Origin: Vermamoeba vermiformis
Lineage: Eukaryota
Assembly (NCBI GenBank): GCA_045837725.1
Contig: JBEWZL010000235.1
Location: forward strand, 248,001-312,000
Reading direction: 5' to 3'
Length of the DNA stretch: 64,000 bases
How positions within the stretch are numbered: the stretch's first letter is position 1; every line of letters begins with the position of its first letter. The notes under the pieces are model-generated. The model was not told the origin of the DNA and did not search any database. It was given only the letters and a program-made list of their open reading frames with translations. The translations under genes were made by a program, and so were the position numbers. Below are positions 1-64,000 of the stretch, piece after piece.

Positions 1-9
1 CGCGTCTTA

Positions 10-711
10 TTGAGTGGCCCCAATGCCACGTATGGGCCGTTGAGCTCCGAGGCTATCAAAGTAGCAGCTGAATATGCACGTGTTGAAGTACTCGAGACCT
101 TGCTCGCTGACCCGCGCCCTATTGACGGAGATGTCACAGTAGCACTGCTCCTTGCGGCAGAGAAAGGTTCGTGCGAGGTTGTCAAGAGCCTCTTGCGCTG
201 CACTCGTCTCGACCTTACTGCATGCTGCAATCAAGCGTTGATTGAAGCGGTGAAACACAACCATGTGGACATTGTAGAGCTGCTTTTGAACGACCCACGC
301 GTTGATGCAGGCCACAACGACAACGCAGCACTATGTACAGCCGTCAGAATTGGAGGCCAAACCAGTGTGCGCATGCTGCTCGAACACCCGCGCTTGGCAC
401 TCGGTCCGTCGCTGAACTACGCGTTGTGCCTCTCAATCACGCATAACCAGTTGGAGATCATGAAGATGTTGCTCGAAGACTCGCGATTCAACCCGTCTGA
501 CTACGGTGATCGTGCGCTGCACACTGCGTTGAGGGACAATCGCCCCGAGGCATTCTGCATTCTGGCTGAAGATTACCGTGTGGACTACCTGAAGTGGCAG
601 ACCTACGTGGAACGCTTTAAGAAGAGCCAAAAGAAGCTCAGCCAGCGACAGATAAGCATGTTTGTTACGGCCGTACAGCAAGTTCTCTCAACATTGCAGG
701 ATGTGTCGTGA
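10..711 (+). CDS. Ankyrin-repeat protein, 5' end probably outside the window
   Basis: Intronless ORF with repeated ankyrin-like units (ALIEAVKHNHVDIVELLLNDPRVD, ALCTAVRIGGQTSVRMLLEHPRL, ALCLSITHNQLEIMKMLLEDSRFNPS). The track start is a non-ATG codon at the window edge. Confidence 0.8.
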   Translation: MSGPNATYGPLSSEAIKVAAEYARVEVLETLLADPRPIDGDVTVALLLAAEKGSCEVVKSLLRCTRLDLTACCNQALIEAVKHNHVDIVELLLNDPRVDAGHNDNAALCTAVRIGGQTSVRMLLEHPRLALGPSLNYALCLSITHNQLEIMKMLLEDSRFNPSDYGDRALHTALRDNRPEAFCILAEDYRVDYLKWQTYVERFKKSQKKLSQRQISMFVTAVQQVLSTLQDVS

Positions 712-939
712 GGATCCGGAATTGTGACTTTGTAAATAGTGTAATTCTTTTGTATTCGATAAATCTATGATCCCGCAATTCCCGATCTTTGAAGGTACTT
801 GATTATGAGCTTTCTCTGAAGAGATTCTGTCGGCAAATTATCAAATCACGCAGGAATCTCAAAAAATTTGGTGTGCAATTAAAGTTGCGCACTCCGGACC
901 GGGAGTTCAATTTTTTCTCTTGTGTGCAAGGCAACAGCA

Positions 940-3271
940 ATGGCGGAAGGTTGGACTGTGTTGCCTTTTGACTTGTTTTACCGCGTTGCATTGTGGTGCG
1001 ATGCCAAATCCGTTGCGCGGGCGGGATTAGCATGTCGGACTTGGTTTGACAACTCAAATAGCCAACATATTTGGAAGGTAATGTAAACCTATTCTTTACA
1101 ATGCATTCCTCTCAAGTAAATCCGGTGTTCAATTTCCCCATCAAAATTAATTTTGAAACTAAACAAACAATTTACCAATTGCAAAAACCGTAAATATTAT
1201 ATTGCTCCGAATGATTGTCGATAGCGTAATTAATAAAAAACATTGGATGAAATTTCTAATTTTTTTATTTGGATCAGGTCATGTATGCCAACTACTTGAA
1301 TGGCGAAAAGAAGGATGCGACAGAAGAAGTAGATTGGCATCTGTTAGTAAAGAAAAAATTGGTTAATATTGAATCGAACGCTGAGAAATTACGGTGAGTT
1401 TGCTACATTCACGGGTTGTAACTCAACGACAACTAACTCCGCTTATTGATCAGGTATATAATAAGGACGTTCTCAGTGCGGGAATTCTCAAAATCAAAGC
1501 GACGAGGCTTTTCTAAAGCGTCCTTCGCTGGCAACGAGGCATTACTCAGTTACAAAGAAAACCCGTAAGTTAACGATGTCAGTGGTTAACAACGTAAAGA
1601 TGTTAATATATATTGTTTAGCGGCAATCATGTTGGTCACGAGTTAGTGGATCTGGTCACATGGCAACGAAAGCCTATGGATGCAGTCTTGAAGAACAAAG
1701 CACCCGTGTTTCTAACCAAAGATTTCATCGTCTGCTCGGTATGTTGTAGCTGCTTATGCAATTTAGTAAGCCTTGAAACTAATGAATTTATTACAAATAA
1801 AGCCTATTGACGACCAGATCGGGGAACAGCGAAATCCGTTCCTCGCGGCTTGCACCGTAGTCAACAGGCACAATAATAGGGCCGTAAATTTGAGTATACC
1901 CTTAGGTACGTTTATTTAACAATATATATACAGTTCTGATTCAGTTTCAGCTGGAATCCACGCGCTATTACCCAGTTTTGGTCCGTCTTCGAATATGATT
2001 GCCTTTTTAGGGTAATATATTTTTAATATGATATGGAAATGGTTGTCTAATACCTCTTCAACAGTGTTCAATTGATATTAAGCTTTGTGGAACAAATGGC
2101 AGACATGGAGCCTCAGCGGAATCGAATTCTTTACTTTGATTCACAGGACATTGCCCTCAGTCTGCGATTCTTTGGCAATTACATTGTAACGAGATTCTAC
2201 GACGAGATTATTGTGTCGAATCTGCGCACTGGAAGATTCTTGCAATTCTTTATTCCGAACTGTTTGGCTTGGTCGATTACTGATGATCACGTGAGTATTA
2301 TTCAATATTCAAAAGGTATAAAGCATAGTGCTGACATCGTATTGTAGTTCATCTATGTAACTGACGAGAAGTGGGCTGTGGTGGATCTGATCTCGAACAA
2401 GCAGTGTTACGAAGTCAAGACAACAGTATTCATGCAAAAACACGAGTCAGTGCGCGTGTTATTGGACAGAGAGCTCGTTGTGCTTGTTGTGGGCAATGTA
2501 GTCAGTTTTTATCGCGTGAAAGATGGCCGCCATTTGTCTTCCATCAACGTGTTCTCGCCTGTCGACGAGCTATTGTTGGTACGAATATTATTATTGACTA
2601 GTAGTTCACGAGACTAATACGACATTCAGGCGGACCACGGACGTTATGTTCTCGTGTCAGATGATTGTCTGCGGCTAGTTGACATTGCTGACATCAACTT
2701 GAGCAAGAAGTTCTTCGTTGGTGTCTTGGGATTGGCTAAAGAGGTACGAGATAGTGCTATATTAACTGCAAGATTAAGGTACTCATACTACTATCTGCTG
2801 CAGACTGTAACCAAAGAGACCACGTTGTCAGAGTTGATTGACACGACTGCAGCTGTCATTGCGAATGACGTGTCACGATCAAGCCAAATGTCACCAAAGA
2901 AAATGAGCAAGTTCAGAGCCAAGATAATGTCCAAATTTGTGTTCGTGGAAGAGAAGCGCAGATTGTCGCTGGTCTATCTCTCCAACAGCAAGTACGTCAA
3001 GAAGAAGTATCTCAACAGACGAGCCACGGCACTACTCAAATCAGAACGTGCCCGTGATTTGAACACGCAGCGTTCAGTCATGTTTGTCGGCTTTGAACGT
3101 CATCAAACACGACCAATCAAACACTGCAAGGCCCGAATGTTGACTGAACACCTGAGTGAGGTCTATGGCAGTGCAGTGCTCGTGTACGAAGAGTTCAAAC
3201 AGGGCTCGTGGACTCCTATGGATTGTACTGCTGAAGTACTGAAGCTTGTGGATTCGGAGTTGGTAATTTAG
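940..3271 (+). CDS. F-box protein (multi-exon)
   Basis: Exon 1 (940-1077) reads MAEGWTVLPFDLFYRVALWCDAKSVARAGLACRTWFDNSNSQHIWK, an F-box pattern. A GT-AG intron at 1078-1277 leads in frame to VMYANYLNGEKKDATEEVDWHLLVKKK. Later exons are beta-rich and the stop is at 3271. Confidence 0.75.
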
Positions 3272-3631
3272 CTTTAATCGTTGAATACAATCGTAGTGTA
3301 AATAATGTACATAGAAGTTGTTGATAAATGCAAACCATCCCTTACTTCGGATCGATTACGATAGCATACGGAACCAAGTTTTGACTAGTTGTTGCTGATT
3401 ATCGACTACTAATGTTAGCGCTTTTTTTTGAAATGATACAAATTAAACCTCATGCTCAACCAGGGAGTTCAACCAAAAATAATCTTCCGTTTCTAAGCCA
3501 AGTTTATTGCAATCCTTTAACGCGAACACCACTGATTGTGTAAGTTTTATCCTAAATTTGATTGCAATTAGTAATGTAATTAAACTATTTGGCAAAGAGC
3601 AGATCGTTCTGATCCCTTTCGCAATTTAACA

Positions 3632-4465
3632 ATGAGCGAGCAAAAATCAACCAGCGTCCAAGTAATTATTAGATCATGGGGGCAATTGCCTTTAGAGATT
3701 CGGGGCGAATTTTGCCGTTTAGCAGATCCGGCGACGGCAATTGTTATGCTCTTTGCTGATAAATCTCTATATTGCCAAGAATCTATATGGCGCAATATAG
3801 CTGCTCGACTTAATCTCGACATCACAGGCAATCCTCGAGATGTGTGCATTAAATGGCTCAAAATTCATCGTCACATCCTGCAGATCTATGGAAAAAGCGA
3901 CACTGTGACTATCAGTGATTGGTCATCTTATTTGAAAAATAGATTTAAATATCTAGGTATTGAACAGACGCTTCGACAGAAATATCCAACTTTTAAAGTA
4001 AGCTCCAGATCTGCGTTATTTCCCGATAATCTTAACACTCAATTTAAAGCTTCCTTTGGATTATCTGGAGTGGTTAATATTGGGTCCTCATTTTCAAGGA
4101 TATGGCGAACATCACAGAAGCTGGGATTGGAATAATTGGACGAGCGAACCGCTGGTGTTTCGTGAAGCGAACTCGTTGTGGCTGCAAGTCGCGACATTGA
4201 ACGACAAGCACGAGATGTTCATCAACTGCTGCGACACCAAGAACAAGCTGTTTGGCTGCACTGTGGGTAAGTTCAATTGATAGGACTAAAGAGCGGCTAA
4301 TGACACCTGTCAGATTGCTACGACACCGAGCTCGAGGATCAGTGCTTTGATGAGATTTGGACCAGTTGGCTAGCAGTGATCACGCGTGACTCGTACACAG
4401 ATCTATGGGACGGCGAGAGTTATCGGCGCAACTTGTTTGGTGAAAAAATTACATCGTTTTTTTGA
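3632..4465 (+). CDS. F-box-like protein with an SMI1/KNR4-like C-terminal domain
   Basis: N-terminus WGQLPLEIRGEFCRLAD...SIWRNI. Removing introns at ~3998-4050 and ~4268-4313 gives IEQTLRQKYPTFKLPLDYLEWL...MFINCCDTKNKLFGCTVDCYD...EIWTSWLAVI, with TGA at 4463-4465. Confidence 0.65.
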
Positions 4466-4591
4466 GTAGATTGCTGATTAAAAAGTTACAATTCAACGCC
4501 GCTATTTACTTTATTTCACAAATAATACATCGCGAGTGCAATTCCATAGTGATTGCAGGTAATTAGGTCCGTGAAGCACGTCATTCAACTG

Positions 4592-7468
4592 TTACAGTTC
4601 CACTGCGTTGGTGGCCTTGTTCTGCTTGTCCAGCAATTGCTTTCGCTTGCCAGCATTGCCCGCACCCATGCAAAACTGCACCTGCGTCTTGATGTGCTCA
4701 GGCAAGCTCTTGTAATCAGCGCTGCTCGCCACGGTGATGTAATTGCGCAGCACGAGGTCCAAGGCCTCTTCTTTCAACATGACAGCTTCGAGTGCAAATG
4801 CGACATCGAGCAAGTGACACACGTTCTCGAGTGTGATGTGCAGGCACAAGAAGTGTTGCGCTTGGAAGCTCAGTCCGTCTAACATCAATCGTGTCGCGAC
4901 TTCTAAAATATCCACGGCATTTTCACCGTTCAAATCTTTGCCTGCAGTCCAATTATACATGTATTTCAGGGCTGTCTTGAACGCACTGTTGAATCGCAAT
5001 TGTTAGCAAAGGCATTAAAAGTATATTCACAAGGTATTGCTTACATGACACTCGTGTCTTGCATTTGAATGTTCGGCAATCGATCCGAACTCTCTTTCAG
5101 TGAAATACTACCCATCCACGTGGCCAGATCCACCGAGTCAGGACTACGACAAAATTCAATACGAGTGGCAAATAAAATATGACTTACTTGTGCAATGCAG
5201 CTGTGGGCATGAACATGGCACGGAAGAACTCCGAGCGGTACATCAAAATGAACTTGTGCGCGTAAATCACCTCGGGCCCAGCAGCACCGTGCAAAGTGAA
5301 CTTGACGTCCGAGAAGAGTTGATTGTTGATCAGCTGCAACATGTCTGCCTTGAATGTACTCTCCAGCAGTGGCACATTCTTGCCCAGCATCGACTCGCAC
5401 AACGCCACTGTGATTGAAATGCGTTAGTACAAGTCACGGTTTGACACGTAAATGACACGTGACACGCACCTAATCGGTCGCATTTGAAGTGCTCGGCACA
5501 GTCGCGCAGTTCAGCCATCAACGGCTGTGAGCAGCGCAGTTCATCGGCGTACAAATAGTGCGCAAAGTTGACGAGCACTGTGTGGCTGAACTTGGTGGCA
5601 TCAATTGCATCGAGATCGGAGTTCGGGTCTTTGCCTAATTTGGGCAAGGCTGAGCGCAGGGACGGACATCGAGCCCAGAGCAGTGCTTTGTGGACGTACA
5701 CGCGTGACTCGTCTTTGATGCGCGTGTCACTTGACTTGCCTAATGACACTTTGACAGGTGTCACCATGTCACTCGGTGGTTTGCACAACAAGACGACATC
5801 ACTCGTGTTCGTGTCGTTAATGCACGCTGCAAATCCGTGGTGCTTGTTGATCGCTTTCACGAACGATTCTAAAATTGACAATGGTCAGATATAAGTGTCA
5901 ATTTGACACGTGTCATACCTCGAATCGGATCGCGCAGTACAGCAAATACATAGAACAGCGGAGTTTTGCCTTCGTTCATGTTGAGTACCGTCAACAATTT
6001 GGGATATTTTTTGCTGAGGTCGCGCACAATATTCCACCGCTGATACAGTGCAGCCACGTGCAGAGCTAATTTGGGACATTAATACCGGTTCACAGTATTA
6101 CCATATTTAGTAATCTTACGTGTATTTCCGTCAACCTTGTCTTTGACGAATGGATCCAGAGGCTGAAAGTGAGTAAGATGTATTAATAAGACTGCACTCA
6201 TAGGCCCAATAGCACTACTCGCACTATCGATGCAGCACTCACCAAGTCACTTTTGAGCATTAAATTCACAATGTCTTCGTAGCCTGAGCGACACGCCACA
6301 TGCAGCGCTGTCTCACCTAAATAACGAAAATTAAAATTTATAGTAACATTTAATATATATTGATTATATAATATAATAGTTACCCTCATCAGTGAGCACA
6401 TTCAAATCAATGCCGTGCTCCACTAAAAATCGTGAAATATATTTGTGATTTTTCTTCGCTGCCACATGCAGTGCAGTGCCGTACTGAGGACTGAAAATGA
6501 CCAAAAATAGATATTAGTGCTTATATTTACCAAATATAGTAATATTTATATTGTCCGTACCTTCGAATTGAAAGATTGGCCCCGTGATTGTTCAATAGTT
6601 CTAAAATATCGAGCCGACCTTTGACCGATGCTAAATGAACTGGCGCAATGCCTCTATATTTGGCAACATTACAGTGAGTATATAGAAGTATATTAAGAGC
6701 GGAATAATAAGTTTTGGTGGATTCGTACCGGCACATGATATCTGGATCTGCTCCGTGCTCTAATAGCGCCTCGACTATTTGTTCTTCGCCGTGCAATGTA
6801 GCGGTGTAGAGTGGTGTACGGGCCTTACTTCTATATTAGGAAATACACTATATTAGTCGACTTCTTCAATTTATTGCGTGGTCGCGTGACATGGATCGAA
6901 GTCGAAGTTGCGTAAAATTAACGGAAATATATTTAATTAATATAATATAATGGTATTATTATTTAATTGATTAATTAGCATAGTTCATTATGCGTAATTT
7001 TGTTCTGGTGATTTTCCCAATAATTACATAATTTTGTTGTTTAATTAAACGATTATTACGATCAAATAGGCGGGTAAATATTTATGTAGTATATAAATTT
7101 ACTATAAGTGATTGTAAGTGATTAAATGTAACATAGATCTAACTTACAAAATGTTCGGATCCGCACCGCTCTCCAACAGAAATGACACTATGATTTTATT
7201 CTTTCGTAATATAGCCTGTATATAATAAATTTACATAATTAATAAAATTTTCTTCGCACTGATCGAATAATTATTATAAAAAATTATGGATTCGCTGTGT
7301 AGTTACCAGATGCAGCGGAGTTAAGCCCTGTTGCTTCTCATTAATCTTTTCATATAGTTCTGGATTATCAACGAGGTCGCCGAACTGATTGTAATCGATC
7401 GAATGCCAGATGGACTCGAAAGCGGGGTATTGATACAAATGCGTGTTGCTTGATACGTCCGCGGCCAT
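4592..7468 (-). CDS. Ankyrin-repeat plus two BTB/POZ domain protein (ABTB-like Cul3 adaptor)
   Basis: Ankyrin exons (GLTPLHL, GIAPVHLASVKGRLDILELL, GETALHVACRSGYEDIVNLML), then BTB1 (SDVVLL...VYVHKALLWARCPSL), BTB2 (FSDVKFTL...IYAHKFILMYRSEFFRAMF) and a BACK-like tail. Confidence 0.85.
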
Positions 7469-8087
7469 ATTTACAAATAAATAGCTATATATAACAGCAC
7501 TCTATTGTCGTGCTCAGTCTAGTGCGAAATGAGTTTGAAATTGAACGGCTTGTCTTGATTAAAAATGAATAAATTTTATTTCTCGCTGCAAGGTCTTGTG
7601 ACCACCCAAGCACGCTCTAATTATAATATACTGACTAGGGCATATATTACATAAGGACATGAAATCTACAGCGATCAAATTTACGAGCACAACGTCCATC
7701 TCGTAGATGTCCATTTCTTAAAATACGGACTGGTTGATTAATTATCCTGGTAATATTTTCACTATAAATAATTACTATATACATATTATATTCTATCGAT
7801 ATAAGGCGTTCAAAGCGAGTGGAACTAAATTTTGAAGTACTTAACTAGTATCCAGTGGCCCGCGGTCGAGTTGTATTGAACCGCTTCTTTGTCTGAGCCA
7901 GGGCTTAATTGAACATAATTTAATACCAAATTGCGATGAGCCAATTTTTCACTGACGAAATTCAGTGAAAGCTCCATCTGAAAAGAAATCATTAATGAAA
8001 ATTATCGCTGATGGAAGAAATTTTGACAATTAATCTTGCTTTGTATACTAACCACCGCTCAAGCATTAACCACACAAGCACCTCAAT

Positions 8088-9367
8088 ATGACTTCTTTTC
8101 CAGCCTTCTTAGAGAAAACTTTGGTACGCGATCTTATCAAGGCCAAAGAGAGCAATACGATCATCTATCTCGATGAGAACTCTTCAGTGCACGATGCATT
8201 GCAAGTAAGTACATTTTAACATGTTATCTGCATTTTACTTTAGTTTCTGAAATTGACTTTGGATCTTACGACCTAAAAATTGCTTAGCGAGAATTTTTAC
8301 GAGTTTTAAATATTAAAGAAGTATTTTTGTACAGGTGCTTGCCAAAAATAATCTGATTTCGGCTCCAGTTCGTGTCAGTGACGCAGTAGATTGGCTCGGA
8401 TTCATTGATTGCCTCGACATATTGCGCTTGGCTATTCATATGTACACTAATGGCTCGAACAATATTGCAGAAGATTTAAAGAAGATTGATAACCCTCAAT
8501 GGAGCTCTTGGTGCCGCGACATTAATACGATGCAACACAGAGACGTCAGATTTGGTCTTACTCCGCTCAAGAAACTAATCGCTGGTCGTCCAGTCGATAC
8601 TTTTTGCCCTATTAACGACATGGGCAGCATTCATGAATTAATAGGTACAATATTTACCCTTCTCAATTTGCGAATACTTTGCTGAAATTTCATAGAGGGA
8701 ATTCTTGCCAAGGGAGCGCATCGTGCCCCGGTGATGGACAATAGAAATGATATCAAAGCTATAGTCACACAATCAGACATCGTTCAGCTGTTGTTCAACA
8801 ACTTGGATGTGCTCGGCGACTTGAAAGAAAAAACCATTCAAGAGCTCAAGATTGGCACGCATGAAGTGATCTCTATGAGCATTGACGGTACTGCCATATT
8901 AACATTACCATATTAGGCCACACCTACTAACTATTCGTGCTATTTTTAGCTCAAGCCATTCACGCCTTTTATTTGATGATTTATCACAGAGTGCACGCGG
9001 TGGCACTCACTCACGGCTCTTCGGGCAAATTAGTCGCGAATTTATCGGCCTCAGACATTAAGGTACGTACACTACTAGGCACCTAGATGATATATATACC
9101 TAACCTTATTCTCGCTAGGGCTTGGCCTCTGAAAACTTGTCGACGTTATTGTTGCCCGTGAAAAAGTATTTGCACGCTCATGCCAAGTTGAAGGGCGTGG
9201 CTGTTTCAGTGAAAAATGACTCGAACTTGGAAGAGTTGATTACCAAGTTTGCGTTGTTCAGAGTACATCACGTGTGGATGCTGGATGAGCAAGATCGAGC
9301 TGTCGGTGTCATTGGCTTGGCTGATCTGATGAAATTTTGCAACAAATGCTGCAAAGAACAGGGCTAA
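8088..9367 (+). CDS. CBS-domain protein (AMPK-gamma/Sds23-like)
   Basis: ATG at 8088. Spliced text includes SSVHDALQVLAKNNLISAPV, GAHRAPVMD...IVTQSDIVQLL, VANLSASDIK and RVHHVWMLDEQDRAVGVIGLADLMK, consistent with four CBS motifs. Confidence 0.85.
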
Positions 9368-9514
9368 ATACCTTACTATGTAAGATTAGGGCTCGATCTG
9401 TTTGTAATAAAGAATTTTCTATTTTTGGAAGCTATCTTTTTGTCCTGCGCTTCGTGATTGCTCATTTTTATTTTAAAATATACCAATTGAATACAATAAT
9501 TTTATTAATTTCAA

Positions 9515-12495
9515 ATGGCGAGCATAGAAGCCAGTCTAAGCGAAATTATTAAAAGATATCAAGCAGATCCGAGCTCAAATGCATTAAAATCCTCTGAACA
9601 ATATATTTTATCGGCGGTATGTAATAACAAATTCGCTGGCACCATTCAATAATGTCAAATTTCAATTTACTGAATAAAAGATAAATTAACAATATTATTT
9701 AGGTATTTTTCGATGGACACTCCTCCAAGGTTACTGGTACGTGGTGGGAGTAGCATAAATATTTTTTGAAATTAATTTGTCATCAAAAGGACGCAGTTCT
9801 GTACACGAATTCATTGACACGATAAAAAAACTTTTCGAGGCTGGATCTGATAAGGAAAGCATCAGAAAAGCTTTAAGTCAGCACGGATATGATGAAAATA
9901 CATTTAAACTCGTGGACGACTCGAAAAAGAATTTTAAAGGTAATTATCGCTACAGCTATTTTATTCATTTGTTATAACCACTTAGTAATGTCTATATTTA
10001 GTTACATTGGACGAGCTCTTCAAAACGGCCATTCAACGCGCATTAAGTTCAAAGCACAATGACTCGTTGCAATCACGTGTCATCGAGTTACAAAATATTT
10101 TCATTCAGGTACTTTGCATGAACAAAATTGACCGTAGTATTCATTATTAATATATATCTATAGCTCAAACAACGTCCCAGTGACGAGAACATTCAATTAA
10201 TGAAACAATTGCCGGGCTATGAATACATCGAAGAGTATTGGCTCAGCTCTTTTGCCCCGCATCAGCCACTCAACTTTGAACTGTTTGACGGTGACAAATT
10301 ATCGAACACTGGCGCGCAAAAGCTCAAAGACATCTTTAACAAATACGATGTGAATAATAAGGGTCATTTGAACCAAGCTGAAACTACAGTAAGTACTTCA
10401 ATCTGCCAAGATCTGAACACTAACCAAGTCTTTGCAGTTATTTCTCATCGCAATCAGTGGCTGGAACACAGTGCTCGAGTCAGATGCAGTGGCATTTGAA
10501 GACTTGAGACCTGTTTTTGAAGACAAAAACCGCCGCGAACGTTTGACTGACGGACTACTCGTGCATGAACATCATTTGAAGACCAACGATAAGAGTGCGT
10601 GATGAGCATATACTAATATCATTATTTATACGCTATATAACGACCACTTTTAGTCTCGTACAACGAAGTGATCAGTGCGTACACGAGTCAAGCCAAGTCC
10701 AAACACTTTAAAGGTGTCACTGAAGAGCTCAACACGACCACAAATGTGTTGTACTTGGCACTCAACGCATTTGTCAAGTTAGACCAACACGTAGTCGAAG
10801 AGTACATTCAGTTCAGTGGCTTGAAAGACGTACGACTGGATAACATATTTAACGGATCTGATCATTATTGACACGTTTCATATTAGTTGCCGGCCTTAAT
10901 AGCAATATCAGAGTGCGAATCACTGAGCACATTAGCACAAGCACGTGATTGTTTGACATTAGGTCTGAAATACTGGCAGAAACCAGTCCTCTCTGAAGCA
11001 CCGCTCGTCAAGGCACCTTTCTTCAAGAAACTCGATCAATTGTTGCAGAAATTTGTCTCCGAGCACAAGAACGGTATGTTAAGGGCTTTATTATTTGCAA
11101 ATATGCACTGCTAATATTATTGCCTGAATAGAGTTCGAAGAGTCCCTGTTAGACGAAGACTACATCAAGATGTTGTGCACGACTGAATCAGCGCCTGATT
11201 TGATTGCGCGAAAGTCTTGTCGCGTGTTTGGTGGCAACAAATTGACTGTAAGTAATCGGCGACTGAAAATTATTTTGACACTTTGACTTTGACACGCGTC
11301 ATTTGTGTAGCTCGGTGAAGTACTGCTGTCAGATGCATCGATTCAAGAAGATCACTTCTTCGGTCAGGCGTTCTGGCACATGAATGCCAAGCCACTGATC
11401 AAGTTTTTCGGTCTCATTCATCGTCGTGTTGGGTCATTTTCAGCGACAGCTATTCCGATGTGCATCAGTCTCGCAAAGACATCTGGCATTGCCATATTAG
11501 GCTAGTATTAATAACCTCGATTAGTCAGTTCCTAAAACCTCTTTAGAATGTCTGAATGGCATCGTGGCACGTGAGCTGATTGACGCACTTAGAGCGAGCC
11601 TTGAACAAAAGCCCTTGGCCTGTGTCTTGCCCTACGACTTCGAGGTCAACAACATCAAGGCCGCTGCAGATGTCAATGCAGCACTCGCACAGTACTTGGA
11701 GCTCAAAGTCGACGAGTTGACACCCTACTTCAACAGCTGTCAAATGGTGCAGCCACAACAGAACGTCGGCGAGATTATTTGGCAAGACTACAATACTCTG
11801 AAGCAATTAGGTACGAGTATTCGATCCATATATCAATGCTAGTAGACTGATTTAGTTTCAGGTGTGGATCGCAAAGTTTTAGCTGATAAATTAGCGGCAA
11901 TTATTGCGCTGGCTAGATATAGAAAAGCGACGCAAGAGTGGCGCGATATGGTCGCTAAAAATCCGCAGTTTAAAGTAACAGATGGATTTTTGAAGCATTT
12001 GAAGAGGTTAAATGGACTCGTACGACAAACGCTGCAAGTAGATCCGGAGAAGGTTGAAATGGGTTCTGACGCATTTCCTTACCGCGTAGAGCTTAAAGAA
12101 ACGCGGTACGTAGCTCATATTGATTAATTAAGTCCGTTGTTTAACTTTTTATTCTTCATCCGATCAGCGGTCACCATGAAGATCCGTTCCACCCTTCATT
12201 CGCCATGCAAAGCTATTACTTAGAGAGTGACTACGTCGGAGGTTCAGCAGAGGTCACTTTAGTTAATACGAAGCTCGAAAAGACGCACAAAGGTGAGTCA
12301 ATTTAACATTGTCTTTGTTTGCCTGATTAGGAAGTACTAATGGCGAGTTAATTTAATATAGAGTTGAGCAGTGTTCAGTTAGGTGATATGTTGCCCTATT
12401 TGATTCGCGTTGCATGCTTTTTCGAAGGTCCCGAAGTTCCGTACAGGGTTGATCCGCAACGAATCTGTTCAATTTTAGAGCTGAGCAAGCAATAA
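9515..12495 (+). CDS. Multi-exon hypothetical protein with an EF-hand-like loop and a conserved-looking C-terminal 'FFEG..PYRVDP' domain
   Basis: ATG at 9515 (MASIEASLSEII). EF-hand-like segment DIFNKYDVNNKGHLNQAE. The last exon reads GDMLPYLIRVACFFEGPEVPYRVDPQRICSILELSKQ, with TAA at 12493-12495. Confidence 0.65.
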
Positions 12496-13727
12496 ATGCA
12501 GCTAACATCATACTTTACAAGTAAGTATCGATTAATTGTATAATAATTCAACTTTGATTATCCCAGAGATATCTATTCATTTTTTCATTTCGATGTTACT
12601 GCTTTTCTGTTTGCAACATGTGATACATGAGTATATATTTAATATTCAGATATTACAATGATACCCATATCACAAATTACGGAGTCTATCCGAACCAAAT
12701 ATCGAAGTCGAACGAATGCAGCGAAATCGATCAGGTACTTACCAACAACTATTAATTATTCCATATATGCCACGATGCATTATAAATTCAATGCAACTCT
12801 TTGAGTGCATCCAATATTAAATACAAATTAGTTGGTGGTCCCCATCAAATTACCGTTAAAATCTTCAAAAATTGTTCTCCTGGATTATCTCCAATCAAGC
12901 AGGTTTAATTAACCGATAATTAGCATCGCAATTACCTCCGTTTAGGTATTTAGCGTTAGAACTTTAATTAAAAGCACGCAGTTTACACGTGCTATCAGAT
13001 TTGCCACCAACGATCTAAATTGTTCCATTACGATTACGCACTTCTGTGATTGATAGGTCCTTAATAATTATTTAATTACGTCTCGGAGTGCGAATCGGTA
13101 TTTTAATCCACAAATAACGCATCAAAGGCGGAATTACTAGTCGATAGAAAAATGTTCTTTGGCCTGCTTTGGAAAAGTTAATTTTAATACGACTGATTAA
13201 CTCCGCTAGTAAATGCCGAAGTCTATATTGGCAAGAATTTATTATTGAATTTAAAGTTTGTTTGACGGATTGCCCGTTGGATCGAAACGTGACCCAACAA
13301 AAATATCATTAATTCGAAGCTATAATCAAAAAAATAATCAAATCAGACGTAAAGATATTTAAATATGTATTTTAGAGCATTAAGATTATAAATTGAATCA
13401 ATTATTTTGGATCGGATCTACCAGTACAAAAGATTTGCAGGTCCAAGAATCTACGTTTTTATGACAATAGGAATAACATCATCTTTGTTAACGCATATGA
13501 CCCGAAACCACACACTTTTCGAAACGATAAATCACAAAAAAAGCAAAAACACGTTTAGATCTGCATCCAATTTCTCCGCTTGACTGCGTGACAGGTCCCT
13601 AAAATTTTATTAAATTCCATTTATTTTGTGTCAGTTTTCATATTCATCAGCTCATCGATACAACACGAGAGGCTTCAATTGAGGCACGTAAAAACCACTT
13701 TTCATTCGGATCCGCAAACACAACACT

Positions 13728-16146
13728 ATGTTGGCCCAACGACTAGCTTTCGTTATCTTATGCTTTATGGCACTTTTGGGAATGGTAAGGAACATTATGT
13801 CATGACAGTTACAGACATCTGTCTCAGTTTTTAGACCGATTTTTCTTTGCATCCAAATCCCGTTCACTAACTCCGCTATTTGACAGTCAAATGGCCAGTT
13901 ACTCGCGACTTATGCCAATGAAACAGTGCTATTCGACACAGCGCGTGCAGGATTCTGTCCGCGCGACTTTGTTAATGTTACTGGCCCCGTGCTCGTTGCG
14001 TATCCAACAGATGCGTGTTCAGATTTAATTAACGGTGCCTACTTGGCCGGCGCTATTGTCATTGTAGACACAGGCGTGTGCAGCAATCAAGACAAGATCA
14101 GAACGCTGCAGCGATATGGTGCTGCCGTAAGTTTAATTAATCTAAAACAAGAGTACATCCGAAAATCAAATTTTATTCTGTCAATTTAATACAGCAACTA
14201 AATATACCACGATATGCATTATACTATAATATGCGTATCATATGCTGATTGAACTCATTAGGCTGTTCTCTACCGAGATACTGGTGCTCCATTCCTCGGC
14301 CGAGATTTTGCTTCAACTGACGGCAAATCATTCGATGACCTCGTCACACCGTGCAGCTTCATGTCTATTTACGTAAGTATGACGAGCCGAATAGATTTTA
14401 TTCGAGTGAATCGAAGTTCGAAACACCGGGATCGTACACTCAAATTTTTTGTTTCAATTTCAAAGTGGCTCCGGCTGATAATGGTATTATTACGTAATTG
14501 CGCGATTAAATACCGTTATTCATGATAAATATGTCCGCTTATCGCCTATTTTCGAATTTGTCCACACACAAGATCAAAAATTACTTAATTCACAAAAATA
14601 AATTAAGTGAATTGCTTTGCCAAAGTTAGATATATGCTCGGAAGGCATATTACAATGTTTAATATTGTGATTATGATCGGCGCATAATAATATTACCGTT
14701 TAATTAACGATGACACTTGCTGACATTTTGACGCTCAATTAGGACGGCTACAAACTTGAAGGAATCATTGCAAATAATATCACTGTCATGGGATCTGTAT
14801 CAGCTCGTAAGTTATTAGCTAGTCTTATTCGGTATAATTCTCTCAACTTTCGGATGCGTTCGAGAATTTAGCAATTTAATTTGAATATTTCCTTTTATGT
14901 AAAAATCTATTAAAAGCCGGCTAATTCCTTTAAATTTAATAGAGGTCGGTCCCTTCGAACAAGTCTTCCTTTCAGAGGCGACACTTGGTATTTGGATCAC
15001 CATCCACATCCTGCACGTGGGCGTCATTATCTTGGGCGTAGTGTTGTTAGTTCAAAATATTCGCGTCCACAAGCCAATGAACCGTAAAATCTTGCCCTTA
15101 GTGATCATTCCTTTGATTATTGCTAGCTGCATTCGTAAGTCTAACAAATTTAAATTTAACGTACTACATCCGAGTCTGACGAATTGTTCCGAACAGTCCG
15201 TATCTTCACTCATATCCTCTCTGGTTATGCTCAAGCATATACAGTCACTACTAATCGCTCTTTGAACCCTCATTGGACCGTTCCTACTGTCTTGTACGCC
15301 CTCGCTGAGAGTTTGTTGCAAGTCGGCTATTGCATGCTTGCCTTTAGCTGGTACAGCGCTATTTCAAACAAGAAGAAAGTCGTGCCTGATGCCATCAAGA
15401 AGATGCGCAGGCCTGCTCTCATTGCAGCGATTGTAAGTTGAATTTATTTTCCTAGAAATATTAATATGGATCTGCTTACTGACTGCTGCGTTAGGTCATC
15501 GGTAGTGTTCAAATCATTGGTATGATGGTCTCTACTCTATTGTTCGTATCTATCATCACACTTGTCTTCGGTGTTGTTATCATGGCTTTCTGGACTGTAA
15601 GTTCTGATCCGAATTCAATTTCGCTTCAAATAACATAGACTAATGTTCAAATATATAGGCTCTTACTATTACTTATATTGTCGCTGCCGTCAAGCTCTAC
15701 CGCGCTTTGATCGTTAAAGAACGATTAAACGCAATTCAATCCGAAGAAAGCAAGCGCAAGATCCGACTTGTAAGTAGCTGAAATAATTACGACAATAGGC
15801 TTAATATTAATTATTCATCATATAGTTCATTAAGAAGGTCGTTGCGTTGTCGATTGCTTGCTTTTTGAACGTTATTGCTGGATTGCTTCAAACCACACTC
15901 GGAGGCATGCCTTTAGTCTACTACGACGTGATCTATCCCTTCATTGTCTCTGGCGTCGTGTTAGCATCGATGGTCACTGCCATGCTTGCATTTTTCCGCG
16001 TCAAATACTCCGTGGCAACTTCTCAAGGTACATCCAGCCAAAATTCTCGATCTGGCAAAACTTCGACCAAGAACCGTTCAAATACGAACACTACTGCCTT
16101 GGTGCCTGTTAATACCGATTCCGAAGGCACTCGCACTGAAAATTAA
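13728..16146 (+). CDS. Signal peptide + PA (protease-associated) domain + 7TM membrane protein
   Basis: Exon 1 MLAQRLAFVILCFMALLGM is signal-like. PA motif TGPVLVAYPTDACSDLINGAYLAGAIVIVDTGVCSNQDKIRTLQRYGAAAVL. Seven hydrophobic segments follow at 14980-16000, then a Ser/Thr-rich tail. Confidence 0.75.
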
Positions 16147-16214
16147 GCGATTCTAATGCTATTTTTGTAAGAATTTTTTTGTTGGATCCGATCGAGATCA
16201 ATTTGTACAGTATT

Positions 16215-17564
16215 TTATTGTGTTGTATCGCTCTCTTTATATAAATAAGGCTTTTGAGCTGCTATTAATATCCTAGGTCCGTCTATTTTCTCATTTTGCC
16301 TGCTCTGCCAATTGTTAAACGTTTGAATATTGTCAAATCCGGCAAGTTTCAGTTGGTACACTAGATCTGGCAGAGAAAGTATCGCAAATCGATGCGTTTC
16401 TTCGTACATCAATTCGTTGTCAATAAGAAACTGGTCCTTATGGTCCCAAGTGGCTTCATGCCAATTAATTTCAATGGATGGCGCTCGCATGTATTGCTTC
16501 TCTTTGTATTCGATGACTTGGGGCTTACGAGCAGTTACTGTAATATGAATAATACGACTTAGTACCATTAATACCAGATTCAAAGGAATTAATGCCGGCA
16601 TTAATTTTCTTTCAAATTCCAAATCTGACCCTAAACTGGATTGAGACGAAGAAACTTACCTGGATTATAGTTGACGAGGTAAAACAAGAAATTTGCGAGG
16701 TCTAGGAATATAATTCCGCCTGGTTTTAAGCTGTCAAAGACGTTCTTCAGCGCTTGAATCCGCTCTTCGACTTTCAACAAATAATAGAAGGGTCCATTAA
16801 TAGCAATCACCATATCAAACACCTATTTATGCATGTTAATATTATACTATATACTATATTGCTCTATTGCTCGAGTCTTTTGGCACTTACGTTTTGTACA
16901 TCTAACTCCAAGAATCCTTTTTTCTCTACAACTATTTTACTCGTCCTATCGCTCGCCATTAAACTATTAGCAGTCTATTATAGAAGTAATATTAGCATTT
17001 TGCAAGTAACCAAGTAGTAACAGAATCTCAGAATATTTGACCGCGCAGATTTAGCAAACGGATTTGATCATTGCTTACAGCTAACGACATATTATAATAG
17101 TCTTCATCTGGTTCATAACCCCACACTTGCCACCCTCGATCTATGAACTCACGAAACATTCTGCCAAGGCCACATCCAATGTCCAAACCTGTCAACGGGG
17201 CCTTGAATAATATCTCGTTAAAAATTCATTATCAAAATTATTTCTATAATTATTTTAAATTATTACTAACATTAGACGCGTCAGAAAACAGCATCTAGGG
17301 CTAGAAAATCAATTCACAATAAAAATCACAGAAATAATAAAATGCAATTTGATTAGAGTATTATAAAATTAATTCTTAGAAAAATACCTCATTATTGTTC
17401 TTATTTTTAGCTAAGGACGGAGATCTGTAATAGCTGTGCAGCCAAAACACGAAATTCGCAATTTCTTCTGCTTGGTGAGGTCTGCCTAAGAATAAATCAT
17501 AGAACTGTGCTCTACTATATTTCTTTTTGTCTGTTGGCTGCTGATCTGGTTGATCTTTCTCCAT
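16215..17564 (-). CDS. Class I SAM-dependent methyltransferase
   Basis: ATG at 17564 (MEKDQPDQQ...AQFYDLF). Motif I GLDIGCGLGR, then FDMVIAINGPFYYL and ALKNVFDSLKPGGIIFLD. Confidence 0.85.
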
Positions 17565-17619
17565 CTGTTTGCAAAAAATAGATCCGAAAAAAAAATCTAT
17601 CTTCATTTCAACGTTCAAG
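17565..17619. promoter_or_regulatory. Very short head-to-head intergenic region (putative bidirectional promoter)
   Basis: Only 55 bp separate the inferred ATGs at 17564 (-) and 17620 (+). The gap contains A-tracts flanking AGATCCG. Confidence 0.45.
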
Positions 17620-19512
17620 ATGGAACACAAACCACACGCGTAAGCTCAATAATAGTAGTATCATAATTACTAATTATTTGCAGTGTATTGTCAACGCCCG
17701 ACAAGATCCGTTTGGCGCATCTTGCGGATGACGTGATTAGAGAAATAATGAGCCGTTTAGAGCCCAAATATTTAAAGAGATTTGAAATTACTTGTCGCAG
17801 ATACTATGCGATCGGTCATAACACCTCATTGGTAAGTTCTGTCAAAATATTAATATTCTAAAATTAACAGACGCGAAGATCTGTCAATGTAAATGGTTGC
17901 TAATATCATTTTAAATATTTATTAATATAGTGGCGATATTGGTCATTGCAAAAATGGCTCAGATCCGCGGATGATTATAAAGGACCAAAAGATTTCATAA
18001 AATATCCATCAGACGGTATTAATTGGCAAGATTACTATGCTACAAAGTCAATCGAAGAATACGAGAAGTAATATATCATATTGATACCTTCAAAACATGT
18101 TCCTAACAATTTCTCTATAGGCTTAAAGAGCTGCCGGTTCGGCTGTTCGTTTTTCGTGCAAAAAACTCGCCAACAGCTGTCATATTGCGCAGAGGGCCTA
18201 GAAAATGTAACTATAGCATTATTTACGCCCATAGTACTTCGAACTCATTTTTCGAAATCTGAATCCAGATTGGTTGATGATCAAATGGAACACTATTAAG
18301 GACACTTTTGAATGCGGTCAATGGTATGTTGTTTTACTCTAGCAATACAAGTATAACACCCTTTTTAGGTTCAAAGGCTACATCCACGTACCATTTTGTC
18401 ATTTGAGCGATGACGGCGAACACTTTATTTATTTCGCAACAAAGTTTCATCATCAGGTATATTAATTAATCCTATTATATATATTATTAAGCTACTGATC
18501 TTTTTTCTGCTCGAGATCTGAAAATTTAAAAATATTTCCTTTTGTAGGCAGGACAGCATTGGACAGCAGTCTGCAAAGTGCCTAATTTCACCGCACTGGC
18601 CATGTGGAGCAATCCCAGTGTGCACGAAGGTGGCGGCAGATTTGTAACCAAATCAGTGCTGCGATTGTTCCGCTCATCGGATGCACCGCCCGCGACCATT
18701 GCTCCGAAGATCAATTTGAGAATCTACTGCAACGAGGACAAACTGCCGCACAGCTATGTTAAGCAGTAAGTATTCAGGGATTGAAGTGGATGTTTGACAC
18801 GTGAAATATTTGAATGACACGCGTCATGTACTCGACATTATTGGCAGCCAATAGCAGTCTTTGACACGTGTCACTGTTATTTTGACATGTCAGTCACGAG
18901 CTTTTGTGACACGTGGTAATGGCTCTGTCGCGCTCTTGGCCTGTCAGCACAAATGACACGTGTCAGGTGTCAGCATTCAAGCTCTACCCTTTGACCCAGT
19001 ACTGACATGCAATTCTCCTTCAGGTGTTTGCAATCAGCACCGCAAGTCACCAGCTCTAGCTCGCCAGAATTGCAGCCCATGCCGCTCTTGTACGAGCAGG
19101 GCGTGCAGTGGGATGAGTGGCGCGATGCACGCATTTGTGACTGTCGGACATTCCACTCGTGTCCGCTGATTGAGTACTCCAAGCCTCATCTCCTCATGAA
19201 GTGCAAGTGGATTGATGCGTCCGACCCGTGAGTTTCTTGCTCGATGTTACAAACACGTGATTTCTAACCAATGTGATCAGACCAATGGCGTCGCTCTACC
19301 GACGCTCGTGCACGTATTACATTGAAGACAAAGAGCTCGCAGTTGATTGGGCTGACTTGGATCTGTCGCAAAAACGACTCGTGTACAGCGAGGGCGGCAA
19401 ATTGTTCAGCAAATCATTCACGCTGGACAAGGAGAAGAAACTCGTGTGGGGCGATGTGAAGCTGTTGGAAGATTTTTCATTCCTGCAGTACGAAGCTAGC
19501 AACAAAAAATAA
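17620..19512 (+). CDS. F-box protein with a bacterial-type C-terminal domain
   Basis: A 20-nt first exon is followed by LAHLADDVIREIMSRLEPKYLKRFEITCRRYYAIGHNTSLWRYW (F-box). Downstream: DTFECGQWFKGYIH..CHLSDDGEHFIYFA, WTAVCKVPNFTALAMW....EGGGRF and WADLDLSQKRLVYSEGGKLF. Confidence 0.75.
18795..18972. repeat. Intronic cluster of TGACA-NN-TGTCA palindromes
   Basis: Exact TGACACGTGTCA at 18862 and 18954, TGACACGCGTCA at 18815, TGACATGTCA at 18883, and TGACACGTG at 18795 and 18907, all within one intron. Confidence 0.85.
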
Positions 19513-19591
19513 GGTAGATCTGCCTTGTACTTTAACAAATAATTTTTTTATTTATAAAAGCGCTAAAAATATCGCACGATAAAACTACAGA

Positions 19592-22032
19592 TTAGATTTT
19601 ATCGTATTCTTCGTTATTGCCGTTGATACTACTCGCACTCTTATGCTGCAAAAAGGGAAAAAAAAGGTCAGTAAAAAATTATTACGGATCAAAGTAAAAA
19701 AACAATTATTATTCTATCCGCTAACAACAATCACCTTTTTCAGTATTATAGTCACTTACAGAGTTGATGCTTGTATCATCTGTGTTCTGCGGCTTAGACT
19801 CGGGCAAGAATCGGTACAAAATGAGACCTGTCAATCACGTGTCAGTATCTATTTTCAGCATGCCCAAATAAGGCAATAGACGTACCAGCCAAGATGAGAA
19901 CGAGACCAATAATGTCGTAGACGGACAAAGGAGTGGCGTCCTTGCCCATAATGAATTCAAAAGTGAAGCAAATGTCAGCCAAAGGCAACATAACTAATGA
20001 CACGCAAAGGTTAATACGAAGGTTTGAACTGAATGATATTGCCTTATTTGGCAATGTAGAGTACGTACCGGCACTAGCGACGTAGAACAAAGCAGCGCTG
20101 CCGTACTTGATGACCAACAACAAAGCAATGTTGTAGCCGATGTTGGCCACGACGTACATCAAGACCTAGCCAATGCAATGCCATCAGATTTTGAGCGTTA
20201 AATGAGACCGCCAAGTCCTCGCACTAGATGCATTTACCGTGCGATTACTAGCTTTCAACGGGTACTTACACCAATCCAAACTTCACCGCACTGGTCACCA
20301 GGGCGCGAGTCGTAGCCGAACAAGCAACGAGCACCGAACCACAACTCTTCGGGGATTTTGTCCAAGGGGATGTTGTCGTCACCACCAAAGCCTAGCCAGG
20401 GGTGTTAGTACGTGGTATCAAGTGCTGCCAGATCCGTGAAAAAATTGAAGGAACACGAGGTCTCTTTGCAATTCATATGGTCCCGTAGAATTGTTACTAT
20501 TTATGGAAGTACTTACCAGGAATGGAAATGATGGGGGCAGTAACAATGCCCAAAATGAATTGGAACAACGCGACCCAAGCGTTCAAATAGAACACGTCCA
20601 AATCAACCTAAATTCATTCACTTCATCAGTAAACAATAATAATTACGATAATATTAATAATGTATTGATTTTAAATTCAGCGCTGAATTTCCGAGTAAAA
20701 TTTTTATCTCGTCGCGTACCTCGCCCTTGAAAGCAATTTCTTTGTAGACGCCCGAGAACGAGTTGGGCACGGCGGCCATGAAGAAGATGATCATGCCGAA
20801 GACGGTATTGTTCGCGTTGTTGTGCAACAGCTTTGAAATCAGCGCCACTACAATGCCGGCAATGATCAGTGCAGCACCGGTGTAGTGAGACCAACGGTAG
20901 CTGTAAAATACGCGCTGTTAGTATTTCATGCGTATAAATGAGGTAGTGGTATTATTGGCAGTATAAGCACCGTTATATTAAGATTTTTAGAGCCGTTGAT
21001 GAAAAGATCTGGCGCAGGTCAATTTAAAAATCGATTTGAGTCGTTTGAAAAGTCGTTATTAACCCGTCAAAAATACATATAATAATAATGGTGAGTTAAT
21101 ATATCATATTTAAGAGTTTCTACACGACAGACACGAAGCTAAATTTCAGATCCGTTTCAAAATTGAAAATTCGAAAATAAAATCCATTGGAAATATATTA
21201 TAAGCCTCTACTTACTTGACATAGATAGTCTTCTTCAAGATGTACACGCAGCAGCTCAAAGAAACGATCCAAGAGAACAACATAGTGAACGGAATGTTGG
21301 CTTGCATGAAGAGCATCTGGATCGGGCCAGAAGTGCTAGCACCACCAAAGACCTAGTCATAATAATATCGTAAATAATATGGTCGAATTATTGGGTTATA
21401 TATCGATAGTAGTACCATGAACAAACCGGCGATCGCATCAAATCCACCCATTACGAGGTACTTCCAAACAGGGAATCTACGCATTTCAGGAGTAATGCGC
21501 TTAGTGAACAACATCAAGTACCACACGATGGGCCTATAATCGTATTTTTAGCATTGATTCTGGCGTCGATCGTGCGTGTCCATAAATTAAAATATCTTAC
21601 CAGAAGAAAGGCAAATAAATAAGACTAGTAAATTGACTGATAAAATAGGTATATGAAGTTTTGCCTATAAATAAAAGCGATTAGCATTGTTTGCATAGAA
21701 TTATTATTTTACTGTGTCGATCTGGCCGTTATTTAATGGATAATAATAATTACATGATATTGTATATAATACGTGCAATAAATAATTATATGTGTGAAAT
21801 CGAATTTTCTAACGCCTTTTTTATATTTTAAAAAGCGGATGTGATCACACAACAACATACCAGGAGAGAACGTAAACGCGTTCAACATGCGCTTAAAAGT
21901 AACTCTGTTGGTAGTACCGATCAGAATAAGCACTACCAATAGCACAGAGAGCTTCCAGTTGAACGAGGCAAGGAATCCCTTCTTCTTCTCGGGCGTGCCC
22001 AACAACGGCTTCTTTTCGTTAGTATCAGCCAT
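19592..22032 (-). CDS. CRT-like (chloroquine-resistance-transporter family) membrane transporter
   Basis: N-terminal EKKPLL sorting-like motif, GTTNRVTFKRM, ITPEMRRFPVWKYLVMGGFDAIAG, GGASTSGPIQMLFMQANIPFTM, SGVYKEIAF, YNIALLLVIKYGSAALFYVAS. The last exon HKSASSINGNNEEYDKI ends at 19592. Confidence 0.88.
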
Positions 22033-22436
22033 TGGACTTGTTGTTGCTCAATTATATAGCACGGCTAAATGCAACAGGACCGAGTTTCGACTTTTTTTGG
22101 CGTCAAAGAACCTTCGGAGACCGTTGACTTTTCGAGCGACATTTCAAGCGCGAGGATCTGGTACATTCTTCCAGAGTCTCTAAAAATAGCACTTCTATGC
22201 AAGGTGTCATGCGTTTAAGCGGCTACAATCAATCATAGACTCTTTTCTTTGCATGCATTCGGTGCTTAAAGCATCCTCAAAAGTCAATTCCGTCTAGATT
22301 GTTCTGACGTCTGGTAGTTGCCTTTCGATGTTTCATATAAATGATAAGCGACCGTACCAAAGTTATGAGATTTATTCTCTTGGGGAAGCGATTGTTTTTT
22401 TATTTTTACGATCGCGAGAACAATCGAGCTTGATGA

Positions 22437-25400
22437 ATGATTTCTCTCGCCGAGTTGCCAAGTGAATATTGGCGTGCACTAGCAACGGAGTTGTTAGCGA
22501 TAAATAAGAAGGCTCCGAAGAGAAAAGGCAATTTGTCAGATCTCATCCAGTGCAGGATCGCGTCAAAAGCGTTGAATAAATTATTAGACGATGATTTTGT
22601 ATTGAGCACACTACAGGCTACGGAAGATATCAGTAAGTATTCAATAAGCATTTTTTTAAACTTTTATTTTTAATTTTTGATAACGGATCTATTCTTGCTT
22701 TCGCAAAATATCCCTAAAAATAATATCTATATTATACTATTAATCATATTAAATGCTTTTTAGCAAATTCCCACCTTCTGCTAATTCCGTTAGTTTTCTC
22801 TGAACGCATCTGACACTTTTATTTTGCAGAACAATTAACGAACTATATTACGCCGCGAATCAAGGGTCTAATTAAAATTCAAGACTTTAGTGCATTCTCT
22901 AAATGTAAGTCACTTTATATACAAGCAATACAATCCCTACCCAAATTTTTCAATTCTGGATCTACATCCAAAAATCTTTTAAAATTCTTACTAACAATTC
23001 TTTCGTATTAGTCACGCAACTACTCATAAAATACTGCGATGTGGCATATGTATTCAAGACAGTAAGCTTGTTCTTATTGTTTGCCGTCCAAAATGCAGAT
23101 CTGAATTTCATCCAACAATACACGCAAATGACTATCAACAATCGTCCCACAACATTTACTTCTAAGAATATTATCAAGGCCTGCGAGATAGCTATTTCGA
23201 AACACGAACCAAAATTATCTTCGTTTGTGTTCAGATGTCTGCTGTCATTCTTCACTGTCACTAATAACGTTAACTACGTTACGGTAAGTATAGACTGCAT
23301 ATATATAAGCTATATATAATTATTTATTGTGATATTTTGTGAGCGTTACACAAAAATATGAAAAAATGATTTTTCGGATCACGGATCTACACACAGATTT
23401 TTTGTACGAAGATAACATTATTAATCGTTATATTTACTAGCAATTGTTTGAAGCCCTCGATGCTGGAAGGAATGTTGAAAATCATTCGTTGTTGCTCGTT
23501 TTACAAAAGAAATTGGCCACGGGCAACAAGCCCACTCTCAACTCTGAAATTTTGCTTACCTTTTTCGGTATGGAGCTACAATACCCTTATTATATTATAC
23601 TAACACTATATTACTATAGAATCCGATGCTAATAAGCTCATTGTTCCCGACGGTAAGTTTAGATCTGCTCCGTTTTTACGTTTCTCACGATTTTTTCCTT
23701 TTTAGGCAATTTGATCGAGATCGCGCCACAAGACAACACGCGGGCCTACAAATCAGCTGAAATGAACTTTTGCATCACCGGCTCAACGATCAAATACATG
23801 ACGAACAAAGCCGTTGAAAAAACAATCGAAATTTCACTGGACAACGCGACCGGTGTGATGAGCTACAAAGGATTTTCGACGAAAAATCAATACGAGTTAA
23901 TATGCCGCACTAGTTTATTTGACGAGATCTTCGGAACATTTCCGAACCATTACGTGGCCTTGACTGACGAGGTCGTCAAATTGCCACCAGAAAAACAGCC
24001 CTGGTTCTTTGGCAACATTTCAAACGACGAAGCTGAAGCTAAATTAATGGGTAATTACATTGGAATTATATATTTTATCAATTTTATTTATCCTTTGGAG
24101 AGATATTTTTTCTAATTTTTTCACAGGCGCTGCAAATCGTCGGACATTTTTGACACGATCCATGGGCTCCCAAATATGGTTACAATGGAGCGTTCCCAAG
24201 CGAGGAGCGCGTCAGACAATATCGCACACGGTCTATTCCGAGTCGCAGATCTTGTACCACAAAAAATTTGCGTTTGGACTGTACAACGGAGGAGTTGTGC
24301 GGCACTTGCACGCGTGGAAATTTTACAAATTAATCTGCGAAGGTCATTTGCCTGCTGTCACTAGCTACGCACAAGAGCACAGTACGTTACACGATCACGT
24401 GACTTTGTGAAATTTCGCATCAATTTTTTCACGCTAACATTGGTTCGTTCAGACATTGATCTACGAAGTCATGAATTTCAATATCCATCACCACTCGGTG
24501 AATTTCTTCGAAATTACAAAAAGCACGGTATTCATTTAGTGCACTGGCTGCTAGACAATGGTGTCAGTCTGGATCCAAGGTAAAGGCATTAGACCTTCAT
24601 TAACATTTATGGTAGGGCTCATATATAATTATAGGGAGCCTTATATGGCCTTGGCATTGAAGTTACAGTTAAATACAGTTGTGGATCGGCTGTTGAGCAA
24701 AGGTGTCAAATGTGACACGGAGAGTTTGAAGACAATAATTCTCAGAAAACCAACACTAGAACAATTTAACAAGTTTTGGGCCTGCTTCAACCCGGCACCC
24801 ACTGAAGTAGCTACATTGTTGCAGGTCCTTTTGGAGCGACAGAACTTGTGGTCCAAAGAGCGAGTGCACGAGAAGAAAGTGCTCACGATGCTCGCGTACA
24901 AATACGGCAATGAAGACAATTACTTCAAGTTGTTGCCGAAGGAATTAGTGCAATACATTATCAGCTTTGGACTCGACAAACCCACGTGGTGGCGCATTGC
25001 AGAAGTGATGTTGAACAGCGTGCAGGGCCTCATCTCGCTGCACTTCAGCTTCACGATCATGAAGCCGTTAGAATGCATTGAATTCTTCTGGGAAAATATG
25101 GACAAATTCACCGTGGCCACGCACAACACGTTCTTGCGGTTACTTTTCATCAACGTGGACGAGATGTACTTGCCCGGCAACATCGAGAAATTGACTTATT
25201 GGGTCGCTAAGCTCATTAATCGCATGACACCGCCTCTGCCTACCCTCGAGGACCAATTGTTCATGCCCTATTTGTTGCAATATTGCGTGCAAAACTCGCT
25301 TTCGTTGCTCAAATTGCTCGTCGAGACACGTGTCGTCAGCAAAAATTATCTGACACACGTGCCCGTGCTCGACAAGAATCGAGTCCCAGCTGCTTGGCTT

Positions 25401-25562
25401 GCCGTTGCCGCGGGGAACAAAGACATTGTAAAGTTTTTGGTGCAATTAGGCGCCATGCCGTACGCCGCTGCTGGTCAGTCACTCGTCGAGTACGCCAACA
25501 AAAAAAATCAAGCGGAAATGGTCGTGTTTATTGAAACGTGTGAGCGCACAAAAGAACAATAA
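22437..25562 (+). CDS. F-box-like + SH2 + ankyrin-repeat protein (FbxB-like architecture)
   Basis: N-terminal SLAELPSEYWRAL...CRIASKALNKLLDD. SH2-like PWFFGNISNDEAEAKLMGAANRRTFLTR. Introns at ~24382-24452 and ~24580-24634 join this in frame to the 24558-25562 ORF, which has ankyrin-like AWLAVAAGNKDIVKFLVQLGA. Confidence 0.7.
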
Positions 25563-25620
25563 ATAATACCGGTCCTGTCAATTCAACACAACATTTAGAC
25601 CGATGACCTCTATATCAAAT

Positions 25621-28600
25621 TTACATAGTCACCACGTTGAATTGAGGTTCAAGGAGCTGCATCACGACCTCCCAATGCGTGTTGCCGTTCTTAATGTACT
25701 GCAACTCATCGTTGTGAATCAGTCGTGCTCTGCGCTCGTCATTGTTGTCGTACTCGTACTCGGGCACGTAGCCGCTGAAATAACTGTTGCGCACGTATGT
25801 CAGCCACATGTCGTCTGGTCGTCGGTACGTGAACACTTGCGAGCCATCTGAAGCCACCATTTATTAGTCTATATTAACTTATGTATTAAGGGTACTGTAG
25901 TCTTACCAAAAATTAAGTGCTTAGGAAGAGCTTTATCGCCTGATTCAACGGCATTAGGCTGGACTTTGTTGTTTTTAATCTGGATCAAGAAATTGGCGAA
26001 GAACTTTTTCGGCCAATAATTGTCGTTGTTAAAGCTGTTTTTGTCGCGGTCGTCATGTTCTTTCGTCAACGAGATAAAACTCAATTCTTTTGAGCTCCAA
26101 CTCAGCGTTAACTTCCTGCAATTGAAAAATGAGTTTTTGTTCTAAAAATAAAATAATTTCTGATCCACTTACCAATTCAAGTTGAATAATTTGAACGTTT
26201 TGGAGATATTTTTGATGTCGCCTTTGAGGTACTTGTGAAAATTGAAGAAGGTGAGTTGACAGCTTTCAATTCGGTAGTTCACGCGCACGAGACTCGTGTT
26301 CATTTCTCGGTACGGATTGACCACTGTTTGTTGTTTGTTCACAAAGAAGTTCAGATGGAAGCATTGCAGTGCACCTTTAGAGCCACGTGTCAGTCATTCA
26401 AATGTCAAAAGTGACAGGTTGACATGTGCCGTGAAAAATATCAATGACACGTGTCATTCAGTTCTAATTCATGATTATAATCTTACTGTCGTTATACGGC
26501 TGAAATATACACTGTTCGGTGACGTATTTGTGAATGTCACTCGTCTTCAGGGGATTATAGTGCAGATCCGGATATTCACTGCAAAAACTATTAATTTTCA
26601 CACAACAATCTGGATCCGATCTCTACTTACGTGCGTTGCATCTCATCAAGTGTTCGATAGTCCTCGGCGTACGACGAGGCAGTCCTAACATATCGCCGCA
26701 CCCACGACAGATTTTGATACCTCTCGTAGTACCTGCGCACCCACTCAGGTATGTTCGATGTAATCCTGCGTAAATTTTCTTCTTCGGGACGGAGCAACGG
26801 CATGGTCCGAAAACTAATATTCATTCCGCGGTACCACTCTTCTATTAGTTGTGGTGAGTATGTTAATTATTATTGAAAGATGCTGCATCGATTAATGCGT
26901 ACCAGATCCGAGGCTGTATTCATATTTAGGCTTGTTATGGATCATTTGCATCAAGACGACTTTGACCAACTTCATCAACTCGAGCATTTGAAATGTCGTT
27001 GGATGTACGTCACGAGTGATCTTTTCTTCAGAATCTAGTATTAGGGATGTTAACATTAATAACACAATATGGATGATAATGTATTTCTTACTTAGCGATC
27101 CATGGCCGTGAACTCGAAGATAAAGTGGCGAGATGATGTTGTGCCCTCGAAAATAGTACTTGAATAGTCTTGTTGGCTGCAGCTTTGTTTCAAATTTCAT
27201 GCTGCTGTCAAGTACATTCGAACCGTATATAGATCCGAACAAGAATCTGTAATGACACGTCAACACATGTCAGTAAATGTCACTCCAAACAATGCCGTGA
27301 AAAATGTTTAAAAACTTGCCTTGGAATAGTGAGAACGGATTGGCCGTTGAAAGCGACTATAATATGAACGTCATTAGTACAATAGTAATTATTATCTCAT
27401 CATTACTTGTGACTTACTCGAACAAGAATTCAAGTCCGACGACAATAAAATCTCTAACGGTGATGCGTAAGTGCTAAAAATATTGTTAAAAAATAATTCG
27501 CGGAATTAAATAGTATATTAATAGAATGCAAATGGCGTACCTAAGAATAATTTGAACGTTTCTAAATTCACGGTTTGACACTAAAGTGATAGTCCGGGCT
27601 GTTTTGAATATGCCGATCTTCTCGTGCCAACACGATTGAATAGAGTTAAATACTTCTTCTACTTTAACTTGTGCTTGGTCCGGTGTCAGTCCGTACACGT
27701 AAATGTCAATGTCATTCCTTTGCAGTACTGCACTGTCGGTCTTTTTTGACTTGGCTGTTGTCTCTAGTTTTAGTGACTTCAATACGGAGCCACCGACGAC
27801 GAGCACATTATTCCAATTAAGATTCTTCAGACATCCATTGGTCAATTTGGTGAAGTTGTCAATGAACTCTGGATGCGACACAAACGTGAAGTCGAAGCAC
27901 GTGCTCAAGTACGGCTGCAAGAGTGAGCGCTTGAACTGTTGTCAAATAAAAGTTAGTTAAATCAGGTCTATTGACACGTGTCACGGGCGATTTTCAAAAA
28001 TTCACCTGTGTGAGAGGATGAATCTCGGTTGACTTCTTGCTCCACCATAATAAAATACCAGATCAATTTGAGTATTAATACAATATAGTCGGGGAGCCTT
28101 AGCTGTGCCCAGTTTACAGTATTAAACCAAGACAGTCTAATGGCGCAATTGGAGTCAAGATTCATTGCACAAGCGATATCAAAAAATTCATTGTATTCGG
28201 TTGGGAAAACAAATGACGTACCTCATTAGCCACTCTAATACGCGTGTTATTAATGAGATGAATATATTTGCTGTCTTCGAACAGTTTGACGACCAACGTC
28301 TTTTCAAAGTGTTGCAGCAGCGGATTCGTTGGTTGTTTCCAGTACAAGTAACGAATCATGTCCTCTTCTTGCTTGATACTACAAACATTTGTAAGTAATG
28401 ATAGTTTTATAATAAATGGACATTACCCAGCAGCAATAATATGCGGATCTAGGTCCCAAACGCGGTGTTGATAAATGCAGCGTAGTGAGGTCATGGATAA
28501 TTGAGTTCTAATCCTAGCTTGAATATCACTAGGTAGTTGCTTCACTCCGTTATTATAGAACTCCTGAACTCGCTCTGCGTTGAGAAAGGCACGTTACGCA

Positions 28601-28729
28601 ACAATGTTAAGATCTTGCAACAATTCAAAAGCACTTACTGTTATTAACCGGATTGCACGTTAACTCGTTTATCCACGAACAAATCTTGAAGGTAGAGAGC
28701 GATATTAGTGAAGGAGGTGAGTTCTCCAT
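25621..28729 (-). CDS. Multi-exon protein with a nucleotidyltransferase-fold-like domain; start uncertain (may extend to ~29000)
   Basis: The exon at 27540-27935 encodes FTKLTNGCLKNLNWNNVLVVGGSVLKSL...NDIDIYVYGLTPDQAQVKV...KTARTITLVS..FRNVQIILR (GG/GS plus DxD). The N-terminal PPSLISLSTFKIC...LPSDIQARI resembles a BC-box/cullin box. Confidence 0.65.
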
Positions 28730-29383
28730 TGACTTGAAGCGCAAGACAGATTTGGCTTCGTCTTCATCACTGATTTCGCCTCCTATGGGTAAGGAAAATC
28801 AGCTCAATATAACACTACTTATAAGAGCATATTTGTTTGCCTGTCACGGGAGTAGCGTTGTTAAAATTATCATCTTGATCTCCATTTCTCTGAAAAAAAT
28901 AATTAGCGATCGAGATTGCGACGAATAAATGTCTTATATATTTTACCGTAACATCGGAGTCTTCAATTTGGTCTAGGAACTCTTCAAAGGGCGCTCCATG
29001 AGGGATCTACTTTCGTTGTGTGACACGTTTGTGACGGGACTGAAAAATCAACTGCTTGCTAACATTAAATTTGTAAAACAAGACCGCGAGATCAAAAACA
29101 GAGAAATGGAGCAGATTGATGACGAAGCACTCTCATTGCGTGGATGTACTGATGACCTATCAACTAACTAACTAGCCATGTGAAGGCCCATTATGATATG
29201 TGGTGCGTTTATTACTATGTGCTGCTTAAATGCGTTTTGGCTTATTAACGAGCCAAAAAGACGGTTCGAGTTTTTTTATGGAGCGTTCAGCAGATCCAGC
29301 ACAACAACGCCAAATGATCTTATAATAATTGAAGCTGGATTAATCGCTAGTATTTTATCTTATATTAATATTAATTTGCGCAA

Positions 29384-30931
29384 ATGGCCAGCTGGGTACC
29401 GCCCATCTTGTCCTCTCTTTTAGCTGGCGTCGTTGCAATAGGTATTAATTAATATCACTAATATGATCTTTAATCTCACATATCAAAGTGTCACAGCCTA
29501 TTAATCGCCTCGATCGTGTATTTTGAACTAAATTTTTTATTTTCGATCGTTGAAATTTTTCTGCGCGAAGTATTTAATTACCTATGTAGTTGTAAAATTA
29601 ACACATACGATTATTAGTATCTACTGTTGCAATCGAGAAGTTAGGTGGTGCTGTTGGCGGAGTGATCGCGTGAGTTCAATATTGGATCGAATCTAGCGCT
29701 GATTCTAACCAAATAAGCTTAGCTCTTCACCTACCTCGAGTGTATTAGCAAGTATAGGCATTGCAATTCAATCCCCTGAACGCTTAGATGAGGCGATGCA
29801 TTCAATACCAACAGTGATGGTACAAAAGATCCGACAATCTTTATTTCAGTTCAAAATTTATTAATCAATATGATTAGCTTATAAATACGCTATTTCTACA
29901 TGTATGGCGAGTACTGCCGCCTTATCTGCCCAATGGTTGGAAATTCAACAAAAAATTAACGGCCATGATCTGCATCACACTCGGAACTTGGTTCAGCGTC
30001 GCACTGACATTCGTAGCTATAGTGAGATATGGCTTTAATAATAATATCCTTGCTATTCAAATCATTGGCGGCCTCGCTATGGCTACACAACTGGCGCTAG
30101 GGCTGACAGCGGTGTTGAAGCAAAAACGCGCCGTTGCAAAGGCCAAAAATAGTGTTGGCATTGGCACATTGCTCAGCAGAGGTACTACTTTGACACGTGT
30201 CAACAGCGAAGTGACATTTTGACAGGTGTATTGGCCAGTACGGCAGTTATTCTCGCTATTCTTTTGTCAAAAATCAACGGCACTGTGGCAGCGCTAGCGA
30301 CTGCATTTCCAGGTCAGTAACATTATTATTATTATACTACTATCCATGTAATATTAAATTAATTGTTACAATTGCAGCTGTCTTCACGACTACGATGATT
30401 AGTTTGTGGATCAGTCAAGGTGAACATGTCACTTCAGGAGCCGTAGGTAAGTTACGCGCATATAAAATAGGACCCTATCTCATACTATTTGATAGGCCCC
30501 ATGATCCTCGGTGCATTCTCCGGGCCAGTGGTACGTTCGTGTTGTTTCACTGTGCGTGGCAATTGTTGTAACTAATGACCTCAAACTAGTTTGCCATCGC
30601 CATGTCCCAACTAGCGCCATTATGGGGACCATTCATCGGCGCACTCATCTCGTACATTATTGCCATTGTGACGTGCTCGATTCCCGTGGGATTTATTTTG
30701 AACAAGTTAGAGGCACGGTACAAACCACTCGAGGAGGACAACAAAGTCGTTGACGAGAGCACCGCTGACGAATCAGAACACGACACACAGCCCGCACAGA
30801 TTGATTTAGATAAGGACAGCCAGTCACCGCAGATTGAACTCACAGAAAATGAGGAGAAAACGGCTGATAGTAACGACAATCATGTAGCAGATCTGCAAAG
30901 TAAATCGGTGCCAAATCCAGCGCACAACTAG
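29384..30931 (+). CDS. Uncharacterised multi-pass membrane protein with an internal two-fold repeat
   Basis: MASWVPPILSSLLAGVVAIVSTVAIEKLGGAVGGVIASSPTS. The second half reads AILLSKINGTVAALATAFPAVFTTTMISLWISQGEHVTSGAVGPMILG, followed by an acidic tail. Confidence 0.75.
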
Positions 30932-31028
30932 ACATAATTAACAGCGCACATATATATGAATTGATTTGTTTATATTTAACTAAGATATTTTGGAGATAGA
31001 TACAAGTGGTGCTACATAGCACTCGTTA

Positions 31029-34000
31029 TTACATGGCAAACAGAGACAAGATGACAGCGAGCACTGCATTGAAAGCGGCAGTGACAGCGCTGGCAACTTG
31101 ATCCTTGGCAGGAGTGTTTCCGGGGTCGTCGGCAATAGGCTCGTCAGCAACGGGCTCGGTAACAGGCTCAGCAATAGGTTCGTTAGAGGCTTGAGGAGTA
31201 GAGACGGGCACGGATTGAGGCGCGGACACGGGGCCAGAGGCAGGAACGCACTTGGAGTTCTCGCACAGGTTGCTCAAACAGTCCTCGTTGATGGAGCAGG
31301 TTCTGTTGAGCGCGCAACCACCGCAGAATGAGCCACCGCAGTCAACGTCGGTCTCGTCTTGGTTCTTAGAACCGTCGCTGCATGTCGCTGTGCAGATCAT
31401 GGACACGCAAGAACCACCGAGGCAGTCGCTGTTGATGAGACAAGCCTTCTTCCAGCCACACTTGGGGCAAGCGCCACCACCGCAGTCAACGTCCGTTTCG
31501 TCAGCGTTTGTGACCGCATCAGTGCACGTGGGAGCTATGAAATTGATTACATCAGACCTCATTGTTAAGTCGCGAGATATTTATATTTAACTTACCGCAA
31601 GTGCCTGCAGTGCAAACACCGCCCGTGCAATCAGTTCCGTTATTGCAAGTGTTACCAGTGGTGCATTGAGTGCTGCAAGAACCACCGCAGTCAACATCTC
31701 CTTCATCTTGGTTCTTCACGCCGTCATCGCAAGTAGCAGCTTGGCAGATGTTGTTTGAGCACACTTTAGATTCACAATCAGAGTCGCCAATGCACTTTTG
31801 TTGTGCTTGACAAGGACTGCAGTCAGAGCCACCGCAATCGATGTCAGTCTCGTTTCGGTTTTGTTCGCCATCATCACAAGTTGGAACGGCTAAAATGAGT
31901 CCCGTTAGCAACTCGGCAATACTACAAGCTTCAATAAGACTTACAGCACTTGGAGGAGCCTGAGCAGCAACCGCTGACACAATCACCAGCGATGCTGCAA
32001 GTTTCACCGGTCAAGCAAGTAGCACCACAAGTACCACCGCAGTCTGCGTCGGTTTCGTCTTGGTTCTTGCGACCGTCATCGCAGGTAGCAACACAAGTGG
32101 ATGTCACATTGCTGCAGAGGCGGCTAACACAGTCGCTCTCGGTCTTGCACGATTGATCTTCGATACAAGTAGCACCACAAGCACCACCGCAGTCAGTGTC
32201 GGACTCGTCTTGGTTGGTGACATTGTCGTCGCAAGTAGGGATTTCTATGCAAAGGTTAGTATCGAAAAACAAGTCTGTCCGGTTATTGGGTACGTACTGC
32301 ATGTTCCGAAAGAGCTGCAATAGCCAGACGCACAATCACCATTGCCATTGCAAGTATCGTTAACAACACAAGTAGCACCGCAGATACCACCGCAGTCAGT
32401 GTCTGACTCGTCTTGGTTCAGGATTCCGTCTACACATGAAGGAGCTATTGCAAGTGTTAGATTTGGAACAACACAACTGTGGATTTGGCTCAAACATACC
32501 GCATTGATTATTCTCGTCACAGACCGAACTCAAGCAATCAGCACCGGATTTGCAGCTAGCTCCTTCAGCGCAGTTACCACCGCAAACTGAACCGCAATCA
32601 GTGTCAGATTCGCCCTGGTTCTTGGCTCCGTCATTGCAAGTAGGGTTCACTGGTGATGATGTGAGTAAGTCACCTCCACAAGTCACGTGAAAAAAGCTTA
32701 CCGCAAGTCAATCCGTTGCAATAACCAGAAGAGCAATCATCGTCAAAGCCACACTTCTTGTTGAGAGCGCAAGTACTGCAAACAGAGCCACCGCAGTCTA
32801 CGTCGGTCTCGTCTTGGTTCTTGACTCCGTCAACGCAAGTAGGATCTAAAATGAGTGTCAGGTAATCGCTCCGCTGCGACATTAATACCGAGACTTACCG
32901 CAAGTATCATAGATATTGCAAGAGCCACCAATGCAATCTCCTCCAGTCAAACAGCCATCACCCTCAGCGCACTTGGTTGCACATGAGCCGCCGCAGTCGA
33001 CGTCAGTTTCATCGCTGTTCTTAACATTGTCCGAGCAAGTGGGAGTAACACAAGTGTTGTTTGCCGCGCAATAGTTACTGGTACAGTCGCCCCAAATAGA
33101 GCAGCTCTTGCCAAGAGCACAAGGACTGCAAGAACCACCGCAGTCGATGTCAGTCTCGTCTTGGTTCTTGAATCCGTCAACGCACGTTGGATCTGAAGAA
33201 CAAGCTGTTAGGACTTCACTGGCAGCAATTGCCAAACGGTACGTACCACAAGTGTTACTAACGCCACAAGAGTTTGTGACGCAGTCGGTGTTAGCAACAC
33301 AACCTTCACCTTCACCGCACTTTGTTGAGCACGAGCCACCACAGTCGATGTCAGTTTCATCACTGTTCTGAACTCCGTCATCGCAAGTAGGAGTGACACA
33401 AGTCTTGTTTGCGGCACAGTAGTTGCTGTTACAGTCATCCCAAATAGAGCAGCTCTCACCAAGAGCACAAGGACTGCAAGAGCCACCGCAGTCGATGTCA
33501 GTCTCGTCTTGGTTCTTGACTCCGTCAATGCAAGTGGGATCTAAAAAGAACAAGCCGTTAGACCCCACTGGTAGTGCCACACAATACGTACCGCAAGTGT
33601 TGCTAATGCTGCAAGAGCCACCAATGCAATCTCCTCCAGTCAAACAGCCATCACCCTCACCGCACTTTGCTGCGCATGAGCCACCACAGTCGATGTCAGT
33701 TTCATCGCTGTTCTGAACTCCGTCGTCGCATGTGGGAGTGACACAAGTGTTGTTTGCCGCGCAATAGTTACTGGTACAGTCGCCCCAAATAGAGCAGCTC
33801 TCACCAAGAGAACAAGGACTGCACGAACCACCGCAGTCAACATCGGTTTCGTCGCCGTTCTTCATGCCGTCGATACACGTGGGTTCTAAGTAACAACCGT
33901 TAACAACTATTCAAAGATACTGCAGACAAAAGGCATACCGCATGTGTTATTCAGGCCGCAAAAGTCGGTGTCGCAGTCCTCGCTTCCATTGCAATTATCG

Positions 34001-37000
34001 CCGACCTTGCAAGTAGCACCACAAACGCCACCACAGTCAATATCGGCTTCATTCTGATTCTTAACAGTGTCGTTACATGAGGCAAAAGCTATTTCGAATT
34101 GTTAGTCGCCTTGTATGAACAGTATGGCGCAATCAACGTACCGCAGACGTTATTGTCACAAATGAAACTGGCACAATCATCGTTCACAAGGCAAGCTTTG
34201 CCTCCAGCACAAGTAGCACCACAGCCCCCACCGCAATCTACGTCGGTCTCGTCCTCGTTTTTGATAGTATCACTGCACGTTGCATTCTCTGCTCGGGTGT
34301 TAAAACAATTGCTTCGATATCTGAATATAATACGTACTGCAGACCAAGATACCAGGGTAACAAAATGCGGTAGTACAGTCATCATCAGCAAGACAACTTT
34401 GATCGACATTACATTTGCTACAAACGTCACCACCACAATCAACGTCAGTTTCGTCCTGGTTCTTGCGGTTATCAACGCAAGTGGGTTCTGTCCACTGTTA
34501 GTCAACATGCTAATAAAAGTTTAAACTTACGGCAAGTGTTAGATTGGCAGGAGTCGGTAATGCAATCGCCGTTAATTGTACAGCTGTCTCCTTCAAGGCA
34601 CGTAGCACCGCAGATACCACCGCAATCGGCATCGGTTTCGTCTTGGTTCACCCAAGTATCATTGCATGTAGGAATTGAGCAGAAACCATTGGGGTTGCAG
34701 TAGTTGCTCGTGCAGTCAGTACCGTTCAAGCACATCTTGCCATCAGCACATGTGATGGCGCAAGAGCCACCGCAGTCGACATCGGTTTCGTCGCCGTTCT
34801 TCCAAGTATCGATGCATGTTGGGGTCGCACAGAGACCATTAGGGTTGCAGTAGTTGCTCGTGCAGTCAGTGTCAACTGAGCAGGTCTTGCCATTGTCACA
34901 GTTAGCTGTGCAAGAACCACCACAGTCTACGTCTGCCTCGTCTTGATTCTTGATACCGTCAGTGCACGAAGGTTCTGAAATTGATGGTTAGTAACTTTTA
35001 ACTAGCCGGCAGTATAGAACTTACGACATGTTCCTCCAGAGCAAGAGCTGCTCGTGCAATCGGTTCCAGTTGAGCAGGTCTTGCCATTGGCGCACTTCGT
35101 AGCACAAGAGCCACCGCAGTCGACATCGGTTTCATCGCCGTTCTTCCAAGTATCGATGCATGTTGGGGTCGCGCAGAGACCATTAGGATTGCAGTAGTTG
35201 CTCGTGCAATCTGTACCAACTGAGCAGGTCTTGCCGTTAGCACACTTGGTTGTACAGGAGCCACCACAGTCGACGTCTGTCTCGTCTTGGTTCTTCCACG
35301 TGTCAACGCACGAGGGAGTTGCTGCGCATTAAAAATTAGATTAACTACCTAAGCATATTCTTAAAACTTACAGCAAAGACCGTTAGGATTGCAATACGTG
35401 CTCGTGCAGTCGGTGCCGAGTGAGCAGGTCTTGCCGTTGGCGCACTTGGTTGTGCAAGAGCCACCACAGTCGACATCTGCTTCATCGAGGTTCTTGATAC
35501 CGTCAGTGCACGAAGGGCCTGATGAAGCGTGAGTAAAGCGTGACTTTGCAGTTGGTTACTTACTGCAGACTCCAGCGTCGCAATTGCTGCTCGTGCAGTC
35601 AGCGTTCTGTGAGCAAGTCTTTCCGTTGGCGCACTTGGCAGAACAGCTACCACCGCAGTCGACATCTGTCTCGTCTTGGTTTTTGATCAAGTCAGAGCAA
35701 GTGGGTGTGGCTATTGATAAGTGTCAATAAACGTATTGCAACCGCGTTTGAAAGGCTCTACTCACCGCATTGATTGCTGGGGTTACAGTATGCGCTGCTA
35801 CAGTCAGTGCCACTTGTGCACGATTTGCCGTTGGCGCACTTGGTTGAGCAAGGACCACCACAGTCAACGTCCGCTTCGCCTTGATTCTTCCACGTGTCAA
35901 CGCACGAGGGAGTTGCTTAATGGTTTAATTAGAAATGTAAGCTTAACTATGAATGTTGATCTTACAGCAAAGACCGTTTGGATTGCAGTACGTGCTCGTG
36001 CAGTCGGTGCCGAGTGAGCAGGTCTTGCCGTTGGCGCACTTGGTCGTGCAAGAGCCACCACAGTCAACGTCTGCTTCATCGAGGTTCTTGATACCGTCAG
36101 TGCACGAAGGGCCTGATGAAACTTCAGTAAAGGGTGACTTTGCAGTTAGTTACTTACTGCAGACTCCAGCGTCACAATTGCTGCTCGTGCAGTCAGTGTT
36201 CTGTGAGCAAGTCTTTCCGTTGGCGCACTTGGCAGAACAGCTACCACCGCAGTCGACATCAGTCTCGTCTTGATTCTTGATCAAGTCCGAACAAGTGGGT
36301 GTGGCTATTGATAAATGTCAATAAATGTAATGCGATCGCATTTGGAAGGCTCGACTCACCGCATTGATTGCTGGGGTTACAGTATGCGCTGCTACAGTCA
36401 GTGCCACTTGTGCACGATTTGCCGTTGGCGCACTTGGTTGAGCAAGGACCACCGCAGTCAGTGTCTGCTTCGCCTTGGTTCTTGAAGCCGTCGACGCAAG
36501 AGGGAGTTGCTGAAAGTATAACAATTAGAAACAAAAGATTGCCATGAACTTTGATCTTACAGCAAAGACCGTTTGGATTACAGTACGTGCTCGTGCAGTC
36601 GGTGCCGCTTGAGCAAGTCTTGCCATTGGCACACTTGGTTGAGCAAGGGCCACCGCAGTCAATGTCTGCTTCGCCTTGGTTCTTGATACCGTCACTGCAA
36701 GATGGTTCTGAAATAGATAATCAGTAAAGGCACACGGATCATGTTGATTGACTTACGGCAAGTTCCGCTGGAGCAAGAGCCGCTAACGCAGTCAGTGCCG
36801 CTCGAGCAAGTCTTGCCGTTGGCGCACTTGGTTGAGCAAGGGCCACCGCAGTCAATGTCTGCTTCGCCTTGGTTCTTGAAGGTGTCAGTGCACGAGGGAG
36901 TTGCTGAAACGAGTAAATATACAAACTAAGACAATAATTAGACCTTACAGCATAAGCCGTTGGGGTTGCAGTAAGTGCTGGTGCAGTCAGTGCCGGTTGA

Positions 37001-38759
37001 ACAAGTTTTGCCGTTGGCGCACTTGGTTGTGCAAGGACCACCACAATCAATGTCTGCTTCGCCTTGGTTCTTGAAGGTGTCAGTGCACGAGGGGGTTGCT
37101 GAATAGTTCAATTAGAAATGTAAGATTACTATGAACTTTGAACTTACAGCAAAGACCGTTGGGGTTGCAGTACGAGCTTGTGCAGTCAGTGCCGGTTGAG
37201 CAAGTCTTGCCGTTGGCGCACTTGGTAGTGCAAGGACCACCACAATCAACGTCTGCTTCGCCTTGGTTCTTGAAGGTGTCAGTGCACGAGGGAGTTGCTG
37301 AAAGTATAACAATTAGAAACAAAAGATTGCCATGAACTTTGAACTTACAGCAAAGACCGTTAGGATTGCAATACGTGCTCGTGCAGTCAGTGCCGCTTGA
37401 GCAAGTCTTGCCATTGGCACACTTGGTTGAGCAAGGACCACCACAATCAACGTCTGCTTCGCCTTGGTTCTTGAAGGTGTCAGTGCAAGAGGGAGTCGCT
37501 GAGACGAGTAAGTACAAACTTAGGGAATAACTTGAACTTACAGCATAAGCCATTGGGGTTGCAGTAAGTGCTCGTGCAGTCAGTGCCGGTTGAACAAGTT
37601 TTGCCGTTGGCACATTTGGTTGAGCAAGGGCCACCGCAGTCAATGTCTGCTTCGCCTTGGTTCTTGATACCGTCGGTGCACGAAGGAGTAATTGGCACCA
37701 AGGATATATCGTGAATAAGAACGTTACTTGGATTAGCTATAGTAGTTGGACTGCCAGTGTTGATAGTGGATGAACCAGAATCCACCAATCTGAAAATACG
37801 AGTCGCAGAGGTGAAGTAAATAACGGTGCTACCACTCTCCAATCTGACAAAGATACCGTTGGGAAGCACAGTGATAGATTTGGATGCAACTTGAGACCAA
37901 GTACCACCAGATTTAGTGAACTTGACAATGGCTGCATTTGTAACATCCACACGGTTTGTCGCGTAGATAACAGTGTCAGAAAATACGAAGAACTTGCCGC
38001 CCTTCCAATTGCTGGTTGGTGCAATAATGCTACTCGGGGTAACGGAGCTTGATGGATACGGAGTGCTTGTACCAATAGCATAAGGTGAGGTGGTACTATA
38101 CTGACTGTAGTACTGAACTCCGTTCAAGACTTGCATGTCGTAAACATCTGTAACACTGCCGCCGAGGATGTTGGTCACTGTGGCACCGGTTGAACCAATA
38201 GGCACTTTTACGAGACGTCCAGCACCCGCAGCCCACACGTTGCCTGAATATGGCAAAGCAGTGTACAAGTTTTGATTGTTCAAGGAAAAGGTTGTAGTAG
38301 TTACGGTGCCCGAGCCGTCGACGGTGTAGACGTAACGGGATGCAGTATTTGAAATGGTGCTTCCTGCAGTACCTGCGTAGCAAGGTACCGCTAAAATTGT
38401 GCCGTCTTCACTCAGTTGAGCACCTCCCTCCATAGCGTTGGTGAAGCCGCCCCGAACAATGCACCTAGGATGGCGTCGGTTAAATTGCTTTAGTCTTTAC
38501 GTTCTTACGATAACGAAATTGTTTGCACGAGAGTACCGGACGTTGTGTATTCGTCGATAAATAGGGCATTACTAGTCGAAGACGGAGTGTTTGCTGAAAA
38601 ATAAATCAATGAGTACATCCAGATGAGTACAATGAATCTCGAATCCTTACATCCATCACCTGATCTTGTAACAAGAATGTTTCCCTGCGTGAAAGCCGCA
38701 CCTAAAACTAGATGCGCGCAGTACAGCACTAACAAACAGGTTGCTAACAAACGACCCAT
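31029..38759 (-). CDS. Large secreted, probably GPI-anchored, Cys-rich repeat surface protein
   Basis: Signal peptide MGRLLATCLLVLYCAHLVLG, a beta-rich N-terminal domain, about 35 repeats of P[TS]CxDxxKNQ[DG]E[TA]DxDCGGxCxxxCxxGxxCxxxxDCxSxxC, a Pro/Ser/Glu stalk and a hydrophobic C-terminus (SAVTAAFNAVLAVILSLFAM). Confidence 0.88.
32898..33885. repeat. Triplicated two-repeat exon (~347-bp period)
   Basis: CSPC.LG.SCSIW.DC.SNYCAAN.TCVTPTC recurs three times with near-identical DNA. Confidence 0.85.
35372..37690. repeat. Recent tandem exon+intron duplications within the Cys-rich gene
   Basis: The three-exon block at ~35372-35914 is near-identical to ~35966-36509, with similar introns. Exon+intron units of ~200 bp recur at 36560-37690; the intron text 'gaaagtataacaattagaaacaaaagattgccatgaactttga' appears at ~36512 and ~37300. 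Confidence 0.85.
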
Positions 38760-39336
38760 GTTGCGGTCTGTCTAGCAAAAAATTGGACTGATTCAGTACA
38801 GCAGCGGCCGCCGTAAATTATCGGCGCAGTGTTTTCGTCGGAGGGTTTTCCTTATATGGAAGCTATATAATCTCCAGCGCTGATTATGCGCGAGTTCCGA
38901 AACCGTACCATTTCGTTCTGGGTAGGACATCTGCACAAGTTAAAAGAGCTTATTCAATTTTGTTCTTCAAAAAATAATCGAAATTACTATCAGTTGTAGG
39001 TATAATTGTGGATGCATATTTTACCAAAATTATCTTACGTTATGTTTGCAATAAATTTGTTTATCCTTTTTTAGATCAGACAACAAAAAGTACGTTTCCC
39101 CAGCGGGGTTACCCGTGACTGTTCTAAGCTCGTAAGGACTTAATAGCAGGCCAGTAAGTCAATAAATAAATAACTTAAGCAGCTGTTTGATTGCAATGTC
39201 TGCGCAAATCCACGCAATACTAAAAACAAAAAAAATTATAATTTATTTGTCCCTTGTGACAAATCAACAAGTGCTATTACCGTAGCACATTACTATATTT
39301 TCAATTCTTTGAGTCTATTGGATCTGGAGATTGCGA

Positions 39337-42300
39337 TCACACAACAGCTGTGGTAGTTTTAGCGGTAGCAGCAGTGTTGGTCTGGGAACTTTTCGTCGAG
39401 GACTTCATTTTTATGGAACCAGATGATGAAGTCAAACCGCTAAATTTGCGCACGTTGGTCAAGATGAGAAGCGTTACTCCGACGCCGATCTCGATCACCA
39501 ACAAGATCACTAGTTACAAGTCAGTTCATTTTTGCTCTGCTTAAAGAACAAGCTATTGCGTAGAGAAGATAAATCTTACCGAGCGAAAGGATGTTGTTTT
39601 GGTAATTAACGATGAGCAGCAGCAAAAAGTAAAGACATTGCACCAGAAGACCTGTGGCGCTGATCACGGTTGTCCGAAGCGTCTATATAGTAGGTAGTTA
39701 GTATAAAGATTTAATACTGAAATTAATTAAAAGTCCTTAATTCCAGAAATAGACAATCAAGTTTAGGCGGGAGATTGAATTGAGGCGTACTCTTTGTTTG
39801 GCCTTGTTTTTGGCTTTGATCTCGCTATTTCTGGCCATCAATCTCGTCGCCTTGATACCGTAGATCGCGAAGCAGAGCATTAGCGCGAAAGATATTGTTG
39901 TCACAAACAAGCGGTAAGCCAGAGCTATTCCTGCACTATAATCGGGTTATCAGATATTGCTCCTCTTGTTGTATCTCCCATATACCTCGTAGTTATGTCG
40001 TAAGTAACAAGCAAGCCATTGCATTGAGTTGTTGGAGTAGGTCGCAATGTCTCGTACAATATAATCAGCAGGATGAATATGATGTAGATTACGGCATTGG
40101 CTATTGCCGTGATGCGATACAACATCTTTCTCGTTTCTTTACCAACATCTAGTGTTGATCTCATTGAGACTGCCCTATAATCGAAGTTAGCCATGCGAAA
40201 TTTTTTTGATCCTTTCTAAACCGTACCAAACAATCACATAGATGCTCAACGTAGAGAAGTAAAAGAAGGACGGGAGCTCGATCAACACGTATTCTCCGCG
40301 CGACTCAAGCACGAAGACATTGCCTACTAACAGCAGGAAGTATAACAGTCGGACTAAGTTGATCGTGGTGTTAGTCTGCGGTAGTGCTTGCAATCGGGTA
40401 GTTACCAAAGAACAGTGCCGCAAGGAATACATAAATGAATATTTTGATCTGAGTGTAGAGGCCAAAGCGGAACATCTGCACGATACAATAGACGCTGAAT
40501 AGCAAGTTGAACCCGTAACAAATGATCACGGTGATGATGAGCCCGAGCTCTGCGGGAGTAAATTCCTAGCAAAGGGTTAGATACCTGACTAAGCAACAAA
40601 AAGTGGCTACCATCTTCGGAGTCTCTTGTTCCCACTGACCGATTCTCTGAATGAAGAAATAAACGTTCGAGTTCAAGTCACCATTATAATTAGTCACGTT
40701 GTAAATTGAAGCACAGAAGTGCGTGCCGTTCCAAGTGACTGGTAGTGAAAGTGGCACGATTGATTTGCTGTCAGAGTTTCTGCGCAACATTAGGGTCATT
40801 CATTAAAGATTGCCCGTTGTACTTACCCTAATCCAACATCTGCTACTGAGTACTTGTTAGTGTCAATGCTTGAGACGTCTCCTTGAATGCAGATCAGTGC
40901 TCGTTCAATCACGCCCTCGGAGTCAAAGTCGAACGACAATCCATCTGAAGCGATTTTACCAATCGTTGCGTTGTTGCTGTTTCTTATAGAGCGCTCATTA
41001 TTGTCGGCGTTGAACGACAAAAAGAAGTTGGAGAGCTTGTCCTGTTGCACTACGTTGAACTCATTAGCGCTTATAATAGCGTTCTGTAGAAGCGTGCACA
41101 TTGATGCGCTGAACTGCAGGTCGTCTGAAGAGATCTGAACGTCGGCTTGAAGCAACTTTAAAACACGTTGTTAACCAGGTGACAAGCTAGTCCCTTTGCA
41201 TTACTCACGAAGATATAGTTCGGGACACCGCGGCAAATGACTTGTTGAGCAATGGATGTCGAGGGATTGTAATCTTTGAAGCACGCGTCTGACCTATCTC
41301 CATCACTAGCACACGTGCATGCAATAGTATTGAGCAGCTCTGAGACCTGACTCGATCTAAGTGCAAAAGTGAATTAGTACCCGCCATTTGTTGACCCAGT
41401 TTACGCGTTACAAAAGTAGCTAAGACTTGCCTGCATTTGGCCGATGCACTCTGCTCGACACTGTAGAGGTCATTAATGACTTGCGTGCTCTTAGCAAGGA
41501 AGCCGTTGATGTCCCATATCACTTTAGGTTGGCCGTAGACCAGATCCAAACTCCTATTTTTCCACTGCATTGTCGCTACTGTGCCATTTTCCCACCGCGC
41601 CTGTAAGGTTGTTTACATTAGCATACCATTAAATGCTCGGTGTACACGTACCGCTTGCCAACGGAACATTATTCCGAAAGGGTAGAGAGCTCTTCCACCC
41701 AAGGCGTTGCATTGTGATAGGGTTAAATTGGCGAAAGACGTGCCATCAGGAAAGTTACAGTTAATTTTGTTCAAGTCTAAACACTCTTGGGACGAATGCG
41801 ACCCTTTTAACGTCGTGTTAGTACTACTAATTATGAATTGAATATTGACTTACGTGTGATCCATCGACCACCGCTCACTTCATTCAGACACTGGGTCTCG
41901 TCCGCTAATGGGTCGTAACAGCCATTCCCAACAAACACTCGTGCAACAGTGCCATTGAATTGTGAAAAGCCACAATCAGATGTCGGAGTTGACATATCAA
42001 CGCATTTACCAATGTCGTCGAACACCGAGTCATTGCAATCACCTGCTTGACTGCACTCCTCTTTAGTGTTACACTCCACTCGTGCGTTTGTAGTGTTATC
42101 ATAGCACTTAGATGAGCAGAATCCAACATCGGAGCATTGTCCCTAACACCTTAATTAGCAACTAACATTCCTTTCCATTAAAGGTACTCACGACAGGGTC
42201 ATTGATTGAGAATTGAGTTCCGTTCGACAAAAGGCAAACGACTCCATTGCATGTCTCTTGAGTAAAGGCCGCGTTCTGTATGTCGAATTAGAAACTCATC

Positions 42301-45300
42301 TGCAACGTTATCACAGTGCTACCTCGTTGCAAAAAGCCTTTTGAGGGTTGCAAACGGCACAGAAGTCCATAGTCGGTGCGTTTGTAATGCACGTGTCATA
42401 CGCTTGTTGGTACGGCTGATTGATGCTATCCGCGGACCGCCAGTTGCACGAGTAAATCGGGCACGACGTATTGGTAGCCTCCTTGATCTATGGCGACATA
42501 ACCTAGATTAGGGCTAACCCTCATATTATTGGTAAAACTCACGTCATAACGGAGCCAAATGGCGTCAAAGTATTGGCACGCAACGAACTTCAATGCTTGC
42601 TGCCATTCTTCAATAAATTCCGAGAACTCTTGCGTAGCATTTACTGTGATATTGTACGATGGAGCTAATCGATCAAGCAATGAAGGGTGTGCTTGGTTGA
42701 GCGTGCACTAGTGATGAAAATAAGTTCGGTCGTAATAAATTAACCTTGATAATGCTCACCGATGTACGATCAAAATTTTCATTGATGTCGACGCACACTG
42801 AATCGTTGAGCAGAAATGCATTAAATTCTGCGAACTAAAGAGACCGTTAGTTCAGTCCGTATGATTATGCTACTGATCTATCTTACGCTAATAAAGTTCG
42901 AGTCACAGCCCAGGACTGGATGACTTTGTCGCACTCTGAAGTAACTTTCAACCAAGTTTGACACGCATTGCGGGGCGTAACACTTGTCTTGAATAGCACT
43001 CGATGACACGCTGACAAGAGACGCAGTGGTGAAATTGACCTCTTGAGGCACGCACACCACAGTAATGTTGCTCGCATCTCCTGTGGGCAGACCTACCCAG
43101 TTCTGTAACGGCGAGTTGGTTAATAACATACCCGCTATAATTTGTTAGCCAAGACATACCCAGTTTGTAGGCTGAATGCAGCACGGGTCACTGTCAAATG
43201 ACGGATCGTTCTACCAAAAGTTAGAAGGTCAAATCGCTAGACATGCCAATCCTTACCACATCTGACACGCATCGGTCCGTGAACACCGTCTGTTGCTCTC
43301 GCTCGGACGTCAACAAGCTGTCTGCAAACGCTTGACAAGCCTCGTACGAATCGTATGAGATCACACCATTGATCTGTAATAAAATAAAAGCTTTAGAGTA
43401 AAATAACAAAAGTTCTAAAGAAGTCGTGACGTGTACCTCCAGGCGCAGTGAATTCACGGCAAAATCTTCGCTGGTCGAAGTCAGCGAGCTAAGAATAGAA
43501 GCTACTCGACGGTGATGCTCGTTGAATCGTTGAAAGTTACATGCCGGTAGCTCTTTGGGCAAAAAAGTAGTGCTCATAACAATAGGCTAACACGACATTA
43601 GTACTCGAGAAGCAAGCACATTGAACTTACGTTTCCTTGACTGTCCGCTAGTTTTCCTACAAAGTGCATCGATGCACCTTCAAACTGTGCAGGAGTGATG
43701 CGTCTGAAGCCGTACTGGTTCAATTTGCGTTCCGAGAGCACCACTGCCACCGCGTACTTCGAGCTCGAAAGATCACTAAATTGGACATGTCGCAAGCTAT
43801 AATAGTTAAGACCATTAGTCACTAATTAATATTATTATGATACTAACTTTGCAAAGTTGTCTCTGATGATTCTTGGGGGGCTGGGTAACAGCGGATTTAC
43901 TTCCGATCCACTAAATAAGTGCCAATAACCATCACAACCGTTCTTATAGAAGTCAAATGAGTCGCACATTAGGCGATCAGTATTTGTAGTGACCAATGAA
44001 GTGCCTCGAAGCGCGTACTGAAGTGCATTGGGCTGGAACTCTGAGATCGGTCGCGTAAACAACCAGCCTGAGAACAATATATTAAGCTCCTCATAGTATA
44101 TTAACAAAGAGCTTTTTACCTGGATTGGTCGAAACCGCAATTGTATAATAGTAATTGGATCCCTCTGGAAAGATGCGCGATCCAGGAACTCCGATGTTCA
44201 GGTAAGAGTCATTCTATCAGACTATTAACCTCGCGCATAAACAATATTTCCACCTACATTCGTGATACAAAAAGAGAACGTAGTGCCCTGTACAGGATCC
44301 AGTTGGAGATGGAGCGTTGAGGGATTCGATCCGTCCGTCACAAAATTCGGATAGGGGTTTGTCAAAGATACAATGCTATGTAAGCGTTAGAGTTATTGAT
44401 AAGGCGAGTTAATTAAGACTTACTAAGGTAAGTTGGCGAAAACAGACACGGTCACAGGGCACTGTTGCGGCAACTTAAATGAATAGAATGTGTCCTTCAT
44501 TGCATCGTCAGGCAGTGTAGCAGCTAGCTCTTGATCGTCTTGCAAACATGTATGTGAAGAAGTTGCTGCCACGCAATTTTCAAGGGGCGGACTGGTCTCG
44601 AAAGGCAACGCTAAACACGAGGCGTAAGCTCAAAATAAAGCTGGTTTAAATTTAGTACTTACGTTTGACTCGAAGAGACAATGAATATGCTGTATCATTC
44701 CAAGTATATATAGTCGGAGAAACTCGGATTATAAAATTTAAACCAAGCATCCGAGGAAGTCCGCTAAAGTTCGGGCAGAACAGGACGGAATCAGGGTTTG
44801 TTTGATAGCTTTTAAATGCGTAACTAATAAATGCGTCATCGCCCACTGCTTCATATTCGGAGGCATAAACAACCTCTAACTGAAGATCTCCGTTGTCAGC
44901 CAAAAGTTCAATAAAGTACACGTCGCACGAACTGTTGGCACCTAAAATCCAACATTAATAAAATACGAATGTAGTAGTCATATTGCTTACTAATAAAGAA
45001 CGGATGATATTGCGGCTGTCGGTCGTACATGACGTTCCGAATTGGGGAGGCGTTTGGAAGAAGCTAAAAAGAATTCATGAGAACTCAAATATTGCCAACA
45101 TTAATTCAAGTATACTTACAGCAGTTAAATTACAAACCGCTGAAATTGCGCACGGACAACGCGGATCGTTCAAGCGACTACCAGCACATGTGTCAGGATC
45201 CGTGTAATCACATGGTGGACAGCCAGTAGTATGAGGCGTATCTTCTACGCGACACTCTAACGCACAGTGGCCTAAAAAGGAAAAGGTGAAATTCCAATTT

Positions 45301-45650
45301 TGACGCGTGTCACCCCAACACTTTCTGGTCCCAGTCTATCTTACCAATCGTCTCAATGATCGAAAGAGATTCGTCGAACTCAACTTCATACACGCCCTGA
45401 TTACTAATCAGCATAAAGTAAGACGTAAAACTAAAATAAAATTGTAACTGACCAGTTCAAACCTTGTGTCCAACGAATCCACTACTTTCCTCTTTTAAGA
45501 AGGTTAGTCCTAGGGTCTTGCACTGAACTATATTTAACAAATATTTACCTGATGTGTGGCACTTAAAATACTAATGGCTTCAGCACAGAGCAGGGCATCC
45601 ACCAACAGCAGATAGAGTCCGATCAAAATATAAGAGCTGATTCGCGCCAT
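39337..45650 (-). CDS. Large Cys-containing ectodomain + C-terminal 7TM (TOM1/GPR137-like) receptor-like protein
   Basis: Signal-like MARISSYILIGLYLLLVDALLC and many exons with Cys-rich segments. The TM region reads ELGLIITVIICYGFNLLFSVYCIV...VRLLYFLLL...YVLIELPSFFYFSTLSIYVIVW. The Ser/Thr tail ends with TGA at 39337. Confidence 0.72.
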
Positions 45651-46200
45651 ACTGAATTGAATTCGCCAACAACGTGGTGCTGCTGTGGTGTCTAATGAAC
45701 TGTCTGACGTTGAAAACATAATTCAATTTTCAATCCGTCTCGTGCTTGACGGAAGTACGACGGTGATAAAATTTCTAATTTCGACATGTTGACAGCACTG
45801 CATCGATCAAATTTGAAACCGTAAGGTGCATACTTACCAAAAACGCTTACATGATCTAAACTGGGCTATTGGATAGAACTGCAAAAACTCCAACAATAAA
45901 TTTTGTGACTTCAAATTTGGCAGCGGCGATGAGCGGATCTGAATCGTCATTTTCAAACTAATTAACTGCGCTTAATTAATACTTGTATATATGTATAAGC
46001 AGTACTTACATGATCGCCGTTGCTTTCTGTCGCGTCCAAACACTTCACTCGACCGGAATTTCACTCAGGAAAAGTCCAACGTTGAATTATAAATATAACG
46101 ATGGTATATATATATAAGACGTATACTATAATGCTATCGTGTTATGGTTTTTAAGTTAGTTTACCTGATGAATACAAATCTCGTGTGTTCGTTGGTGTGT

Positions 46201-48020
46201 CTAACCAACAATGCTTCTCCAGAGTGCCTCCCAAGTGAAATCTTGCCACCACTTGCTCTTGTCTAACAAGTGGAACACGATCTCGATTGTGATGAGCAGG
46301 GCGATGATAATTTCAATGCGGAACACTTTCTTCTCGTGGATGTCGCGCATGACAACTTCCAAGTTACCATAAGCAATGTCCAATTTACGATTAGCCAAAG
46401 AAACACTAAAAATATATTAATAAGCAATAATAATATAAAAAATTTGGTGCCGTACCGTTGTTTGACTTCGAGGGCCTTCTCCATCTTTTCGAATAATTTC
46501 TCGTGCTCGGGAGCCTCCCACAAGTACTCTGGGGGCTCTAAGACCTTCGACTCGATGTTCAACAAGTATCTAAAGTACAAAATCTGCGCCATTTGTTTGC
46601 TGCACTGATTTTGGTCGCTCAACTCGGGAGGTAGAACTGACCATCAGCGTTAATAAGCTGCATTAACCGAGCATTCTTGTGACGTACCTCCTTTGTTCAG
46701 GTAATCAGGGACACGGGCACCAATCATTGTAATTGTCTTTTGCATCGCATCTTCAATAGCATCACACTTTACAGAGCTACAACACGATGTCAGAAAAATC
46801 GATTTAATCTTTAAAATGACGACAGACTACGTACCGAGCAATACCGTGCGACAAGGCTAACTTTTCGTTGAATTCAGTGGCAGAGCTGACAGTCACTACG
46901 TCGTTCACGATATCGACATCCGGTGACGGATCGTACTCGAAGTGAATGTATTCGTTGTAAGTGCGACCATAAGGCTTGACTTGGAAGGGCTTGAGCTCCG
47001 ATAACAATGACGCAGCATCGTCTAAATATGACGAATGAAAATTAATCGATCGGAAATCACACCAGCACCAGCTACTTTGCGAATATGCCACGTGCATGCT
47101 ATATTATATAAATGCATATAGTATCGACGTACCTTCAGTAATGGCCCATCCAACTACAACACCTTCTTCGAATATGAAATAATCCTTCACCTCTTCGCTT
47201 CCCGCTTGTGTGAAGGCAGGGGCATCGGGCTTATCCGATTGAGCAGCGCTTGAGATCTATTCATGAAAATAATTAGCCGTTGTTAATACTATCTTAATTT
47301 AATATATATGATGCTAAGGTGAGTTCATTCGGAATATAAAACTTACGTGCAAGTGCAACACACCAGGGCTCCAGTTACGAGGACGAGCCAGACGTTTCTT
47401 TGGATCTACACCAGCACGTGTTTGCAGCCAATTGCTAAAAGCGGCAATGTCGTATTTCTCGGCCGATGATATTGCTAATATCTATGATAAAAAATACAAC
47501 GTTAAAAATAAAATTCCCAAAATGATTTGTAGCCTAATAAACAAATCTAGCTCCTCATTATGCGCAAGTAAATTAAAATGATAATAATTTTTCGATCAAA
47601 GTAACTGCAAATTGTTTCAGGGAAGCACGATCCAGAGAAAAAAATTGGTAAAATTGTAATTACGGTTCTTACTCTTCGAGCAGCATCGAGCTTCTTCTCT
47701 TTTCTCTTTTCTTTAAATGAGGATGACGCATAATATTTACAAAAAATATTGGAGCCCAATAGAGGTGAAATTGCAATACTTTTCTTTAGATCTGCTCTTG
47801 GGATAGTATCAAAAATGCTGCCACGAGTTACTTTAGTATGTATTTTATCCTAGAATATTAATAACAAATTAATCTATGAATATTTTAGCCTAGATTTGCT
47901 GCTTACATTTTTCTGCTTGGCGCGGAATATTTGCGGCAGTGTTGCCGTACTTTGTTTATTACAAAATGTGCCAAAAGATCGTGCGTTAAGTACTCTCGAG
48001 CATAGCCTACTCGAAAACAT
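46201..48020 (-). CDS. RMD1/RMND1 (DUF155) family protein with a presequence-like N-terminus
   Basis: MFSSRLCSRVLNARSF..., YFIFEEGVVVGWA, EKLALSHGIA, LEPPEYLWEAPEHEKLFEKMEKALEVKQR, ANRKLD, RIEIIIALLITIEIVFHLL. Confidence 0.85.
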
Positions 48021-48343
48021 CGTGCCTTGTGGTCAGATCTTCTACTGCAAAAAACAAAAAGACAATTTTCCATCGGACTTTCTTTAAATTAGTTGAACTT
48101 TATTTCTGAGCATAATAAGATCATATGAATAATAAATCAGGTCTCTTACATGCTTTGAATTTACTGCAACGGAGATCCGCTTCGCCTAGCATTCCAATCT
48201 GACATTGAAACATGAAAAGAGTATGCTCGCAGCTCTGATCGGAGTTGAATTAGCCAATTATATCACTTTTCAATCACTTCAGTCAAAACTAAGCTGAAAC
48301 AAGCCCGTGTAATGGATGGTTGATAGTATCAACCAACTAATGA

Positions 48344-49339
48344 CTAATGTGACTTTCGCATTGAATGAGGTACTAATTTCTCGAGTAATATTAATGAAGG
48401 TCCGTTCTTTGTATTGTTCGGCCAGCAATTCAAGAAAACAGTCCAATGATCTGGCGGCAAAGTTTTGATCCACTCGAGAATTTCTTTCTCTTCTTTAGAA
48501 CCTAATAGAATACATGCTTTTAGTACCATATGAAATGGTATAATATCTATATACCTTCTGAGTGCCCTGGATAGCATGTAATTGAGATCCAGGAACCATG
48601 TGGTAGCAACCTCGTAGCAGAATGTAGACTCTTCATAGTAGATGAAGTTTGGGTAACAATTCCTTTATCACCGCCAGGTAGGTATCTATTTATAACATTG
48701 TTGTCAATCAAGCTGCCTTAGTAACGAAAAATCAACTTTGTCTTAATAAGATCCAATGCGAATACGCTATTAATCGTGACAACGTACCCTAGATTGTATG
48801 CTATAAGCTTCACTGACCGCGTTATATAGGATTCTATATTCTCATGGCTCATCTAGAAAGAGAAATCGAGATCAGCTTTTTTACTTAAATTAGTGGGGTG
48901 ATTGGTTACCTTTATCAATTCGATACGCTTATTCATATTTGGATCGGTTATTTCCTTATTTAGGAGCTCTTTGGCACTGTCCAACGCGACTTGTTGAACG
49001 TCCATCGAAACAACACGACCAGATTCAGGTGTCAACGCGTGGCGCGCCAAAAATAGCGTATCTTTTCCACGACCACATGTAGCATCTACATCTTTGTTAT
49101 TAGCATGTAGTCAAAGGCAACAGAAAGTAAAATCAGATCTGATTTCGCATTTCTTTGAGCTTGTGGGATTTGCATGCAATAAAGTACTTTAATGCCAAAA
49201 ATTTATTTTTATTGCATATTACGGTATATTATTAAAGCAATGGTGGATTTGTGAGCTTACCAATTACATAATCGCCTTTTTTCACGATCGAGGCCCAATA
49301 TGAATGTGCAAGCGCTACTACGTTACGAGTACGCTCCAT
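48344..49339 (-). CDS. YtqB/MnmM-like SAM-dependent RNA methyltransferase
   Basis: Spliced text [61 protein letters not shown] and ITCYPGHSE matches my recollection of the family motifs. Confidence 0.85.
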
Positions 49340-49485
49340 AATAATATTAATAAAGAGTGTAATATATTTAACTAGCAAATTGGAGTTCCCGTGTGTTGTA
49401 GATCTTTTGAACAACAGTAAAAAATTACTTTTATTTTCAATCACAACTGAAGACCCACCGATCATTTGTATTATTATTCTTCACC

Positions 49486-51453
49486 ATGTGGCGTAATGTA
49501 GGCTTGGGAAATATAGTTGAAGCATTCACTACTGCACGAGCACATAATTCCGTGCGAATGGAGATCCGAAATTACTCGACGGCAAAAAAAAATCAAATTA
49601 AAGTGCCAGCGGTATTTATGAGAGTAAGGTCGCTAAATTGATCGTAAAATAATTTATTTGGAATATTTTACAAATGTTTTTATTCAAAATCATCCAAATT
49701 TACCAAAGAATTTTGTAAACAGGGCGGTACTAGCAAGTGCTTAATGTTCCAAGAAAAAGATCTACCTAAAGATAAAACTTTATGGGACAAAATATTCCTC
49801 AGTGCAATGGGAAGTCCAGATCCAAACGAACGACAGATGGGTACGAAAACCAAAATACCTTAAAATAATTTGTTATTGACACCATAATATTAGATGGCAT
49901 GGGTGGAGGATATTCATCTGTTTCTAAGGTTATGGTGGTCTCTCCATCGACTAGAAAGGACGTTGATATTGATTATCTGTTCGGTCAAGTCGACATTAAG
50001 ACAGCTACTGTGGTACGTTTAAAACTCAATTAAAGAATTATAAACATATAATATCATATTAAGCTAGCGTATATATTAAATTATAAACGAAAAAATATGC
50101 TGCGGTACCAAATTTCAAAGATATCTTTTTACTGATCTAAATCTGGATCTGATCTGCAAATGAATTCAGCCACAATTACGCCATACGATACTAATACTAT
50201 TATTAAGGAATACACTGGCAACTGCGGTAACTGCACTACTGCTGTAGCACCTTATGCAATTGATGAAAAATTAGTCAAGGCAGTTGAACCAGGTAACAGC
50301 ACACTTTTATAGCACAATAAATACTATTATACTGTAGTATTAATATACGTTGTGTATTTAGAAACAACGGTCAGATTATTCAACACAAACACAAACAAAA
50401 TTATTCACGCGACGGTCAAAGTCAGTGACGGCGAGGCTGAAGTGACAGGTACATTAATGTGCCATAGTATTTCCTTTTATGGTAATATTTGTATTAACAT
50501 ATTCAAAGGTGATTTTGTCACTGAAGGAGTTCCGGGCACGAGTTCACCGGTTGAGATGAAGGTACACTTTTGACCAGTTTTACACCACTATATACTTTAC
50601 TTATTTGGTAATAACTCTGTCACCATGTAGTTCCTGGCACCTGGAGGCTCTAGAACTGGAAAATTATTGCCGTCAGGCTATGTCGTCGATAAAATTGCTG
50701 TCGATAAGGTACCTTGCACAGCGATTTTTGAAACATTTTTCACTGAATTATTATCACCAGCACGGCTACAACACAGTGCCCTGCACTCTCATTGACAGCG
50801 CTAATCCAATGGTCATTGTTGACGGCAAGATGTTCGGCTTGAACGGACAAGAGACCCCAGAAGACATCGATCAGAACAAAAAGTTGCAAGAAGTACTGGA
50901 AATTATTCGCACAAAAGTAAGGCACCACGAACTAATACTGTACATTAGATATTAATGAAAAATAACTAGGGAGGTGAAAAAATGGGTATTCCTTTCAACC
51001 AAAGTTTTCCCAAAGTAATTATTACGAATGAGGCTAAGACATACACATCGCTCGAAGGCGCGACAATAGACAAGAGCAAAATGACTTTTATGGCCAAGAT
51101 TATTTCATTGGGTAACTCAGCTACCATGCCGTGTGATAGTGCTTTGCTGACAGGTCAATTTTTCAGGCAAGTGTCACAAAGCCCTGCCTTTGACAGGTGC
51201 CATTTGCCTCGCGACAGCCGCACAGATTGAAAGTTCTATTGTCCATAATATAATTCACGCGAGTGGCCAAGATTCACCCGCAGACTTCACGTACATCGCG
51301 CATCCCAGCGGAATAATGCCAATCAAAGCCCTGGTCGAGCAGCTCAGCACAGGCGAATGGCACGTCGAGTACGCTACCGTCGTGCAATCAGCGCGTCGAT
51401 TGATGGAAGGTGCCGTGTGCGTGCCTGCATCAATCTTCGATCAAGTCGAATAA
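49486..51453 (+). CDS. prpF: PrpF-family isomerase (2-methylaconitate cis-trans isomerase-like) with an N-terminal extension
   Basis: [102 protein letters not shown]. Confidence 0.92.
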
Positions 51454-51513
51454 ACAAACTTATTTATTAAAAGATATAATACAGGACTATCAGATTACTA
51501 CTAGCAGCGTCTA

Positions 51514-54235
51514 TTATTTTTTCGCCGTGAATACGCGCACTATCTTTGGTTGACCACCAGGTGAGCCAGGCATAAATTGTGGCGGAGGTCTCTTTGGCAT
51601 GACAGAACTAAAAATTTGATTTTTCAGAATCCAAACCCGAACCCTCGACAAAAAAAAAATGGTACTTACATCTTGACTGTTCCAGGACTGTTCGGTGCTG
51701 AAATCGATTGAGGACTTGACGGCAATGAACTGGATCCTTGTGCGGTGTTGTTTTGATTTTGAGCGGATCTCGGACTGACTGCGCCATCTCTCGGACTAAT
51801 TTGTTCGACGAGCTCTTGTGCTGGCAACGACTGCGAAGTTGGCTAATTAAATAAGGAATTAGTATTACACCTCAATAATAATATATAGCCTTATTTAACT
51901 TACTCGCTTTGGTTTGGCAATTTGAACTTTGGGTGAGGAAATTAATTTTGGCGAGTCAGGCATTGGCGGCAACGATTGCGATGAAGCCATAGGACTCGTG
52001 CCCAATAAATTGGACTTGGCTTGCGCGCCGCTTCTTTCACCTGACACCCAGCCCGGACTCGATGGCTTACGAGCCTCTGTCACTTCTGTAATATTGGTCG
52101 TTAGTCAATGCGAAACATTACGTCACATCGATCATTCTTACGATCATTAGACTCGGTTAACTCTTCACGCGGATTTGTGCCAAAAGATGACGAGCCGAAA
52201 CTATTTGACCCTTGTCTGGCATGTTGGGCCTTGGAAACAGCTGCAAATATCACGTGAGTAAGTTAATATCTTGGTTCACTGAACGGTGACATTTCACACT
52301 TACGGCCCATCTTTCTCGCTCGCTGCACAGCTTGCAATTGATAGTCTCTAAGCACTGCTTTGATCTTCTCGACCCACTTCTTTTTGATCTCCAAAGACTC
52401 GACACAGATCATCGCGGTGTTGTCAGCCGAGTTTTTGTTGCGCACTTCAAACGCGTTTTTGAGGCCCTCCATGTCGGCCATATCAACCACACTCAAGTTT
52501 TTAATGTCAAATCGCTTCTTCAAGACGTATCGATCTTTCTTGCCCTTGGCCGCACAAATGATAAACATGTCGTTGAATAGCCACGCGTGTCGGGGCTTTT
52601 TGTCCTTTTTGATCACCATTTCGATGTCTCCTTCCATCAAAAACTTTCTGTGCGGCGCGGCCAAATTCAACTCTTCGTCCTACCCAACAAAAACATGTTA
52701 AAATCTCAGCCCTATATTCATTTTATAAAGCCATATTTGGGAAATATTATGTAACCGTCGGCCTTAGTATATATCTATTATATGGACGTACCTCGGTGTC
52801 TATGCAGTTAGCAATGTCCATCAACTTTTGCATGTCACGTGCTTGTGCGCCTTCAGCCGCCTTTTGATTCTCGTTAACTTTCTCAGCAATGCCGTCAATT
52901 TTATGTTTTGCAGCTGTTAAAGTACGCCAATCTTCCATTGACTCATCTGTATCGCGAATAAGGTCCTGCAAAAAATTTAGTACGTTGGATCTTGATCCGT
53001 GAAAAAAATGTTAGTATCTATTGTGTACCTTTAATAATAAGGGATATTTGCATATTCGCTGCACGGGTTTGATTAAGAAGCTAAACAAAGGTAAATTTCG
53101 ACAGCGTGGGTTTTGGTCGCAACTCTCCAAAAATGCAACAAATTCTTGATTCTCTTTCAGGCCTTCGTACAACGACAGCGCATTTTGTTGATTGGCGCAA
53201 TATTCTTCGTATACTTTAAATTGTTCGGCCTAAAAGGATCAATCATTAATAGAACCAAAAAAGTCAGATAGATCTGGCATGCCGAAAAAAGATTCTGCGG
53301 TATAATAATTGATATAGCCTAGTCAAACAATGTAATATCTAATCGGTGTTATTATGACGTATATTATTGCTCCGATTATTATTGGCAATTTACCTACGCA
53401 ATCAAATTTCTATAATTAACGCTTGTACGTACCATCTCGAGGAAGATTTCGCCTAAATTAACTTGCATATAATCGCCACTGCACCGTCGTACTGTTTCTT
53501 CGAATAAAGCAAGCATTTTTCGGTTGACTTCGAGAATGGATGGCAGATTTGAAAATAATCCCATAATCTCTTGATTTGAAATAATTCCATTTTGTTTTAG
53601 TGGTAATAAGAACTCCTATAATAATTATTTTTGCCATTAGTTTCTGTTCGATCGAGCAAAAACAAAACAAAATCATCATACAATTTCGCTTCAATTAAAC
53701 TGCTTTTACATTTCTTAAATTGATTATGCTATCGCATAGTATTGACGCATTTATAGGATAGAAATTTTAGATATTGAAGACTGATGAAATTACGTACCGA
53801 AATTATTAATTCAAGATCAGCAATGTAACTTCGTTCTGTAAGCACAATTTCTTCAATTCGTTTAGCTCTATTAGGCAAATCTGAATATGTTCCATTTTCT
53901 AACGAAGAAGTACGACTTCGGTGCATTAAAGGCGAGCTAATGCTATGAGGACTGCTACCCGCAGTAAATCCAGTTAGATCCGGGTATGAATCGCTCGAAA
54001 CGAGCTCTAAAGCACCAGGCAATCTAACTGCTGTTTGTCCTGAGAATGATTCGAATTGCTTGCGCAGATCCATAAGAGCCGTTTTCAGATTCTGAACGTC
54101 GCTGATCAGCTCGTCAATTTGCTCTTGCTGATTACGTATAGTCTATATTTATAATTAATACTTATTTTCCCATTATTAATTAGTCCTTACTTCATTTTGC
54201 TTCTGAATAACGTGCTTTAAATCCGCTTCGCTCAT
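51514..54235 (-). CDS. Dbl-family RhoGEF (coiled coil, DH-PH, Pro/Ser-rich tail)
   Basis: IEEIVLTERSYIADLELII, YEEYCANQQNA, LPLFSFLIKPVQRICKYPLLL, and a PH domain (RKFLMEG...PRHAWLFNDMFIIC...KKKWVEKI). Stop at 51514. Confidence 0.9.
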
Positions 54236-54680
54236 TGCAGTGCGGCTGATTAACAAGTTCTTCTTCACAAATATAACCTATTACTGGCTAATACTTCAGT
54301 AATAGTTGTTTCCTGTTGTTAAATTATTCGTCAAATGAATTTGTACGCCTACTTTTTTTGTACCAGTTAATTAAACGGAATTCCTAATTAGGCCTCGATT
54401 CGTTCGGCATAATAGAAATCCTGAACCACCTTAAACAAATTATTTGTATGAGTAGAGCTGATAAGTTACGTAGAGGAGATTTTGTTTCTGTTACATAAAT
54501 CCGGTTGAGTTTATTATTTATGCAGCAGTTACAATGATATAGACACTCGCCTAACTAGCGATTACCTGTTTAATTGCTTTTTTTTTATAAAATACTAGAA
54601 TTACTAACTATAAATACTCTTTGCAAAAGTACATCCGAACGCGCTTAACGTTCGATCTGCGGCGCAAATATTAGAGCTCT

Positions 54681-56796
54681 TTAGCTCTTATACTTGGCAC
54701 GCTTATCGACGTAGTTCTTCATTTGTCCTCTGAACGATTGGATTCGCTCCAGTGATCGTTGAGGAGCAGCGTTGGTCGAGATCCAAGGGTGCGATAATGA
54801 CTCTTCGCAGGTCGGTCTCTTGCTGGGATCCAAGATCAAAATCTTCTTGACAAAGTCCTTGGCCTCAGGTGAGATCGTGTCCCAATCAGGGCTTGGGAAA
54901 TCGAATTCTGCCTTCATAATCTTTTCGAAAATTTGTTGATCTGTGTTGCCGTAGAATGGAGGGAAACCGCACAACCTATAGAACATTACCATATTAGGAA
55001 ATGCATGCGTACCGTGCATCACCCTCGTATAGTACTTACAAAATATAAGTAATCACACCAATAGACCAAATATCAACGGAGTTGTCGTATGGCATGCCTT
55101 TGAGCACTTCAGGGGCTGTAGAAATAATACCACAGCATTAGTATTGATTACTATATACGTCCATATGTAGTACTCGACACCTACCAACATAATCAGGAGT
55201 ACCGCAGCTTGTGCGCAGCGAGTCAGCACCAAAGTCCTTGGACAAACCAAAGTCCGTCACCTTGATAATGTCTTTGTTGGGGCCAGAGCACAACAAGTTC
55301 TCGGGCTAATAATAATACGACGGTTAATATCATGCTTAAAATAGGCGTAATAACTGGTTTGTATTGCTAGTCTGAATTATTTCTCCGTTGATCCGTTAAT
55401 TTAATGTTCTCGAATGTTTACGGGATCTTACCTTCAAGTCACGGTGAGCAATACCGTTATTGTGCATATAAGCAACAGCATCGAGGATCTGTCGCACGAT
55501 GGCGGCAGCATCGGCCTCAGAGTATGAACCACGATTGACGATCTGATCGAACAATTCTCCACCGGTCACCAATTCCAAGACCAAATAGATGTGCGTGGAC
55601 TCGTCAAAGACGTCAATCAATGCAATAATGTTCTTGTGCTTCAACTTGCGCATAATATCGATTTCTCGTTGCAACAAATTGAGTTCTTCGCCCTTGGCTT
55701 GATTCTTTTCAATGATCTTGATGGCCACTTTCTCGCCGTTCTCTTTGTTAATACCCTCGCGCACCACAGAGAAGCCACCACGTCCTAACTCTTTGCCAAA
55801 CTCGTACAAGTCCTTCACGTTGCGTCCCTTGTCGCCACCTTCCGAGATTTGGGAGTGCGAAAGAGGTTTTTCGTGGTGACCGTCGTCTTTGTGTTCTGAA
55901 ACAACAACCTGGAGAATATATTATTATAAATACGCGTGGAGAATATTTCATGAAAATAACAAAATTATGAGCATATTATTATTCAGCAAATGTTGGAAAG
56001 ATTTATCGCTAGATCGAATGCCGTTAGCTTACCTTGCTTGTTGCCTTGCCCGAAGGGAAGTGCAACTTAACGCGAATCTCACCAGGGGGTTGTCCTTGAG
56101 CTTTTTTCTTTGGTTCGTTTTCAAGTTTATACCATTCGTCGATCACCTCGCCGGTTTCAGCTTTTTTGACCGGGATGGCGACCTCACCGAGGAAATCATC
56201 CGAAATCCAACGATCCTTGTCCCATACTTTGATCATAACGTGGCCGGTAGGCTTTGAAGTATAGCTAAAAACGGCCAATCAGCAAATTGAAGGCACAAAA
56301 AAAATTAATATTTAAAAATGAAAGCAAAATAATATTTCGGTGCTAGTCGTCTGTAAATGTAGATCGATGCCGGTAATATTCATATTATCAGTTTGGGTAA
56401 TAAACGCCTTACAACTCGAAGTCTTGGTTCCATTCAGGATTCAAAGTTTTCTTGATGACTTTCGTTTTGAATTGTTGCTTATTAAAGTTGCACTTAACCA
56501 CTGCGTAAGGATCAGAAGTTCCTATTAAAAAATAATACAATTAATCTCGCAGTAAAAATAAAATGCTTCGAGAATAAATCTGAGATGCCGTTACTCACCT
56601 CCCTTATCCATAGCAGCCAAATTGCGGCCAGCGATCACTATAATATTATAATACGTTAGATACTTATATTTTCCATTACATAGGGGTTCTTGAATCGTCC
56701 GCTACTCCGGCATTCGCACTTACTGGATACATAGAGAGTACCAGCATCCTTGTCAGCTGTCTTATGCTTATCCTTCTTATCTTTTTTGTTGCTCAT
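54681..56796 (-). CDS. C2-domain CaMK-group Ser/Thr kinase
   Basis: C2 domain ([45 protein letters not shown]), then a kinase domain ([43 protein letters not shown]). Confidence 0.92.
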
Positions 56797-57148
56797 GGTC
56801 GATTGTGTTAACTGATCTGTGGGGCTGTTCGAAATAAACCTCCAACAGAATTTTAGCCACGCGTGCATCCATTAACCGGCGGAAGCACAAGGTACTAATC
56901 CCAGCTGATCATGCTAAGAACTGAAGTGTAGAAATCTTGATGCATCATGTAACCAGAGTTCGTACCAAGGCATTACCGATTGAATAGGGATCGAGTCGCG
57001 CGTAGAAAGAAAGTTTTTTTTTATTATCGAGTAATAATCAAACTTCAACAAAAATACATTGCGGCGTTACTTGGGTTATTTGGCTATTTATTAAAGATTT
57101 GTTATCTAAAACGGCTATCATCGCCCTAGACAAGCAGACGCATCTCGT

Positions 57149-59980
57149 TTACTGCTTGTTGGACATGAAATAGTAAAGAACAAGAGCTAAAATGGCAGCA
57201 GCCGCTCCAATGGCGAGTTGTTTGGGGTTATCTAATAATTCTAAGAGAAAAGCTCGTTAGTCCCGCGTCTTTACAAACGATCCACAAAAAATAATGTAAA
57301 ATTACGTAAATCATCAATAATACTTACCTTGCAATTGTTGAGGTAGTCCACCCTTGGCAGCTTTTTTACCGGTGAGTTTCTTGAGTTTGGTTTCAGTGTC
57401 CTTGTCGAGTTTAGCAGGAGCAGCAGGCTTCCTTGTAGGCTCGGTAGGTTGTTTCTTGGGTTTCTTCTCTTTAGGGGGTTGAGGAGCAGGGGTAGGCTCG
57501 ACGACGGTGACCTTCTTTTCTTTCTTTTCTTTGGGGGGTTGCGGTTGCTTTTCCTTCTTTTCTTTAGGTTGTTGTTTCTCCTTAGGAGGCTGTTGTTTAG
57601 TCTCCTTGGGCTGTTGCTTAGTCTCCTTAGGTTGTTGAGGTTGAGTGGCTTGTTTCTTAGCAGCGGCAGGAGCGGGAGTAGTAGTAGGTTGAGGAGCGGA
57701 TGTGACGGGTTTGGGAGCCTCGACTTGCTTAGGCTTGTCTTGTTGCTTGGGCTTAGGCTTGGGCTTGGCAGCAGCAGGCTTCTCAGCGGGTTCTTGCAAC
57801 ATCTTTTCGACGTCCTTCTCGCTCTTGTTGACAATAATGTCAAAGAAGTTCTTGTCAGTGAACGACTTGGCAGCGCTGTTGGCGGCAGGGGCGGGAGTGG
57901 GGGCAGCGGGCTTGGCCTCCTTGGGCTTGGCGGCCTCAGGCTTGCCCTCTTGCGAGTCGCGGCTCTCGTTCAAGGCCTCACGCTTGCGTTGAGCTCTCAC
58001 GTTTCTGGGGTCCTCAGCAAAGTCATCGGGACTGGTCTCCTTGGGAGCGGCCTTGGGAGTGACCTTCTTAGTGACTTGTTCGGCTTGAGCGGGTTGCTCC
58101 TTCTTGTTCTTCTTATTCTTCTTAGTGTCCTTCTTCTCAGCAGGCTCAGCAGCAGCACCGTTCTCGGGGGCAGCGGCAACAACAGGGGCGGGTTCGGGCT
58201 CAGGTTCAGACTCGTCTTGAGCAGGGAAGTATTCCTTGACGGCAGGGATGTTGATGAAAGTGTGCATGTCCTTGTATTCGGCCTTGATGCGAGTAGCGAC
58301 CTTCTTTTTCTTCTCCTCAGCACCCTTGATACGCTCAGCCAATTGAGTGTAAGCAGTGGTGCTCTTGGTGAACCAGGAGCGAGTCTCGTTCAAAGCGGCA
58401 TCGAGTGCCTTCTTGTTGAACTTTTCGCGCAAAGTCTTGAGGTTGTCCTTGAAGGCGGCTTGATCGGGGAATCTCTTCTCGCGGGCAGCAATAGTCTCGT
58501 CGAGTTTGTCGAAAACTTTGGAAAGGTTGAGGCCTTGTTGGTAAACACCAGCAGCAAAGTCCTCGAATGTGAAATAGACTGCGGGCTTATCGCCAGGCAA
58601 AATAGCCTTCAAAATACGACCAGCACGGCCCAATCGTTGCAATGTGATTTCTTCTTTGTCATTTACAGGGAGTTGCACGCGTTGTTTGTCTTTGAACATA
58701 TCGGCAACGGCTTCGAGCCATCTAAAATTATATTGTTAATATTGCTATTTTTAGCCATAATTTTTAGGTTCGTTTCGAGATCCAGTGAACAGTCCACAAA
58801 AAAATGCGAAAAATTCGAAATAAATTTCTCTGTGGTCCTAATAACCCGTATATGTTATTACTTACTTGCTGACGTAGCCTAATTGGGTGCATTCGATGCC
58901 CAAAGGAGTGCTTTGGTTCTGACCCTTCTGATAAAATCTGAAACCTCCGTTAAGCTTCAAAGCCTTTCCTTGCTTGTCAACTTCGCTCAACAAACGATCG
59001 GCCAACGTCTTAAGACGAGCTTCGCGCTAATAAAATTAAAGAAATTAATAATTTGGTCGCACGTGTAACGGCTTAAAAAATATCTTCTTAGTTGAGCCGC
59101 GAGAAGCGCCCAACGTAAAGCAAGTATGCAAACAATTCGCTTAGTGTAATTATCGCGCACTGCACAAACAGTAATAATGAGGAAAAGTTGGACGAACGTG
59201 TCAGATACGCATCAAAAAAAATATTTTATCGTGGCAATTTGATGGCGCAGTAAATTGATAGTTGATCAGCAATTTGAAGTAGAGTAATTTTCGTATCAAC
59301 GTAAAAATTGAATGGTGGAATTATACCGCAAGTTCAGCTTATTTTGCTAATCTAGGATTAAAACAACCAAATTACCTGAAGCAGCTCCTTGACGGTAGTA
59401 TAACGGCCTTCGCTCTGTTCGTCATTATTCTCATTTTCGTTACCGGCTTGATCGTCAGTTTGTTCCTCTCCGTTTTTGTCATCAGCTTGATCTTTGTTCT
59501 GTTGTGGGATCTGAACTGCAATGCGCACACTCAACGGTGTGAGGCTGAGGTTCTTTAATTTGAACTTATTCCAGACTTGAGAGCTGCCAAACTAAAAGTT
59601 TTTCAGTTTTTTTAAAAATTGAATAATAAAAATCAGTATAAAAATCAACGCTACCAGGAGTAATAATCCGTGGTGATTTCGTCATAATAAATACTTACGA
59701 CAATGTTGCCAAAATGGTTAGTGCTAGCGAGCATGCTGACAGTCTCGGGGCCAAGATGGGCAATAAGATCTTTAATAAAGTTGCTTGGCAACAAGCTGAA
59801 GTATGAGGGAGGTAACGAATCCTTATCAATATTTCTTTTCACCACGGGAGAGGCGGGCTGATTCTGTTGAGGAGCAGGTTGTTGCGCGACTCGATTCACC
59901 TCTTTGGGTTTTTGGATGACCGGTCGAGGCAAAGCATCGCCAGAGCCTGCTAATTTCTTTACAGCAGCAGCATAATCCAT
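57149..59980 (-). CDS. Tail-anchored protein with an F-box-like N-terminal motif and a long K/P/Q/E/A low-complexity region
   Basis: FSLLPSNFIKDLIAHLGPETVSMLAST..FGNIVFGSSQVWNK is F-box-like. The long exon at ~57328-58721 has strong codon bias. The final exon reads LLDNPKQLAIGAAAAILALVLYYFMSNKQ, with the stop at 57149. Confidence 0.7.
57450..57640. repeat. Coding low-complexity repeats (QPKETKQ / QPPKEKK)
   Basis: Imperfect ~21-nt units such as tgttgtttagtctccttgggc and tgttgcttagtctccttaggt. Confidence 0.7.
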
Positions 59981-60327
59981 GTTGTATAGAATATATTAAT
60001 AAAGGAGCTCTAGGTACCTTGTATTGAAAATAAGATGAAAGAACGAGATAGAAAGTTGCTCGTTGATTTTTTTGTCGAGTCAGTGGTCAACGTTTGGTCA
60101 AAAATGTGTTTCTAAATGTTACTTTGCGGGTCATTGGCATCCTCCGCGACAATTTGAACACTACGTCTTATGATTGAAAACGAATTGCTGTTTTCTTGCC
60201 TAAAGCGGAAATTTTCGGATTTTGTATCCGGATTGCTAAATTTAACTTTAGCGCTAACACTCGTAACATTTGGTGTATAAAATTTGATTAAATTCGATTA
60301 TTTTATTGCAATTAAAACTGGTAAGAT

Positions 60328-63300
60328 CTATTTTGTTTTTTGTCGTTGACGCCACAGCACGTACAGCCCTCCAGCTATTAGCGATATGCCAAGCGTTGCA
60401 GCAAAGCCATACAGAGCTACTGTTTTAGTTTTGGTTTGACGTCTGAGCTTGGTTCTTTTTGCGGATGTCAACGGTGCGCGTGCTTGCTGTGTTCGGATCA
60501 CCTTGCCCGGCTTCTTCGTGTGAGGCGATGAAGTCGCATTTATGAACGGCAAATATCCATCGGTACTTGGAGGAGTGTATTTGAACGGTTCCTGGCCAAT
60601 GTTGAGGTGTACATGCTGAGCTTCGGCCAACGAGATCGCAGGGAAGAATCCCTCTTGAGCTTGAATATTCTCGAATGCTACACCGCACGATCTGCCGTTC
60701 ACAGAAAACATGATTTTTCCTCTTGGCGAGTCTAAGTCTACGAAGCAGCCAATGATGTCGCCAACTTTCCATTTGGGTCCGTAAGGTTTCGATCCACCGT
60801 GACACGCGGTCTGCACGCTTAGATCTATGGCGTAGGAGAAGTCGTCTTCGGCATAGCCAGTGCGCACGAACATACTGCGAGGGTAAATAAGTACAGGCAT
60901 ATAATTGGAGAGATACTACGTACCCGTATCTGTCAATAGTGTTCGAGCTAGCCCAGCCAATTTCCATGGATCCAGCGGTCTTCAACGCGACTTCATAGTA
61001 CCACTTGCCTATTATTAACGGTAAGACTGGCGGTCTTATTAACACGAAATTTAGTATCGTACCTTTGGTTACACCTAACGGCAAGAAGACAGTGCCATAA
61101 TGGCCTCGCACACTGTATCCATCTTCGGAGATCTGGGTCATCACGGTACTGTAATCCTCAGTGAATGTTAAATCTCCGCTACGCTTAGGAGAGCCTACAA
61201 TAAAACTTAGTACTATTCCTAACTTTTCATGCCTAATCAATGAAATGTACCTTCAATGCGGTCGTGTGCCCAGGTTAATGCAAACTTGGCAGGTTCATCG
61301 CGCAGTTGGTTTGCGGCAACAATTTCAGCAATCATATTAGAAGCATCGTCAACAGGGATGAGACTACGGTACTGCGGGTCTGCCGCCAAATAGCCAATCA
61401 AATCGACTAAGTGAACAACGACCTTGTCACGTTTTGACGCGACTGCTTGGCTGATGACTTTGGGGATGAGCAGCTCCAAAAATTGTTCGGCTTCGGTCGT
61501 TGGGGCTCGGATTACCACTAAATATAGTCAGCTTTAGTTACCGTCATAAATTCGGACTGTGCTACTTACGGTTAAAGATGATGTACTTGACTAATAAATA
61601 AAGACCCATCTTATTGCCGGTTCGCAGTGCGTTGGTGAATGAGTCCACGATGACCTCGCCGTGACCCTTCTCAATCAACAGCGCAAAGGCCAGCACGAGA
61701 ATGTTGTAATATTCCGCGTAGCCGACGGCAAGCTGTACGGTTAGTTAGAACTCGTTTAGACTAGATCAGCTTTTTATACTTACGAGCATTGCGTTTTCAA
61801 TCCATTCTTCGGCGTATTTGTTGATCTCCTCGTCAAATTCCTCTGCGTAAAAGGTAAGTAAATGAATTTCAATTTAGATCCGGCGGATCAAATCCAACGT
61901 ACCGTGTTCAAGCATTACGACATAGCCGTCAATAACTTCGCTGACAAGTTTGGCGCTGAAATCGAGCTTCAGAATATCACCCATTAACGAGGTCAAAGTT
62001 CCAACACCGTCTTTCTCAATGATCAAGCTGTGGTATTTTGGATCTAACAGAAACATTATTAACACAAAAAAAATAAATAAATTGACGACAGAATATACAT
62101 ACTGTACGACACAAGGTATGCAATGGCTGCGTGGAAGAACGAGAGCGGAATTTCTCTTGCAGTGTCTAAGAACTTCTCAATCAAGGGCTCGCGACCGTCT
62201 TCGAACAACAAATCTGCCAGGCTCGGTTAGTCTAAGTGATATATTATATGATAGTATCGATTAACACGTACTGATCATTTGAGTCCTTGAATGAGCATAA
62301 GCGACCAACGTAAATCCAGCTTCACGAATTCCAAGCAACTGCACATGGCTGGGTTAGCACGGAGTTTTATCAGTATAGCAATCATTGGACTTACTTCAGA
62401 GGACATCAAGTCAGACATGGTGCTGAACACTTCTTCAGACATGATTTGTACAATGTTTTCTATATATGTAAGGTTAGCATGGTGGCGTCAAGTGACGGAT
62501 CTGCAGTATTACTCACCGTGAATCATGCAGCGATAGAACAAGTTAGCGGCGCTGTATTGTACATCGGTATATTCGTGTTTAGTATACTGAACGAATATTT
62601 GATCGACACCTTCGTTGATAAGCAGATCTTGGATGTCGGCGGCTACGAACATTTTCATCAGCAATCAGTCTTATTAATATGCTATTGATATAAGCTAGGT
62701 ACTTACATAATCTTGACAAGGTCGTTAAAAATCTTAATAAAGTGCCAGTCAACAAAGGATCAGTTTCTCGTCGAAGTAACTCAAGCGATCTCGGCGCGAA
62801 GAATTCTCGCTCCAAAATATCAGTCTTGTATTTTTCTATTATTCAATATTAGCATGATATAAATACAGCAATTAATAACAGTATTACCGTCATTGGCAAA
62901 GTCCAAAAGAGTTCCGACAGCCATGTGCCAAGCAGCGGGCTCGACGTAATCAGCATTGAAGATAAAACCTAGCGCGTTGATAGAATCCGGATAGTCCATG
63001 ATCATAGCTCTAAGGTCCTCTATAATAAATTAAAATTAAATTAATAGCCAGAAAGGATGTCGATGCTATTTGCTTCTTTGGACTTAAGTCTTACCAGAAT
63101 TTGAGGCGCAGAAAAAGCTCGAAGCCACCCATTTAAGTACTTCAGGGTCATGTTCATGAGTCAGTACCATCGTAATCATATCATCAAAGCTCGTAACAGC
63201 TGCTGATCCACCGACTGAGACTTGAGGCATAACTTTATTCGAATATGAGATTAATATTATGCTTATAAAAGAACTCATCGTTATTTACGTACCGTATTGT

Positions 63301-63961
63301 TTCTTCAACATGCCGCTACATTATAACAAAAAAATATTAGTAATTGATCCGGAGTTACAGATTCAAGTGTACTTTGGGTTATAATACTTACGCAGGGTAT
63401 TGTCTATCATAATAACATTCTAAGAATCCATGAGAACGCAAGAAGAGCCAAATAATCGATGCTTTAAACGCTCTGCCTTCGCGTTCGAGCAGTTGTCTGT
63501 AACCTTCAAGTGTCACTTTGCCATCGACTAAATATTGCGGATTTAATGCAGTAATTTCATTTTGGACTGCTTGGAAGTAACTGTCTTCATGGTCCGTGCC
63601 AAACAGATCATTCTAAGAAAAATAAAAAAGATCAGATCCACGAACAAAAAACTATTCTTAAAATAGCGTTGTTGTCTTACATAAAATTCCATGCATTCTG
63701 CTGCGTTTAACATATCGTCTCCGTCTTTATCGTAGTGGCGGAAAATCGTTGTCATGAAGTCGCGAACGTAAGGCAAAAACTAATTCGATAAATTAATAAC
63801 ATAGGAATAATAATAATAGGGATGGATAAGAGTATAAACTTACGCCGTTTTGACGAGATTGAATGGATACTAATGGATATAGCATGACTGAATCTGCGAC
63901 GTCGATAATTTCGTTGCATCCGCTAGGAGTTGTTGGCGAGCATATCATAGACCCCTCATAC
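60328..63961 (-). CDS. 5'-truncated protein: Miro-like EF-hand module + helical (ARM-like) region + SPRY domain + C-terminal TM
   Basis: In-frame spliced exons run from IFRHYDKDGDDMLNAAECMEF through helical exons to a SPRY domain (GKWYYEVALKTAGSMEIGWA, KWKVGDIIGCFVDL, MFSVNG, FFPAISL, LNIGQEPFKY). The C-terminus is VALYGFAATLGISLIAGGLYVLWRQRQKTK. Confidence 0.75.
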
Positions 63962-64000
63962 TAGTATTATGACATATATTAGTATTTATGAAGCTATTAT

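Follow-up and report, generated by a model that had tools for sequence, protein, structure and literature searches.

Palindromic sites for dimeric proteins are familiar in eukaryotes: E-box and G-box elements (CACGTG and ACGT-core words, including the ABRE-like GACACGTGTC) are bound by bHLH and bZIP dimers and occur mainly in promoters and enhancers, and the TALE homeodomain proteins (MEIS, TGIF and PKNOX) have the palindromic dimer site TGACAGCTGTCA. Signals that reside in introns include the PATC clusters of C. elegans germline genes and the complementary intron sequences that drive the formation of circular RNAs. In cyanobacteria the 8-bp palindrome HIP1, GCGATCGC, is linked to orphan methyltransferases (PMC4390886, PMC13756078), and introner families are delimited by intron-intron BLAST matches of E ≤ 1e-5 that run almost to the splice boundary at either end and involve four introns or more (Gozashti 2022, PMC9860276).

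The window, by which we mean the whole 64-kb stretch of amoeba-like protist DNA analysed, contains an iterated 12-bp palindrome, TGACACGTGTCA, that can be set against each of these. Like the E-box and G-box it has a palindromic CACGTG core (present in 6/6 exact copies), apparent recognition into the flanks, and partial copies made of a half-site plus the core, but it differs in being a fixed 12-mer that is almost exclusively intronic; TGA stands at 17 of 36 CACGTG half-site flanks in predicted introns versus 4 of 40 in exons. The sequence-only reading had pointed to TALE proteins, whose dimer site has two TGACA arms around an uncontacted spacer of 2 bp. The TGACA-N2-TGTCA geometry fits, and every one of the eight sites with this geometry in the window is part of the motif. 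However, the enrichment depends on the CACGTG core. The centre is CG in six of these eight sites and is part of the enriched CACGTG, and what partial copies preserve is the core and not the pair of arms; the canonical TALE word is absent from the window. Because enrichment rises through the CACGTG centre, a site of the E-box/G-box type appears, from sequence composition, to be a better fit than a TALE site.

HIP1 is like the motif in being short and perfectly palindromic, in exceeding its expected count by orders of magnitude, in being dispersed among unrelated flanks and in having a debated function, although it is bacterial and 8 bp long whereas the motif is eukaryotic, 12 bp long and bound to introns, with its enrichment known from the window and one metagenome contig. 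PATC clusters and circular-RNA signals are similarly non-coding, intron-resident signals with effects on the gene that contains them, but they are long, degenerate or repeat-derived, in contrast to one exact 12-mer. Introners likewise occupy a subset of introns in unrelated genes with a common sequence, yet they are similar out to both splice boundaries, whereas here only 12 bp are common and their position in the intron varies. Rfam gave no matches to the window, and no description of the motif was found among the literature matches listed for its 9-12-mers and for introners. Text matches to the exact 12-mer in the literature were, by title, Ebola virus papers.

Copy number and limits of the palindrome

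TGACACGTGTCA is a real, strongly over-represented and sharply delimited element with perfect dyad symmetry over 12 bp. Six exact copies are present in the 64-kb window (at 5904, 18862, 18954, 26445, 27972 and 30191), the same six that the sequence-only reading had listed, compared with 0.00 expected from 100 dinucleotide shuffles. Markov models trained on the window itself predict 0.0033 exact copies at order 0, in agreement with the earlier estimate of ~0.003 per 64 kb, and 0.33 at order 5 (0.13 with the copies masked), and thus the excess over a fifth-order background that had been proposed as a check is seen within the window (6 versus 0.33). With up to one mismatch there are 13 copies (0.13 expected), and with up to two there are 24 (3.02 expected). 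One-mismatch copies already reported at 4301, 11290, 18815, 45301 and 5752 were recovered together with two further ones at 5453 and 10869, the partial copies at 5442-5466, 19836 and 27253 are present, and the extensions to a 16-bp palindrome at 26445 and a 14-bp palindrome at 30191 were correctly described.

Each of the 12 motif positions carries 1.3-2.25 bits of information, and the 24 flanking positions carry at most 0.25 bits. Enrichment climbs toward the centre, from 1.6-fold for TGACA to 7-fold for TGACACG and 57-fold for TGACACGTG, and partial copies retain one arm plus CACGTG. The palindrome is the top over-represented word in the 199 predicted introns (z of 21-33, versus 12 for the 5' splice-site word GTAAGTA), and its 7-mer is found in 16 of them (about 8%), which are GC-richer (0.39 versus 0.35) and longer (median 126 versus 63 nt) than the others. 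These introns are regionally clustered, with 14 of 89 in the first 31 kb carrying the 7-mer versus 2 of 110 in the rest of the window. By our own labels, which for introns as for intergenic DNA come from a rough home-made gene finder, 9.2 kb are intergenic; of the 13 twelve-mers with up to one mismatch none falls there, and of 43 seven-mer counts one does. A bias of motif clusters toward 3' ends or convergent genes was considered and dropped as unsupported given the rough gene models.

Introns carrying the motif

Two of the motif introns are absent from transcript-like homologues of relatives and thus from the mature message. The first is a 50-nt intron on the minus strand (5869-5918) of an ankyrin/BTB gene (4596-7468), which contains TGACA/TGTCA half-sites and an exact copy (5904-5915) 3 nt past the 5' splice site; P0130 (386 aa, from a 1244-nt contig, 93% identity) reads straight over its junction. 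The second is a 258-nt plus-strand intron (18766-19023) with an array of five copies, at 18795 (two mismatches), 18815 (one), 18862 (none), 18907 (two) and 18954 (none), whose start-to-start spacings of 20, 47, 45 and 47 nt separate units that are otherwise dissimilar. P0131 (334 aa, 1328-nt contig) skips it, aligning to 18548-18763 and 19028-19222 with two residues between. Together these homologues cover 3/6 exact and 1/7 one-mismatch copies, and the earlier statement that all six exact copies are intronic holds, on homologue evidence for these three and by gene prediction for the other three. The exact copies are spread over five genes and not over the four that had been reported.

The ankyrin/BTB gene, for which our own model misses exons as judged from P0130, has a further minus-strand motif intron of 62 nt (5408-5469), placed by its GT..AG sites and 70 open codons on either side, with a one-mismatch copy at 5453-5464 and overlapping partial copies at 5442-5466. 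Between these two introns the one-mismatch copy TGACAGGTGTCA (5752-5763) falls within coding exon 5470-5868, which carries a BTB domain; the sequence-only reading had also placed this copy in coding sequence.

Eight motif introns are predictions, made from GT..AG sites, continuity of open reading frames, the rough gene finder and reading by eye. On the plus strand, a predicted 47-nt intron (4267-4313) has a one-mismatch copy at 4301-4312 that forms its 3' end (TGTCAG up to the boundary), predicted intron 10830-10979 (with a 57-nt alternative, 10830-10886) has one at 10869-10880, and a predicted 63-nt intron (11248-11310) contains TGACACGCGTCA at 11290-11301 with TTTGACAC half-sites. A predicted 44-nt intron (30182-30225) holds the exact copy at 30191-30202, extended to a 14-bp palindrome, and ends in TTTTGACAG at the boundary. 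On the minus strand, two adjacent predicted introns (19828-20068) of a transporter-like gene (19592-22032) carry CACGTGTCA at 19836 and TGACACG at 19998; CACGTGTCA recurs at 26384 in a predicted 163-nt intron (26324-26486), which also contains the exact copy at 26445-26456 within its 16-bp palindrome, and a predicted 73-nt intron (45272-45344) has a one-mismatch copy at 45301-45312. The exact copy at 27972-27983 is in predicted minus-strand intron 27915-28221 (27936-28221 with the alternative acceptor), about 20 nt upstream of a branch-like site, TAACTAAC; an in-frame GTACGT donor and both acceptors were read by eye. A protein search bearing on the putative exon junction at ~27.9 kb identified a widespread domain. 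The motif has no constant place in its introns, its position ranging from 3 nt past the 5' splice site in one to the very 3' splice site in another.

Recurrence in a close relative and in metagenome contigs

The motif recurs in a close relative and in a second eukaryote. In the relative, at 92% exon identity to the window, the read-through open reading frame P0129 has the residues W-H-V-D-T-C-Q within intron 8, while within intron 9 it has both W-H-V-T-R and I-D-T-C-I; the window's own frames across the motif read H-V and D-T-C-Q. Motif-encoded residues are thus retained in both orthologous motif introns, including 5408-5469, whereas the remainder of intron 8 is unaligned and the motif-free intron 10 has no such residues; the state of the motif accordingly matches in 3/3 introns, as judged from amino-acid strings and not from DNA.

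The second eukaryote, an uncultured one, is represented by a 5.6-kb metagenome contig (L020) with six exact copies of TGACACGTGTCA versus 0.04-0.6 expected, 6/6 of them in short predicted introns. Its GC content is 47%, and it resembles the window neither in nucleotide sequence nor in translation. The motif occurs roughly once per kb in this contig, compared with once per 10 kb in the window; these are the two small samples on which the enrichment is based.

A metagenome scan for motif pairs recovered at least 120 loci, and among the matches listed 93 of 120 have a GC content below 0.37; eleven mid-GC loci were compared to the window by blastn and tblastx and none was similar. Among AT-rich contigs from metagenomes there is an element of roughly 1 kb, present at many loci, whose long inverted arms are filled with the same box at three per arm (L023 is a metagenome element with such arms), and repeat elements on other contigs of eukaryote-like character contain iterations of a near-identical box, TGACACGTG[G/T]CA. 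The same 9-12-mer is both an iterated box of repeat elements and a component of operator-like pairs in other organisms, a reuse showing that it can work as a protein site.

Possible origin and function

The reading that we prefer, at a probability of about 0.35, is that TGACACGTGTCA is a selected, putative dimeric protein-binding site in gene bodies. It would be a discrete 12-bp cis-element under selection, of the E-box/G-box type (CACGTG, ACGT core) but lengthened by TGA...TCA arms, and would most likely be recognized by a protein dimer that binds DNA sequence-specifically. Its sites, single or in small arrays, would sit in introns, the transcribed non-coding parts of a compact protist genome, where the bound protein could influence the gene body by way of transcription, chromatin or something comparable. 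Protein binding, action as DNA and the consequence of binding are all three parts that we infer. The rising central enrichment and the partial copies that keep one arm plus CACGTG are what would be expected of the strong half-site of a dimer. An ordinary transcription-factor site would not be expected to be nearly absent from intergenic DNA, as the motif is, and a role at the RNA level or coupled to transcription fits this at least as well.

A somewhat unlikely alternative is that the element works in pre-mRNA, either as a site for a splicing or intron-associated protein or as a self-complementary 'zipper', since a word that is its own reverse complement allows any two copies in one or two transcripts to pair, and reads alike whichever strand the gene uses. 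The intronic placement and near-absence from intergenic DNA suit this, as do the copies adjoining splice signals (GTA followed by the motif in 5869-5918, and TGACAG ending 30182-30225), the use of the motif plus G as the 3' splice site in 4267-4313 and in L020, the similarity of the half-site TTGAC/CTGAC to branch sites of 30 confident introns, and the adjacent pairs of motif introns in three genes. The non-palindromic TGACACG is sense in 12 cases and antisense in 5, but this bias is not significant. Folding of two multi-copy introns was unremarkable (z of -2.1 and +0.8), some transcripts have a single copy, and mismatch variants break the pairing, all three CGCG variants giving in sense orientation, by our own reading, an A·C mismatch in the duplex and not a G·U wobble. 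A general splicing signal was ruled out, as the 16 carriers among 199 introns have the 7-mer in no fixed place and it is missing from the other 183, including all nine of a homologue-checked kinase gene.

Descent from a mobile element, with the copies being relics of an introner or MITE, or of its protein-binding boxes, of which only the box is still recognisable after the element seeded or invaded these introns, would fit the confinement to a GC-richer, longer subset of introns and the inverted-arm element that the same box fills in AT-rich contigs from metagenomes; introns 5408-5469 and 5869-5918, which are neighbours, also resemble each other weakly outside the motif (76-77% over 22-25 nt). 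We regard this as distinctly unlikely, because neutral decay would hardly spare 12 near-perfect positions beside information-free flanks and introns of 44-63 nt are too short to house an element. The flanks lack common descent: with the motif masked, ±120 nt around the 13 sites share only words of 8-14 nt (best E 0.002), and the ten host genes, which lie on both strands, have no protein similarity among them, both as the sequence-only reading had supposed. Such flanks and unrelated hosts argue against MITE or introner copies, and motif introns common to the window and its relative argue against recent insertion. The transposon check by flank alignment came out in favor of the earlier claim: the flanks are not homologous, and neither a TIR/TSD structure nor a dispersed repeat was found. 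Specifically, self-BLAST of the window at E ≤ 1e-5 gave no matches outside a Cys-rich repeat gene, a repeat search of three motif regions returned the motif itself as the only inverted or direct repeat and no TIR, and inspection by eye of eight motif introns found no consistent target-site duplication. The copies were accordingly rejected both as a MITE or class II transposon, having no terminal inverted repeats, target-site duplication or homologous copies, and as an introner family, neither the motif flanks nor the self-BLAST giving the intron-to-intron matches by which PMC9860276 delimits one.

It is more doubtful still that the motif is a by-product of mutational or repair bias with no function of its own, as has been discussed for HIP1. 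The candidate sources would be local slippage or gene conversion that spreads words of the TTTGACAC type through non-coding but transcribed sequence, or repair linked to methylation at the motif. T-rich runs before many half-sites, short tandems such as TTTGACAC-TTTGAC-TTTGACAC, and the clustering of copies by region and within genes are in keeping with such a bias, but we know of no mechanism that repeatedly builds a 12-bp perfect palindrome. CpG is not depleted (3117 CG dinucleotides, giving an observed/expected ratio near 1.1 when worked out by hand), and the motif also turns up in a second organism, whose GC content differs. A precedent is the HIP1 palindrome, tied to methyltransferases (PMC4390886).

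The genome-wide reach that the sequence-only reading had proposed draws its outside support from L020 and from P0129 of the relative. A wider and tentative proposal is that an amoeboid clade keeps the exact 12-mer by selection as an intron-confined signal in thousands of genes, which would be a new class of gene-body element. Such a genome-wide signal might serve a chromatin or elongation factor as an array of sites, or might instead be an RNA 'zipper' that pairs introns with the same reading on either gene strand. If it is genome-wide, the motif would be a rare example among eukaryotes of an exact palindrome that is highly iterated, and one restricted to introns that can be as small as 44 nt. 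It would offer both a way to learn what short introns hold in addition to splice signals, be it regulatory DNA, marks of elongation or chromatin, or pairing RNA, and a well-defined case for the debate on how common intron sequence can arise without transposition. As the motif is short and exact, it is amenable to direct binding and mutation tests.

Copy number and extent of the palindrome

The window is eukaryotic with a GC content of ~0.41, and an Rfam search of it returned no match. The 12-base palindrome TGACACGTGTCA, a CACGTG core between TGA and TCA arms, is present in six exact copies across the whole window (5904, 18862, 18954, 26445, 27972 and 30191) and in none of 100 dinucleotide-preserving shuffles. 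Under a window-trained Markov model the expected number of exact copies is 0.0033 for order 0 and 0.33 for order 5, the latter falling to 0.13 once the motif copies are masked prior to training; the excess over chance claimed in the sequence-only reading thus holds within the window (6 vs 0.33). With mismatches allowed the window contains 13 copies at ≤1 mismatch (0.13 expected) and 24 at ≤2 (3.02 expected), and with one repeat-rich gene excluded the motif is the most frequent of all 12-mers. Enrichment climbs with word length, from 1.6-fold for TGACA through 2.9-fold for TGACAC, 7-fold for TGACACG and 15-fold for TGACACGT to 57-fold for TGACACGTG, which has 15 loci in the window. Information content in 13 sites, taken in both orientations, is 1.3–2.25 bits at every one of the 12 motif positions and ≤0.25 bits across the 12 positions on each side. 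The feature is real.

Separately, ACGGATCT occurs eight times in the window on both strands (10852, 12182, 17706, 20432, 21150, 22683, 23381 and 62495; ~1.8 expected from base composition), with seven of the eight copies outside predicted exons, and is possibly a second non-coding word.

Location within introns

Gene models were made with a rough, window-trained exon-chaining gene finder, which reproduces the kinase gene with an N-terminal C2 domain (54681–56973, minus strand) as set by homologue alignment; this kinase has one homologue at 87% identity and relatives at ~70%, those named including proteins from the transcriptomes of Amoeba proteus and Difflugia compressa, which suggests that the window is from an amoebozoan, probably a tubulinean. 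The models label 33.7 kb of the window as exon, 21.2 kb as intron and 9.2 kb as intergenic. Introns are short; their donors read GTAAGT or GTACGT, and their branch-like sites CTAAC, CTGAC or TTGAC. By these labels all six exact copies are intronic. Tallied over both strands, the 7-mer TGACACG has 29 occurrences in introns, 13 in exons and one in intergenic DNA (1.37, 0.39 and 0.11 per kb respectively). In predicted introns motif words outrank all other 7- and 8-mers by z-score (21–33, vs 12 for GTAAGTA). The 7-mer is found in 16 of the 199 predicted introns, which are somewhat richer in GC (0.39 vs 0.35) and longer (median 126 vs 63 nt) than the others and are clustered: the first 31 kb accounts for 14 (among 89 introns there) and the remainder for 2 (among 110; Fisher P = 3.7e-4). 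It is absent from the predicted introns (43–61 nt) of a very large predicted Cys-rich repeat gene (31065–39290, minus strand), whose ~30 exons of 147, 150 or 294 nt each encode one or two Cys-rich modules (…C.D..KNQ.E.D.DCGG.C…) and to which all dispersed repeats of the window are traced.

Homologues bear on three of the exact copies. P0130, a homologue of the ankyrin/BTB gene (4596–7468, minus strand) at 93% identity, has no room for introns because its 386 aa lie on a 1244-nt contig, and it reads continuously (...DPIR-E-SFVK...) over 5869–5918, skipping the copy at 5904. P0131 (334 aa, 1328-nt contig) aligns with 18548–18763 and then with 19028–19222, two residues lying between, and therefore skips the 258-nt segment containing 18815, 18862 and 18954. 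The other eight motif-intron calls come from splice-site scores and open frames only. Intron location, as earlier proposed for all six exact copies, is reasonably supported, and the copy at 5752 is indeed coding.

There is no fixed position within introns: the motif starts 3 nt past the donor of intron 5869–5918, forms the predicted acceptor (TGTCAG|) of 4267–4313, lies mid-intron in predicted 45272–45344, and precedes the branch-like site of predicted 27915–28221 by ~20 nt. The 258-nt intron holds five copies spaced 20, 47, 45 and 47 nt apart, with non-repeated sequence between them.

P0129 is an open reading frame on a contig assembled from a close relative (92% identity over exon), and it continues unbroken through introns 8, 9 and 10 of that relative's ankyrin/BTB gene. 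Window frames over the motif translate as H-V and D-T-C-Q. At the place matching intron 8, P0129 has W-H-V-D-T-C-Q followed by residues that cannot be aligned with the window; in intron 9 it reads W-H-V-T-R and I-D-T-C-I, then N-A at the branch-like site; and in intron 10, motif-free in the window, it has no motif-type residues. Read indirectly from these residues, the motif state therefore appears concordant in 3 of 3 orthologous introns.

A second eukaryote behaves like the window. Its 5596-bp contig (L020, GC 0.47), which resembles the window neither at the nucleotide level nor in translation, carries genes for a RhoGAP, for a protein with an adenylate-kinase-like P-loop and for an acyl-CoA dehydrogenase, and has six exact copies with unrelated flanks, vs 0.04–0.6 expected. 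All six are in predicted introns, five of 46–60 nt and the sixth, in the RhoGAP gene, of 37–55 nt by eye and 202 nt in the gene model; ~9 of the 19 predicted introns, leaving out an antisense model, have a copy at ≤2 mismatches.

Flanks and occurrences elsewhere

Metagenome contigs were scanned for a copy of the palindrome with TGACACGTG following within 30–60 nt, a pattern matched twice in the window. The scan gave at least 120 loci; as controls, prokaryote genomes (596 Gb) gave 41 and viral contigs three. Among the matches listed, 93 of the 120 metagenome loci have GC <0.37; to judge from 75 of 155 matches and one locus in full, the low-GC loci fall into a small number of families of an element ~1 kb in length, located in ORF-poor DNA (L023:1546–2563; also L001, L014, L026, L051 and others), whose long inverted arms have three TGACACGTG[G/T]CA boxes each. 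The single fully read copy has ends resembling TA plus a Stowaway-type terminal repeat. Other loci are satellites and operator-like pairs in ORF-dense, bacteria-like, higher-GC loci. Two palindrome copies bracket a short stretch in L005 and L019 (higher GC) and in L035 (ORF-dense, GC 0.39), and in the first two TTGACA is present on each strand of this stretch, an arrangement that resembles twin operators at divergent promoters. Satellite arrays have a ~20-bp unit containing the motif (L092:582–1310) or a ~33-bp unit with seven exact palindromes (L015:797–1059). Eight of the 41 prokaryote-genome matches (L129, L130, L135, L138, L140, L141, L147 and L149) are from one uncultured Prevotella MAG, which therefore has its own repeat carrying the palindrome.

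The box is thus in use outside the window, at loci with clearly homologous flanks; the window copies are without such flanks. Once the motif is masked, all that the ±120-nt flanks of the 13 sites share is words of 8–14 nt, many of them further motif fragments, bearing out the earlier view that the flanks are not homologous. Self-BLAST of the window (E≤1e-5) gives no matches apart from the Cys-rich repeat gene at 30.5–39.4 kb, a repeat search in three motif regions finds nothing but the motif itself, and the ten host genes, compared as translated exons, have no similarity to one another at E≤1e-3. That the copies are transposon relics is thus improbable, failing the flank, self-BLAST and repeat-search tests in the window, and their non-transposon nature is reasonably supported. 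Two neighbouring motif introns, each taken with the few exon bases that precede it (5408–5477 vs 5869–5928), have weak similarity to each other beyond the motif (76–77% over 22–25 nt), not significant by BLAST. An introner family was considered and rejected, as the motif introns do not qualify by the criteria of PMC9860276.

Candidate functions

A full-text literature search with the 12-mer and its 9–10-mers found no description of the motif among the matches listed. The closest precedent for an iterated exact palindrome is HIP1 of cyanobacteria (PMC4390886, PMC13756078), which is bacterial, unlike the window motif. A TALE homeodomain site, suggested in the sequence-only reading, fits formally in its geometry, but the enrichment ladder favors the CACGTG core.

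A role at the RNA level is somewhat unlikely. The near absence of the motif from intergenic DNA (rough P ~0.02–0.03 in the window and ~0.02 in L020) speaks for an RNA-level or transcription-coupled role, but against RNA pairing, folding is unremarkable, variants in our reading have no preference for wobble-compatible changes, and the 12:5 sense bias of TGACACG is not significant. A purely mutational origin, for which no mechanism is known, is more doubtful than any of the other readings. We argue for maintenance of the 12-mer itself on four grounds: its dyad symmetry, its sharp edges, its dependence on CACGTG as the core, and its persistence as neighboring intron sequence diverges. The simplest agent would be a putative dimeric DNA-binding protein of the E-box/G-box kind, and we give roughly a one in three chance that the motif is the site of such a protein.

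What the first reader, a model, noticed from the sequence alone, without database searches (positions are those of the whole stretch)
60328..63961. Miro-derived chimera: Miro-type EF-hand module fused to helical repeats, SPRY and a mitochondrial-type tail anchor
Seen after splicing: ICSPTTPSGCNEIIDVADSVMLYPL...FLPYVRDFMTTIFRHYDKDGDDMLNAAECMEFYNDLFG...AVQNEITALNPQYLVDGKVTLEGYRQLLEREGRAFKASIIWLFLRSHGF. Known: Miro/Gem1 reads CSA..end of GTPase 1..AVLHP, then RIF...D.D.DG.L.D.EL..FQ..CF, then G.TL.GFL.L...F...GR.ET.W..LR.FGY. Canonical Miro continues into a second EF-hand pair and GTPase 2. Here a ~23-nt exon (GMLKKQY) links in frame to helical exons and an RSPRY1-like SPRY domain with no RING, ending in a TM segment plus a basic tail (RQRQKTK). 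Inference: a Ca2+/GTP-sensing outer-mitochondrial scaffold with an architecture I have not encountered.
Basis: partly seen in the sequence, partly recalled or inferred. Interest (0 to 1): 0.78.

Follow-up and report, generated by a model that had tools for sequence, protein, structure and literature searches.

The report
Miro-derived, tail-anchored F-box/SPRY protein gene
This is one real, expressed, intron-rich gene whose protein joins the front half of the mitochondrial GTPase Miro to an armadillo-like solenoid, a SPRY domain and a membrane tail anchor, with an F-box at the start in close relatives, an architecture found in no paper by my three searches of the held library.

Summary
On the minus strand, 63960-60328 carries 18 GT-AG exons, including the 23-nt microexon at 63315-63293. 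They give an open 873-aa frame that runs off the window at 64000. The frame aligns to an independent 1089-aa protein at 85% identity, 873 of 873 residues, with no gaps.

Spliced contigs from two public runs show the predicted introns removed, including both sides of the microexon. Full-length relatives (1104 aa, on contigs too short to hold introns) add a complete F-box and a Ras-type GTPase upstream.

Profile comparison with a canonical Miro gives 99.35% probability over 290 columns covering GTPase 1 and the first EF-hand domain. Human Miro1 is the best solved GTPase match. There is no second EF-hand domain or second GTPase. An ARM-like solenoid, a SPRY domain and a conserved C-terminal anchor follow instead.

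An exhaustive search of 1.84 billion representatives found one distant multi-domain relative, a Vermamoeba transcript.

Best reading: a tail-anchored SCF-type substrate receptor on mitochondria and/or peroxisomes, with a Miro-type GTP/Ca2+/client-binding head. The architecture is shown; localisation and ligase function are inferred.

The parts
63844..63960 (-). First exon visible in the window (39 codons): end of the Miro-type GTPase 1 (G5-like CSP and last helix). The gene continues upstream beyond 64000.
   Evidence: Frame and AG acceptor. Aligns to the end of GTPase 1 of human Miro1 and of a canonical Miro. RNA contigs of X1 and X2 continue 255 nt beyond 63966.
63681..63779 (-). Exon with the canonical EF-hand of the ELM1-like domain. 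The 12-residue loop DKDGDDMLNAAE lies at 63731-63696.
   Evidence: Pfam EF-hand_1 E 7e-4, 19.4 bits, below the 25.4 cut-off. Aligns to the first EF-hand of Miro. Joint 63779|63844 in X1 and X2.
63392..63612 (-). Exon with the rest of the ELM1-like domain (second, non-canonical EF-hand and following helix). Ends in phase 2 at a GTAAGT donor whose TAA would be an in-frame stop if unspliced.
   Evidence: hhalign columns to Miro positions 225-306. No Pfam EF_assoc_2 hit.
63293..63315 (-). 23-nt microexon (GMLKKQY) that restores the frame between the Miro-type head and the helical body.
   Evidence: Joint 63232|63293 in X1 and X2, plus loose ends reading the end of exon 3. The equivalent segment GVLKKEY is present in the intron-free relatives P0002, P0154, P0156 and P0157.
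61251..63232 (-). Eleven exons (63232-63095, 63019-62888, 62835-62707, 62642-62517, 62459-62395, 62338-62272, 62213-62103, 62043-61903, 61842-61784, 61732-61570, 61517-61251) encoding an all-helical, ARM-repeat-like solenoid of about 450 residues.
   Evidence: Joints. AlphaFold model of relative P0154: helices throughout residues 395-847, pLDDT 80-95 for 400-600. Foldseek matches to ARM-repeat chains 7sqc_N3 and 4rv1_C at E 2e-7 to 4e-7. No Pfam family.
60592..61194 (-). SPRY domain across three exons (61194-61063, 61008-60924, 60874 onward); the Pfam core is 61008-60592.
   Evidence: Pfam SPRY 1e-16 (last exon) and 1.9e-3 (previous exon); 1.9e-24 in P0154. PDB sequence matches RyR2 SPRY2 1e-22, DDX1, ASH2L, RanBP9/10. 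Foldseek TM 0.8-0.86 relative to the target.
60328..60420 (-). C-terminal tail anchor: 23-residue transmembrane segment (60420-60352), basic tail RQRQKTK (60351-60331) and stop TAG (60330-60328). Preceded by a basic linker.
   Evidence: Highest hydropathy of the protein, 1.79 over 19 residues. The last 15 residues are identical in P0154 and in the 72%-identical genomic relative L001.

Best explanation
The stretch is the 3' four-fifths of one expressed gene. In close relatives the full product is about 1104 aa and reads, from N to C:
- F-box
- Miro-type GTPase 1
- Miro-type first EF-hand domain (ELM1)
- ARM-like solenoid
- SPRY domain
- basic linker
- single C-terminal transmembrane anchor

I read it as a Miro paralogue. 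It kept the GTP-, Ca2+- and client-binding head of Miro and a tail anchor. It has an ARM-SPRY recognition module where ELM2 and GTPase 2 would be, and it carries an F-box.

Proposed mechanism: the tail anchor inserts it post-translationally into the outer mitochondrial and/or peroxisomal membrane, with the bulk facing the cytosol. The F-box recruits Skp1-Cul1, so the protein acts as a membrane-bound SCF substrate receptor. The SPRY/ARM module, and possibly the ELM1 pocket, select substrates or partners. Nucleotide and Ca2+ state of the Miro head modulate that binding.

Shown: gene structure, splicing, single transcript, domain homologies, purifying selection, rarity.
Inferred: membrane identity, Skp1 binding, ubiquitin-ligase function, regulation by GTP/Ca2+.

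My odds: single fused gene 0.95; Miro derivation 0.9; tail-anchored on mitochondria/peroxisomes 0.6; working SCF receptor 0.45.
For: Gene structure and expression
- 18 exons, open 873-aa frame, all introns GT-AG, 49-76 nt.
- 85% identity, 873 of 873 aligned, 0 gaps to P0002.
- X1 and X2 contigs skip the predicted introns, including those flanking the microexon.
- P0154 and P0156 (1104 aa) lie on contigs of 3364-3448 nt, and P0002 (1089 aa) on 3343 nt. These are too short for introns, so they are spliced RNA.

Domains
- Pfam on P0154: F-box-like 3.2e-10 (40.1 bits, cut-off 24.3), F-box 1.2e-6, Roc 7.9e-9, Ras 8.9e-9, SPRY 1.9e-24.
- Miro homology: hhalign 99.35%, E 6.3e-21, 290 columns, family positions 85-398 against Miro 6-306.
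- Miro1 9e2p_A E 6.1e-16 over query 70-352; Drosophila Miro 4c0j_A also hit.
- P-loop GDAKTGKT and TKSD are intact in P0154.
- The switch II region aligns with Miro's equally non-canonical one.
- EF-hand loop positions 1, 3, 5, 9 and 12 are D, D, D, N, E in the window, in P0154 and in the 29%-identical Vermamoeba protein.
- SPRY and ARM-like folds.

Anchor and selection
- One hydrophobic segment, 7 residues from the end.
- Its last 15 residues are identical in three relatives, while the linker before it varies.
- dN/dS 0.083 over 339 codons against L001.

Literature (passages read)
- The ELM1 pocket plus a GTPase 1 strand is the shared client-binding site of Miro (10.1101/2023.07.25.550462).
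- A moderately hydrophobic TMD with a highly charged tail directs tail-anchored proteins to peroxisomes or mitochondria (PMC5450235).
Against: - The window itself holds neither the F-box nor most of the GTPase. Both are inferred from 85%-identical relatives, plus a 30-letter loose end that reads like the relative's GTPase end.
- No Pfam EF_assoc_2 hit, and EF-hand hits lie below Pfam's cut-offs. Position 6 of the loop is D/N/R instead of G, so Ca2+ binding is not assured.
- AlphaFold did not fold the GTPase region: pLDDT below 50 for residues 44-269, from a shallow alignment.
- P0155 (719 aa, 2286-nt contig) begins at the Met directly after the microexon. This could be a short isoform without the Miro head. 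It could equally be an intron-retaining or truncated contig, as P0157 clearly is.
- The only distant relative, P0004, shows no F-box and no tail anchor in the transcript available. Its N-terminus is cut inside the GTPase and it ends 10 residues after the SPRY domain. These two parts may therefore not be universal in the family.
- The overhangs into exon 3 are short (14 and 12 nt).
- Some F-box proteins at mitochondria are said (recalled, not checked here) to act without SCF.
- No localisation, binding or activity data exist.
Confidence: 0.55

Rival explanations
1. It is a non-degradative membrane scaffold or adaptor. The protein sits on the organelle surface and uses the Miro head, ARM and SPRY domains to tether partners (motors, contact-site proteins). 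The F-box serves only as a protein-binding module or is inert.
For: Miro itself is an adaptor whose GTPase 1-ELM1 unit binds many clients (passages of 10.1101/2023.07.25.550462). The ARM and SPRY folds are general interaction domains. The distant Vermamoeba relative shows no F-box in the available transcript. No ligase evidence exists.
Against: The F-box passes both Pfam cut-offs (40.1 and 28.6 bits) and sits at the extreme N-terminus, as in typical F-box proteins. SPRY domains recur as substrate-recognition modules of E3 ligases, for example RanBP9 in the CTLH ligase entry 7nsc_A found.
Confidence: 0.3
2. The Miro head is a structural relic. The GTPase and EF-hand no longer bind GTP or Ca2+ and serve only as a fold, so the protein is not a sensor.
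For: Pfam EF-hand scores are below cut-off and there is no EF_assoc hit. Loop position 6 is not Gly. Switch II lacks the usual Gly. There is a long insert between the P-loop and switch II.
Against: The P-loop and NKxD-type motif are intact. The Ca2+-ligand positions are kept across 29%-identical relatives. Miro's own GTPase 1 has the same non-canonical switch II in the alignment.
Confidence: 0.3
3. There are two adjacent genes: a truncated Miro-like gene ending at the TAA inside the donor at 63390-63388, and a separate ARM-SPRY gene starting at the ATG in the microexon or at 63229. The fusion is a gene-model artefact.
For: An in-frame TAA follows exon 3 if it is unspliced, and ATG codons exist at 63311 and 63229. 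P0155 begins at the second of these. Contig depth is lower over the 5' exons than the 3' exons in X1 and X2.
Against: Only 77-160 nt would separate the two genes. Contigs of X1 and X2 join exon 3, the microexon and exon 5. Four intron-free relatives (P0002, P0154, P0156, P0157) read through the junction. The Vermamoeba transcript also spans EF-hand to SPRY in one frame. The hhalign homology to Miro runs on through the microexon segment.
Confidence: 0.04

Closest known systems
Miro / Gem1 (mitochondrial Rho GTPases; human MIRO1, PDB 9e2p, 6d71; Drosophila Miro 4c0j)
   Same: Homologous N-terminal GTPase 1 and first EF-hand (ELM1) domain in the same order. Both have a C-terminal tail anchor with a basic tail. 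The retained part is the one reported as the client-binding unit of Miro.
   Different: No ELM2 and no C-terminal GTPase: only one Ras/Roc hit, and no EF_assoc_1 or EF_assoc_2. About 450 residues of ARM-like solenoid and a SPRY domain stand in their place. There is an F-box in front. ELM1 is too diverged for Pfam EF_assoc_2, whereas the canonical Miro fragment P0135 scores 6e-27.
F-box/SPRY proteins (FBXO45 / FSN-1 type; recalled, not searched here)
   Same: An N-terminal F-box combined with a C-terminal SPRY domain as the presumed substrate-binding module.
   Different: Those proteins are short and soluble (recalled). Here a Miro head and an ARM solenoid lie between the two domains and a membrane anchor follows. 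No direct sequence comparison was made.
Mitochondria-associated F-box proteins (yeast Mdm30 and Mfb1, mammalian FBXL4; recalled)
   Same: F-box proteins acting at the mitochondrial surface; this is the proposed place and kind of action.
   Different: No homology outside the F-box is known or was tested. None of them has a GTPase, EF-hand or SPRY domain, as far as I recall. The search listing showed no tail-anchored F-box protein with this build.
SPRY domains of RyR (SPRY2), DDX1, ASH2L and RanBP9/10
   Same: Closest SPRY sequences and folds: RyR2 1e-22, DDX1 1.5e-14, ASH2L 3.4e-11, RanBP10 4.6e-10. Foldseek E 8e-11 to 1e-8.
   Different: Only the SPRY domain is shared; the rest of those proteins is unrelated.
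RSPRY1
   Same: SPRY domain without further match; the resemblance was not tested.
   Different: No RSPRY1 entry appeared among the solved-structure matches listed, so nothing ties this SPRY to RSPRY1 in particular.

Membership tests
Miro/Gem1 family | N-terminal Rho-like GTPase domain (GTPase 1) | tested here: met
   Met in relatives P0002 and P0154 (Ras 8.9e-9, Roc 7.9e-9; Miro1 is the best GTPase match). The window holds only the last 39 codons of it (63960-63844).
Miro/Gem1 family | First EF-hand/ligand-mimic domain (ELM1; Pfam EF_assoc_2) | tested here: inconclusive
   hhalign aligns it to Miro positions 193-306 within a 99.35% match, and phmmer to Miro1 runs through it. However, there is no Pfam EF_assoc_2 hit at E <= 10 or in the full relatives.
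Miro/Gem1 family | Second EF-hand domain (ELM2; EF_assoc_1) | tested here: not met
   No EF_assoc_1 and no second EF-hand hit. The region after ELM1 is an ARM-like solenoid.
Miro/Gem1 family | C-terminal GTPase domain (GTPase 2) | tested here: not met
   Only one Ras/Roc stretch in P0002 and P0154. A SPRY domain precedes the anchor.
Miro/Gem1 family | C-terminal transmembrane anchor in the outer mitochondrial membrane | tested here: inconclusive
   The anchor is present and conserved. The membrane it enters cannot be tested with these tools.
F-box proteins (SCF substrate receptors) | F-box motif | tested here: met
   F-box-like 3.2e-10 (40.1 bits, cut-off 24.3) and F-box 1.2e-6 (28.6 bits, cut-off 20.5) at residues 2-46 of P0154. 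This lies outside the window, so it is shown for relatives only.
F-box proteins (SCF substrate receptors) | Binding of Skp1 and assembly with Cul1 | not testable with these tools
   No Skp1 of this organism is at hand. The complex tool's reference option takes bacterial, archaeal and phage entries only.
SPRY domain proteins | SPRY beta-sandwich | tested here: met
   Pfam 1e-16 on the window's last exon. Model pLDDT 85-98. Foldseek TM 0.77-0.86 relative to DDX1 and ASH2L SPRY chains.
ARM-repeat proteins | Tandem three-helix armadillo repeats | tested here: inconclusive
   Foldseek matches to ARM-repeat chains 7sqc_N3 and 4rv1_C (E 2e-7 to 4e-7, about 480-500 columns, rmsd 11-15). The model was built from a shallow alignment. 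There is no Pfam Arm or HEAT hit.
Tail-anchored membrane proteins | Single TMD within about 30 residues of the C-terminus and no N-terminal signal sequence | tested here: met
   The only strongly hydrophobic segment ends 7 residues from the C-terminus. The N-terminus of P0154 is an F-box.

The most novel reading that the evidence does not exclude
A Miro paralogue has been turned into a GTP/Ca2+-gated, organelle-anchored SCF ubiquitin-ligase receptor. Through its retained ELM1 client pocket it would recognise the same short motifs that canonical Miro binds. It would then hand those clients, or Miro-bound complexes, to ubiquitination at the mitochondrial or peroxisomal surface. This would be a built-in antagonist of Miro-based adaptor function. 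It would be present in at least two distant lineages, one of them Amoebozoa.
Probability: 0.15. Interest if true: 0.85.

Novelty: new variant of a known kind. Interest (0 to 1): 0.62.

Why it matters
Miro is treated as a universally conserved four-domain adaptor. This protein is a natural dissection of it: exactly the GTPase 1-ELM1 unit, reported to bind all known Miro clients (passages read), is kept. It is wired to an F-box and to SPRY/ARM recognition domines on a tail anchor.

If the ligase reading holds, organelle-surface ubiquitination could be coupled directly to a small-GTPase/Ca2+ switch within one polypeptide. It would also give a simple system to ask what the Miro head senses.

The family is very rare in current data. 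The exhaustive search of 1.84 billion representatives found one distant relative, so it is easy to miss. My three literature searches found no description of it.

Tried and rejected
- Whole genome: none is held. I could not look for a canonical Miro or for the 5' exons in this organism.
- Word-based protein searches with P0002 and with the P0154+P0004 alignment returned only P0002 itself. This is weak evidence of rarity.
- ESM Atlas gave no usable hit for P0002 and no taxonomic clue from a kinase exon.
- Earlier findings: none for this genome.
- Rfam and tRNA scans of the window: 0 matches. The organism's lineage stays undetermined. I can say only that it is a eukaryote with short introns and CTAAC/CTAAT-like branch sites.
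- Run search: no RNA holder listed on record. When laid, however, the contigs of X1 and X2 proved to be spliced.
- Raw RNA reads of X15 and X17 are only 90-95% alike and sparse (47 and 63 reads laid). They support just a few junctions, for example 62213|62274.
- Exon-wise Pfam gave no EF_assoc hit.
- The AlphaFold model is unusable for residues 44-269, so no fold comparison of the GTPase with Miro was made.
- The metagenome scan gave one true relative (L001); the other 10 loci share only the SPRY domain.
- I suspected that the next gene downstream (start near 59980, minus strand) was also an F-box gene. Pfam found 0 families, so I dropped the idea.
- No complex prediction with Skp1 was run, because no Skp1 of a eukaryote was available to the tool.
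- Supplements of the two papers read were not seen.
Full report
**Observation**

I assembled them into 18 exons. Every intron starts with GT and ends with AG, is 49-76 nt long, and most carry a CTAAC/CTAAT-like branch site. The joined frame is open for 873 codons and ends at TAG 60330-60328.

The 23-nt exon at 63315-63293 is required. Exon 3 ends in phase 2, and a direct join to exon 5 hits a stop. If unspliced, the donor GTAAGT supplies an in-frame TAA.

The first exon seen (63960-63844) begins at an AG acceptor with no upstream start, so the gene runs off the window.

**Independent checks of the model**

A search with exon 15 found P0002, 1089 aa, on a 3343-nt contig. My spliced model aligns to it over 873 of 873 residues with 738 identities and no gap. 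This validates every junction at once.

Laying public runs on the stretch showed that the contigs of X1 and X2 are spliced. These come from two studies and are 95-99% alike.
- 13 of my 17 introns appear among the 15 listed joints. Two introns are listed twice in slightly different register, and 6 more joints were not shown.
- Intron 6 follows from adjacent record coordinates.
- Introns 2, 3 and 7 follow from loose ends that read the next exon.
- For the critical link, both runs show the joint 63232|63293. The letters beyond the microexon (14 nt in X2, 12 nt in X1) match the last letters of exon 3 in 13 of 14 and 9 of 12 positions.
- Both runs also continue 255 nt beyond 63966. The 30 letters shown translate to a peptide like the end of the GTPase in the relatives.
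- The raw RNA reads of X15 and X17 are from a more distant organism (90-95% alike; 47 and 63 reads laid) and add little.

**The whole protein**

The cluster of P0002 holds P0154 and P0156. Both are 1104 aa with a start Met, on contigs of 3364-3448 nt. That is too short for introns, so they come from spliced RNA.

Pfam on P0154 gives:
- F-box-like 3.2e-10 and F-box 1.2e-6 at residues 2-46
- Roc 7.9e-9 and Ras 8.9e-9 at residues 86-212
- SPRY 1.9e-24 at residues 896-1017

P0157 also reads through the microexon segment and ends in a retained intron. P0155 (719 aa) starts at the Met just after the microexon. It may be a truncated or intron-retaining contig, or a short isoform; I cannot tell which.

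**Is the head Miro?**

Pfam finds no EF_assoc family, exon-wise or in the relatives, and the EF-hand hits are below cut-off. The more sensitive tests say otherwise.
- phmmer of the first 415 residues of P0002 against all PDB chains puts human Miro1 first: 9e2p_A, E 6.1e-16, query 70-352 against chain 25-296.
- Next come Miro1 GTPase 1 alone (8.2e-8), RhoA (1.8e-7) and Drosophila Miro (3.4e-7).
- hhalign of the family alignment against a canonical Miro fragment gives probability 99.35%, E 6.3e-21, over 290 columns, positions 85-398 against 6-306. That fragment, P0135, itself scores EF_assoc_2 at 6e-27.
- This match covers GTPase 1 and all of ELM1, and it even runs through the microexon-encoded segment.

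The P-loop and the TKSD motif are intact in P0154. The EF-hand loop keeps D, D, D, N, E at positions 1, 3, 5, 9 and 12 in the window, in P0154 and in the distant relative. There is no second EF-hand domain and no second GTPase.

**The body and the tail**

An AlphaFold model of P0154 was built from a shallow 24-row alignment (mean pLDDT 65.9).
- It is confident for ELM1, for helices 400-600 and for the SPRY domain.
- It fails on residues 44-269.

Foldseek matches:
- The SPRY domain matches DDX1, ASH2L, RyR SPRY2 and RanBP9/10.
- The helical region matches ARM-repeat chains (7sqc_N3, 4rv1_C; E 2e-7 to 4e-7).

The C-terminus has the protein's most hydrophobic segment, 1.79 over 19 residues. It is flanked by basic residues and followed by only seven residues, RQRQKTK.

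L001 is a 72%-identical genomic relative with gaps at the same places as this gene's introns.
- It has an identical final 15 residues.
- dN/dS against the window is 0.083 over 339 codons, with dS near saturation.

By the rules described for tail-anchored proteins, a moderately hydrophobic TMD with a highly charged tail points to peroxisomes and/or mitochondria rather than the ER (passages of PMC5450235). That work was done in mammals and yeast, so this is an inference for this organism.

**Distribution**

HMMER read all 1.84 billion representatives. It found 3485 hits at E <= 1e-3, 727 at <= 1e-10 and 12 at <= 1e-30. Of the 150 listed:
- 137 have their best stretch within residues 812-1045, the SPRY region.
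- 11 are short fragments, 72-98% identical.
- One is a canonical Miro (P0135).
- One is a true multi-domain relative: P0004, 880 aa, 29% identical, covering query 179-1010 in one stretch.

P0004 is a Trinity transcript of Vermamoeba vermiformis in EukProt. It keeps the end of the GTPase, the EF-hand, the helical body and the SPRY domain. Its N-terminus is cut, and it ends without an anchor.

The lineage of the window's organism could not be determined.

**Mechanism**

The retained Miro part is the one reported to bind Miro's clients: a hydrophobic pocket in ELM1 plus a strand of GTPase 1 (passages of 10.1101/2023.07.25.550462).

Combined with an F-box, an ARM-SPRY recognition module and a tail anchor, the most economical reading is a membrane-anchored SCF substrate receptor with a GTP/Ca2+-responsive head. 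Only the architecture, expression and selective constraint are shown. Localisation, Skp1 binding, ligase function and regulation are inferred.

A relic-head variant is also open. The two-gene reading is close to excluded.

**Novelty**

Three literature searches found no paper describing this build; I judged this from the listings only.
- Miro + F-box + SPRY + GTPase: 9 papers, none relevant.
- 'Miro-like' + F-box: 4 papers, none relevant.
- F-box protein + tail-anchored + mitochondrial outer membrane + SCF: 18 papers, 10 listed, none with this architecture.

I rate it a new variant of known kinds (Miro-derived, F-box/SPRY), of moderate to high interest.

Noticed in passing
window 31029-38496, minus strand: Several long open frames carry many tandem copies of a ~45-residue Cys-rich module with the recurring motif ETD(V/I)DCGG..C. 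One ends in a hydrophobic segment. Pfam found no family for two of them. They look like a lineage-specific family of secreted or surface proteins.
   Followed up: partly
window 54684-55920, minus strand: A protein kinase gene split by introns: Pkinase 4.4e-40 on the 55399-55920 exon and 3.3e-12 on the 54684-55052 exon.
   Followed up: partly
window 52266-52679, minus strand: An exon encoding a PH domain of the SOS1/NGEF type (4.8e-15). This suggests a Rho-GEF-like gene next to the kinase.
   Followed up: partly
window 57314-58735, minus strand: A 473-residue open frame that is very rich in K, E, P and A in its second half, with no Pfam family.
   Followed up: no
P0155 (relative of the window's gene; equivalent to window 63229 onward): One 2286-nt transcript-like contig encodes only the ARM-SPRY-anchor part, starting at the Met right after the microexon. 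It could be a short isoform lacking the F-box and Miro head, or an incompletely spliced or truncated contig.
   Followed up: partly
window 24555-25559, plus strand: A 335-residue open frame with weak ankyrin-repeat matches near its end (Ank_2 9.3e-5, below cut-off).
   Followed up: no
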